Shown piece by piece: positions 1 to 44,494 of a DNA stretch of 44,494 bases. A model generated the notes under the pieces. It saw nothing but the letters and a program-made list of their open reading frames with translations, was not told where the DNA came from and did not search any database. Position numbers and translations under genes: made by a program. Source of the stretch: a bacterium. Its GTDB lineage: Bacteria; Actinomycetota; Coriobacteriia; Coriobacteriales; Atopobiaceae. The stretch is taken from NCBI GenBank assembly GCA_963591565.1, contig CAVAUD010000002.1:1-44494 (forward strand), given 5' to 3'. Every line of letters starts with the position of its first letter. Positions within the stretch are counted from its first letter, which is position 1.

Positions 1-68
1 GCGGAGCGCGGTTGTTCGTCTATTTCCAGAGTCAGACACCCAATATCGCATTTTTTTGCCACGGCATG

Positions 69-104
69 AAAAAAGGGCGTCGGCCGGTTGGCCGACGCCC
101 TTTT
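69..104 (-). terminator. Rho-independent (probably bidirectional) terminator after divIVA
   Basis: Perfect stem AAAAGGGCGTCGGCC (71-85) / GGCCGACGCCCTTTT (90-104) with a GGTT loop; A6 at 69-74 gives a U-tract on the minus strand; 22 nt past the divIVA stop. Confidence 0.9.
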
Positions 105-126
105 GGGGTGCGAATGTCGCTGGAGA

Positions 127-801
127 CTAGTCCAGGTCGCCAAAATCGCCGAAGCCGGTGGCGGTGTCCTGCGCGGGGGCCGCGACCACGGGCACGGGAG
201 CCGCGATGGCGTCGGTGTGGGTGGTGCCGGCAGAGCCGTTGGGCACGGCGTTGAAGCCGTTGGCGGGCATGACGGCCTCGGCGTCGTCCATGAAGTGCTG
301 CAGCATCTTCTTGTACTCGCCGCGGAACTCCTCGCGGGAGGCCTTCAGGCGGTCGATCTCGTCGAGCTCGTTCTGCTTCTCGGCGAGGGCCTGGCGAATG
401 ACCTCGCGGGCCTTCTGGTCGGCGTCGTTGCGGACCTGCTCGGCGGTCTCGCGGGCCTCGGCCAGGAGCTTGTCGGCGCTCTGCTGGGCGACGATCAGCA
501 CCTGGGAGATCTGGCGCTCGGAAGCGCCGAGGGACGAGACGGGCTCGGCCGGCGCGGTAACGGCGGGAGCCGGCGCGGGAGCGGCGACGCTCGCGTCCTG
601 CAGGCTCGCGACCTGCGCCTGGGCGGCGGAGAGCTGGGACTCGGTGGAGTTCAGGCGACCCTTGAGGTCGGCGATCTTCTGGAGCATGGCGTCGATCTCG
701 ACGGCGATCTGCTCGAGGAAGGCGTCAACCTCCTCGGTGTCATAACCGTGCTTGGAGGGAGAGAAGGTCTGCTGCTCGATGTCTGCTGGTGTGATTGCCA
801 T
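127..801 (-). CDS. divIVA: DivIVA/Wag31 family cell division protein
   Basis: N-terminal ITPADIEQQTFS..GYDTEEVDAFL DivIVA motif, coiled coils, last gene of the dcw cluster. Confidence 0.95.
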   Translation of the reverse strand: MAITPADIEQQTFSPSKHGYDTEEVDAFLEQIAVEIDAMLQKIADLKGRLNSTESQLSAAQAQVASLQDASVAAPAPAPAVTAPAEPVSSLGASERQISQVLIVAQQSADKLLAEARETAEQVRNDADQKAREVIRQALAEKQNELDEIDRLKASREEFRGEYKKMLQHFMDDAEAVMPANGFNAVPNGSAGTTHTDAIAAPVPVVAAPAQDTATGFGDFGDLD

Positions 802-852
802 TCTGGTTCCCTTTCATTTGAACTGGTGTGACAAAGTCACGTATGGACTACT

Positions 853-1119
853 TTACAAGATGAGGCTGAAAACAAGCCGCTCAATAATGCCGAGGGCAAA
901 TATCGCCACAATCGGCGAGAAGTCGATGCCTCCCATAGGCGGGATGATGCGGCGGAAAATCCCCAGGTAGGGCTCGACCAGTATCCCCAGCGCATCGCGG
1001 AAGGTCCCAAGGTTGCCCGAGCCGGGGCTTCTCGGCACCCAGCTCAAGACGCACCAAACCACGATGAGGAACTGGTAGATGTTGAAAAGCCTGGCGATGA
1101 GGCTGGCGATCGAGTACAC
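853..1119 (-). CDS. yggT: YggT/YlmG family membrane protein
   Basis: LSWVP...VEPYL..FRRIIPPMGGIDFSPIVA signature; typical position upstream of divIVA. Confidence 0.92.
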   Translation of the reverse strand: MYSIASLIARLFNIYQFLIVVWCVLSWVPRSPGSGNLGTFRDALGILVEPYLGIFRRIIPPMGGIDFSPIVAIFALGIIERLVFSLIL

Positions 1120-1128
1120 GCGCTCCCC

Positions 1129-1938
1129 CTACTTCCCCGCGAGCTCGGCCGCGCGGGCCAGCGCCGCGTCGACGGCGGCAAAGGAGCCCTCGAACAAGGC
1201 GGGCTCCAGCTCGTAGAGGCCGGCCGCCGTGGTGCCGCCGGGAGAGGTGACCTTCTCGGCATAGGCGCGCGGGTGCTCGCCGGACTGCAAGAGCTGCGTC
1301 GCGCTTCCGGCCATGGTGGCGAGAAGAAGCTCGCGGGCCGCGGCGCTGGGCATGCCGGCCTTGACGGCCGCGCGGGTCAGCGTGTCGACGAAGACGGCGA
1401 AGTACGCGGGCGCGGTGCCTACGACGGCGCCCTCGACCTCGAGCTGGTCCTCGCGCATGACCGAGGCCTTGCCCAGGGCGCCAAAGAGCTCGGCGGCAAG
1501 GGCCACGTCGTCGGCGCCCGCGGTCGAGCCGCCGGCGACGGCGGAGGCGCCGGAGAGCACCTCGACGCAGAGGTTAGGCATGACGCGCACCACGCGGGCG
1601 CCCGGCAGGGCCTCCTCGATGGTCGCGGTGGGCACGCCGGCCGCGATCGAGATGACGCACTTCTCGGCCAGCTGACGGGCGTGGGCCTTCATGACCGCAG
1701 GCAAGACCTGGGGCTTAACGGCGAGAATAACGACGTCGGGGGCCTGTTCCAGCATCTGCGCGTTGTCGGCGAAGGTGGCGAAGCCGGCCGCGGCAAGGGC
1801 GTCCATGCGCGCGTTGGCGTGGCCGGACACGAGGATGCGGCCCGGCTCCATGGCGCCCGCGGCCACAAGGCCCTGCGCGATGGCGCCGCCCATGGAACCG
1901 GCGCCGATGACGCCGAGCTTGATGGAGTCCAAAGACAT
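1129..1938 (-). CDS. proC: Pyrroline-5-carboxylate reductase
   Basis: IGAGSMG Rossmann motif, LAVKPQ, ISIAAGV, RVMPN, VTSPGGTT. Confidence 0.95.
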   Translation of the reverse strand: MSLDSIKLGVIGAGSMGGAIAQGLVAAGAMEPGRILVSGHANARMDALAAAGFATFADNAQMLEQAPDVVILAVKPQVLPAVMKAHARQLAEKCVISIAAGVPTATIEEALPGARVVRVMPNLCVEVLSGASAVAGGSTAGADDVALAAELFGALGKASVMREDQLEVEGAVVGTAPAYFAVFVDTLTRAAVKAGMPSAAARELLLATMAGSATQLLQSGEHPRAYAEKVTSPGGTTAAGLYELEPALFEGSFAAVDAALARAAELAGK

Positions 1939-1976
1939 GCGAAAAGTCCTAACTGCCTAGGCTGCCTGAGGGCGCG

Positions 1977-2687
1977 TTAGCGCACCAGGTCGCCGTCGGC
2001 CACGAGCTTGTTGATGTCGGCATCGGAAAGCGAGATGCCCTCGGGCAGCACCGCGAAGACGCGGTCGCCCAGCTCCTGCACGGCGCCCTCGAGGCCGAAG
2101 GACAGGCCAAAGCAGAAGTCCAGGATGCGCTTGGCCGTCTCGATGTTGGTGTTGCGGAAGACCAGGACCACGGGCTGGCTGGTCTTGACGCGGCGCACGA
2201 CGGTCTGCACGTCGTCATAGGAGACGGGGCGCAGGACGTAGGGCGGCAGCTGGCCGGAGCTCATGCGCGGCTTGGGCGTGAGGCCCAGGTCGGCGGGAGT
2301 CGTGGTGGGGGCGCCCAGCTGGGTCTCGTAGGAGTGCGAGTGGGTCTGGGTGCTCACGGGCTGCTGGGGCGCGTAGTTGCGCACGGGAGCGGCGCTGGCG
2401 GGCTGCGGGGTCGGGGTCACCGGGGTAAACGCGGCCGAGGTCGCGGCAGGTGCCGGGGCAACGGCGCGGCCGCTGCGGGTGTAGACCGAGACGCTCTCGG
2501 CCTCGGGGCGCGGCGTGTTGCCGAGAAGGCCCCTCGAGGGAGCGGGATCGGCGGCCTGGCGCGGCTCGTCGTCGTAGCGGCCGTAGCCGCCCTGGTCGGC
2601 GCCGTCGTCGTAGTAGTCGTCCTCGTAGTAGTCGTCCTCATACGAGTCGCCGCGCAGACGGTCCTTGATGTTATCGAGAAACCCCAT
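1977..2687 (-). CDS. sepF: Cell division protein SepF
   Basis: Amphipathic N-terminus MGFLDNIKDRL, long linker, C-terminal RPVSYDDV...AKRILDFCFG...G SepF domain. Confidence 0.9.
   Translation of the reverse strand: MGFLDNIKDRLRGDSYEDDYYEDDYYDDGADQGGYGRYDDEPRQAADPAPSRGLLGNTPRPEAESVSVYTRSGRAVAPAPAATSAAFTPVTPTPQPASAAPVRNYAPQQPVSTQTHSHSYETQLGAPTTTPADLGLTPKPRMSSGQLPPYVLRPVSYDDVQTVVRRVKTSQPVVLVFRNTNIETAKRILDFCFGLSFGLEGAVQELGDRVFAVLPEGISLSDADINKLVADGDLVR
2608..2637. repeat. 15-bp tandem duplication inside sepF (EDDYY x2)
   Basis: TCGTAGTAGTCGTCC occurs twice (2608-2622, 2623-2637). Confidence 0.8.
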
Positions 2688-2768
2688 GTCAGTGCCCTTC
2701 TCTTAAAAACGCGCGGGCGCGCGTCGTAGCTTCTTGAATCAGTGCCGCGGGGCCGTGCTCCCCCGCCG

Positions 2769-3500
2769 CTAGTCGCCCATGTCGTACTCCGGGCTAAAAA
2801 CCGTCCTTCCGAGCCTCACGAGCGTCGAGCCCTCCTCGACGGCGATGTCGAAGTCGTCGCTCATGCCGCACGAGAGGGTCTCTAAAGACATACCCGTGCG
2901 AGAAGAAAGCTCGTCTCGCAGCTCGCGAAGTCCGCAAAACGTGCGCCTCGCGCAGTCCGGGTCGGCCTTAGGGGCCATCGTCATGAGGCCGCGCACGCGA
3001 ATGCCGCCCAGCTCACAGACGTCGTCGACCGCGGCGCGCAGCTCATCGGGAGAAAAGCCCGATTTGCTCTGCTCGCCCGAGACGTTGGTCTCCAGCAAGA
3101 CGTCGACGCAAAGGCCGGCCCTCTCGGCGCGCTCGGACACCTGGCGGGCAAGCTCTGCCGAGCTGATCGAATGGATCAGGCAGCACTTGCCGATGACCTG
3201 GTTGATCTTGTTCTTCTGCAGGTTGCCGATAAGGTCGAAGCGGGCCTCGGCCATCTGCGGGTGCTCCGCCACGAAGGCCAGCTTGCGGTTGAGCTCCTGC
3301 GGGCGGTTCTCGGCAAAAGCGGTGTAGCCCGCCTGCCAGGCGCAAAGCACGGCCTCGGGCTCGACCGTCTTGGAGACGGCGAGAAGCCCGATCTCGCTCG
3401 CGTCGCGGCCGGACTTGGCCGCGGCGCGCGCAAGCTTGGCCAGGATGGCCTCGCGGCGCTCGCGAAGGAACTCGGTGTATGACTCGTTGTCGAATGCCAT
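2769..3500 (-). CDS. yggS: YggS/PLPBP pyridoxal phosphate homeostasis protein
   Basis: LAVSKT PLP lysine, ENRPQE, IGNLQKNK, GLMTM, SCGMSDDF..AVEEGSTLVRLG. Confidence 0.95.
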   Translation of the reverse strand: MAFDNESYTEFLRERREAILAKLARAAAKSGRDASEIGLLAVSKTVEPEAVLCAWQAGYTAFAENRPQELNRKLAFVAEHPQMAEARFDLIGNLQKNKINQVIGKCCLIHSISSAELARQVSERAERAGLCVDVLLETNVSGEQSKSGFSPDELRAAVDDVCELGGIRVRGLMTMAPKADPDCARRTFCGLRELRDELSSRTGMSLETLSCGMSDDFDIAVEEGSTLVRLGRTVFSPEYDMGD

Positions 3501-4340
3501 TTAGGCCACGACCTTAGGTTTGTCTTGAGCCGGCGCCGCCTTGTGCAGGACCGCGACGGCGGCGTGCCTTCCGCACTTGCCGCCCTCGGCCCTATACGAG
3601 AAGAACCGGTGGGTGTTGCTGGCCGTCGAGTCCTCGCACACGGCGATGTTCCCGGGCGCGATTCCGGCGGAAAGAAGTGCCTCACACACGCAGAATCCAA
3701 GGTCAAGGTGGCTGTCGCCGGCATCGCAGCCAGGCCCGAACTTGGCCGTGAACCGCTCAAGCAGCTCGGCCGAGACCTCGTAGTCGGCCGCGCCGATGTG
3801 CGGCCCCACGTAGGCGAGAAGCTCGCCGGGCTCGCAGCCCACGGCCGCGGCCAGCTCACGCGCGGTCTTCTCGCCGATGCGGGCGATGGTCCCGCGCCAC
3901 CCGGAGTGGGCGATCGCGAAGCCGCGGCCCGCCGGGTCGACCAAGACGACCGGCACGCAGTCGGCGAAGCACAGCATCACGGGGACGTCGGCCGCCGTGC
4001 ACACGACGGCGTCGACACCCTCCTTGACCTGGGCTTGGATGGCCGCAAGCGCATCGGCATCGCCGCAGTCGACGACCGCGACGTCGTCGCCGTGGACCTG
4101 GTGCGGGTTGACGAGGCGGCCGTAGAGCCCCTCGGCGCCCACGCAGGCCAGCGCAAGCCGGCGGTTCTTCTCGACGCAGGCAGGGTCGTCGCCGCAAGAG
4201 GCGCCCAGGTTGAGCGAGGCCCACTGGCCGCCCGAAACGCCGCCGCAACGCTCGGTGAACGCAAAGCTGACCTGCTCACAGACGCAATCGTCCGTGAGCC
4301 AGGCCAGCTCGTTAGCGGTATGTCTTACCAAAGACGCCAC
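3501..4340 (-). CDS. pgeF: PgeF/YfiH (YlmD) family protein
   Basis: FTERCGGVS, SLNLG, HQVHG, ADCVPV, AHSGWRG, FFSYR; directly after ftsZ. Confidence 0.92.
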   Translation of the reverse strand: MASLVRHTANELAWLTDDCVCEQVSFAFTERCGGVSGGQWASLNLGASCGDDPACVEKNRRLALACVGAEGLYGRLVNPHQVHGDDVAVVDCGDADALAAIQAQVKEGVDAVVCTAADVPVMLCFADCVPVVLVDPAGRGFAIAHSGWRGTIARIGEKTARELAAAVGCEPGELLAYVGPHIGAADYEVSAELLERFTAKFGPGCDAGDSHLDLGFCVCEALLSAGIAPGNIAVCEDSTASNTHRFFSYRAEGGKCGRHAAVAVLHKAAPAQDKPKVVA

Positions 4341-4367
4341 GGTGCGCGTTAACCCAAAAGGCGCTGC

Positions 4368-5504
4368 TTAGATGCGGCTGCGCTTAAGGAAGTCGGGGAT
4401 GTCGAACTCCTTGTCGTTGGCCGAGGAGGAGTTCTGCGGGCGGCTCACGTTGATCGGGGTCGACGACACAGAGGTGCGGTTGACCGGCGCGGGAGCGCTG
4501 GGGGCCGCGGGGATGTTCAGCGTCGGCAGGGTCTGCTGGACGTTGGAGTCGTTGAAGCCGGTGGCGATGACGGTCACGCGCACCTGGTCGCCCAAGGACT
4601 CGTCGACGACGGTACCGAAGATGATGTTGGCCTCGGGGTCGACGTTCTTGGCGACGAGGTCGGCGGCGTCGTTGATCTCCTGGATGCCCAGGTCCTTGTT
4701 ACCGGCGATGGAGAGAAGCACGCGGGTCGCGCCGTCGATGGAGCTCTCGAGCAGGCGGCTGGAGATGGCCTCGGAGGCGGCGTCGGTCGCGCGGTTGTCG
4801 CCCGAGGAGGTGCCGATGCCCATCATCGCGGTGCCGGCACCCTTCATGATGGTGCAGACGTCGGCGAAGTCGAGGTTGATGAGGCCCGGGACGGTGATCA
4901 GGTCGGTGATGCCCTGGGTGCCCTGGCACAAGACGTCGTCGGCCATGCGGAAGGCCTCGAGCATGGTGGTCTTCTTCTCGGAGAGGTCGAGCAGGCGGTC
5001 GTTCGGGATGACGATCAGGGTATCGACACTCTCGGAGAGGTTCTTGATGCCCTCGACGGCGGAGCCGGAGCGACGGCGACCTTCGAAGGTGAAAGGCTTG
5101 GTCACGACGCCGACGGTGAGGGCACCCACGTCGTTCTTGGCGATGTCGGCCACGACGGGAGCGGCGCCGGTGCCGGTGCCGCCGCCCTCGCCCGCGGTGA
5201 TGAAGACCATGTCGGCGCCGGCAAGGGCGGCCTTGATCTCGTCGCGGGAGTCCTCGGCGGCCTCCTTGCCGACCTCGGGGTTGGCGCCGGCGCCCAGGCC
5301 CTTGGTGAGGTCGGTGCCGATGTGGACCTTGATGTCAGCGTCGGAGATGGCCAGGGCCTGGGCATCGGTGTTGACGGCGACGAACTCGACGCCGCGGATG
5401 CCCTCCTCGATCATGCGGTTGACGGCGTTGGTGCCGCCGCCGCCCACGCCCACGACCTTGATGACGGCAAGGTAGTTGCTTAAGGTGTCGGTGTCTTTGA
5501 TCAT
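4368..5504 (-). CDS. ftsZ: Cell division protein FtsZ
   Basis: [17 protein letters not shown] tubulin signature, NLDFAD, C-terminal DIPDFL; start moved to ATG 5504, which follows an AAGGAGG RBS. Confidence 0.98.
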
Positions 5505-5620
5505 CGTTTCCTCCTTTGGCGAAGCGGCGATTGCGGCCTCAGCCTTTGTCCTACGCTTTCGATCGTTTTTCATATCAAACTGCCTTCGGTCTGCTTTGCC
5601 TCTACGCTGGTAGAAACCCT

Positions 5621-5645
5621 AAACCTCAAGTTCAACTCGACGTTT
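5621..5645. promoter_or_regulatory. 25-bp imperfect palindrome upstream of ftsZ (MerR/FtsR-like operator)
   Basis: AAACCTCAAGTT-C-AACTCGACGTTT, 10/12 symmetric; a weaker copy starts AACCCTCAAGTC at 5677. Confidence 0.6.
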
Positions 5646-5764
5646 GTGTCAAAGCGCCGTATATTGGCACATCTTCAACCCTCAAGTCAAACTGTATGGA
5701 CGAACGGTGAAAACCGCAGGTCAAACGCCTGCCGCTCACCTTTGCCAATGTGGCGAGAAGACCT

Positions 5765-7021
5765 CTACTGCTCGTCCGTCTCCTCCCCCGTCGAGCTCGA
5801 GCCCTGCGATGAGGCGCTCGCAGACGCAGAGCCGCTCGAGCTCGAGGAGCCCGAAGACCCCGTCGCGCTGGTCCCCGTGGCCGCCGTGCCCGCCTGGACA
5901 TCGGTCGACGAGATCTTTCTCACCGTGGTGTTCGAAGGCGTGCGCACGTTGATGTAGGTCAGCTGGTTGGGGTACTTGGCGATGAGGCTCTCGACGACCT
6001 GCTCCTTGTAGCTGATGTTGGTGGCAGAGCCCAGCGACACCTCGACCCCGCTCGCAAGCACGCACGAGATGGCGTCCGAGCTGGGGGCGTCGTAGCTCAC
6101 GACCTGGCTGGAGAAGCTGGACGAGAAGCCCTCGCGAAACTCCCTCACCGTGGCGAGCATGGTGTCGCTCGCGTAGGCTCCGGCCTCGGGGCTCACCGAC
6201 GCGGGCACACCCGTGACCAAGATGACGTTGTTCTCGCGCGCGACGGCCAAAGCGGCGTCGTTGACGGACTCACCGTCTGCGACAGAGATCTTGCACGGCT
6301 CGATCCAACAGTTGTTCTGGCCCAAATACCAGGCGATCGAGCCCGAGGTCATGACGACCAGCGAGTCGGGGACCTGCTCGTTGATGACGACCTTCAAGGT
6401 ATGCGGGAACTGCTTCTCGAAGCTCACCGAGGCCACCCACGGGTTCTTCTTGAGGCCCGCCTCGACCTTCTCCTCGTCCAAGTTAAGCAGGGTCGAGCCG
6501 GCGTCGACCTTCAAGAGCTTCTGGATGTCGTCGGCCGTCACGTGGGTCGTGGGGTCGGCCACCACGTCGTCGATCGAGAAGAACGACGAGTCGCGCAAGA
6601 GGACCAGGGCGAGAAGGGCCGCCAGGCCCAGGGCGAAGATGGCGCCGATGACGCCCATGGCGATCTTCATCGACTGCGCCCGCTGGTGCCTCTCGCGGCG
6701 CTCCTTGCCCGTGGTGGGCCCGGGGTTGCGCCGGGCCGCCACGCGCGCGGCGACGTTGGCGCCCGAAAGGCCGTCCGCGGCCTGCTTCTTCTTGTTGTTG
6801 TTCTTGCTGAGAAACGACGGCATGGAGCCCGCGGAGGCCGCCTTAGCGGCCGGTCGGGCCGAGGGCCGAGCTGCGGGCCGAGCTGCGGGCCTGGCCGCGG
6901 CACGCCCGGCGGCCGGACGCGACGTGGCGCGCTTACCGGGCGTCGGCGTGCGCTTAGAGCCCGCCGCGGCGTTTCTCGGGCTGCCCTTCCTGGGGGTCGG
7001 CCTCATGCCGGATCCTGCCAT
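5765..7021 (-). CDS. ftsQ: Cell division protein FtsQ/DivIB
   Basis: Basic N-tail, single TM, POTRA-like region (..KNPWVASVSFEKQFPHTLKVVINE), C-terminal YINVRTP; between murB and ftsZ; start ATG 7021 inferred. Confidence 0.88.
   Translation of the reverse strand: MAGSGMRPTPRKGSPRNAAAGSKRTPTPGKRATSRPAAGRAAARPAARPAARPSARPAAKAASAGSMPSFLSKNNNKKKQAADGLSGANVAARVAARRNPGPTTGKERRERHQRAQSMKIAMGVIGAIFALGLAALLALVLLRDSSFFSIDDVVADPTTHVTADDIQKLLKVDAGSTLLNLDEEKVEAGLKKNPWVASVSFEKQFPHTLKVVINEQVPDSLVVMTSGSIAWYLGQNNCWIEPCKISVADGESVNDAALAVARENNVILVTGVPASVSPEAGAYASDTMLATVREFREGFSSSFSSQVVSYDAPSSDAISCVLASGVEVSLGSATNISYKEQVVESLIAKYPNQLTYINVRTPSNTTVRKISSTDVQAGTAATGTSATGSSGSSSSSGSASASASSQGSSSTGEETDEQ
6863..6886. repeat. 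12-bp tandem repeat encoding AARP in the FtsQ N-tail
   Basis: GGGCCGAGCTGC occurs twice, with degenerate flanking copies. Confidence 0.75.
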
Positions 7022-7026
7022 GGCCC

Positions 7027-7941
7027 CTACGCACCAAACCCGAGGAGCTTGACCTCGCACTGCAGGTCGATGCCGAACTTGGCCATGACGCTCTCGTGCG
7101 CCTGGCCCATGAGGCCCACGACGTCGGCGGCCTTGGCGGAGCCGTTGTTCACGATGAAGTTGGCGTGCTCGGTCGAGATCTGGGCACCGCCGCGCTCCGC
7201 GCCCTTGAGGCCGCAGCGGTCGATGAGCATGCCCACCGAGTGGTCGGGCGGGTTCTTGAAGACGGAGCCGCAGGTAGGCTTACCCATCGGCTGGGTCGAG
7301 CGACGGCGGCGAAGGCGCGAGTCCATGTCCTCGGCCATCTCCTTGCGGTCGCCCGGCTCGAGCGCGAAGGTCGCCTCGAGGATGATCTCGCTCGTGGGGA
7401 TCGACGTGGCGCGGTAGCCCCACTCGATCTCGCCGCCCTGGTAGCGGTGAAGCCCTTCTCCGGGACGAAGAACCACCAGGTCGCGAACGCGGCGGCCGAT
7501 CCACTCGCGGCGGCTCCCCGCGTCCATCGACACGGCGCCGCCCACGGTGCCGGGGATACCCACGCAGCACTCGAGGCCAGACAACGACGCCTTCAAGGCC
7601 TCGTTCACGACCTTGGAGAGAAGGGCGCCCGCGCCTGCCGTGACCAGGCCGTCCTCGCCCACGCTGATGCGCGAGAACTCCTTGTCGAGCACGATGACGC
7701 AGCCGTCGTAGCCCTTGTCGGCCGCCAAGATGTTGGATCCCTTGCCGAGAATAACCCACTCGACGTGCTCGTCCTTGAGGACCTTCAAGACCTTGGTGAG
7801 GCCCGTCAGGCTGTGGGCCGTGACGAAGAGGGCGGCGGGGCCGCCGATGCGGTACGACGTGTGGTGCGCCAGGCGCTCGTCCTTGAGCACCTGGGCGTCC
7901 GTCGCGCCGGAAAGAGTCATGTAAGCGTTGAAGACGCTCAA
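7027..7941 (-). CDS. murB: UDP-N-acetylenolpyruvoylglucosamine reductase
   Basis: TSYRIGGPA, LGKGSNIL, GIPGTVGGA, GSVFKNP, HANFIVN, terminal EV. Confidence 0.96.
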   Translation of the reverse strand: MSVFNAYMTLSGATDAQVLKDERLAHHTSYRIGGPAALFVTAHSLTGLTKVLKVLKDEHVEWVILGKGSNILAADKGYDGCVIVLDKEFSRISVGEDGLVTAGAGALLSKVVNEALKASLSGLECCVGIPGTVGGAVSMDAGSRREWIGRRVRDLVVLRPGEGLHRYQGGEIEWGYRATSIPTSEIILEATFALEPGDRKEMAEDMDSRLRRRRSTQPMGKPTCGSVFKNPPDHSVGMLIDRCGLKGAERGGAQISTEHANFIVNNGSAKAADVVGLMGQAHESVMAKFGIDLQCEVKLLGFGA

Positions 7942-7946
7942 GGCTC

Positions 7947-9365
7947 CTAAGCCTCCTTCTGCTGGGCGGCCTTCAGGGCCTCGATGAGGGCGGGGCCGAG
8001 GTTGGTGACGTCGCCCGCGCCCTGGGTGATGACGAGGTCGCCGGGCTGGACGAGCTCGACGAGGTTCTCCACCAGCTCCTTGCGGTTGGGGATGTACTCG
8101 ACGTCGGCCACGGTGCCGGCGGCCTTGACGCCGTTGGCGACGGTGCGGCCCGAGACGCCGGGGATGGGCAGCTCGCCGGCCGAGAAGACGTCCAGGACGC
8201 GCAGGACGTCGGCCTGGTCGAAGGCGTGGGCGAACTGATCGGCCAAAGACTGGGTGCGGCTGTAGCGGTGCGGCTGGAAGACGCAGACGACGCGCTTGAA
8301 CTCGAGGTTCTTGGCGGCGCCCAGGGTGGCCGCGATCTCGGTCGGGTGGTGGCCGTAGTCGTCGACGACGGTCACGCCGGCCACGTCGCCCACGTGGGTG
8401 AAGCGGCGGCGGGCGCCCTTGAACTGCGAGAGGGCCGCAGCGGCCTTCTCGGCCTCAAAACCAAGGACGTCGGCCACGGCCAGCGCCGCGGTGGCGTTTG
8501 CCATGTTGTGGCGGCCGGGGTTGGCGGCGATGGTCACGTGGACGCTCTGGCCCGCAGGCGTCTCCACGTCGAAGTTGCTGGCCAGCTTGTGGGCCGAGTC
8601 CTGCGGCTGGCACACGTAGTCGCAGGAGGCGTCGAAGCCGTAGGTCACGACCTTGCGGCCGGTCGAGCGGGCGAGCTCGGCGTAGTGGGGCACGTCTCCG
8701 TTGATGATGACGGTGCCCTCGGGCCCAACGAGGTCCATGAACTTGCAGAAGGTCTTCTCGATGTTCTCGAGCGTGCCGTAGTGGTCGAGGTGGTCGGCCT
8801 CGATGTTGGTCACCACGACGACGCGCGGGTTGAGGTAGAGGAAGGAGCCGTCGGACTCGTCGGCCTCGCAGACGAAGTAGCCGCCGTCGCCGTTCTTGCC
8901 GTTGGTGTCGTAGCCCTCGACCACGCCGCCGATGAGGAAGGACGGGTCGGCGCCCAGCTTGTCGAGCATCGTGGCCACCATGGAAGACGTGGTGGTCTTG
9001 CCGTGGGTGCCCGCGACGGCGACGGTCAGGGCGTGGTTGGACAGGTAGGACAGCATCTTGGCGCGCGGCCAGATGGGGATGCCCAGCTCGTGGGCGCGCA
9101 CGACCTCGGGGTTGGAGTCGGGGATCGCGGTCGAGGTGACGACGACCTGGGGGGCCGCCGCGTCGATCGTGGGGGCCTCGTGGCCGATGGTGACGTCGAT
9201 GCCCGCGGCCTCGAGCTCGCGGACGTAGTGGGAGGCCTTAAGGTCGCTGCCGGTCACCTTGCAGCCGCGCTCGTGCAGAACCAGCGCGATGCCGCTCATG
9301 CCGGCGCCGCCGATGCCGATGAAGTGCGCGCTTGTGATCGTCTGGGTGTCCGAGAAGTCTGACAT
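7947..9365 (-). CDS. murC: UDP-N-acetylmuramate--L-alanine ligase
   Basis: HFIGIGGAGMS, AGTHGKTTT, EADESDGSF, DDYGHHPTE, FQPHRYSRT. Confidence 0.97.
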   Translation of the reverse strand: MSDFSDTQTITSAHFIGIGGAGMSGIALVLHERGCKVTGSDLKASHYVRELEAAGIDVTIGHEAPTIDAAAPQVVVTSTAIPDSNPEVVRAHELGIPIWPRAKMLSYLSNHALTVAVAGTHGKTTTSSMVATMLDKLGADPSFLIGGVVEGYDTNGKNGDGGYFVCEADESDGSFLYLNPRVVVVTNIEADHLDHYGTLENIEKTFCKFMDLVGPEGTVIINGDVPHYAELARSTGRKVVTYGFDASCDYVCQPQDSAHKLASNFDVETPAGQSVHVTIAANPGRHNMANATAALAVADVLGFEAEKAAAALSQFKGARRRFTHVGDVAGVTVVDDYGHHPTEIAATLGAAKNLEFKRVVCVFQPHRYSRTQSLADQFAHAFDQADVLRVLDVFSAGELPIPGVSGRTVANGVKAAGTVADVEYIPNRKELVENLVELVQPGDLVITQGAGDVTNLGPALIEALKAAQQKEA

Positions 9366-9450
9366 GGATAAAGCCCCTTAGGGTCGAAGGTGTGAAGGTG
9401 CCCGCTCGCGGCAGGCATCCTTCTAACTTTATCCTATTGGCGAGAGGAAC

Positions 9451-10566
9451 TTACGCGTAAGCGGCCTTCTCCACTTGATTTGCCAGAGCAACGGCGGCGT
9501 TTGCCTGCCCCAGCGTCGCGGCCGCGTCGCGCATGGCCCGGCGCGCGTCGGCGTTGGTGAGAAGGTCGCGCAGCTTCGCGTCGAAGGCAGGGGTCTCGAG
9601 CTGGGCGTCGGTGAACATCACGGCGGCGCCGGCGTCGGTCAAGAAGCGCGCGTTGGTCGTCTGGTGGTCGGCCGTGGCGTGCGGGTACGGGACCAGGACC
9701 GAGGGGGCGCACAGGGCCGCGATCTCGGCGATCGAGGAGGCGCCGGCCCGCGAGAGGATGAGGTCGGCGGCGGCCAGGCAGTCGCCCATGTCGTCGATGT
9801 AGGAGACGAGCTTCCAGCGGCCCTTCTCGGCCTCTGTGAGGGCCAGGGCGGCCGCGGCGTCCTCGTAGCCGTCCTTGCCGGTCGACTGCACGACGTAGAG
9901 GTTGTCGATGGCGAGAAGCTCGCCCTTCAGGCGCGCCATGGCCTCGTTGATCGAGCGGGCGCCCAGAGAGCCGCCAAAGACGAGCAGCATCTCGGCGTCG
10001 GCCGGCACGCCCAGGGCGGCGCGGCCGCGCTCGGCGTCGCCGGCGATGACCGAGCGGCGCACGGGGTTGCCCGTCTCGACGATGGGCGCCTTGCCCTCGA
10101 AGGCGGCCGCCGCGGCCGGGACCGAGATGCAGACGGCGCGGGCGTGGTCGGCCATCATCTTGTTGGCCAGGCCCGGCACCGAGTTCTGCTCGTGCAGCAA
10201 ATAGGGCACGCGCGCGTCCTTGCACCAGCCGAGAAGGGCCACCTCGACGTAGGCGCCGAAGCCGATGGCGACGTCGGGGGCGCCCTCCTCCTTGAAGCGG
10301 CGGCCGAGGGCCTGCTTGGCTCGCCAGACCTGCCAAAGCGAGGTCGCGGCCGTCCAGGGGCGCGAGCGGTCGAAGCCCGAGACCTCGATGGGGATGAGCT
10401 CGAAGCCCGCCTGGGGGACGAGACGCCCCTCGAGGCGGCGGGTCTGCCCCACGAAGCGCACGTGGTGGCCGCGGTCGCGCAGCTCCTCGGCGAGCGCCAG
10501 CGCGGGGTTGATGTGGCCCGCGGTGCCGCCGGCGGCGATCACTACCTCAAGTTTCTTGGAAGCCAT
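9451..10566 (-). CDS. murG: Lipid II GlcNAc transferase MurG
   Basis: AGGTAGHINPA, HEQNSVPG, TGNPVR, FGGSLGA, SRAGASS, HQTTNA; real start ATG 10566 (MASKKLEV). Confidence 0.96.
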   Translation of the reverse strand: MASKKLEVVIAAGGTAGHINPALALAEELRDRGHHVRFVGQTRRLEGRLVPQAGFELIPIEVSGFDRSRPWTAATSLWQVWRAKQALGRRFKEEGAPDVAIGFGAYVEVALLGWCKDARVPYLLHEQNSVPGLANKMMADHARAVCISVPAAAAAFEGKAPIVETGNPVRRSVIAGDAERGRAALGVPADAEMLLVFGGSLGARSINEAMARLKGELLAIDNLYVVQSTGKDGYEDAAAALALTEAEKGRWKLVSYIDDMGDCLAAADLILSRAGASSIAEIAALCAPSVLVPYPHATADHQTTNARFLTDAGAAVMFTDAQLETPAFDAKLRDLLTNADARRAMRDAAATLGQANAAVALANQVEKAAYA

Positions 10567-10576
10567 GACGATGAGC

Positions 10577-12142
10577 CTACCTTCTCCTCTGAGGGCCCTG
10601 GTCGCGGCCGCGCAGGCGGTCGGTGGCAGAAGGGCCCAGGTCGATGCGCGAGCGGCCGTTGCTGCCCGAGCCGCCCAAGGGGGTCGAGCGCGGGCGGTTG
10701 CCCTGCTCGCGGGTGTTGCGGGCGGCGCGGGGCGCGCGACCTGCGCGGTCACGCTCGGCGCGGGGGCGCTCCTCTCCCCTGCCGCGGCCCTCGACCACGC
10801 GGAAACCCGAGGTCGCGCCGGCGCCGGAGACGTCCTGCTCGCCACGGCGAGAAGAACGCGGGGTCGGCTCGCCCACGAAGGACAGGCCCGGGTCGCCGGC
10901 GCCCTCGCTCACGCGAAGGCTCCTGCGGGCGCGGTCGTTCTCGGTCTCGGGCAGGGTCGAGTGCAGCGACACCGAGAGGATGACGCCCACCATGAGCAGG
11001 CTCGCGATGATCGACGAGCCGCCGTACGAGATGAAGGGGATCGGCTTTCCCGTCATGGGCATGATGCCGATGACGCCGCAGATGTTGACGAAGAGCTGGA
11101 TGGCCAGCATCGAGGTGCAGCCGGCCGCGATGAGGCGGCCCGAGAGGTCAGAGGCGTGGCGCGAGATCTCGAAGCCCGCCCAGACCAGGACCGCGAAGAG
11201 GACGAGAAGGCCAAGGGTGCCGACAAGGCCCAGCTCCTCTCCGATGATCGCGTAGATGAAGTCGTTGTGGGCCATGGGCAGATAGGCGTACTTTTGCTTG
11301 GAAAAGCCCAGGCCAACGCCAAAGATCCCGCCCGAGCCAAAGGCATAGAAGCCCTGGATGAGCTGGTAGCCGCTGTCAAGGGCGTCGCTCCAGGGGTCGA
11401 GCAAGATCATGATGCGGCTGCGCGAGTAGTCGTCTTTGAGGGCCAGGAACAAGAAGAGCACAAGGCCGATGCCCAGGATGAGAAAGAGCCAGGAGCGGTT
11501 GAGGCCGGCGAGATAGTACATGGCGAGAAGCGTCGCGCACACGATCATGGTCGTGCCCTTGTCGGGCTGGCCCAGAATCGCGGCCAGGGGAATACCGACG
11601 CCGATGAGCAGCAGCTTTATGAACTCGTGGTCGTCGACGCTTCGCTCCTCGTAGTAGCGCTGAGCGATCTCGGCGGCGCAGATGACGATGAAGATCTTGG
11701 CGAACTCCGAGGGCTGGAAGCCAAAGCCGCCGATGTTGATCCAGCGGCTGGCGCCGTAGGCGTCCTGGCTGGTGCCGGGCAAGAAGACCATCGCCAACGT
11801 CGCCATCACGGCGATCCAGAGAGGCTTCGCGAACGTCTTGGTCCAGGAGTGGTAGTCGAAGCGCGTGGCCACGACGGCCGCGACCAGGCCGAGAAGCGCG
11901 TAGCGCAGCTGGCTCTTGACGTGGTACATCGGGTCGTTGTTGTAGGTCGAGCTGGCAAGGTCGGTCATCGAGGACGCCGACCAGATCATGAGCAGGCCGA
12001 AGCACACCAGGATGGCCGTCACGGCGATCAAGATGACGCGCGGGCGCATGAAGCGCTCGGGCGTCGAGGCGATCGCGCGCTTGGCGCCGCGGGTGCCCTG
12101 GGCAGGCCGGCGGCGCTGCCCCTGTGCGATGGCGCGGGCCAC
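10577..12142 (-). CDS. ftsW: SEDS peptidoglycan polymerase FtsW
   Basis: GASRWI, FQPSEFAK, QPDKGT, GYQ, AHNDFIYAIIGEELG, PFISYGGSS; about 110-aa Arg-rich C-tail. Confidence 0.95.
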   Translation of the reverse strand: MARAIAQGQRRRPAQGTRGAKRAIASTPERFMRPRVILIAVTAILVCFGLLMIWSASSMTDLASSTYNNDPMYHVKSQLRYALLGLVAAVVATRFDYHSWTKTFAKPLWIAVMATLAMVFLPGTSQDAYGASRWINIGGFGFQPSEFAKIFIVICAAEIAQRYYEERSVDDHEFIKLLLIGVGIPLAAILGQPDKGTTMIVCATLLAMYYLAGLNRSWLFLILGIGLVLFLFLALKDDYSRSRIMILLDPWSDALDSGYQLIQGFYAFGSGGIFGVGLGFSKQKYAYLPMAHNDFIYAIIGEELGLVGTLGLLVLFAVLVWAGFEISRHASDLSGRLIAAGCTSMLAIQLFVNICGVIGIMPMTGKPIPFISYGGSSIIASLLMVGVILSVSLHSTLPETENDRARRSLRVSEGAGDPGLSFVGEPTPRSSRRGEQDVSGAGATSGFRVVEGRGRGEERPRAERDRAGRAPRAARNTREQGNRPRSTPLGGSGSNGRSRIDLGPSATDRLRGRDQGPQRRR

Positions 12143-12145
12143 GGG

Positions 12146-13630
12146 TTAAGCCTTGTCGCGGCCGAACTCGGCGGCCAGGGACTTGAAGAGGCGGCCGCGC
12201 TCGCCCATGTTGTTGAACTCGTCGAAGGACGAGCAGGCCGGCGAGAGGAGCACGGTGTCGCCGGGGCGGGCCGCGGCGACGGCGGCGTCGAAGGCCTCGC
12301 GCAGGTGCGCGGCCTCAATGACCTGCAGGTCGCAGGGGGTCTTCTCCTTTGCGGCAGAAAGAGAGGCGGCGATGCGCGGGCCGGCCTCGCCGTAGGCGAC
12401 GGCCACGCGGGCGCGCTCGCAGACGGCCGCGGAAAGCGACGTGAGGTCGGTCATCTTGTCGTGGCCGCCCAGCAAAACGACGATCGTGCCGGCGTCGAAG
12501 GCCGTCAGGGCCTTCTCGACAGAGTCGGTGTTGGTGGCCTTGGAGTCGTTCACGAAGTGGATGCCCGCGAAGGTGCCGCAGGGCTCGATGCGGTGCTCGA
12601 TGGGGTTGAAACTGAGAAGGGCGTCAGCGATGACCTGGGCATCGACGCCCAAGAAGAGGGCCATCGCGCTCGCGGCGAGGGCGTTTTGCCAGTTGTGGCG
12701 GCCCTTGATGGCGAGGTCGGCTGCGGCGCCGAGGGGCGTCTCCACCCCGGCGAGACGAACGACGAGCTGGCCGTCGCGGACAAAGGCGGCGTTAGGTGCG
12801 GCGGGCTCGCAGGTCACCGAGAGCTCGCAGACGCGCACGCCTCGGGCGGCCACGCGCGACGCCGCGGCGCGGCAGAAGTCGTCGTCGACAGAAATAACGG
12901 CCAGGTCAGAGGCGCCCATGTTGGCAAAGACGCGCTCCTTGGCCTTTGCGTAGGCCTCCATCGAGCCGTGCCACTCGACGTGGTCGGGCGTGATGTTGAG
13001 AAGGACGGCCGCGCGGGGGCGCAGGTACTTGGTGGTCGCCAGCTGGAAGCTCGAGAGCTCGGCCACGAACCAGTTGTTCTCGGCGCGGCTCTCCAGCTGA
13101 GAAGTGACGATGGTGCCGATGTTGCCCACGGCGGTGGCGTCCAGGCCGGCGGCACCCAGGAGGTGGGCCGTCAGCTTGGTCGTGGTGGTCTTGCCGTTGG
13201 TGCCGGTGATGGCGACCCAGTTCGCGGGACTCTCGCGCCAGGCGAACTCGGGCTCGCCGATGACCTCGGCGGCGTGGGCGCGCGCGGCGGCGAAGAAGTC
13301 GCTGAACTCAGAGATGCCGGGAGAAACGACGGCCAGGTCAAAGGTGCCGTCGATCTTCTCGGTGCCAAGGCGGCAGTCGACGCCGGCGGCCTCGAGCTCG
13401 CGGGAGAGGTCGCCCTCGGCGCTCGCCGCGCCGCCGAACAGGGTCACGCTCGAGACGCGGCCGCCCAGCTGGTGGGCAAGGTAGCGGCAGACGGCGGCAC
13501 CCGTGCCGCCCATGCCCAGGACGCAGACGTCGCCCAGGCAGGCCGGGGCCGCGGGGACGGCAGCGGCCGCGCCGGCGGCCGGCGCGGTCTTCTCGCCAAA
13601 TTCCACGTTGTTCGAATCAGTGCAGGTCAT
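12146..13630 (-). CDS. murD: UDP-MurNAc-L-Ala--D-glutamate ligase
   Basis: VSPGI, ITGTNGKTTT, ELSSFQL, NITPDH, NDSKATN, LSPACSSFD. Confidence 0.97.
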   Translation of the reverse strand: MTCTDSNNVEFGEKTAPAAGAAAAVPAAPACLGDVCVLGMGGTGAAVCRYLAHQLGGRVSSVTLFGGAASAEGDLSRELEAAGVDCRLGTEKIDGTFDLAVVSPGISEFSDFFAAARAHAAEVIGEPEFAWRESPANWVAITGTNGKTTTTKLTAHLLGAAGLDATAVGNIGTIVTSQLESRAENNWFVAELSSFQLATTKYLRPRAAVLLNITPDHVEWHGSMEAYAKAKERVFANMGASDLAVISVDDDFCRAAASRVAARGVRVCELSVTCEPAAPNAAFVRDGQLVVRLAGVETPLGAAADLAIKGRHNWQNALAASAMALFLGVDAQVIADALLSFNPIEHRIEPCGTFAGIHFVNDSKATNTDSVEKALTAFDAGTIVVLLGGHDKMTDLTSLSAAVCERARVAVAYGEAGPRIAASLSAAKEKTPCDLQVIEAAHLREAFDAAVAAARPGDTVLLSPACSSFDEFNNMGERGRLFKSLAAEFGRDKA

Positions 13631-13644
13631 GAGGCTAAAACTCC

Positions 13645-14676
13645 CTAGCCGAGCTGAAAATACAGGGCAAAGCCGAGGGCCGCGAAGGCCGCCGAGACGA
13701 TCCAGAAGCGCGTGACGACCTTGGTCTCGGCCCAGCCCTTCTTCTCGAAGTGGTGGTGCAGCGGCGCCATGAGGAAGACGCGCTTGCCCGTGGCCTTGAA
13801 GCTCACGACCTGGATCATGACCGAGAGGGCCTCGCAGACGAAGAGGCCGCCCATGATGAGGGCCGTGACCTCGGTCTTCGTGAGGATCGCGAGGGCGGCC
13901 AGGGCCGCGCCCAGGGCAAGAGAGCCCGTGTCGCCCATGAAGATGCTCGCGGGGTAGCAGTTGTGCCAGAGGAAGCCCACGCAGGCGCCGGCGATCGAGG
14001 CGGCAAAGATCGCGAGGTTAACCTCGTCGTAGCGGTAGGCAACCATGGCCATGACGAGCATGACCACCATCGCGCAGCCGCCGGCCAGGCCGTCGAGGCC
14101 GTCGGTGAGGTTCACGGCGTTGGAAAGGCCCGCCATGAGGAGGAAGACGAAGATGAGATAGAGCCAGGGCACGGTGACGTCGACGCCGCCAACCGTGAAG
14201 GTCGTCGAGAGAACGCCCAGGTCAATGGCGAAGCCGCCGGGGAAGCGCACCGAGGCGTCGATACCCACCCAGTTGACGGCCAGAAGGCAGAACGCGACCG
14301 AGATCGCGATGAGGCCCACCATCTTCTGCGACGGCGTGAGGCCCAGCGAGCGCTTGTGCGCGACGGACTCGACGTCGTCGAGCAGGCCCAGCGAGCCCGT
14401 GACCAGGGTCACGACGACGGCCAGGGTGAGGTCGGCCGTCCACTTGGCGAGAAGCGCGCAGGTGACGACGACGCCCAGCAAGATGACGAGGCCGCCCATC
14501 GTGGGCGTGCCCTCCTTGATGAGGTGGCGCTGCGGGCCGTCGACGCGGATCTTCTGGCCCACGTGGTACTTGTGCATGGCCGCGATCAGCACCGGCATCA
14601 GGGCGGCCGTGATCAAAGCCGAGATAAGGATGGCGAGAAACACCTGGTAGGTGGGGTATGCGGGATTGCCAATCAC
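13645..14676 (-). CDS. mraY: Phospho-MurNAc-pentapeptide transferase
   Basis: KEGTPTMGG, LLDD, NAVNLTDGLDGL, FMGDTGS, MAPLHHHFE; start GTG 14676 overlaps the murF stop. Confidence 0.96.
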   Translation of the reverse strand: MIGNPAYPTYQVFLAILISALITAALMPVLIAAMHKYHVGQKIRVDGPQRHLIKEGTPTMGGLVILLGVVVTCALLAKWTADLTLAVVVTLVTGSLGLLDDVESVAHKRSLGLTPSQKMVGLIAISVAFCLLAVNWVGIDASVRFPGGFAIDLGVLSTTFTVGGVDVTVPWLYLIFVFLLMAGLSNAVNLTDGLDGLAGGCAMVVMLVMAMVAYRYDEVNLAIFAASIAGACVGFLWHNCYPASIFMGDTGSLALGAALAALAILTKTEVTALIMGGLFVCEALSVMIQVVSFKATGKRVFLMAPLHHHFEKKGWAETKVVTRFWIVSAAFAALGFALYFQLG

Positions 14677-16112
14677 TTGGCAAGCACCTCCTTGGCAAAG
14701 CGGTCGAGACCTGCGGCGCGGCTGGCCTTGACCAGCACGGTGTCGCCCGCCTCGAGGATCGGGGCCATGACGCGCGAAGCGTCCTCTACTGTAGCAAAGA
14801 GCTGGATAGCGTCCTCCGAGAAGCCCATGGTACGGGCCGCCTCGGCCATCTCGCCGGCCAGGTCGCCACCAATAAAGACCAGCATATCGAGGGGTTTTGC
14901 GGCGGCATAGGCGCCGATGTAGCCGTGAAGGCGACGCTCCTCGTCGCCCAGCTCGCCCACCTCGCCCAAGACGGCGACGCGGCGGCCGGAGCACTCCATC
15001 TGGCACAGGACGTCGAGCGCCGCCGCGATGGAGTTGGGGGCGGCGTTGTAGGAGTCGTCGATCACGCGCACGCCGGAGGCCGAGGTCGAGACCTCGAGGC
15101 GCATGCCGGTCATCTTCATCGACTCGATGGCCGCGCAGGCAAGGTCGCGGTCGGCGCCCGCCTTCCAGAGGCAGCCCAGGGCGAGAAGGAAGTCCTCGAC
15201 GGCCTTCTTGCCGGGGACGTTGAGGTGCACGCGGCGGCTCCAGCCGTCGGCGCAGCGGGCCTCGAAGACGGGGGTGCCGTCGGCGTCGAGGGCAAGGTCG
15301 GCGGCCTGCACGTCGTCTGCGGCCCCTGTGCCGGCGAGAAGGACGTCGACGCCCGCGGGCGCCGCGTACTTCTCGGCGATGAAGGCGGTGAAGTCGTTAG
15401 CGCTGGTCAAGGCCAGGGTGGCCGGGATGCCCTCGTGCGGGGCCAGGCCGCCCACGATCTCTGCCTTGGCGCGGGCGATGCCCTCGCGCGAGCCGAGCAG
15501 GCCCACGTGGCTCGTGCCCACGTTGGTGATGATGCCCAGGCACGGCTTTGCGACCGCGACCAGGCGCTCGATCTCGTGGAAGTGGTTCATGCCCAGCTCG
15601 CAGACCATGACCTCGGTGCCCAAAGGCGCAGACAGGATGGTCAGCGGCAGGCCGATCAGGTTGTTGAGGTTGGCGGGCGTCGCGTGGGTCGCGGCGACGG
15701 CCCCAAAGCCCGCGCGCAGCATGTCCTTCGTGGTGGTCTTGCCCACAGAGCCGGTCACGCCAACGACCAGCCACTCGGGGTGGGCGTCTCGCCAGGCGCC
15801 GGCCAGGGAAAGAAGGAAGGCCTCGCAGTCGTCGTCCGCGGCGCGCACGACGCTGGCGCCGGCCTCGGCGGCGTGGGCCAGGGTCTTCTCCCCCACCTCG
15901 GCGGAGGCGACGAGAAGGGCCGCGCCGGCGTCGATGGCGGAGTCGAGGTACGCGTTGCCGTCGACCTTCTCGCCGACAAAGGCGACAAAGGTCGAGCCCG
16001 GCTCGACGCGGCGAGAATCGATGACGGCGTCGCCCGCGATGGCGCGATCACCCTCGACGAGCAGCTGTGCGTTTGTGGCGGCAACGACCGCCTGCGGACT
16101 CATCTTGAACAA
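14673..16112 (-). CDS. murF: UDP-MurNAc-tripeptide--D-Ala-D-Ala ligase
   Basis: IDSR, VTGSVGKTTTK, NLNNLIGLP, ELGMNH, DDSYNAAP, VKASR. Confidence 0.95.
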   Translation of the reverse strand: MFKMSPQAVVAATNAQLLVEGDRAIAGDAVIDSRRVEPGSTFVAFVGEKVDGNAYLDSAIDAGAALLVASAEVGEKTLAHAAEAGASVVRAADDDCEAFLLSLAGAWRDAHPEWLVVGVTGSVGKTTTKDMLRAGFGAVAATHATPANLNNLIGLPLTILSAPLGTEVMVCELGMNHFHEIERLVAVAKPCLGIITNVGTSHVGLLGSREGIARAKAEIVGGLAPHEGIPATLALTSANDFTAFIAEKYAAPAGVDVLLAGTGAADDVQAADLALDADGTPVFEARCADGWSRRVHLNVPGKKAVEDFLLALGCLWKAGADRDLACAAIESMKMTGMRLEVSTSASGVRVIDDSYNAAPNSIAAALDVLCQMECSGRRVAVLGEVGELGDEERRLHGYIGAYAAAKPLDMLVFIGGDLAGEMAEAARTMGFSEDAIQLFATVEDASRVMAPILEAGDTVLVKASRAAGLDRFAKEVLAK

Positions 16113-16127
16113 ATCGACTCACCAATC

Positions 16128-17906
16128 CTATTGCGTCGGGGCGATACCGAGCGTGGTGACCGCCTTCTGCATGACGTCGTGGAACACGTTGGCGGCACTG
16201 GCGCTCGCGAGGTGCGCGGTGCCGTTGAGGCCGGTGTAGACCAGGACCTCGGGGTTGTCGGCGTTGGCGAAGCCGCACAGGGACGCCACGAAGTTGTACT
16301 CCTCGTAGCCCTCGCTCGAGGCCTGCTCGCCCGTGCCGGTCTTGCCGGCGATGTCGTAGCCCTCGACCTGGCCGTTGGTGCCGGTGCCCTCCTGCATGAC
16401 GGTGCGCATCATGTCGGTCACCTGGTCGGCCGTCTCCTTCGAGATGATCTGCTCGCCTGCCGGCCAGCTGACCTCCTCGCCGCCCTTGGAGACGAGGAAG
16501 TGCGGGGTGTTGGGCACGCCGTCGTTCGCCACGGCGGCGAAGGCGCGCACGATCTGGACCATGGGGATGGCCAGGCCCTGGCCAAACGACATCGAGCCCA
16601 GGGTCGAGCCGTCGTACTTGGACAGCGGCCTCACGATACCCGCGGCCTCACCGGGGAAATCGATGCCCGTGGTGTGGCCGATGCCGAACTTGTCGACGCC
16701 CGCCGCGAAGGTCGTCGCGCCGATGACGTCCTGGGCCAGCGTGGACATGGCGACGTTGGACGAGCGGCGCAGCATCTCGCGCACGGTCATGTCCATCGTG
16801 TAGTCGCGCGCGTCGTCGGTGTCGTAGACGTAGTCGTCGCCGACCTTGACCGAGACGGGGATCGTGTAGACGCTCTCGGGCGTGAACAGGCCGTTCTCGA
16901 TGCCGATCGAGGTGGTCAAGATCTTGAAGACCGAGCCGGGCTCGTAGGAGTCGGTCACGAGCTTGAGGTTCAGGCTCGAGACGTCCGTGATGTTGGAGAA
17001 GTCCGGCATCGGCGTCGAGCAGGCGGCGTAGATCTCGCCGGTCTTGGGGTTGGTGACCATGACCGAGCCGGAGTTGGAGCCGTAGGTCTCGATGGCGTCG
17101 GTGATGATCTGCTCGACCTCCTGCTGCAGGTCGATGTCGATCGAAAGGACGATGTCGGTGCCGTCCTTGGCCTCCTCGACGTAGCTGGCGCCGCTGGCCA
17201 TGGGAGAGCCGCCGGCGCCGGCCTCGTAGATCTTGGTGCCGTCGGTGCCGGTCAGGGTCTCGTTGTAGTAGTACTCGAGGCCAGAAAGGGCCGTCCCGTC
17301 GGAGTTGACGTAGCCGATGAGCTGGGCACAGCTCGAGCCGTAGGGATAGACGCGCTTGGTGTTGGAGTTGTAGTAGATGCCGATCATGTCCTTCTCGGCC
17401 AGACGGCTCTTGAGCTCGTCTGCCACCGAGTCGTCGACCTGCGAGGCGAGAAGGGCGTAGCGAGAATCGCGCGAGAGCTTCTCCTCATAGGTGGCCTGGT
17501 CGCCGCCGAGGACCTCGACCAAGATCTTGGCCATGGCGGTGACGTCGTCGACCTGCTGGGGATCGGCGACGATGTCCTTGCAGTCGACGCTCATGGCGAG
17601 CACGTTGCCGTTGCGGTCGTAGATCGTGCCGCGCTTGGCGTGGATGGCGACGGTGTTGGTGTGGCTCTCGGCGGCCTTGGTAGAGAGGTTGCCGGCATCG
17701 ACGACCTGCAACCAGATGAGGCGCAGGCACACGAACAGGGCGAAGGCGCCCAGAACAATGAAGATGCGCTCGGGATTGCCCTCGGGGCCAAAGAACCTGC
17801 CCGAGCTGGCGTTTCTTATCTGCCTACGCGAACGAGAAGCCTCGTCATACGAGGCTTCCGAGAAAGTACGGTGCCGCTGAGGGCGTTGTCTATTATTCCT
17901 TGCCAC
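16128..17906 (-). CDS. ftsI: Class B PBP, septal transpeptidase FtsI
   Basis: KRGTIYDRNG, RVYP, GLE, SxxK (SVFK), SxN (SSN), KTG (KTGT); no PASTA repeats visible. Confidence 0.93.
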   Translation of the reverse strand: MARNNRQRPQRHRTFSEASYDEASRSRRQIRNASSGRFFGPEGNPERIFIVLGAFALFVCLRLIWLQVVDAGNLSTKAAESHTNTVAIHAKRGTIYDRNGNVLAMSVDCKDIVADPQQVDDVTAMAKILVEVLGGDQATYEEKLSRDSRYALLASQVDDSVADELKSRLAEKDMIGIYYNSNTKRVYPYGSSCAQLIGYVNSDGTALSGLEYYYNETLTGTDGTKIYEAGAGGSPMASGASYVEEAKDGTDIVLSIDIDLQQEVEQIITDAIETYGSNSGSVMVTNPKTGEIYAACSTPMPDFSNITDVSSLNLKLVTDSYEPGSVFKILTTSIGIENGLFTPESVYTIPVSVKVGDDYVYDTDDARDYTMDMTVREMLRRSSNVAMSTLAQDVIGATTFAAGVDKFGIGHTTGIDFPGEAAGIVRPLSKYDGSTLGSMSFGQGLAIPMVQIVRAFAAVANDGVPNTPHFLVSKGGEEVSWPAGEQIISKETADQVTDMMRTVMQEGTGTNGQVEGYDIAGKTGTGEQASSEGYEEYNFVASLCGFANADNPEVLVYTGLNGTAHLASASAANVFHDVMQKAVTTLGIAPTQ

Positions 17907-17915
17907 GACACCAGT

Positions 17916-18458
17916 TTACCCTTCGGGCACGGGCAGGACCTGCGCGTCGCTGGACTGCGCAGCATCAACATCAGACTGGGTGGTGGCGGCGGCCGCGGCG
18001 GACTCGTCGGCAGCGGCGTCGGAAGATGCAGCGTCGGCAGAGGCGTCCTCGGTGATGTTGACGCTCATGGTCTCGCCGCTAAAGACCATCCCGTAGTTCT
18101 GGGTGGCGATGCGGCCGATGCGGGTGCTGCTCGAAAGGACGGAGCGCTCGATCTTGAGCTCGTCGTTCAAGCTCTGGGCCTCCGAGACCTCGGTGCGCAG
18201 CGTCGCGTTGGCGCGCAGGGCCGAAACAGCGGCCGTCGAGAGCACGACGCGCACGGCGCCGACGACGAGAAGCGCGAGGGCGATGGAGCATACCACGGCC
18301 ACGCGGACAAGGAACTCATGGGAGACGCCGCGACGGGCCTGGGCGTCGAGACCGCCACCGGAGACGACCTCAAGAGACGGCGCGGCCTGCCTTTGTTGGC
18401 GAGCACGCCTCCTCTCGGCGTACTCCAGATCAATTGCCTCGGAACCCTGGTACCTCAT
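17916..18458 (-). CDS. ftsL: FtsL-like cell division protein
   Basis: Single TM then a short coiled coil ending LSSSTRIGRIATQNYGM; between rsmH and ftsI; start ATG 18458 inferred. Confidence 0.8.
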   Translation of the reverse strand: MRYQGSEAIDLEYAERRRARQQRQAAPSLEVVSGGGLDAQARRGVSHEFLVRVAVVCSIALALLVVGAVRVVLSTAAVSALRANATLRTEVSEAQSLNDELKIERSVLSSSTRIGRIATQNYGMVFSGETMSVNITEDASADAASSDAAADESAAAAATTQSDVDAAQSSDAQVLPVPEG

Positions 18459-18721
18459 GTGAAACTCGCTATCCCCTCTAGGAGAACCCATAGCTGTTGA
18501 TAAAAACATGGCAGGTACGCTGGGAACTTGAAGGTTACTTCAAGGTTTCCTTCAAGTTATGGTTGAGCGACCTTAAGACTTACTGCAGTGTTGGTTGATA
18601 CTTCGTTGATGGTTCGATGGTGGTGCGTTTAGAGTGCGTTTTAGTTCGTTTTTGGTACATAGGTAGTGCGTCTTAAGGCTCCCATATGCAGACAGCCTTA
18701 CGGCTGGCTGTAACGAGTTCG

Positions 18722-19681
18722 CTAGGAGACGTCGAGCTTGACCGCCACCCTAGTGAGTGCGCTCCTGGAGCGCGGGTTTCTCGCAATCTCCTCGTCAGAC
18801 GCAACGAGGGGCTTGCGAGTCTTGACATCGAGTATCGGCACATGACCGCAAACACAGACGGGAAGATCGGGCGGGCAGGTGCAGCCCTGAGACATCTCGC
18901 TAAAGACGTGCTTAACGATACGGTCCTCGAGGGAGTGATACGCGATGACGCAGATCCTTCCTCCGGGGTTGGCCCACCTCACCGCGGCGCGAAGGCCACG
19001 GTCAAGGACGTCGAGCTCGTGGTTGACCTCGATGCGCAGGGCCTGGAAGGTCTTGCGCGCCGGGTGTCCGCCGTGCCTCCTGGCTGCCGCCGGGATGGCC
19101 GACTTCACGATCTCGACGAGCTGCAGGGTCGTCTCGACGGGGGCGTCTGCCCTCGCCTTGACGATTGCCTTGGCAATCCGAGAAGCGAACTTCTCGTCGC
19201 CGTATACGCGAAGGATTCTGGCGAGGTCTGCTTCGTTGTAGTGGTTCACGACCTCTGCTGCGGTAAGGGTGTTGTTACCAGAATCCATGCGCATGTCTAA
19301 GGGGGCGTCCTCATGGAACGAGAAGCCCCGCTCTGGGATATCGAGTTGCGGAGAAGAGACGCCCAGGTCGAACAAGAAGCAGTCGACGCCGGGAACCTCC
19401 GCCTCGACCAGGAGGCGGTCGAGGTCTCCGAAGTTGCCCTTGAGCAGCTTGACGTCTGCGTCGGGCACTTCACGCTCAAGGCGCGCAGAGGCGGCGGCCA
19501 GCGCCATGTCGTCCTGGTCGATGCCAAGCGACAGGCCCTGAGGGGCCACCCTCTTCGCGAGCTCCACCGAGTGCCCGGCCCCTCCCAGCGTGCAGTCGCA
19601 GACGACGTCGCCGGGCTTGGGATCGAGCGCTCGAAGGACCTCCTCGAGCATTACGGGTATGTGCCGATATTCTTCTGCCAA
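18722..19681 (-). CDS. rsmH: 16S rRNA m4C1402 methyltransferase
   Basis: HIPVML, DCTLGGAGHS, DLGVSSPQLD, PLDMRMD, FQALRIEVN, HSLEDRIVK, NPRSRSA; TTG start 19681 after GAAAGG. Confidence 0.97.
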   Translation of the reverse strand: MAEEYRHIPVMLEEVLRALDPKPGDVVCDCTLGGAGHSVELAKRVAPQGLSLGIDQDDMALAAASARLEREVPDADVKLLKGNFGDLDRLLVEAEVPGVDCFLFDLGVSSPQLDIPERGFSFHEDAPLDMRMDSGNNTLTAAEVVNHYNEADLARILRVYGDEKFASRIAKAIVKARADAPVETTLQLVEIVKSAIPAAARRHGGHPARKTFQALRIEVNHELDVLDRGLRAAVRWANPGGRICVIAYHSLEDRIVKHVFSEMSQGCTCPPDLPVCVCGHVPILDVKTRKPLVASDEEIARNPRSRSALTRVAVKLDVS

Positions 19682-19701
19682 GGTACTGACCTTTCGAATA
19701 A

Positions 19702-20160
19702 CTAGTCGCAGTAAAGCAGCGAATCGAAGTCCTCTTCGTAAACCGCGCGCATCTCGTTCCACTTGTCGGTGTTCCACACTTCCAGGTGGTCGTCCGCGCC
19801 CACAACCGTTACGTTTCCCGCAAGGCCGAGCTTCTCAGTGATCTTGTAGGAGGGCTGATCTACCTTGCCCAGCGCCACACGGCCGGCCGAGTCGATGTCG
19901 ACCTCTTGCGACGTACCCAACAAGAAACGCTTGAGCTGCGCGTCTTTGCGGTCACGGGCGTTAAAGCCTTTCTCGCTGGTCTCAAAGAGGCCGTTGAGCC
20001 AGACCTTAAAGCCTTCGACGGTAAAGCAGTTCAGGCATCCGTCGTACGGGACCAGAATGACCGTGTGATCGTCTTCGCCGAGAAGCTCTTTACGATACTT
20101 GGACGGGAGAGTGACACGACCCTTGGCGTCGACCGACATTGAGTAGGCGCCTGTGAGCAT
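19702..20160 (-). CDS. mraZ: Transcriptional regulator MraZ
   Basis: Two DxxGR repeats (VDAKGRV, IDSAGRV), VGADDHLEVW; first gene of the dcw cluster; ATG 20160 after GGAGGGAG. Confidence 0.95.
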   Translation of the reverse strand: MLTGAYSMSVDAKGRVTLPSKYRKELLGEDDHTVILVPYDGCLNCFTVEGFKVWLNGLFETSEKGFNARDRKDAQLKRFLLGTSQEVDIDSAGRVALGKVDQPSYKITEKLGLAGNVTVVGADDHLEVWNTDKWNEMRAVYEEDFDSLLYCD

Positions 20161-20215
20161 GTCTCCCTCCAATCTTTTACGGTATTAAGGTCCTTTCCTT
20201 CAGAGCGTGGATAAC

Positions 20216-20266
20216 ACTATACGTCAATTTCCCCACTGCGCCCCACCAGAAAACACTTTTCCCCAC
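20216..20266 (-). promoter_or_regulatory. mraZ/dcw promoter with MraZ-binding repeats
   Basis: Minus-strand -10 TATAGT (20216-20221); GTGGGG/GTGTTT boxes at exact 10-bp spacing (20231, 20241, 20251, 20261), matching the known phased GTGG-type MraZ repeats. Confidence 0.8.
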
Positions 20267-20554
20267 TTTTCTGTTCGCGAGCGGAAATTTATGGGCGTGA
20301 GCGGGTGTGCGGCCCTAGATGTTGGGTGTGCGAACGGGTGTTTCCACAAAGAGGGAGCGCGACGGCGGCGGTGTTGTGGTGGGAATGTGAATGGGCAGGT
20401 CAGTGGGGGTGTATGAAGGGTCGCACAGCCCTATTTCAGCGGCGAGAAGACCTTAGCACAGCGGTGAAATTGGGCCAAATGACGGCCAGGTGGGGCGTTG
20501 AACCAGGGTGTGGGGACGGCTCCCACCTGGGGTGGGGCGTCTGCCCACAAAATC

Positions 20555-20589
20555 GGGCTCCTGGTGGGGCACGGGCCCACCAGGAGCCC
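20555..20589. repeat. Perfect 14-bp inverted repeat
   Basis: GGGCTCCTGGTGGG / CCCACCAGGAGCCC, 7-nt loop. Confidence 0.9.
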
Positions 20590-20592
20590 ACC

Positions 20593-20718
20593 GGCCCGGG
20601 GAGAGGGGCGGGTTTAGCTCCATGCTCAGACAGTCCTGTTCGCACGGAGGCGACATTAAGTCGCCTCCGGCTCATGCGGAACTGCGCGTGGAACTAAACC
20701 CGCCCCTCTCCCCGGGCC
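20593..20718. repeat. 126-bp nested palindromic element (REP/MITE-like or structured RNA)
   Basis: Perfect 25-bp outer arms (20593-20617 / 20694-20718) and inner hairpin CGGAGGCGAC-ATTAA-GTCGCCTCCG (20645-20669). Confidence 0.85.
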
Positions 20719-20913
20719 TACGGTGTCGCGGGTCGCGGGTTACGAGGTCGTGGCCCAATCCAGGTCCGAGGGGCCCGAGCTGCGCCGGGCCCGGGCATGA
20801 CTGCTCCGGACCCCCCATTGCGAATCCCGGGCTTGTTCGATACTCCGGGATCGGGTCTGTCCGGGATTTGCTGGGGGACGCGCAGGTGCCTGAGCTGGCA
20901 AATTTAGATTTAT

Positions 20914-20995
20914 AAAGAAGAGCAGAGGGTCGTTAGAGGTAATCCGTCCCTGACGTTGGGGATGAGATACCTTTGGCGACCCTTTGCTCTTCTTT
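20914..20995 (+). repeat. Long hairpin, 28-bp arms, followed by a T-rich tract
   Basis: AAAGAAGAGCAGAGGGTCGTTAGAGGTA / TACCTTTGGCGACCCTTTGCTCTTCTTT; all four non-Watson-Crick positions are G.U on the plus strand. Confidence 0.8.
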
Positions 20996-21049
20996 TTATA
21001 TAAATATCTTTATTTTTCTTCTGAGGACGACGTGCGCTTGCGCACGTCG

Positions 21050-21176
21050 GGTGCGGGGGATGGGGCGGCGGTGGGTGGGGGCGGTGTTTGTTGCAAAGTG
21101 CTTTGAGCGCGCTCTTTGCGCGATGCACTTTGCGGCAAATTCCGCTCCCGCCCGGCGCCGCCCCATCCCCCGCGCC
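21050..21176 (+). repeat. Long hairpin, about 50-bp arms, abutting the xerD stop
   Basis: GGTGCGGGGGATGGGGCGGCG..GTTTGTTGCAAAGTGC pairs with GCACTTTGCGGCAAAT..CGCCGCCCCATCCCCCGCGCC. Confidence 0.85.
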
Positions 21177-22069
21177 TAGCGGGCACGAGGGTGAGAGGCG
21201 AGGTAGACGCGACGGATGTGGGAGGTGTCGACGTGGGTGTAGAGCTGCGTGGTTGCGATGCTGGCGTGGCCGAGCAGTTCCTGGACGACGCGCAGGTCGG
21301 CTCCGCCCTCTAGCAAATGGGTCGCGAAACTGTGGCGCAGGGTGTGGGGGTGCAGGCCCTCGATGCCGGCGAGGCGGCCGTAGCGCTCGACGATCGCGTG
21401 GGCGGATTGGCGCGAGATACGGCCGCCACGCACGTTGAGAAAGACGGCAGACGTGGGTCTTCTCCCCACCAGCTCGCCTCTGCCCTGCTCAAGATAGGTA
21501 AGCAGGGCCGCCTTGGCGCTGCCCAGAATGGGGACGATGCGCTCCTTGGAGCCCTTACCAAAGACGCGGATGACCTCCTGCTCGGGCGAGAAGTCACGCA
21601 GGTCGAGGCCGATAAGCTCGCTCGCGCGCAGGCCGCAGCCGTAGAGGACCTCGAGCATCGCGTGGTCGCGAAGGCCCGCAGGCGTCTGGGGAAAGTGCTG
21701 GTCAAGCAGGCGGGCCGCCGCCTCCTGCGAGATGACGTCGGGCAACTTGGCAGGCCGCTTGGGCAAGGGAATCGCCGCGGTGGGGCACGACGACGCGATC
21801 TGCTCGACGGCCATGAACCGATGAAAACCCTTGATCGCCGAGAGCGACCTCTCCACCGAGGTGGGCGCGAGTCCCACATCGGTCAAGGCGCCCAGGTACT
21901 CCTCGACAAGCGGCCGCGTCACGTCGTCGGGCTCGCAGACGCCGGATCCTGCCAGGTAATCGACGTAGCGCAGAAGGTCGCGGCCGTAGGCGTCGATAGT
22001 GTTTCTCGACGCGCCCTTCTCGACCGCCAAATAATTGAGGTACTCCTCGCGCGCCCGCGTCAGGTCCAT
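21176..22069 (-). CDS. xerD: Tyrosine recombinase XerD
   Basis: N-terminal SAM-like domain (SRNTIDAYGRDL); catalytic R (GLRASE), K (GKGSKER), HxxR (HTLRHSFATH), LGH, Y (TQLYTH); pyrG-xerD synteny typical of Actinomycetota. Confidence 0.88.
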   Translation of the reverse strand: MDLTRAREEYLNYLAVEKGASRNTIDAYGRDLLRYVDYLAGSGVCEPDDVTRPLVEEYLGALTDVGLAPTSVERSLSAIKGFHRFMAVEQIASSCPTAAIPLPKRPAKLPDVISQEAAARLLDQHFPQTPAGLRDHAMLEVLYGCGLRASELIGLDLRDFSPEQEVIRVFGKGSKERIVPILGSAKAALLTYLEQGRGELVGRRPTSAVFLNVRGGRISRQSAHAIVERYGRLAGIEGLHPHTLRHSFATHLLEGGADLRVVQELLGHASIATTQLYTHVDTSHIRRVYLASHPRAR

Positions 22070-22130
22070 GGCCCCTCCCCTCTTCTCGTCGCCCGCTCGA
22101 CCCAAGGTCGCCGTCAATTCCTCCCATTAT

Positions 22131-22167
22131 AAAAAGAAGCCCCGGGAACCGCGCAGGTACCCGGGGC
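22131..22167 (-). terminator. Rho-independent terminator of pyrG, overlapping a TATAAT -10 for xerD
   Basis: GCCCCGGGAACC-GCGCA-GGTACCCGGGGC stem (22139-22167) followed on the minus strand by TTCTTTTT; ATTATA at 22126-22131 reads TATAAT on minus. Confidence 0.75.
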
Positions 22168-22217
22168 AAAGCAAATCAAGCAAACCGGACGGCAGCGCAG
22201 CCGCCGCACTGTCCAGT

Positions 22218-22237
22218 GGCGAGAAGACCTTCTCGCC
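22218..22237. repeat. Inverted pair of the GGCGAGAAG motif just after the pyrG stop
   Basis: GGCGAGAAG-AC-CTTCTCGCC. Confidence 0.9.
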
Positions 22238-22240
22238 TTG

Positions 22241-23890
22241 TTACTCGCCGCTCACGACGTCGTGGCGGTCGCAGCCCTCGTTGAAGGCGATCGCGGCACG
22301 GACGAACTCGCGGAACAGCGGGGCCGGCTCGGTGGGACGGCTCTTGAACTCGGGGTGAGCCTGGGAAGCAACGTACCAGGGGTGGACGGACTCGGGGAGC
22401 TCGACCATCTCGACCAGGCGGTCATCGGGAGAAAGGCCAGAGATGACCAGGCCGGCCTCGGTCAGGCGCTCGCGGTAGGCGTTGTTGACCTCATAGCGGT
22501 GACGGTGACGCTCGTAGACCAGGGCCTCGCCGTAGGCCTCGGCGGCCAGGGTGCCGGGCTGGACCTTGCAGGGGTAGGCGCCCAGGCGCATGGTGCCGCC
22601 CTTGTCGGTGACATCCTCCTGGTCGGGCATGAGGTCGATGACCGGGTACTCGCAATCGGGCACGAACTCGGTCGAGATGGCGCCGGGCATGTCGGCGACG
22701 TTGCGGGCGAACTCGCAGACGGCGACCTGCAGGCCCAGGCACACGCCCAGGTACGGAATCTTGAGGGTGCGGGCGCGGTGGGCCGCGGCGATCTTACCCT
22801 CGACGCCGCGCAGGCCAAAGCCGCCGGGGACGAGGATGCCGTGGGCGCCGTCCAGGATCTCGGCCACGTTGTTCTCGTCGAGCTCCTCGCCGTCGACCAG
22901 CTGGATGTCCATGTGGCGGCCGTAGTAGACGCCGGAGTGGTGCAGGGCCTCGATGATGGAGAGGTAGGCGTCGGGAAGCTGCGTGTACTTGCCCACGACG
23001 CAGATCTTGGTCACGTCCTCCTTCTTGTTGGCGGCGTGCATCGCGCTCGTGAAGCGGTTCCAATCGGTGAGGTCGCTCTCGCGGGCGTCGAGGCCCAGGC
23101 GCTCACAGACCTTGGTGTCGAAGCCCTGGGCGGCCAGGTGCGCGGGCACGTCGTAGATGGAGGCGCAGTCGGAGTTCTCAAAGACGCAGCTCGGGTCGAC
23201 GTCGCAGAAGCTCGCGATCTTGGAGCGGATGTCGGCGTCCACCTCGTGGTCGGAGCGGCAGACGATGAAGTCGGGCTGCAGGCCCATGGAGCGCAGCTCG
23301 CGCACGGAGTGCTGGGTCGGCTTGGTCTTGACCTCGTGGGCGGCGGCGATGTAGGGCACCAGGCTCACGTGGATCAGGACGCAGTCGGCGAAGCCCTTCT
23401 CCTTGCGGAACTGGCGGATGGCCTCGACGAAGGCCTGGCCCTCGATGTCGCCGATGGTGCCGCCGAGCTCGGTGATGACGACGTCGGCGCCGGTCTGCTC
23501 CTCGATGCGGAAGAAGCGCTGCTTGATGGCGTTGGTCACGTGCGGGACGACCTGCACGGTGCCGCCCAGGAACTCGCCCTGGCGCTCCTTGGCGATCAGG
23601 CTCTGGTAGATGGCGCCGGTGGTGAAGTTGGAGTTGCGGGTGAGGTTCTCGTCAATGAAACGCTCGTAGTGGCCCAGGTCCAGGTCGGTCTCCTTGCCGT
23701 CCTCGGTGACGAAGACCTCGCCGTGCTGGAACGGGCTCATGGTGCCGGGGTCGACGTTGAGGTACGGATCGGCTTTCTGCATCATGACCTTGTAGCCGCG
23801 CGACTTGAGCAGACGGCCAAGAGAGGCAGCCGTGATGCCCTTGCCGAGCGAGGAAACGACGCCGCCGGTAACAAAAATGTGTTTTGTCAT
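22241..23890 (-). CDS. pyrG: CTP synthase
   Basis: TGGVVSSLGKG, DPYLNVDPGTMSPFQHGEV, KTKPTQHSV, glutaminase CLG and HPE. Confidence 0.99.
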   Translation of the reverse strand: MTKHIFVTGGVVSSLGKGITAASLGRLLKSRGYKVMMQKADPYLNVDPGTMSPFQHGEVFVTEDGKETDLDLGHYERFIDENLTRNSNFTTGAIYQSLIAKERQGEFLGGTVQVVPHVTNAIKQRFFRIEEQTGADVVITELGGTIGDIEGQAFVEAIRQFRKEKGFADCVLIHVSLVPYIAAAHEVKTKPTQHSVRELRSMGLQPDFIVCRSDHEVDADIRSKIASFCDVDPSCVFENSDCASIYDVPAHLAAQGFDTKVCERLGLDARESDLTDWNRFTSAMHAANKKEDVTKICVVGKYTQLPDAYLSIIEALHHSGVYYGRHMDIQLVDGEELDENNVAEILDGAHGILVPGGFGLRGVEGKIAAAHRARTLKIPYLGVCLGLQVAVCEFARNVADMPGAISTEFVPDCEYPVIDLMPDQEDVTDKGGTMRLGAYPCKVQPGTLAAEAYGEALVYERHRHRYEVNNAYRERLTEAGLVISGLSPDDRLVEMVELPESVHPWYVASQAHPEFKSRPTEPAPLFREFVRAAIAFNEGCDRHDVVSGE

Positions 23891-23948
23891 TCTGGGACCT
23901 TCCCGTAGTGAGTCTTATGGATGGCTTCTTCTACGGGGTTTCATTCTA
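23891..23948 (-). promoter_or_regulatory. pyrG promoter and leader with an anti-SD hairpin
   Basis: Minus strand: TAGAAT-GAAACCCCGTAG-(22 nt)-CTACGGGAAGG-TCCCAGA-ATG; CCCGTAG pairs with CTACGGG, which overlaps the SD. Confidence 0.6.
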
Positions 23949-24032
23949 AAGCGAGAAGACCCTTCTGTGTCACGATTTATTCTCCGCTCACCGAGTTGTA
24001 ACGAAATCTGCAAAGAGCTGCGCGCGGCCACG

Positions 24033-25367
24033 CTACTCCACCGGCGCCGCCATGATGGCGTCGAGCTCTTCCTCGAGATCGCCCAGGCGCTTGACCTTGG
24101 CTTTCTTGACCAGGTGGCCGCGCGTGAAGACCTTCTGCACGTCACGCAGGGCAGACAAGTCGTCGAGCGGATTGCGCTCGCAGACGATGAGATCGGCGTC
24201 CAGGCCCGCCACCACGCTGCCGCAGGTATTCTCGAGACCCAGAAGACGGGCGTTCACCTGCGTGGCGGTGTGAAGGGCAAAGGCGTTGGAGACGCCCACG
24301 TACTTGGCGAAGTAGGCAAGCTCGCGCCACATGTCGTACTGCGTGACGTAGGGGCAGGCCGAGTCGGTGCCCAGGCCCACGTCGATGCCGTTGTCCAAGG
24401 CCTCACGGGCGCTCTCGATGATGCCCTTGCACACGATGTCGCCGTTGATCTTTTGGACCTCGGTCGAGAGGGTCTTCTCGGGCGGGAGCTTCACGAAAGG
24501 CAGGGCCGGCGAGATGGTGCAGGTGACCGAGGGTTTTCTCCCCGGCAGCTGCGTGCCGGCGGAGCCGTGGTAGAGGTCGATGATCTTGGGCGTCATCTGC
24601 GCGCCGTGCTCCACCGTGTCGACGCCGGCGAGAAGGGCCAGCTCAACGCCGGCGGAACTCTCGACATGGGCCATCACGGGCAAACCCAAGCGGTGAGCCG
24701 TCTTGCACGCGGCCTGGGCGACGTCGAGCGACATGCGCACGACGCCCGGCTCGCCGGCCTTGGTGGCGTCAAAGACGCCGCCGGTGATAAAGAGCTTGAT
24801 GACGTCGGCCTTGCGGGCGAAAAGATCGGCCACCATCTGGGAGGCCTCCTGCGGCGTGTTGGCAACCTGGGCAAAGAGCCCCGCCCCGTGGCCGTTGGGC
24901 GCCGTGATGCCGGTGCCGGGGGCGATGATGCGCGGCCCCTCCAGGCGCCCGGCCTCGATCGCGTCACGCACGGCGAGGTCGCCGTAAAGCGGGTCGCCCG
25001 CGCCGCGCACCGTGGTGACACCGCTCGCGAGCTGCTGCTGCGCGTTCTTGCCAAGAATATGGTTCACGATAAGGTGGCCCACCGGGTTGTCAAGGCGGCG
25101 CATGATGTCACCGGCGTTGCCCGCCGAGTAGGGCTTGCCCGTGCCGCAGAAGTGCACGTGCATGTTAATGAGGCCGGGCATGAGATAGGCGCCGCCCAGG
25201 TCGATGACGTTGGCGTCCGCGGGAATCTGAGCCACCGAGGAAGGGCCGACCCACTCGATCTTCTCGCCGCGGGTAATGACGGCCATGTTGGGCTTGGCCA
25301 CCATGTCGCGGGTCCCGTCAAGGACGGTCGCGTTGATGAGCGCGTAGGACTCGGTCTTCTTGAACAT
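24033..25367 (-). CDS. Metal-dependent amidohydrolase (imidazolonepropionase/Xaa-Pro dipeptidase-like); substrate unknown
   Basis: MPGLINMHVH (HxH), carbamylated-Lys position VIKLF, MAHVE, VEHG, GTDS; ATG 25367 after GGGGAG. Confidence 0.88.
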   Translation of the reverse strand: MFKKTESYALINATVLDGTRDMVAKPNMAVITRGEKIEWVGPSSVAQIPADANVIDLGGAYLMPGLINMHVHFCGTGKPYSAGNAGDIMRRLDNPVGHLIVNHILGKNAQQQLASGVTTVRGAGDPLYGDLAVRDAIEAGRLEGPRIIAPGTGITAPNGHGAGLFAQVANTPQEASQMVADLFARKADVIKLFITGGVFDATKAGEPGVVRMSLDVAQAACKTAHRLGLPVMAHVESSAGVELALLAGVDTVEHGAQMTPKIIDLYHGSAGTQLPGRKPSVTCTISPALPFVKLPPEKTLSTEVQKINGDIVCKGIIESAREALDNGIDVGLGTDSACPYVTQYDMWRELAYFAKYVGVSNAFALHTATQVNARLLGLENTCGSVVAGLDADLIVCERNPLDDLSALRDVQKVFTRGHLVKKAKVKRLGDLEEELDAIMAAPVE

Positions 25368-25477
25368 GTTCTCTCCCCTGCTGTTATGCGCCTGATCTGC
25401 CACCCGCAACGGGCAAACGATGAATCTAAATCAATTCTTTAATCAAAGCTAGACGACGGCGAGACAAACGGCCGCAA

Positions 25478-27115
25478 CTATTCGGTAAGCGCCCCGTGGG
25501 CCTCGAGCATCTGCCGCGCGTGGCCAAGGGCCGCCTCGGACGTGTCGCCCGAGAGCATCCGGGCGATCTCCTCGACACGAGCTGCGTCGTCCAGGGGCTC
25601 GATCGTGGTCACGGGGTCGTCCCCCTTGGACTTAGAGACGAGAAGGTGGCTCTGGGCCACGACAGCGACCTGCGCCAGGTGCGTGACCACGATGACCTGG
25701 TGCGTCTTGGCAAGATCTGCCAAGACCTGGGCCAGGGCGTTTGCCGTCGCGCCGCCCACGCCGGCATCGACCTCGTCGAAGACCAGCGTGTCGCACTCGT
25801 CCGCCGCGCCCAGCACAACCTTGAGGGCGAGCATCACGCGGCTCACCTCGCCGCCCGAGGCGATCTTCTTGAGCGGACGTGCCGTGAGGCTCGCGCCCGC
25901 GCGATAGAAGAACTCGATGGCCGAGGGGCCTTCCTTGCCCCAGCGCTCGCGGGGCAGGCGCTCCATCTTGACGACAAGCGCGGCTGTCCCCATCTCGAGC
26001 CGGGCCATCTGCTCTTTGACCGCCGCCTCAAGGCCAGGAATTGCGGCCGCACGCGCCTCATCCAGGACATCTGCCGCAACAGCCAGCTTCTTCTCGGCCG
26101 CGGCCACGCGCTTCTCTGCCGCGCGAAGGGTTGCCCCGCCGTCCTCGGCGGCCGCGACGATCTCTGCTGCCTGGGCCTTGCGCTCAAAGACGCGCGCCAT
26201 ACCAGGCCCAAAGCTGCGCATAAGCCCCTGAAGAGAAGACATGCGCTCCTGCATGGCCTGCAGCGACTCCGGGTCGAAGTCGACGTCATCGGCATAGTCG
26301 CGCAGGCGAGAAGAAACGTCCTCGAGGTCGATGAGGGCGCTTTCGATCATGTCAGAGAGCTCGGAGAGCGACGAGTCCATGCGCGAGGCGTCCATGAGCT
26401 CACGGGAAGCCTGGCCCAGCGCGCTGCAGGCCCCTTCCTCGCCGCTCAAGAGCTCGCGGGCTCCCCAGGCGGCGCGGATCAGCGCCTCGGAGTGCTCAGC
26501 GCGCGGCAACGTGGCCTCAAGCTCCTCAAGCTCGCCGGGTTGGGGGTCCACTTCCTCGATGCGGCGCAGGGCGAAGTGGGCCTCCTCGAGTTTCTCGGCG
26601 GCGCTTTGGCTGAGCTCACGCAAGCGCTCGAGCTCGGCCGCGGCCTCGGCGGCGTCCTCATACGCCTTTACGTAGGCCTCGAGAGCCGGACCCACGCTTT
26701 CCTTGGCCCAACCATCAAGCATGGCCGCGTGGTTCTTGACCGACAAGAGCCGCTGATGCTCGTGCTGGCCGCACAGATCGACCTTCGAGCCAATAGAGCG
26801 GGCCAGCTCCTTCACCGAGGCCATCTTGCCGTCGACGGCGATGCGGCTGCGCCCGTCGGCACCCACGCGCCGGCGCACAACGCAGCCGTCGGCGTCGTTC
26901 GCGTCCATAAAGAACCGGCCCTCTACCTCGAGAGACGACGCTCCCTCGCGCACGGCACCGGCATCTGCGCGCTCGCCGATCAAAAGCTTGATGGAAGACA
27001 GCAGCGCGGTCTTGCCCGCGCCCGTCTCGCCCGTCAAGACCGTAAGGCCGCCCGAGAACTCGATAGTCGCCTCCTGGATTAGGGCGACGTCGCGAACATG
27101 CAGCTGATCGAGCAT
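25478..27115 (-). CDS. recN: DNA repair protein RecN
   Basis: LTGETGAGKT Walker A, GQHEHQRL, coiled coil, ASGGEVSR signature, FDEVDAGVGG, VTHLAQVA. Confidence 0.97.
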   Translation of the reverse strand: MLDQLHVRDVALIQEATIEFSGGLTVLTGETGAGKTALLSSIKLLIGERADAGAVREGASSLEVEGRFFMDANDADGCVVRRRVGADGRSRIAVDGKMASVKELARSIGSKVDLCGQHEHQRLLSVKNHAAMLDGWAKESVGPALEAYVKAYEDAAEAAAELERLRELSQSAAEKLEEAHFALRRIEEVDPQPGELEELEATLPRAEHSEALIRAAWGARELLSGEEGACSALGQASRELMDASRMDSSLSELSDMIESALIDLEDVSSRLRDYADDVDFDPESLQAMQERMSSLQGLMRSFGPGMARVFERKAQAAEIVAAAEDGGATLRAAEKRVAAAEKKLAVAADVLDEARAAAIPGLEAAVKEQMARLEMGTAALVVKMERLPRERWGKEGPSAIEFFYRAGASLTARPLKKIASGGEVSRVMLALKVVLGAADECDTLVFDEVDAGVGGATANALAQVLADLAKTHQVIVVTHLAQVAVVAQSHLLVSKSKGDDPVTTIEPLDDAARVEEIARMLSGDTSEAALGHARQMLEAHGALTE

Positions 27116-27984
27116 TATTTGCCCACCTGACCATAGAAGACGCGCGAGACCGAGCCATAGAAGCTCTCGGCGCTGTGGTCAAGGAGAAGCACGTCGCCCT
27201 CGCCGCGGCGCACGCGGGCGGCCACGGCCCACGAGGCGTCCATGTCGCCGATAGGCTGACCGTCTGCAAAGAAATGCCTGATGGCGGGCCTTTCCTGGCT
27301 CATCTCAATCTCAACCACGTCAGAGGGGGAAGTCAAGAACGCGCGCGCCATGATGGTATGGGGCGCGACCGGCACGCACACCATGCCCGTGAACTCCGGG
27401 CACACGATGGGGCCGCCGGCCGCCAGCGCATAGCCCGTCGAGCCCGTGGCGGTCGAGACGATAAACCCGTCGCCCCGCAGCTTGTCGATGTGGTTGCCCG
27501 AGACGCTCACGTCGAACTCCACGACGTCGCCGCGGCCTCCGCGCGAGACCGCGAAGTCGTTAAGGGCGAAGCTTCTTTGCAAGAACGTCGAGCCGTCCGC
27601 CCGCATGAACTCGGACTCGATGTCCAGCGTGGCGCGGTGGCTCACGTGAAGCTCGCCCGCAAGCGCGCTCGCGACCGTCTCGATCAGCTGATCGGGCCCC
27701 GCGCTCGTCAAAAAGCCCAGGTGACCGTAGGAGATGCCCAGGATCGGCACGCCCGTGTAGCCCACGATGCGCGCAGCACGCAGCAAGGTGCCGTCGCCTC
27801 CCAAAGAGACGACCAGCTCGCAATCGGAGGCATCGGCGTGGCGGTTGGGAAAAACCTTCTTATCGTGGGCCCATTTGGTCTCAACGCCCTGGTCATCGAG
27901 CCAAGACTCAAGCTGCCGCGCGCTGTCGAGCGCGTCCGGCCGGGAATAGTTGGGAACGATGAGAACCTTCACGGGAACCCCCAT
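27115..27984 (-). CDS. nadK: NAD(+) kinase
   Basis: LGGDGTLL, GHLGFL, ALND, DGFIVSTATGSTGYALAAGGP. Confidence 0.95.
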   Translation of the reverse strand: MGVPVKVLIVPNYSRPDALDSARQLESWLDDQGVETKWAHDKKVFPNRHADASDCELVVSLGGDGTLLRAARIVGYTGVPILGISYGHLGFLTSAGPDQLIETVASALAGELHVSHRATLDIESEFMRADGSTFLQRSFALNDFAVSRGGRGDVVEFDVSVSGNHIDKLRGDGFIVSTATGSTGYALAAGGPIVCPEFTGMVCVPVAPHTIMARAFLTSPSDVVEIEMSQERPAIRHFFADGQPIGDMDASWAVAARVRRGEGDVLLLDHSAESFYGSVSRVFYGQVGK

Positions 27985-27988
27985 TCAT

Positions 27989-28002
27989 AGAACATCCGTA
28001 CG
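27989..28002. promoter_or_regulatory. LexA/SOS box-like operator upstream of nadK-recN
   Basis: AGAAC-ATCC-GTACG versus the Gram-positive consensus CGAAC-N4-GTTCG; sits between a TAGAAT -10 (28006-28011) and the start codon. Confidence 0.65.
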
Positions 28003-28042
28003 GGTATTCTATCACCTGAGAAGGTCCCGCGCCACAACAACT

Positions 28043-28789
28043 CTATCCGCGGCCCGCATTTCTTTTACCGTACAAGAGATACTCGACGTTGCCCTTGTGG
28101 CCCTTGATCGGGCTCTCGCAAAAGCCCTGGACAACCAGGCCGCGTTCCTCAAAGGCCTCGCGCACGCGCTCCACGCAGGCGAGACGGACGGCCTCGTCGC
28201 ACACGATGCCGCCCTCCCCCACGTCCTCGCGGGCGGCCTCGAACTGAGGCTTCACAAGGGTCAAGAAGGCCCCGTCCTTGCGCAGCAGCTCGCAGACGGC
28301 CGGCAGCACCGTCAACACCGAGGTGAACGAAACGTCGCAAACGGCCAGGTCAAAGATACCGCAGCCGAGAAGCCCAGGAACGTCGACGATATTCGTGCGC
28401 TCAAGCAGCCGCACGCGCTCGTCCTGGCGCAGCGACCAGTCGAACTGCGCGTAGCCCACGTCGACGGCGGTCACGTGCGCCGCGCCGTGGCTCAACAGGC
28501 AATCCGTGAAGCCGCCCGTCGAGCAGCCCACGTCCAGGCAGTCAAGCCCGCCCGCGTCGACGCCAAACTCCTCAAGGCCGCGCTCGAGCTTAACGCCCCC
28601 GCGGCTCACATACGACGGCCGACCCTTGACGTGCAGGTAGATGCCGCAGGCGACCTTCTCGCCAGCAGACGTCAGGCGGCGCTCAGAAGTAGAGACCTCG
28701 CCCGCCATGACGGCGCGCAAGGCCTCATCTTTAGTGGTGAAAAATCCCTGCTCGACGAGCTCCTCGTCCAAGCGGCGACGCTTAGCCAC
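28043..28789 (-). CDS. tlyA: TlyA family rRNA 2'-O-methyltransferase
   Basis: S4 domain RRLD, YVSRGGVKL, DVGCSTGGFTD, DVSFTS, VKPQFE, GNVEYL. Confidence 0.95.
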   Translation of the reverse strand: MAKRRRLDEELVEQGFFTTKDEALRAVMAGEVSTSERRLTSAGEKVACGIYLHVKGRPSYVSRGGVKLERGLEEFGVDAGGLDCLDVGCSTGGFTDCLLSHGAAHVTAVDVGYAQFDWSLRQDERVRLLERTNIVDVPGLLGCGIFDLAVCDVSFTSVLTVLPAVCELLRKDGAFLTLVKPQFEAAREDVGEGGIVCDEAVRLACVERVREAFEERGLVVQGFCESPIKGHKGNVEYLLYGKRNAGRG

Positions 28790-28794
28790 CGGCC

Positions 28795-29133
28795 CTACTC
28801 CTCGGGCTCGGAAGCGTCGGCGGCAGGCTCCTCGGCCGCGCCCTCGGCGCCGTCAGAAGCGTCGGCACCCTCGGCCGCGCCCGCCTCGGCCTCGTCGACC
28901 TGGGCGCCCTTCTCCGCCTGCTTCTGCTCCTCGAGCTTAGCCTCCTCCTCGGGCGAGAAGTCCGTGGCGTCGACCATGTCGACGGCCTTCGAGCCCAAGG
29001 CGATGGCCTCGTCGAAGAGGTCCAGGGACTTCTCCAAAGAGACGTCCTTGTCGCGCACGGCCATCACGATGTCGTCAAGGCGCGTCGTGATATCCGAGAA
29101 GGTCTGGTACTTGGAGGTGTCGACGCGGGCCAT
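28795..29133 (-). CDS. xseB: Exodeoxyribonuclease VII small subunit, with acidic tail
   Basis: TFSDITTRLDDIV....DVSLEKSLDLFDEAIAL pattern; nusB-xseB-tlyA synteny. Confidence 0.8.
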   Translation of the reverse strand: MARVDTSKYQTFSDITTRLDDIVMAVRDKDVSLEKSLDLFDEAIALGSKAVDMVDATDFSPEEEAKLEEQKQAEKGAQVDEAEAGAAEGADASDGAEGAAEEPAADASEPEE

Positions 29134-29762
29134 TACCAGCGGCCCTCGTCGTATTCGTCGTTGGCGCCGGGGCCCTCGACGTGGTAGACGCCGCCGCTCA
29201 TCTCGTCCTCGCGGTCGCTGCCGAAGGGCTCGTGCTCGACCTCGGGCTCCTCGTAGACGTCGAAGCGGGCATCGAAGGCGTACTCGAGGTCCTCGATCGT
29301 CTCGCCGCGCTCGGCCAGGGCGTCGTAGGCCTTGGCGACCACGTCGACGCCGGCCTCGACGTCGTCGGCCACGCGACCCAGGATGCCGTTGATGTAGGCA
29401 GAGGACTCGGCGGTGCCGTAGGCCTTGGCCAGCTCGACCGACTCGTTGATGGTGACGGGGATGTCGACCTCCTCGACCTGCAGCATCTCGTAGAGAGCAA
29501 GGCGCAAAAGGTTGCGGTCGACGGAGGGAAGCCTAAAGAGGCTCCAGGTCAGCGAGCGGGTCGCGATGATGGCGTCCATGTCGTAGCGGCGCTGGTCGCA
29601 GCCCAGCGCAAGCTCGCGGCCAAAGTCGTCGAGAGGACCGCGGTCCACGACAAAGTCGCCGGCGAGGACCTCCTCGACGGTGCGACCGTTGGCCTCGGCC
29701 TGGAACAGCAGCTGAAGTGCCTGGCTGCGGGCAAGGGTGCGCCCGCCAAACTTATTGCTCAA
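29133..29762 (-). CDS. nusB: Transcription antitermination factor NusB
   Basis: RTLARSQALQLLFQ, WSLFRLPSVDRNLLRLALYE, INESVELAKAYG..SSAYINGILG; about 70-aa acidic C-extension. Confidence 0.93.
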   Translation of the reverse strand: MSNKFGGRTLARSQALQLLFQAEANGRTVEEVLAGDFVVDRGPLDDFGRELALGCDQRRYDMDAIIATRSLTWSLFRLPSVDRNLLRLALYEMLQVEEVDIPVTINESVELAKAYGTAESSAYINGILGRVADDVEAGVDVVAKAYDALAERGETIEDLEYAFDARFDVYEEPEVEHEPFGSDREDEMSGGVYHVEGPGANDEYDEGRW

Positions 29763-29767
29763 GAGCT

Positions 29768-30130
29768 CTACTCCTTGGGGAAAACGAGGCTGTCGATGCA
29801 GACGTCAACGGCCGCCACGTCGACGCCGATCTGCTCGGAGATGGCCTCGGCGACGGCCTCGCGCACGTCGGCGGCGAGCTTGGTGAAGGGGTAGCCGTAG
29901 AAGACGGCCAGGTGAATCACCACGTGCAGGGCGTCGTTGTCCACGCTGGACTCGACGGCGGCGTCGGGAGAGACGCTCCTGCTGGTGAAGACGGAGATGA
30001 GGCTCGACGCGATGTCGTTGCCGCCGACGGAGGCGACGCCGTCGACCTTTTTAGCGGCGAGAGAGACGATCGTCGAGACGACGCCCTTGGAAATACCGAT
30101 GCCGGAGACGAACAGCTCAGTTTCGGCCAT
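29768..30130 (-). CDS. Asp23/Gls24 (YqhY-like) family protein
   Basis: ISKGVVSTIVSLAAKKVDGV...VFYGYP...VDVCI; efp-asp23-nusB synteny; ATG 30130 after AAGGAGG. Confidence 0.88.
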   Translation of the reverse strand: MAETELFVSGIGISKGVVSTIVSLAAKKVDGVASVGGNDIASSLISVFTSRSVSPDAAVESSVDNDALHVVIHLAVFYGYPFTKLAADVREAVAEAISEQIGVDVAAVDVCIDSLVFPKE

Positions 30131-30255
30131 GAGATCCTCCTTTGGCTGGGGTGTGCCCCAAGCAACGAACACAGACGTGAAGCTACATCAAAAGTTAAAG
30201 CGCCCGGCCACGGCCAGCCACAGCCTCGCGCGGCCGGACGCCCAATAAGCCGCAG

Positions 30256-30822
30256 TTAGATGCGGGAGACGAACTTGCCCTCGCGGGTGTCGACCTTGAT
30301 GGTCTCGCCCTCGTTGAGGTAGAGAGGCACCTGGATGGTGGCGCCGGTCTCGATGACGGCGGGCTTGGTGCCGCCCTGGACGGTGTCGCCCTTGAAGCCC
30401 GGGTCGGTCTCGGTGATGGTGACCTCGATGAACATCGGGGGCTGGACGGTGAGCAGGTCCTCGTCGGCGTACATCAGGAAGCAGGTGTCGTTCTCCTTGA
30501 ACCACTTGGCGTTGTCGCCGATGAACTCGGCGGGAACGGGGATCTGGTCGTAGGTCTCCATGTCCATGAAGTAGTAGTTGTCACCGTCGTTGTAGAGATA
30601 CTGCATCTCCTTGGTGGTGAGCATGACGGAGTCGAACTTGCTGCCGGCGTTGCAGGTCTGGTCGCCGATCACGCGGCCGGAGCGCAGGTCCTTGATCTTG
30701 TAGCGGACAAAAGCACCGCCCTTACCCGGCTTGACGTGCTGGAACTCGACCAGGGTGTAAATCTTGTCCTTGATCTTCAGGCCCATGCCGTTCTTGAACT
30801 CGGCGGTGGTGATCTGCTGCAT
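30256..30822 (-). CDS. efp: Elongation factor P
   Basis: FQHVKPGKGGAFVR, MQYLY, PGFKGDT, KPAVIETG, KVDTR. Confidence 0.97.
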   Translation of the reverse strand: MQQITTAEFKNGMGLKIKDKIYTLVEFQHVKPGKGGAFVRYKIKDLRSGRVIGDQTCNAGSKFDSVMLTTKEMQYLYNDGDNYYFMDMETYDQIPVPAEFIGDNAKWFKENDTCFLMYADEDLLTVQPPMFIEVTITETDPGFKGDTVQGGTKPAVIETGATIQVPLYLNEGETIKVDTREGKFVSRI

Positions 30823-30902
30823 CTAACAACTCGCTTTCTAAGACACTCCCCAAAGCGGGGACCCAATGCAAAACAACTTATAGAGTATACACCGAGAAGG
30901 GC

Positions 30903-32027
30903 TTAACAGTCGATGCACACCAGGTCATGGGTGGACTCTGTGAAGGGCACGTAGCCGTCGGCGGTCATGAGGCCAAAGTCCTCGAGGCGCACGCCGAAGT
31001 TTCCGGGCAGGTAGATACCCGGCTCGATGGTCACGACCGAGCCCTCGGGCACCGGGCGCTGCCAGCTGCGGCCGAAGTTCGGGTTCTCGTGGATCTCGAC
31101 GCCCACGCCGTGGCCCAGGCCGTGCTTGAAGTAGTCGCCGTAGCCGGCGTCGCTGATGACCTTGACGGCCAGGTTGTGGATGTCGGCGCCGATGCAGCCG
31201 GGCTTGGCCGCGGCGGCGCAGGCCTCGTGGGCCTCGCGCACGATGTCGTAGACGCGGCGCTGCTCCTCGCTCGGCTCGCCGACGCAGACGGTGCGGGTCA
31301 TGTCGGAGTGGTAGTCGTGGTAGCCCGCGCCGTAGTCCATGACGATCATGTCGCCCTTCTTGACCACGTACTCGCCGGGCTGCGCATGCGGGTTCGCGCC
31401 GTTGGGGCCGGCCGCGATGATGGAGCCGAAGGAGAGCGCGTCGGCACCGTTATTGAACATGAAGTTCTCGAGCTCGACGCGAATCTGCTGCTCGGTGAGG
31501 CCCGGCTTGATGAAGCCGCAGATGTGGGTGAAGGCGGCGTCGGTGATGGTCTGAGCATGGCGCATGAGCTCGATCTCCTCGGCGTCCTTGACCATGCGCA
31601 GGTCGCAGATGTCGCCGTGCAGGCGAGGCGTCAGGCACGCGATGGACGCGGCGCCGCACTCCTGCAGGAAGCTGTCGTAGAAGGCCAGGTCGCAGGTGTC
31701 CTCGACGGCAACGACGCGGGCGCGGGCCTGCTTGGCCATAGAGGCCGCCCAAAAACCGGGGCGCACGATCTGCTCGTCGATGACCCAGGGGGTGTCTGCG
31801 CCCAGGCGCTCACGGAAGGTGTTGGCGTAGCGCGAGTCGGTGTGGAGCCACTGGCCGTCGGCCGTGATGAAGGCGGTGTGGGCCACCTCGTCGTCAAAGA
31901 CGCGCTCGGCGCCGGTCAGCCAGCGAAGGTCAGGGTTGTTGCGCAGGATAACGGCATCGTAGCCGCGCTCGTCCATGAGCTCGCGCAGGCGCTCGACGCG
32001 CCCGGCGCATGCCTTAGCATCTGCCAT
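30903..32027 (-). CDS. Xaa-Pro aminopeptidase/prolidase (M24B, PepP/PepQ-like)
   Basis: Creatinase-like N-domain (TDSRY); metal ligands in MDYG, SDMTRT, HGLGHGVG..HE, TIEPG, RLED. Confidence 0.93.
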   Translation of the reverse strand: MADAKACAGRVERLRELMDERGYDAVILRNNPDLRWLTGAERVFDDEVAHTAFITADGQWLHTDSRYANTFRERLGADTPWVIDEQIVRPGFWAASMAKQARARVVAVEDTCDLAFYDSFLQECGAASIACLTPRLHGDICDLRMVKDAEEIELMRHAQTITDAAFTHICGFIKPGLTEQQIRVELENFMFNNGADALSFGSIIAAGPNGANPHAQPGEYVVKKGDMIVMDYGAGYHDYHSDMTRTVCVGEPSEEQRRVYDIVREAHEACAAAAKPGCIGADIHNLAVKVISDAGYGDYFKHGLGHGVGVEIHENPNFGRSWQRPVPEGSVVTIEPGIYLPGNFGVRLEDFGLMTADGYVPFTESTHDLVCIDC

Positions 32028-32073
32028 ATCAAACTCTTTTCTCGTTTAGAGAGCCAATATACCCATCAAAGAA

Positions 32074-32111
32074 CTTCTCGCCAGGCACTTGTTGAGTGCG
32101 CCGGCGAGAAG
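32074..32111. repeat. Inverted pair of the GGCGAGAAG motif between the aroB-like and peptidase genes
   Basis: CTTCTCGCC (32074-32082), 20-nt partly self-complementary spacer (GCACT..AGTGC), GGCGAGAAG (32103-32111). Confidence 0.88.
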
Positions 32112-32141
32112 GTCGTCGTTCAGGTTGTCATTCTAGCCGCT

Positions 32142-33368
32142 TTAGGCCTGGGGCGCATGCACTTCACACCATGCCCCCACATGCTCGCGCAAGAGGTCGT
32201 CGTCGACGGCGGCCAGGCGCACGCGGCCCAGGGCGCGCGGCAGGGGCAGCATCAGGCGGTTCGTGCGCTTGAAGCACTCGGCCTTGATGGCGTCGATGAG
32301 CTCGGCGGCGTCCACCTGGGCCTCGACGTATCCCAGGCCAAACTTGTCGAGAAGCTCGTCCTGGGTGAACATGTCGTCGACCGAGAGGTCCTCGAGGCCC
32401 ACCGAGAGACGGGCGGAGAAGCGCAGGGACTCGGCGAGGATCGCGGAGGCGGGCACGTCCGCAGGCACCAGGCCGCGAAGGGCGCTGGCGAAGACCTGGC
32501 CGTAGGCGATGGACTGGCGAATGGCCAAAGACGACGAGGCCACGACCTTGCCGCGGCTCTTGATCGTCTCGCTGAGCTGCTCGGCCAGGGCGTTGGCGTC
32601 GCCGGACACGATGTCGTCGGCGCGGTCCCAGAGCTTGCTCACGGCCTTCTCGCAGTCGGACATCGCCGTGGCGACCATGAAGGCATAGGCGAGAAGGGCG
32701 TCCTCGTCGTTGGCGTCGCGGCACAAGACGTCCAGGTCGCAGATCTCGAAGCGCGTCTGGGCGTCGAGGCCGACCATCGCCTCGTGGCCGGCGACGGAGA
32801 GGGCCCGCGGCGTCGCGCCCGCGACCACGGCGGCCGTGAGGCTAAGGGGCACCTCGACCAGGGGCACGCCGGCGCACCACGTGGGGCACACGAAGGCCAT
32901 GACCGAGAGCGAGTCGACGTCGCCCACGGCAACGACCAGGTCGTCCGCGGTGATGCCGACCTCGGCGAGGGCTGCCTGGACCTTGGCGGCCGCCTCGACC
33001 GAGCGGGCCTTCTCGCCGGCCTCGAGCTCGATCTTGTGGACCAAAAAGCCCTGGTCGGTAAGGCCGCGGCGCAGGGTCTCGATCATCTCGGCGGGGGCAG
33101 CGGGCTCGTGCGCCAGCGCGCAGGCCTTGGGCTTACCGACGACCGAGCGGATGTCGTGGGCCATGTCGGCGAGAAGACCGGCACCCACGCGGGCGTCCAT
33201 CGAGGTGCCGCGCAGGGTCACCCACTGGCGCTGGCGGGTCACCTTGGGGACCTCGGGCTCGGGAGCCGGCTCCGGGGCGACCTCGGGCTTCGCAGGCTCA
33301 ACGGCCTGCGGCTCCACGGGCTTCTCGGCCTCCACGACCTCTACCTGGGCCTCATTGGCCTCGCTCAT
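32142..33368 (-). CDS. aroB: 3-dehydroquinate synthase-like protein with degenerate catalytic motifs
   Basis: Overlaps the aroK stop; AroB-like layout (AGEKARS, DDLVVAVG, GVPLVEVP, LPRALG), but NAD- and Zn-binding residues are replaced; ATG 33368. Confidence 0.7.
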   Translation of the reverse strand: MSEANEAQVEVVEAEKPVEPQAVEPAKPEVAPEPAPEPEVPKVTRQRQWVTLRGTSMDARVGAGLLADMAHDIRSVVGKPKACALAHEPAAPAEMIETLRRGLTDQGFLVHKIELEAGEKARSVEAAAKVQAALAEVGITADDLVVAVGDVDSLSVMAFVCPTWCAGVPLVEVPLSLTAAVVAGATPRALSVAGHEAMVGLDAQTRFEICDLDVLCRDANDEDALLAYAFMVATAMSDCEKAVSKLWDRADDIVSGDANALAEQLSETIKSRGKVVASSSLAIRQSIAYGQVFASALRGLVPADVPASAILAESLRFSARLSVGLEDLSVDDMFTQDELLDKFGLGYVEAQVDAAELIDAIKAECFKRTNRLMLPLPRALGRVRLAAVDDDLLREHVGAWCEVHAPQA

Positions 33369-33913
33369 AAAAGTCCCCTTTCCCAGAGGAGGCGCCCGCA
33401 CTCCTGGGCGACCTGCTCGAACGTTTGGTTTCGAATGTCGATGCGGATGTCCGCGGCCGCCTCGTACAGCGGGCGGCGGTGCCGGTAAAGCTCGGCGGCG
33501 TGCTCGGCGCTGCCCAGGTCGGGGCGGCGCTCGGGGCACCTGATCTGACGCAGCGAGTCCGCCAGGTCGCCGTCCAAGAAGACGACCGTGCCCATCTCGT
33601 GCATGAGCTCGCTGTTGAGCGGGCGCTCGACGATGCCGCCGCCGCAGCTCACCAGCAGGGATTTTCTCTGCGCCAAACGACGAAGCTGAGCGGTTTCCTC
33701 GTCGCGAAAGAACTCCTCGCCGTCGTCCTCAAAGACGCGCGTGACCGATTTGCCCAGCTGGCGCTCAACGAGGCGATCGGTGTCCACGCTGGGGCGATGG
33801 AAGAGATTTCCCAGGTTTCTCGCCAGGGTCGACTTGCCCGCGCCGAGAAACCCCACGAAAAAGATGTGGTCGCAGCCCTCGTGCACGATATATCCCTGGT
33901 CTTGCCCGAACAA
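33365..33913 (-). CDS. aroK: Shikimate kinase
   Basis: GFLGAGKS P-loop, DTD, GEEFFR, SCGGGIV, RP lid, RRPLY; TTG start 33913 after GGGAG inferred. Confidence 0.92.
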   Translation of the reverse strand: MFGQDQGYIVHEGCDHIFFVGFLGAGKSTLARNLGNLFHRPSVDTDRLVERQLGKSVTRVFEDDGEEFFRDEETAQLRRLAQRKSLLVSCGGGIVERPLNSELMHEMGTVVFLDGDLADSLRQIRCPERRPDLGSAEHAAELYRHRRPLYEAAADIRIDIRNQTFEQVAQECGRLLWERGLL

Positions 33914-33976
33914 CACAACTCCCTTGTCTCTTGAATCCGCAAACGATTCTATCAGCGATGCAGACACGTGAGGCAC

Positions 33977-34061
33977 AGTGAAATCTTCCTCTAACCGGAG
34001 CCCAATTTCGCGTTTGCCCAGGATTCGGCGGTTCGCGGTGACGGTTAGAGGAAGTTTCACT
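33977..34061. repeat. 20-bp inverted repeat (1-nt bulge) between yqeG and aroK
   Basis: AGTGAAA-T-CTTCCTCTAACCG / CGGTTAGAGGAAG-TTTCACT around a 44-nt spacer. Confidence 0.8.
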
Positions 34062-34641
34062 CCCCTTCGAACCGATGCCCGTGCAAAAACACCGGCTCGA
34101 ACAGCCTAAAGATCTGCGTGTACCACAGGTCGCGCAGCGACTGCGGCCGCACGAGAATCGTGCGCACCCCGGCGAGGTTTCCAGAAGCGACGTCGGTAAA
34201 GACCTGGTCGCCCACCATGACGGTCTCGTCGGCCGAGATACCCATGCGGCGCATCGCGGCGCGCAGCGCGAACGGCGCCGGCTTCATCGCGTGGTCGATC
34301 GCCCCACAGCCAAGCTCGCTCGCGGTCACGTCGATCTGCTTCGAGTGGAAGTTGTTCGAGATGATAAAGACCTCGATGCCCGCGGCGCGAAGCTCCGCGA
34401 CCCAGCGGGCGGCGCTCGGCTCCAGGCAGCGCGTGCTTCTCGGCACCACCGTGTTGTCGCGGTCGAGAAGGACCAGCTTAATGCCCTGCTCAACTAGCCA
34501 TGCGGGCTCGATCTTGTCGACCGACACGACATAGCGAGAAGCCCCAAAGAGCCCCTGCCGCCAGACGCGCGCGAAGGCGGTCTCGGTCGGCACGGGCGCG
34601 CCGACGGGCTGCGTGCCCCTCTCCTGCACCTTAGCTCGCAT
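34057..34641 (-). CDS. yqeG: YqeG family HAD IIIA phosphatase
   Basis: GIKLVLLDRDNTV, ISNN, AMKP, VGDQVFTDV; start uncertain. Confidence 0.88.
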   Translation of the reverse strand: MRAKVQERGTQPVGAPVPTETAFARVWRQGLFGASRYVVSVDKIEPAWLVEQGIKLVLLDRDNTVVPRSTRCLEPSAARWVAELRAAGIEVFIISNNFHSKQIDVTASELGCGAIDHAMKPAPFALRAAMRRMGISADETVMVGDQVFTDVASGNLAGVRTILVRPQSLRDLWYTQIFRLFEPVFLHGHRFEGE

Positions 34642-36046
34642 CGGCGATGGCCTGCTGGTGCTCTGCGTAGGTCTTGCTGAAGGCATACTGCGTTACCCCG
34701 TCTTTGGTCCAGAAGTAAAAGTAGAAGTACCCGTCGTCGATCATCGTCTGATCAGGCGAGCAGACGGCCTGCAGCGCCGCGAGGCCCGGGTTGCAGATCG
34801 GGGTCGGCGGCAGGCCCTGGTAGGCGTAGGTGCTGTACGGGTCGTTGGCGTCGTGGACCTCGGTGGCCGAGGGGTCGTGGCCAACAGAGTAGGCGGTCGT
34901 GGCGTCGGACTGCAGGTAGCCGTAGTTGGGCTCGCCCATGTTGCCCAGGCGGTTGTAGAAGACGGCCGCGACCTGCGCGCGGGTGTTCGAGTCGGATTCC
35001 TTCTCGACGATGGAGGCCAGGTTGACCAGCTGCCAGACGGAAAGGCCGCGATTCTGCGCGTACGAGAGGTCGAGCGTGGCCAGCTCGGTCTGGAACTGGT
35101 TGAGCATCGTGCGGATCACGGTGTCTGCCGTGACGCCCGTGTCAAAGGTGTAGGTCTTGGGGAAGAGGAACCCCTCGAGCGAGTCGTTCTGCGCGCCCTC
35201 GAGGAAGCTGTAGTCGGCCACGTAGTTGGAGGCCTTGGCCTGGGCGAGAAACTCGTCGTACGAGATGCCCAGGTTGGAGTCCTGGACCTTCGAGGCGATG
35301 CTCTTGACCGTGTAGCCCTCGGGGATCGTCAAGGTCAACCCGTCGCCGTTGGGGCCGGAGACGAGAAGGTCGATGATCTCGGACGTCGAGGCGCCGGTCG
35401 TGAAGCGGTAGGAGCCGCTCTTCAAGGACTGCTCGGCGCTCATGCGGCGCATGGTCGAGAGGAACTCGGACTTGCTGGCGATGACGCCGTTGTCATAGAG
35501 CAGCTGCGCGATCACCGAGGCGCCCGAGCCAGAGGGAATCTGGATCTCGACGGTGTTGCCTGCCTCGATGGTCTGGCTGTCAGAGGAAGACGACCCAAAG
35601 ACCATCGGCACCACGACAACGACCACGACGGAGACGAGAAGAACGGCCGCGACGATGCCGGCGATGATGAAGTTGCGGCGCGAGTTGTCCTGCCTCTTGC
35701 GGCCACGATCGCCACCCGCGCGGCGGGAGGCGCGGCTCGTCGCCTGGGCGGTGTGGCCCGAGAGGCGCGTCGTGGTCACGCCGGCCGCGGCGTTGATGGA
35801 GCCCGTGGAGCCGGCGGCCGGGCGGCCCTGCCTGCTCTGGCCAGCCGAGGCCGCCGGGGTAAAGCCGGTGGCCTGGCGAGAAGTACCCGCGGCCTGGCGA
35901 GAGAAGCCGGCATCGGCACCGCTTGCGGGCTCGGTCGTCTTAAAGCGCGGGGCACGCGCGGCGGAGCGGCCCTCCTGCTGTTGCTGGCCCCCGAAGTGGG
36001 CGCCCGAGCGGCGAGAGGACGGCTGTCCGTAGTCGTTTGGCATCAC
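34631..36046 (-). CDS. mltG: Endolytic transglycosylase MltG (YceG)
   Basis: TM anchor, LTIPEGY, LEGFLFPKTY, LASIVEKE catalytic Glu, VFYNRL, LQSDAT, GLPPTPICNPG. Confidence 0.94.
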   Translation of the reverse strand: MMPNDYGQPSSRRSGAHFGGQQQQEGRSAARAPRFKTTEPASGADAGFSRQAAGTSRQATGFTPAASAGQSRQGRPAAGSTGSINAAAGVTTTRLSGHTAQATSRASRRAGGDRGRKRQDNSRRNFIIAGIVAAVLLVSVVVVVVVPMVFGSSSSDSQTIEAGNTVEIQIPSGSGASVIAQLLYDNGVIASKSEFLSTMRRMSAEQSLKSGSYRFTTGASTSEIIDLLVSGPNGDGLTLTIPEGYTVKSIASKVQDSNLGISYDEFLAQAKASNYVADYSFLEGAQNDSLEGFLFPKTYTFDTGVTADTVIRTMLNQFQTELATLDLSYAQNRGLSVWQLVNLASIVEKESDSNTRAQVAAVFYNRLGNMGEPNYGYLQSDATTAYSVGHDPSATEVHDANDPYSTYAYQGLPPTPICNPGLAALQAVCSPDQTMIDDGYFYFYFWTKDGVTQYAFSKTYAEHQQAIADAS

Positions 36047-36054
36047 AAGCTCTT

Positions 36055-36468
36055 TCAGTCGTTTCTGGCGTCGAGCCAGGATTGCAAAAACAGCGACGCG
36101 GCCACCATATCGACCTTGCCGCGCATGGACTTCTCAGAAAGGCCCTGCTCGCGAAGAATCCGCTTGGCCTCGGCAGACGAGAGACGCTCGTCAACGAACT
36201 CCAGGTCAAGGCCACAGGCAGCAGCGATCTTCTCGGCCTGGTCCATGATTCGCTGGGCCTGGGGGCCGTCCTCGCCGGCCATCGTCTTGGGACGACCGCA
36301 GACCAGGATCTCGGGCTCCCAGTCGTCCAGCACGCGGCGGAAGGTCGAGGCGTGGGCCAGGACCTCGGCCGCGGGCAGGACGCACACGGGCGAGGCCACG
36401 CGCCCGGCCGGGTCGCTCACCGCGATCCCGACGCGGACCTCGCCGATGTCTAAGGCAAGCGCGCGCAC
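36055..36468 (-). CDS. ruvX: YqgF/RuvX pre-16S rRNA nuclease
   Basis: ALDIGEVRVGIAVSD, VDERLSS, VDMVAA; alaS-ruvX-mltG synteny. Confidence 0.95.
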   Translation of the reverse strand: MRALALDIGEVRVGIAVSDPAGRVASPVCVLPAAEVLAHASTFRRVLDDWEPEILVCGRPKTMAGEDGPQAQRIMDQAEKIAAACGLDLEFVDERLSSAEAKRILREQGLSEKSMRGKVDMVAASLFLQSWLDARND

Positions 36469-39132
<2,664 letters not shown>

Positions 39133-39329
39133 GTTTCATACCTGCATTCACGTGAAAGTTACGCATACAGTTCGAAAGTATACAGCCTGTTTAGCTGCTT
39201 TGCAGGTATTCGCAGGTATTAGGTTTCTCCCCCGCCTAAACCACATAAGGCGCAGGCGGCGAGAAGACCGCGCGAGGGCAACGGCGAGAAGGACGCAGCG
39301 GGCAACAATGAGACAACCGCAGCGGGCCG

Positions 39330-40646
39330 CTACCGGCCGCCCTTCTCCCCCACCGGGGTCGCTTCCTCCGAGCACGTGGTCACGATCTGCTCGGCCTCCT
39401 TCTCGGGCAGGGCATAGGCGAGCCTGGAGCCCTTGAAGAAGTCCTCGTCGTCCAAAGCGTCGAGCTCGGGCAAGGGGTTGCCGGCGGCGTCGCGCCAGGC
39501 GCGGCCGCGGAAGAGCGCGCCCTTCTCAGACACGATCTGGCGGCCGGTACGGGTCTCGAAGAAGTAGACGAAGAAGCCGCGAAGCGCCGCCGTCAAAGGA
39601 ACGGCGATGACCATGCCGAGGGGACCGCCCAGGCAGCCGCCCACGATGATGCCCACCAGCGACAGCGCCGGGTGGATCTGCACGGCGCGCTGCATCACGA
39701 AGGGAGACAAGACGTTGTCGGCCACGTTTTGCGCGACCATCATGATGACCAGGGTCACCAGGGCCAGCGCAGGGCCCGAGAAAAGGCCGAGCGCGACAGC
39801 GAGGATCGCCGAGAGCGCGGGCCCGATCACCGGGACGAAGTGCATGATGAAGGTCAGCGCGCCGAGAAGCCCCGCGTAAGAGTGGCCCGCCAGCGCAAGA
39901 CCGCCCGCCACCATGAGGCCATTGGCGATCGATGTAATGAGGGTTCCGTACATATAGCCGCCGGTCGAGCGCGACAGGACCGCGAGCATAAGCGTGACGT
40001 CGCGGCTGTGCGCGGGCCCCACGATGGCCGCCAGCTCGCGCGCCATCAGGGGATAGTCCTTGGCGACCCAGTAGGCCAAGACGAGGCCCAAGAAGAGGGT
40101 CGTCAGGTCCTCGGCCATGCCGGCGATGTTGTCAAAAATGCCGCTCGAGATCTGCTTGCCCAGGTCAGAGGCCATGCTAGTGCCCATGGAAGACAGGGTC
40201 GAGACAACCGTGGTGACGGTCGCCTGAAAACGCGGGTCGGCCTTGGTGCCCCAGGTGTCCCAGAACTCCGAGAGCGCCGACTGCAGCTGCTCGACGTAGG
40301 AAGGGACCTCGCGCAGGAAGATCATGAGCTCCTGCATGAGCGGCCCGCCCACGATTGAGATGAGCCCCACGAGCAGCACCAAAAAGAGGACCAGCGAGAG
40401 CAGGGCCGCAAGGCCGCGCCCCACGCCGTGGTCCTCGAGCCGGTTGGTCACCGGACTGCAGATGAAGCCCACGACCCCGCCCACGAGGAGCAGCGAGAGG
40501 GCCTGTCGAACAAAGCTCAGCGCGCCGATGGTCAGCCACGCGACGGCGAAGAGGCCGACGACGGTCCAGACGGCCAAGGCGCGCGGGCGCCAACGGCTCA
40601 CGCTGGCCCGCGAGGCCTCCTCATCATGTTGGGGGCGTAAGGTCAT
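39330..40646 (-). CDS. AI-2E (PerM/UPF0118) family membrane protein
   Basis: Multiple TMs, FVPVIGP, NVLSPFVM..AVQIHP, GGCLGGPLGMVIAVP. Confidence 0.9.
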   Translation of the reverse strand: MTLRPQHDEEASRASVSRWRPRALAVWTVVGLFAVAWLTIGALSFVRQALSLLLVGGVVGFICSPVTNRLEDHGVGRGLAALLSLVLFLVLLVGLISIVGGPLMQELMIFLREVPSYVEQLQSALSEFWDTWGTKADPRFQATVTTVVSTLSSMGTSMASDLGKQISSGIFDNIAGMAEDLTTLFLGLVLAYWVAKDYPLMARELAAIVGPAHSRDVTLMLAVLSRSTGGYMYGTLITSIANGLMVAGGLALAGHSYAGLLGALTFIMHFVPVIGPALSAILAVALGLFSGPALALVTLVIMMVAQNVADNVLSPFVMQRAVQIHPALSLVGIIVGGCLGGPLGMVIAVPLTAALRGFFVYFFETRTGRQIVSEKGALFRGRAWRDAAGNPLPELDALDDEDFFKGSRLAYALPEKEAEQIVTTCSEEATPVGEKGGR

Positions 40647-41479
40647 CGCATGAGCCCCTCGGGATCGATCTTGTCCTGGATGCGGCGAAGCGTCCTGCGC
40701 AGAAGGCGCGAGACCTGCACCTGCGAGACCTCGAGCTTCTCGGCGATCTCCACCTGCGTCATGCCCTCCATGAAGCGCATGCGGATAACCTCCTGCTCAC
40801 GCGGGGAGAAGTCCGAGATGGCGTCCTCCAAGACCATGCGGTCGTCGGAGGCAACGAGGTCCTGGTCAAGGTCGGCGTAGCGGTCGAGAATCGAGGGGGC
40901 CTCGTCATCGTCGCTGTTGCCGCCGGCCTCCAGGGGAACCGACGTATAGGCGCTAGAGGACTCGATGGCCTCCAGCACCTCCTCGACCGTGGCGTCCACG
41001 CGCTGGGCGATCTCCTCGATCGAGGGGCTTCTCTGCAGCTCGTTGGTGAGCTGCTCCTGGGCCTGGTTGACCTTGGCCGAGAGCTCCTGCAGGCGCCTGG
41101 GCACGCGCACGCTCCAGCCCTTGTCCCTAAAGTGGCGCTTGATCTCGCCCATGATGGTGGGCGTCGCGTAGGTCGTGAACTCGAGGCCGCGGTCGGGCTC
41201 AAAGCGGTCGATCGCCTTGATCAGGCCGATGGTGCCGACCTGGATAAGGTCGTCAAGCGGCTCGCCGCGGTTCTTGAATTTGGAGGCGAGAAAGCGCACG
41301 AGGTTGAGGTGGTTCACGATCAGCTGGTCGCGCGCGTCCTCGTCGCCCTTCTCCTTGTAACGGCGAAAGAGCTCGCGGGTAAGCTCCTTGTCCCAGGCCT
41401 GCTTGCCCTTAGGCGCACGGCGAGACAAGCGCGTCTCGGCCCTCTTCTCGCTTCTCTCGCTTTTATCGCTACTCTGCAT
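40643..41479 (-). CDS. SigB/SigF/SigG-family (group 3) RNA polymerase sigma factor
   Basis: Region 2 DDLIQVGTIGLIKAIDRF, YATPTIMGEIKRHFRDKGWSVRVPRRLQE; region 4 TQVEIAEKLEVSQVQVSRL. Confidence 0.95.
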   Translation of the reverse strand: MQSSDKSERSEKRAETRLSRRAPKGKQAWDKELTRELFRRYKEKGDEDARDQLIVNHLNLVRFLASKFKNRGEPLDDLIQVGTIGLIKAIDRFEPDRGLEFTTYATPTIMGEIKRHFRDKGWSVRVPRRLQELSAKVNQAQEQLTNELQRSPSIEEIAQRVDATVEEVLEAIESSSAYTSVPLEAGGNSDDDEAPSILDRYADLDQDLVASDDRMVLEDAISDFSPREQEVIRMRFMEGMTQVEIAEKLEVSQVQVSRLLRRTLRRIQDKIDPEGLMR

Positions 41480-41846
41480 ATAAACCGCCCGTGCGCTTTA
41501 TCAGCGTCAACTGGGTCTCGTCTTCTGACACAACGCTCTCGTCGCAAATAGCGCCGAGCAGCGCCTCGACGAGGTCGAGGGACGAATCCTCGTCCTCCTC
41601 CTTGAGCTCAAGCCCAAGCGAGAAGGTCATGCTCACCTGGCTCTCCTCGATGGTGAAGCTGACGTCGCAGGCGTCCTGGACCGTGGCGCAGGCGTAGACG
41701 AAGCCCTCCTCGGCGGCCATGCGGGCGTCCTCGACGTCATCGATGGGCATATCGCAGCAGACGGCCAGGTTGGCGGCCGTCATGCGGACGATACGAGCGA
41801 ACTCGGGCTCGGCGGGAACGGACAGGCGAACGGTCTTGCTCGGCAT
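41469..41846 (-). CDS. RsbW/SpoIIAB-like anti-sigma factor with degenerate ATP-binding motifs
   Basis: LSVPAEPEFARIVR...DDVEDARMAAEE N-terminal pattern of RsbW; overlaps the sigma gene start. Confidence 0.75.
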   Translation of the reverse strand: MPSKTVRLSVPAEPEFARIVRMTAANLAVCCDMPIDDVEDARMAAEEGFVYACATVQDACDVSFTIEESQVSMTFSLGLELKEEDEDSSLDLVEALLGAICDESVVSEDETQLTLIKRTGGLYAE

Positions 41847-41855
41847 GCCGACCCC

Positions 41856-42449
41856 CTACTCTGCGTCGTCGGAGGCGGGCTCGCCGGCCTCGGCCTCGGC
41901 GGCGTCGCCCACGATGGGGCCCTGCTCGCCGTAGACGACGTAGGAGGTCTTCTTCTGCGCGGACTCGGCAACATGCTCGGCCTCGCGAGCGATCTCCTGG
42001 GCAGCAGCGGTGCCCTCCTCGAGCTTAGCGGGCTCGGCCGCGCTCTTGCCAGAGATCTTGTTGGCGACGGCGGTGACGCCCTTGGCGACCCCGTTGACGG
42101 CCCCGCTGACCGCGCTGTTCACGGTCTCGGTCACGGCGGAAGCCGCGCCAGAGACGGTGGACACGTCGCCGAGAATGGCGTTCACGCTCTCAAGGGACTC
42201 GTTGGCGTTGTCGATGGCCACCGAGGTCTTCTCGACCAGGGCGGGAACCTCCTTCACCGCGGGCTGCAGCTCGTCGACCATGCCGTCGAGCTTAGAGACG
42301 ATGGGCTGGGTCTGCGCCAGGATCTCGTTGGCAGAAGAGACGACGTCGTCAATGGACTTGCGCCCGGCCCTCACCGTGAGCGCGAGCTCGACCACGGCCC
42401 AGATACCGGCGATGACAAGAACAACTAAAGCGATGGACAGGTAATCCAT
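41856..42449 (-). CDS. DUF948/YoxC-YtxG-like membrane-anchored coiled-coil protein
   Basis: N-terminal TM followed by heptad repeats; ATG 42449 after GAAGGGG. Confidence 0.7.
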   Translation of the reverse strand: MDYLSIALVVLVIAGIWAVVELALTVRAGRKSIDDVVSSANEILAQTQPIVSKLDGMVDELQPAVKEVPALVEKTSVAIDNANESLESVNAILGDVSTVSGAASAVTETVNSAVSGAVNGVAKGVTAVANKISGKSAAEPAKLEEGTAAAQEIAREAEHVAESAQKKTSYVVYGEQGPIVGDAAEAEAGEPASDDAE

Positions 42450-42488
42450 GACCGCCCCTTCCAAAAAGAGGGAACCCAACGATAAAAA

Positions 42489-42505
42489 GTTGACTCCAAG
42501 TCAAC
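42489..42505. promoter_or_regulatory. Palindromic operator candidate upstream of the DUF948-antisigma-sigma operon
   Basis: GTTGACT-CCA-AGTCAAC, 7 nt downstream of a minus-strand TAGAAT (42513-42518). Confidence 0.55.
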
Positions 42506-42534
42506 AAAGCACATTCTACCCGAGAAAAGCCCTG

Positions 42535-43863
42535 TCAGACCTCACCTTGTGCATCAACTTGGTCTTTGGCGGCGGCGTCTAGGCGCCACGACTCCCAGCC
42601 GCGCGGGCTCGGGTGATAGAAGCACCCCTTTTCCAGCCCTTCCGGCAAATAGCGCTGAGAAACCCAACCGGTCGGGTAATTGTGGGGGTAGAGGTAGGCG
42701 CCGTACTCGTCGGACCCCGGGCGATGACGATCGCGCAGGTAGCTGGGCACTTCTCGCCTAGGACCGTTTCTCACCTCCGCCAAAGCCTCGTCGATGCCCG
42801 CCTCGCAGGCGTTGGACTTAGGGGCAAGAGCGAGGTAGGTGGCCGCCTGCGCCAGGTTGATCCGGCACTCGGGAAGGCCGATGACCTCGACGGCCCTAAA
42901 AGCCGCCTCCGCGACGAGAAGCGCCTGAGGATCGGCGTTGCCCACGTCCTCGGAGGCGCAGATCATGATGCGGCGGGCGATGAACTTGGGGTCCTCGCCC
43001 GCGTCGAGCATGCGCGCTAACCAGTACAGGACGGCGTCCGGGTCGCTGCCGCGCATCGACTTGATGAAGGCCGAGATGATGTCGTAGTGCATGTCCCCGT
43101 CTTTGTCATAGCTCAGGCCATGACGGGGGTTTGCCTCCAGGACATTCTCGGCCGAGATCTCGGCCGGCTCATCAGAGGCCGGGTCGGCGTCGACCATCTG
43201 GCTCGCAAGCTCAAGCGAGGTGAGGGCCGCGCGCCCGTCTCCCCCGGCGAGCTTCACGATCTCGTCCTCGGCCTCCTGCGATAAGACGAAGGCCCCCTTG
43301 AGGCCGTCCTCGCTCGCACAGGCGCTAACGAGCATCGCGCGCAGCGACTCATCGTCCAAAGGCTCGAGCTCCACAACGCGCGAGCGGCTGATCAGGGCCG
43401 AGTTGACCTCGAAGAAGGGATTCTCGGTCGTGGCGCCGATCAGCACCACGACACGGTCCTCCACCGCGTGGAGCAGCGCGTCTTGCTGAGAACGGCTAAA
43501 ACGGTGAATCTCATCGACAAAAAGAATCGTGCGTCGGCCCTGCGTGAGCAGGCGGCTCTCTGCGGCATCGATCTCTCGTCGCAGGTCTTTGACGCTGCCC
43601 GTGACGGCAGAGACCTCGACGAACTCTGCGTGCGTGGTGTGCGCGATGATGCGCGCCAGCGTCGTCTTGCCCGTGCCGGCCGGGCCGTACAAAATCACGG
43701 ACGACAACGTGTCATGCTCAATGGCTCGGCGCAGCCATGACCCCTCGCCCACCGCCTTCTTCTGGCCAAAGTACCCGTCCAGGTTCTTGGGCCTCATCCT
43801 TACGGCGAGCGGAGCGTTGGCGTTCTTAGCCGAGTTCTCTATGCGCGAAAATAACGTATCCAT
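42535..43863 (-). CDS. rarA: Replication-associated recombination protein A (RarA/MgsA)
   Basis: PLAVRMRP, GPAGTGKT, VDEIHRF, GATTENP, YDIISAFIKSMRGSDPDA, ASEDVGNADP, YLYPH; ATG 43863. Confidence 0.96.
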   Translation of the reverse strand: MDTLFSRIENSAKNANAPLAVRMRPKNLDGYFGQKKAVGEGSWLRRAIEHDTLSSVILYGPAGTGKTTLARIIAHTTHAEFVEVSAVTGSVKDLRREIDAAESRLLTQGRRTILFVDEIHRFSRSQQDALLHAVEDRVVVLIGATTENPFFEVNSALISRSRVVELEPLDDESLRAMLVSACASEDGLKGAFVLSQEAEDEIVKLAGGDGRAALTSLELASQMVDADPASDEPAEISAENVLEANPRHGLSYDKDGDMHYDIISAFIKSMRGSDPDAVLYWLARMLDAGEDPKFIARRIMICASEDVGNADPQALLVAEAAFRAVEVIGLPECRINLAQAATYLALAPKSNACEAGIDEALAEVRNGPRREVPSYLRDRHRPGSDEYGAYLYPHNYPTGWVSQRYLPEGLEKGCFYHPSPRGWESWRLDAAAKDQVDAQGEV

Positions 43864-43864
43864 A

Positions 43865-43878
43865 AGAACTATTGTACG
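43865..43878. promoter_or_regulatory. LexA/SOS box-like operator overlapping the rarA -10
   Basis: AGAAC-TATT-GTACG contains the minus-strand TACAAT (43871-43876), which is 7 nt from the ATG. Confidence 0.65.
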
Positions 43879-43902
43879 ATAAATTCCTATGCCGAGAAAC
43901 AC

Positions 43903-43940
43903 GAAAAGGTCCTTCCCCTCGAAAGAGGAAGGACCTTTTC
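43903..43940 (-). terminator. rrn operon terminator
   Basis: GAAAAGGTCCTTCC / GGAAGGACCTTTTC perfect 14-bp arms just past the 5S gene. Confidence 0.88.
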
Positions 43941-43960
43941 TACGAGAAACGCCCCCAGGT

Positions 43961-44077
43961 GGTCAGCGGCGTCCTGCTCTCCCACGGACTGACTCCGCAG
44001 TACCATCGGCGCTCGGGGGCTTAACTTCCGGGTTCGGGATGGGGCCGGGTGTGCCTCCCCTGCCATGGCCGCTGACC
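43961..44077 (-). rRNA. rrf: 5S ribosomal RNA
   Basis: Reverse complement has ACACCCGGCCCCATCCCGAACCCGGAAGTTAAGC and GCCGATGGTACTG; helix I GGTCAGCGGC/GCCGCTGACC; flanking processing stem ACGCCCCCAG/CTGGGGGCGT. Confidence 0.97.
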
Positions 44078-44179
44078 ATCTGGGGGCGTTCGCTCGAAGG
44101 GCGTGCCCTCAGGGCCGCACAGCGTGATCTCGTTCCTGCCGAAAGACCGTTACTGACCGATCTGAAAAGAGCCAAATGA

Positions 44180-44494
<315 letters not shown>

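What the first reader, a model, noticed from the sequence alone, without database searches (positions are those of the whole stretch)
914..42758. Highly over-represented 9/12-mer GGCGAGAAG(ACC): candidate undescribed uptake or chromosome-architecture signal
Seen: about 38 exact copies by hand count. Plus strand (27): 914, 1318, 3378, 3813, 5752, 6608, 9910, 10846, 11522, 14446, 15180, 15333, 17445, 20441, 21585, 22218, 24627, 26305, 28952, 32103, 32688, 33168, 35875, 36646, 38998, 39258, 39283. Minus strand (11): 3867, 13589, 15966, 22229, 25260, 28655, 32074, 33009, 37171, 38347, 42750. A rough base-composition model predicts fewer than 1 copy. The full 12-mer GGCGAGAAGACC occurs 7 times (5752, 20441, 22218, 33168, 39258; reverse at 3864, 13586). 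The motif appears in several reading frames (LLA, DFSP, SSR, GEK, RREV) and in intergenic DNA. Known: about 1 copy per kb, tolerance inside genes and inverted pairs after genes describe Neisseria DUS and Pasteurellaceae USS, while strand skew describes Chi/KOPS/AIMS. Inference: this is a lineage-specific DNA signal. I know no description of it in Coriobacteriia but cannot search. Caveat: most minus-strand copies (GEK) use ordinary preferred codons.
Basis: partly seen in the sequence, partly recalled or inferred. Interest (0 to 1): 0.85.

Follow-up and report, generated by a model that had tools for sequence, protein, structure and literature searches.

The report
Candidate DNA uptake word in Coriobacteriales-like genome
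A 9-to-12-base word, GGCGAGAAG(NNC), is written about 1,300 times into this small bacterial genome in the way known only for the DNA "uptake sequences" of Neisseria and Haemophilus, which suggests that this little-studied group of bacteria recognises and takes up its own kind of DNA.

Summary

- **Abundance.** With 1,330 copies, GGCGAGAAG is the commonest 9-mer in the 2.08 Mb genome.
- **Not codon usage.** Genes hold 909 copies against 304 under synonymous shuffling. CTT-CTC-GCC encodes 494 of 828 Leu-Leu-Ala tripeptides and beats a dicodon null 4.4-fold. Intergenic DNA holds 340 copies against 3-7 expected.
- **No replication polarity.** In a complete congener, 432 of 899 copies lie on the leading strand, while control G-rich octamers reach 0.92-0.95. 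A KOPS- or Chi-like reading is therefore rejected. The window's 27:11 skew arises because all its genes lie on the minus strand.
- **Other properties.** Copies avoid a mobile island and arise by point substitution at non-conserved sites. They raise the Gly-Glu-Lys tripeptide about threefold and often form inverted pairs after genes.
- **Distribution.** Several genera of the family carry the word, as do two other families. Some congeners carry a dialect, GGCAAGAAG.
- **Machinery.** comEA, comEC, dprA and a Tad/Flp pilus locus are present.

Best reading: a DUS/USS-like uptake signal. Uptake itself is untested. My literature searches found no description of it.

The parts
914..922 (+). copy; antisense to a minus-strand gene, frame 2; 12th base G
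1318..1326 (+). copy; gene strand reads CTT-CTC-GCC (Leu-Leu-Ala); 12th base G
3378..3386 (+). copy; Leu-Leu-Ala frame; 12th base C
3813..3821 (+). copy; Leu-Leu-Ala frame; 12th base C; faces the copy at 3867 (54 nt away)
3867..3875 (-). copy; sense, Gly-Glu-Lys frame; full 12-mer GGCGAGAAGACC (3864-3875)
5752..5760 (+). copy; intergenic; full 12-mer ...ACC
6608..6616 (+). copy; Leu-Leu-Ala frame; ...GGC
9910..9918 (+). copy; Leu-Leu-Ala frame; ...CTC
10846..10854 (+). copy; antisense frame 1 (in the ftsW-like gene); ...AAC
11522..11530 (+). copy; Leu-Leu-Ala frame; 12th base T
13589..13597 (-). copy; sense Gly-Glu-Lys frame (Mur ligase gene); full 12-mer ...ACC (13586-13597)
14446..14454 (+). 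copy; Leu-Leu-Ala frame; ...CGC
15180..15188 (+). copy; Leu-Leu-Ala frame; 12th base A
15333..15341 (+). copy; Leu-Leu-Ala frame; ...GAC
15966..15974 (-). copy; sense Gly-Glu-Lys frame; ...GTC
17445..17453 (+). copy; Leu-Leu-Ala frame (PBP transpeptidase gene); ...GGC
20441..20449 (+). copy; intergenic; full 12-mer ...ACC
21585..21593 (+). copy; antisense frame 2; 12th base A
22218..22226 (+). copy; intergenic, between the CTP synthase gene's start and the 3' end of the gene at 21176-22069; left arm of the inverted pair GGCGAGAAGACCTTCTCGCC; full 12-mer
22229..22237 (-). copy; intergenic; right arm of the same inverted pair (offset 11)
24627..24635 (+). copy; Leu-Leu-Ala frame; ...GGC
25260..25268 (-). 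copy; sense Gly-Glu-Lys frame; ...ATC
26305..26313 (+). copy; antisense frame 1; 12th base A
28655..28663 (-). copy; sense Gly-Glu-Lys frame; ...GTC
28952..28960 (+). copy; antisense frame 2; ...TCC
32074..32082 (-). copy; intergenic; divergent pair with 32103 (offset 29)
32103..32111 (+). copy; intergenic; divergent pair with 32074
32688..32696 (+). copy; Leu-Leu-Ala frame; ...GGC
33009..33017 (-). copy; sense Gly-Glu-Lys frame; ...GCC
33168..33176 (+). copy; Leu-Leu-Ala frame; full 12-mer ...ACC
35875..35883 (+). copy; antisense frame 1; ...TAC
36646..36654 (+). copy; Leu-Leu-Ala frame (alaS); ...GGC
37171..37179 (-). copy; sense Gly-Glu-Lys frame (alaS); ...TAC
38347..38355 (-). copy; sense Gly-Glu-Lys frame (alaS); ...CTC
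38998..39006 (+). copy; Leu-Leu-Ala frame (alaS); 12th base G
39258..39266 (+). copy; intergenic; full 12-mer ...ACC; direct pair with 39283 (offset 25)
39283..39291 (+). copy; intergenic; ...GAC
42750..42758 (-). copy; sense frame 1; ...TGC

Best explanation
Y-GGCGAGAAG-NN-C is a DNA uptake signal of the DUS/USS kind: a short double-stranded word that marks DNA as the cell's own kind.

**Proposed mechanism.** A surface component of the transformation machinery binds DNA that carries the word better than DNA that lacks it. This genome encodes ComEA, ComEC, DprA, a Tad/Flp pilus locus and a second type-IV-filament-like locus. Fragments with the word, or with near-matches improved by mutation, are therefore taken up more often. 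They then replace their chromosomal homologues by recombination. Over time this molecular drive writes the word wherever the genome tolerates it:
- in spacers, mostly just after genes;
- at synonymous sites of Leu-Leu-Ala and Gly-Glu-Lys codons;
- to some extent at the level of protein sequence.

The specificity has drifted within the genus, giving the GGCAAGAAG dialect.

**Shown here.** The word's hyper-abundance, its independence of codon and dicodon usage, and its intergenic excess. Also its lack of replication polarity, its absence from an acquired island, and its origin by point substitution at sites that are not conserved between species. Also the inflation of the encoded tripeptide, the dialects, and the presence of the uptake genes.

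**Inferred.** That the organism is competent, that uptake is sequence-biased, and which protein is the receptor.
For: **1. Abundance.** 1330 copies in 2.08 Mb make this the top 9-mer. The composition-matched reversed word occurs 38 times. The published benchmark is fewer than 10 expected against 1471 and 1965 copies in H. influenzae and N. gonorrhoeae (PMC1939737, Introduction read).

**2. A DNA-level cause.**
- Synonymous shuffling of 1470 CDS gives 304 +/- 10.5 copies against 909 observed. By frame: Leu-Leu-Ala 440 against 23.8, and the four off-frames 134 against about 16.
- CTTCTCGCC encodes 494 of 828 Leu-Leu-Ala tripeptides although CTT is a 15% codon.
- Under the dicodon null it is 494 against 113, the highest tricodon ratio in both G000 and G009.

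**3. Intergenic excess.**
- 340 copies against 2.9-7.0 expected (Markov order 0-2) in G000, and 372 against 4.3-8.5 in G009.
- 26% of copies lie in the 13% of the genome that is non-coding.
- 180 of 320 intergenic copies tested have unique flanks, and the largest flank cluster has 9 members, so one repeat element did not spread them.
- The benchmark is more uptake sequences in non-coding DNA than expected, with 65% and 35% inside ORFs (PMC1939737). Here 74% are inside ORFs.

**4. [quoted passage not shown] There 432 of 899 copies are on the leading strand; intergenic copies split 184 against 197. Positive controls TGGGGGAG and CGGGGGAG score 0.95 and 0.92.

**5. Strict core.** In intergenic DNA, variants at word positions 4-7 sit near expectation. 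The perfect word (340) outnumbers every single-mismatch variant at least 4.6-fold.

**6. Effect on the proteome.** Gly-Glu-Lys occurs 393 times against 129 expected; its permutations occur 88-264 times. The benchmark is that uptake sequences about doubled their encoded tripeptides (PMC2817400, abstract).

**7. Absent from acquired DNA.** The longest motif-free stretch of G009 is 74.7 kb with GC 0.607. It carries two integrases, an IS transposase, AbiEii, GmrSD and ResIII/SNF2 genes. The benchmark is that genes without homologues lack uptake sequences (PMC2817400, abstract).

**8. Origin by substitution.** Of 511 G000 sites alignable to G009, out of 1330, the word is intact in G009 at 106 (20.7%). 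Control 9-mers in the same alignments are intact at 19.8%. The commonest counterparts are synonymous Leu variants, GGCCAGAAG (30) and GGCCAGCAG (15).

**9. Inverted pairs.** There is an excess of convergent pairs: 21 in G000 and 49 in G009 within 30 nt, mostly intergenic. Copies in spacers pile up just after the upstream stop codon.

**10. Phylogenetic pattern.**
- The word is high in genera g1, g15, g17, g19, g22, g23 and g26 of the family, and in G026 (family f9) and G217 (family f13), out of 201 genomes searched.
- The G026 sample shows the same signature: intergenic 23 against 0.4, and CTTCTCGCC at 73 of 154 Leu-Leu-Ala sites.
- Dialect: GGCAAGAAG occurs 547-654 times in the three congeners with the fewest GGCGAGAAG copies among genomes at least 90% complete, and 125-189 times in the eight richest.
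- In the G011 sample GGCAAGAAG is intergenic 23 times against 1.6 expected, and CTTCTTGCC is the top Leu-Leu-Ala triplet at 31 of 123.

**11. Machinery.** comEA plus comEC (contig C63), dprA (C58), a Tad locus (CpaB, TadZ, TadA, TadB, TadC, Flp-like, TadE) and no N_methyl pilin. This is the gene set described for the transformable actinobacterium Micrococcus luteus (PMC6370729, passages read).
Against: **No experiment.** Neither competence nor biased uptake is known for this organism. I found no report of either in four searches.

**The uptake genes do not track the word.**
- comEC is present in 30 of 31 relatives and comEA in 31 of 31, whatever their motif count.
- TadA is present in 199 of 201 genomes of the order.
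- The DUF4860 filament locus follows clade rather than motif: it was not found in G009, G018 and G026, which are motif-rich, and is present in four motif-poor genomes of other families.
- So no receptor candidate emerges, and gene presence is only permissive.

**A transcription-strand bias exists in spacers.** Copies oriented like the flanking genes number 64 against 112 opposite in G000, and 97 against 146 in G009. Uptake alone does not predict this.

**Single-mismatch variants are commoner than in H. influenzae.** Genome-wide, my sum of the 27 variants is 4132 against 1330 perfect copies. In intergenic DNA it is 472 against 340. H. influenzae has 764 against 1471 (PMC1939737).

**Few pairs look like terminators.** Only 3 of 21 (G000) and 8 of 49 (G009) inverted pairs carry a T-run.

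**The computed properties are not exclusive.** Any protein-recognised word spread by biased repair or conversion would share them.

**Technical limits.** Gene calls come from my own codon-model caller (86.7% coding in G000, 81.8% in G009), so the intergenic class holds some missed genes. Genome counts are not normalised for GC content.
Confidence: 0.5

Rival explanations
1. The word is the target of an unknown intracellular sequence-specific system that has nothing to do with uptake. Candidates are a self-marking, modification or short-patch-repair system, biased gene conversion, or an abundant nucleoid protein. The system would favour the word and so enrich it genome-wide.
For: Every property computed here needs only a protein that recognises the word plus a bias toward it. 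Those properties are the DNA-level enrichment, the strict core, the dialects, the absence from an island and the lack of replication polarity.

The uptake genes do not co-vary with the word.

The bias relative to transcription in spacers hints at an intracellular constraint.

Hyper-abundant words of unknown function exist elsewhere, such as HIP1 of cyanobacteria. That example is recalled and was not looked up.
Against: Very-short-patch repair at 5-base sites is the only repair-driven word bias I know of (recalled). No such system is known to produce 50-100-fold enrichment of a 9-12-base non-palindromic word.

The distribution along the G009 chromosome is roughly even (13-62 copies per 100 kb) and shows no domain structure.

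No candidate gene was identified.
Confidence: 0.25
2. The word is a Chi-like recombination hotspot. It would be read by the AddAB/AdnAB-type helicase-nuclease to switch from degrading DNA to loading RecA, which would also mark DNA as self.
For: Two adjacent ORFs of 1094 and 1182 aa, each with a PDDEXK_1 nuclease domain, lie on contig C16.

Chi sites are over-represented in native DNA and differ between species (established knowledge, recalled).

The word is absent from an acquired island.
Against: There is no leading-strand bias, at 0.48 of 899 copies. Every described Chi is co-oriented with replication (recalled).

The word is 9-12 bases long, against 5-8 for known Chi sites.

The enrichment of 50-100-fold in spacers and the tight inverted pairs are not features of Chi.

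RecC was not found.
Confidence: 0.08
3. The word is a structural element of transcripts. Inverted pairs would form hairpins or terminators after genes, and the genic copies would be an unrelated by-product of codon and amino-acid preference.
For: In spacers between co-directional genes, copies concentrate just after the upstream stop codon. Counts by fifths of the spacer are 64, 39, 32, 24, 14 in G000 and 92, 60, 49, 18, 22 in G009.

107 of 372 intergenic copies in G009, and 48 of 325 in G000, have TCTCGCC (seven bases of the reverse-complement word) within 40 nt downstream.

Convergent pairs outnumber divergent ones.

GGC-GAG-AAG uses preferred codons.
Against: Most intergenic copies are single, and both orientations occur.

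Genic copies exceed the synonymous and dicodon nulls, most strongly in the frame that needs the minor codon CTT.

Few pairs carry a T-run.

The same was argued against a terminator role for DUS/USS (PMC1939737, Introduction).
Confidence: 0.07
4. The word is an FtsK/SpoIIIE-orienting polar sequence (KOPS/SRS/AIMS-like), which was the architecture alternative the first reader raised.
For: The window shows 27:11. The core GAGAAG resembles the Firmicute words GAGAAGGG and GAAGAAG; those two words are recalled and were not looked up.
Against: In G009, GGCGAGAAG is on the leading strand at 0.481. Values for GGCGAGAAGGGC, GAGAAGGG and CGAGAAG are 0.441, 0.540 and 0.537. A separate family, GGGGGAG-containing octamers, shows the expected polarity at 0.86-0.95.

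Gene orientation explains the window's imbalance.
Confidence: 0.01

Closest known systems
DNA uptake sequence (DUS) of Neisseriaceae, GCCGTCTGAA, bound by the minor pilin ComP
   Same: - About one copy per 1-1.5 kb against single-digit expectation.
- Not a palindrome.
- No bias around the chromosome.
- An excess in non-coding DNA, with some copies as inverted pairs after genes.
- It arises by point substitution.
- It comes in lineage dialects.

Sources: PMC1939737 Introduction; PMC6370729 passages. That DUS has dialects is recalled.
   Different: - The sequence is unrelated.
- The host appears to be a high-GC Gram-positive with Tad/Flp pili. No N_methyl (type IVa/ComP-like) pilin was found.
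- 74% of copies are in genes, against 35% for DUS.
- Uptake bias has not been shown.
Uptake signal sequence (USS) of Pasteurellaceae, AAGTGCGGT and ACAAGCGGTC types
   Same: - A 9-base core plus weaker flanks.
- 1330 copies in 2.08 Mb, against 1471 in H. influenzae.
- A majority of copies lie in ORFs, in the reading frames that tolerate them.
- The encoded tripeptides are inflated.
- Two variant types occur among related taxa.
- One orientation is favoured within reading frames.

Sources: PMC1939737 Introduction; abstracts of PMC2817400 and PMC2346458.
   Different: - The sequence and the phylum differ.
- No bias toward gene termini: the intragenic distribution is flat.
- There are more single-mismatch relatives.
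- Uptake bias has not been shown.
KOPS of E. coli, SRS of B. subtilis, and Chi sites
   Same: These are short, G- or purine-rich, over-represented words. The core GAGAAG resembles SRS (recalled).
   Different: Those words are defined by co-orientation with replication. This word has none (0.48), and its enrichment is far stronger.
Flp/Tad-pilus-dependent natural transformation of Micrococcus luteus
   Same: The gene set matches: comEA, comEC and tad/flp genes, with no comG-type pilins (PMC6370729 passages; PMC4322843 seen in the search listing only).
   Different: I know of no sequence preference or hyper-abundant word reported for M. luteus; this was not searched specifically.

Membership tests
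DNA uptake sequences (DUS/USS class, defined functionally) | Competent cells take up DNA carrying the word in preference to DNA that lacks it | not testable with these tools
   This needs uptake or transformation competition assays.
DNA uptake sequences (DUS/USS class) | Hundreds to thousands of copies where fewer than about 10 are expected | tested here: met
   1330 copies. The window holds 38 against 1.13 expected. Intergenic DNA holds 340 against 3-7 expected.
DNA uptake sequences (DUS/USS class) | [quoted passage not shown] | tested here: met
   432 of 899 copies are on the leading strand of the complete congener G009, with the origin confirmed by dnaA. G000 itself is a draft and could not be tested this way.
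DNA uptake sequences (DUS/USS class) | Excess in non-coding DNA, and genic copies confined to tolerated frames with inflated tripeptides | tested here: met
   Density is 1.24 per kb in intergenic DNA against 0.55 per kb in genes. Of 984 genic copies, 870 lie in two of the six frames. Gly-Glu-Lys occurs 393 times against 129 expected.
DNA uptake sequences (DUS/USS class) | Accumulation by point substitution in pre-existing sequence, and absence from recently acquired DNA | tested here: met
DNA uptake sequences (DUS/USS class) | The host encodes a DNA uptake machine | tested here: met
   comEA, comEC, dprA, a Tad/Flp locus and a second filament locus are present. Their presence is only permissive, because they are nearly universal in the order.
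Neisseriaceae DUS specifically | The word GCCGTCTGAA and a ComP-type minor pilin receptor | tested here: not met
   The word is different. No N_methyl prepilin was found in G000 at E <= 0.1, in a genome 96.7% complete.
KOPS / SRS / AIMS | Strong co-orientation with replication that flips at the origin and at dif | tested here: not met
   Leading-strand fraction is 0.48, against 0.92-0.95 for control octamers.
Chi | Leading-strand bias, 5-8 bases, and recognition by RecBCD or AddAB | tested here: not met
   There is no bias and the word is 9-12 bases long. An AddAB/AdnAB-like gene pair is present, but recognition cannot be tested here.
REP/MITE-type dispersed repeats | Copies share extended flanking sequence | tested here: not met
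   180 of 320 intergenic and 830 of 982 genic copies have no flank similarity to any other copy. The largest cluster has 9 members.

The most novel reading that the evidence does not exclude
This would be the first DNA uptake sequence outside the Proteobacteria. It would be a sequence-specific self-DNA tag in a high-GC Gram-positive lineage that appears to rely on Tad/Flp pili and ComEA/ComEC. It is shared by several genera and at least three families of one order, with a G-to-A dialect switch inside a single genus. If true, these bacteria would be naturally transformable. It would also mean that a so far unknown DNA receptor with 9-12-base specificity exists and co-evolves with the genome-wide word.
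Probability: 0.45. Interest if true: 0.9.

Novelty: new variant of a known kind. Interest (0 to 1): 0.8.

Why it matters
As far as I recall, and as the papers read here describe, uptake sequences are known from only two proteobacterial families. Only Neisseria has an identified receptor (PMC6370729). A third, independent case in a different phylum with different pili would make three things possible:

- It would test whether molecular drive by biased uptake is a general route to hyper-abundant words.
- It would offer a fresh chance to find a sequence-specific DNA receptor. The two dialects within one genus are a natural handle for that search.
- It would predict natural transformability, and so genetic tractability, for a group known mainly from metagenome bins.

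In practice, adding the word to donor DNA is a cheap experiment that could open these organisms to genetics.

If the word proves not to be an uptake tag, it is still an unexplained protein-read signal that has reshaped codon choice and about a thousand protein sites per genome.

Tried and rejected
- **Strand listing misread and corrected.** At first I read the capped match list of the genome search as showing 100 of 100 copies on one strand of G009. The list shows forward matches first when capped. The full sequence showed no skew.
- **First gene caller too strict.** It called only 80.6% of G000 and 71% of G009 as coding, which inflated the intergenic class. I replaced it. One search's shuffle null used the first set, 1470 CDS.
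- **Receptor search by co-occurrence failed.** comEC, comEA, TadA and the DUF4860 locus do not track the word.
- **Taxon not named.** The search for related loci returned only metagenome bins. Their titles name three unrelated families for ComEC proteins 80-84% identical to the query, so the labels are unreliable.
- **Literature.** The word and its complement appear in 415 and 356 papers. The 15 top-ranked papers I saw for each carry titles on unrelated subjects, and I did not open them. 'DNA uptake sequence' with Coriobacteri*, 'uptake sequence' with Olsenella, and 'uptake sequence' with Actinobacteria and k-mer each gave 0 papers. Subscription journals are not covered.
- **Higher-order Markov nulls.** Orders 5-7 approach the observed intergenic count (ratios 2.3 to 1.1). 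This is because the word itself dominates its own sub-words, so I do not treat those orders as valid nulls.
- One search was an empty slip.

Full report
**1. The observation**

GGCGAGAAG occurs 38 times in the 44,494-base window, 27 on the plus strand and 11 on the minus strand. 100 dinucleotide-preserving shuffles give a mean of 1.13 and never more than 4. The 12-mer GGCGAGAAGACC occurs 7 times against 0.01 expected.

The window is contig C2 of a 2,081,922-base draft of 182 contigs with 65% G+C. Genome-wide the word occurs 1330 times (687 forward, 643 reverse), or 0.64 per kb.
- It is the most frequent of all 9-mers. The runners-up are its own overlap CGGCGAGAA (862), its variant GCCGAGAAG (797), and then GCCGCGGCC (712).
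- GGCGAGAAGACC is the most frequent 12-mer, with 213 copies.
- The reversed, composition-matched word occurs 38 times.

**2. Gene context, and why the window looks skewed**

Pfam finds families in all 8 minus-strand ORFs I tested: alanyl-tRNA synthetase, FtsW, two Mur ligases, a PBP transpeptidase, CTP synthase, an M24 peptidase and a DHQ-synthase-like protein. It finds none in the 5 long plus-strand ORFs that overlap them.

My codon-model gene caller places all 41 window genes on the minus strand. Of the 38 copies:
- 15 read CTT-CTC-GCC (Leu-Leu-Ala) on the gene strand;
- 8 read GGC-GAG-AAG (Gly-Glu-Lys);
- 7 lie in other frames;
- 8 are intergenic.

The 27:11 imbalance therefore reflects uniform gene direction plus a preference, in this genome, for the Leu-Leu-Ala frame. 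It does not reflect replication.

**3. Is it codon usage?**

It is not.
- *Synonymous shuffle, genome.* Permuting synonymous codons within each of 1470 called genes (100 replicates) gives 304 +/- 10.5 copies (largest 326), against 909 observed.
The Leu-Leu-Ala frame is 18-fold over (440 against 23.8). The other four frames hold 19, 25, 39 and 51 copies against 0.1, 0.4, 1.2 and 14.5.
- *Codon choice.* CTT is a 15% codon for leucine, yet CTTCTCGCC encodes 494 of the 828 Leu-Leu-Ala tripeptides. The next triplet, CTGCTGGCC, encodes 43.
- *Dicodon null.* This null is conservative because the word inflates its own dicodons. Even so, CTT-CTC-GCC is 494 against 113, the highest ratio of any frequent tricodon. 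GGC-GAG-AAG is 353 against 182. The same holds in the congener G009: 173 against 36 and 247 against 109.
- *Protein level.* Gly-Glu-Lys occurs 393 times against 129 expected from amino-acid frequencies. Its five permutations occur 88-264 times.
- *Window alone.* The 30 genic copies compare with 9.5 +/- 1.8 (largest 14 of 1000 shuffles).

**4. Intergenic DNA**

With the improved gene calls (86.7% coding), 346 of 1330 copies are intergenic or straddle a gene boundary. The density is 1.24 per kb against 0.55 per kb in genes.

Markov models of order 0-2 trained on the spacers predict 2.9-7.0 copies where 340 are seen. In G009 they predict 4.3-8.5 against 372. Orders 5-7 approach the observed number only because the word dominates its own sub-words.

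Further properties of the intergenic copies:
- Divergent, convergent and tandem spacers have similar densities, 1.05-1.30 per kb.
- 180 of the 320 intergenic copies tested share no flank similarity with any other copy, and the largest flank cluster has 9 members. No dispersed repeat carries them.
- The logo is Y-GGCGAGAAG-N-N-C. The 12th base is C in 86% of all copies and 90% of intergenic copies. By my count from the listing, it is C in 31 of the 38 window copies.
- In spacers the core is strict. Single changes at word positions 4-7 are found about as often as expected. Changes at positions 1, 2, 8 and 9 are moderately enriched, for example C at position 2 is 73 against 6.6. The perfect word outnumbers every variant at least 4.6-fold.

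**5.

The draft cannot be ordered, so I used a congener. G009 has a single chromosome contig of 2,085,387 bases (the assembly lists 6 contigs), where the word occurs 899 times and is again the top 9-mer.
- Cumulative gene-strand and GC-skew curves both turn at about 0.80 and 1.89 Mb.
- dnaA lies at 1,899,516, which fixes the origin.
- 76% of coding bases are on the leading strand.

The word is on the leading strand in 432 of 899 cases (0.48). Intergenic copies split 184 against 197. Related words also show no skew: GGCGAGAAGGGC 0.44, GAGAAGGG 0.54 and CGAGAAG 0.54.

The method can detect polarity. TGGGGGAG (153 copies), CGGGGGAG (183) and GGGGGAGG (153) are on the leading strand at 0.95, 0.92 and 0.86. 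These octamers are the likely FtsK-orienting words of this lineage. A KOPS-, SRS- or Chi-type reading of GGCGAGAAG is therefore rejected.

**6. Further anatomy**

- *Close pairs are in excess.* Gaps of 30 nt or less number 52 against 19 expected in G000, and 68 against 11.5 in G009. Most are convergent inverted pairs: 21 and 49, of which 16 and 44 are intergenic. The commonest form is GGCGAGAAG-AC-CTTCTCGCC, as at window 22218-22237.
- *Imperfect partners are common.* 48 of 325 (G000) and 107 of 372 (G009) intergenic copies have TCTCGCC, seven bases of the reverse-complement word, within 40 nt downstream.
- *Few look like terminators.* Only 3 of 21 and 8 of 49 pairs carry a T-run.
- *Position in spacers.* Between co-directional genes, copies pile up just after the upstream stop codon. 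Counts by fifths of the spacer are 64, 39, 32, 24, 14 in G000 and 92, 60, 49, 18, 22 in G009. Inside genes the distribution is flat.
- *Orientation in spacers.* Copies are more often opposite to the flanking genes: 112 against 64 in G000 and 146 against 97 in G009. I do not fully explain this modest bias. Avoidance of a purine-rich, ribosome-binding-like run on transcripts is one possibility, and that is inference.

**7. Dynamics**

Of the 1330 G000 sites, 511 could be aligned to G009, at a mean identity of 78.5%. The word is intact in G009 at 106 of them (20.7%). Control 9-mers from the same alignments are intact at 592 of 2990 (19.8%).

The commonest G009 counterparts are GGCCAGAAG (30) and GGCCAGCAG (15). 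These are the same Leu-Leu-Ala written with the preferred CTG codon. The copies therefore arise by point substitution, at different places in different species.

The longest motif-free stretch of G009 is 74.7 kb (1,473,059-1,547,751; GC 0.607 against 0.657 for the genome). It encodes two tyrosine integrases, an IS transposase, a ParB-like protein, AbiEii, GmrSD and ResIII/SNF2 proteins. It is an acquired mobile or defence island. Two other long gaps have GC of 0.54 and 0.50.

**8. Distribution and dialects**

Among 201 genomes of the order (13 families, at least 85% complete), raw counts fall into three groups:
- *High in the window's own family:* genus g1 (278-1330 in this draw), g15 (725-1230 in 6 genomes), g22 (823), g26 (565), g19 (210, 450), g23 (304, 471), and g17 (254-537 in 14 genomes of about 1.5-1.7 Mb).
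- *Low in the same family:* g14, g16, g18, g20, g21, g24, g25 and g27 (5-176).
- *Other families:* 282 or fewer in the remaining 157 genomes, except G026 (family f9, 701 copies in 1.4 Mb) and G217 (family f13, 548).

These counts are not normalised for GC content, and related genomes are not independent.

A 400-kb sample of G026 shows the full signature:
- the word is the top 9-mer;
- intergenic copies number 23 against 0.4 expected;
- CTTCTCGCC encodes 73 of 154 Leu-Leu-Ala sites;
- the flank preference differs (GGGCGAGAAGGAC).

Within the genus the count runs from 221 to 1330 across 19 genomes, and a one-base variant behaves inversely.
- GGCAAGAAG occurs 125-189 times in the eight genomes with 900 or more GGCGAGAAG.
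- It occurs 547-654 times in G011, G008 and G005, which have 221-385 GGCGAGAAG.
- Both words occur about 560-640 times in G007 and G010.

In a 400-kb sample of G011 no word dominates the k-mer table. Even so, GGCAAGAAG is intergenic 23 times against 1.6 expected. CTTCTTGCC is the commonest Leu-Leu-Ala triplet (31 of 123), while CTTCTCGCC occurs 5 times. This looks like a dialect switch.

**9. Machinery**

The genome encodes:
- comEA (SLBB plus HHH_3 domains) next to comEC (Competence plus Lactamase_B domains) on contig C63, and dprA on C58;
- a Tad/Flp locus on C18, with CpaB-like, TadZ-like, TadA, TadB and TadC proteins, two or three Flp-like 68-75-aa proteins, a TadE-like protein, and unknown 670-aa and 146-aa proteins;
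- a second filament-like locus on C93, with T2SSF, a 108-aa protein, DUF4860, 153-aa and 174-aa proteins, and T2SSE.

No N_methyl prepilin was found. According to the passages I read in PMC6370729, the transformable actinobacterium Micrococcus luteus has comEA and comEC, lacks comG, and needs Flp pili.

These genes do not discriminate between motif-rich and motif-poor genomes:
- comEC was found in 30 of 31 relatives and comEA in 31 of 31;
- TadA was found in 199 of 201 genomes;
- DUF4860 was found in 11 of 31 relatives, and it follows clade rather than motif.

An AddAB/AdnAB-like gene pair is present, and RecC was not found.

**10. Comparison with what is known**

The Introduction of PMC1939737 lists the hallmarks of the Haemophilus and Neisseria uptake sequences:
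- fewer than 10 copies expected against 1471 and 1965 found;
- 65% and 35% of copies in ORFs;
- not palindromic, with about 10% as inverted repeats;
- more copies in non-coding DNA than expected;
- fewer single-mismatch forms than perfect ones;
- origin by gradual point mutation.

The abstract of PMC2817400 adds that the encoded tripeptides are roughly doubled and that genes without homologues lack uptake sequences. The abstract of PMC2346458 adds that one orientation is favoured within reading frames.

The word described here meets all of these except the mismatch ratio. It has 472 single-mismatch forms against 340 perfect copies in spacers. It also lacks the bias toward gene termini that PMC2346458 reports for Pasteurellaceae.

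It is not a member of the DUS or USS sequence families, because the word is different and no ComP-like pilin was found. It behaves like them.

I found no description of it. Three targeted searches returned nothing, and the word itself turned up only in papers whose listed titles are on unrelated subjects, among the 15 top-ranked I saw per strand. Subscription journals are not covered.

**11. Verdict**

The signal acts on DNA, is lineage-specific and is not polar.

The best-supported mechanism is an uptake-sequence-like self tag spread by biased uptake plus recombination (confidence about 0.5). The main rival is an unknown intracellular word-reading system (about 0.25). Chi-like, terminator-only and KOPS-like readings trail behind.

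The function rests on analogy. The decisive experiment is an uptake competition in a cultured member.

Noticed in passing
G009 chromosome (L001-L105), genome-wide: TGGGGGAG (153 copies), CGGGGGAG (183) and GGGGGAGG (153) are on the leading strand at 0.95, 0.92 and 0.86. These octamers are the likely FtsK-orienting (KOPS-like) words of this lineage, and they are distinct from the word under study.
   Followed up: partly
G009:C1:1473059-1547751 (L074-L078): A 74.7-kb stretch has no copy of the word and GC of 0.607. It carries two tyrosine integrases, an rve transposase, a ParB-like protein, AbiEii, GmrSD and ResIII/SNF2 genes. It is probably an integrated mobile or defence island.
   Followed up: partly
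G009 chromosome; window 1-44494: GC skew has the opposite sign to the usual one. Cumulative G-C peaks at the dnaA origin (1.89 Mb) and bottoms at the terminus (0.79 Mb). In the window, the strand antisense to all genes is the G-rich one. The strong preference for C-ending codons, together with 76% of coding bases on the leading strand, probably explains this.
   Followed up: partly
G000 contigs C12 (about 26.7-28.9 kb), C13 (about 27.8 kb), C90 (about 7.3-7.5 kb): Short tandem arrays with a period of about 41 nt. Each unit ends in ...GTCGCCCGTGCGGC-ATTTTGT-GGCGAGAAG (or AGCGAGAAG). They form the only sizeable cluster of copies with shared flanks (9 copies). Their nature is unknown.
   Followed up: no
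G000 genome, intergenic: Other over-represented spacer words exist: CGAGTAGCC (87 sites, with a shared TTCCACTTTAAATT-like flank), CATGCAGAT (80) and TGTCTGATA (19, inside a conserved inverted repeat). They suggest small dispersed repeat families. Some of them lie next to copies of the word.
   Followed up: no
window 10265-13648, 14658-18500, 30927-33488, 37093-39222, 22238-23908 (+): Very long open frames (556-1280 aa) lie antisense to real genes and have no Pfam family. They are shadow ORFs typical of high-GC DNA and are not genes.
   Followed up: yes
G000:C93:1666-5693 (L111): A second type-IV-filament-like operon: T2SSF, a 108-aa protein, DUF4860, 153-aa and 174-aa proteins, and a T2SSE ATPase. 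DUF4860 was found in only 11 of 31 relatives.
   Followed up: partly
L153-L156: Metagenome bins encode ComEC proteins 80-84% identical to this genome's. Their titles name Paludibacteraceae, Oscillospiraceae and Bacteroidaceae, so these taxon labels look unreliable.
   Followed up: no
G000:C16:17320-21792: Two adjacent ORFs of 1182 and 1094 aa each carry a PDDEXK_1 nuclease domain, forming an AddAB- or AdnAB-type end-resection pair. RecC was not found.
   Followed up: no
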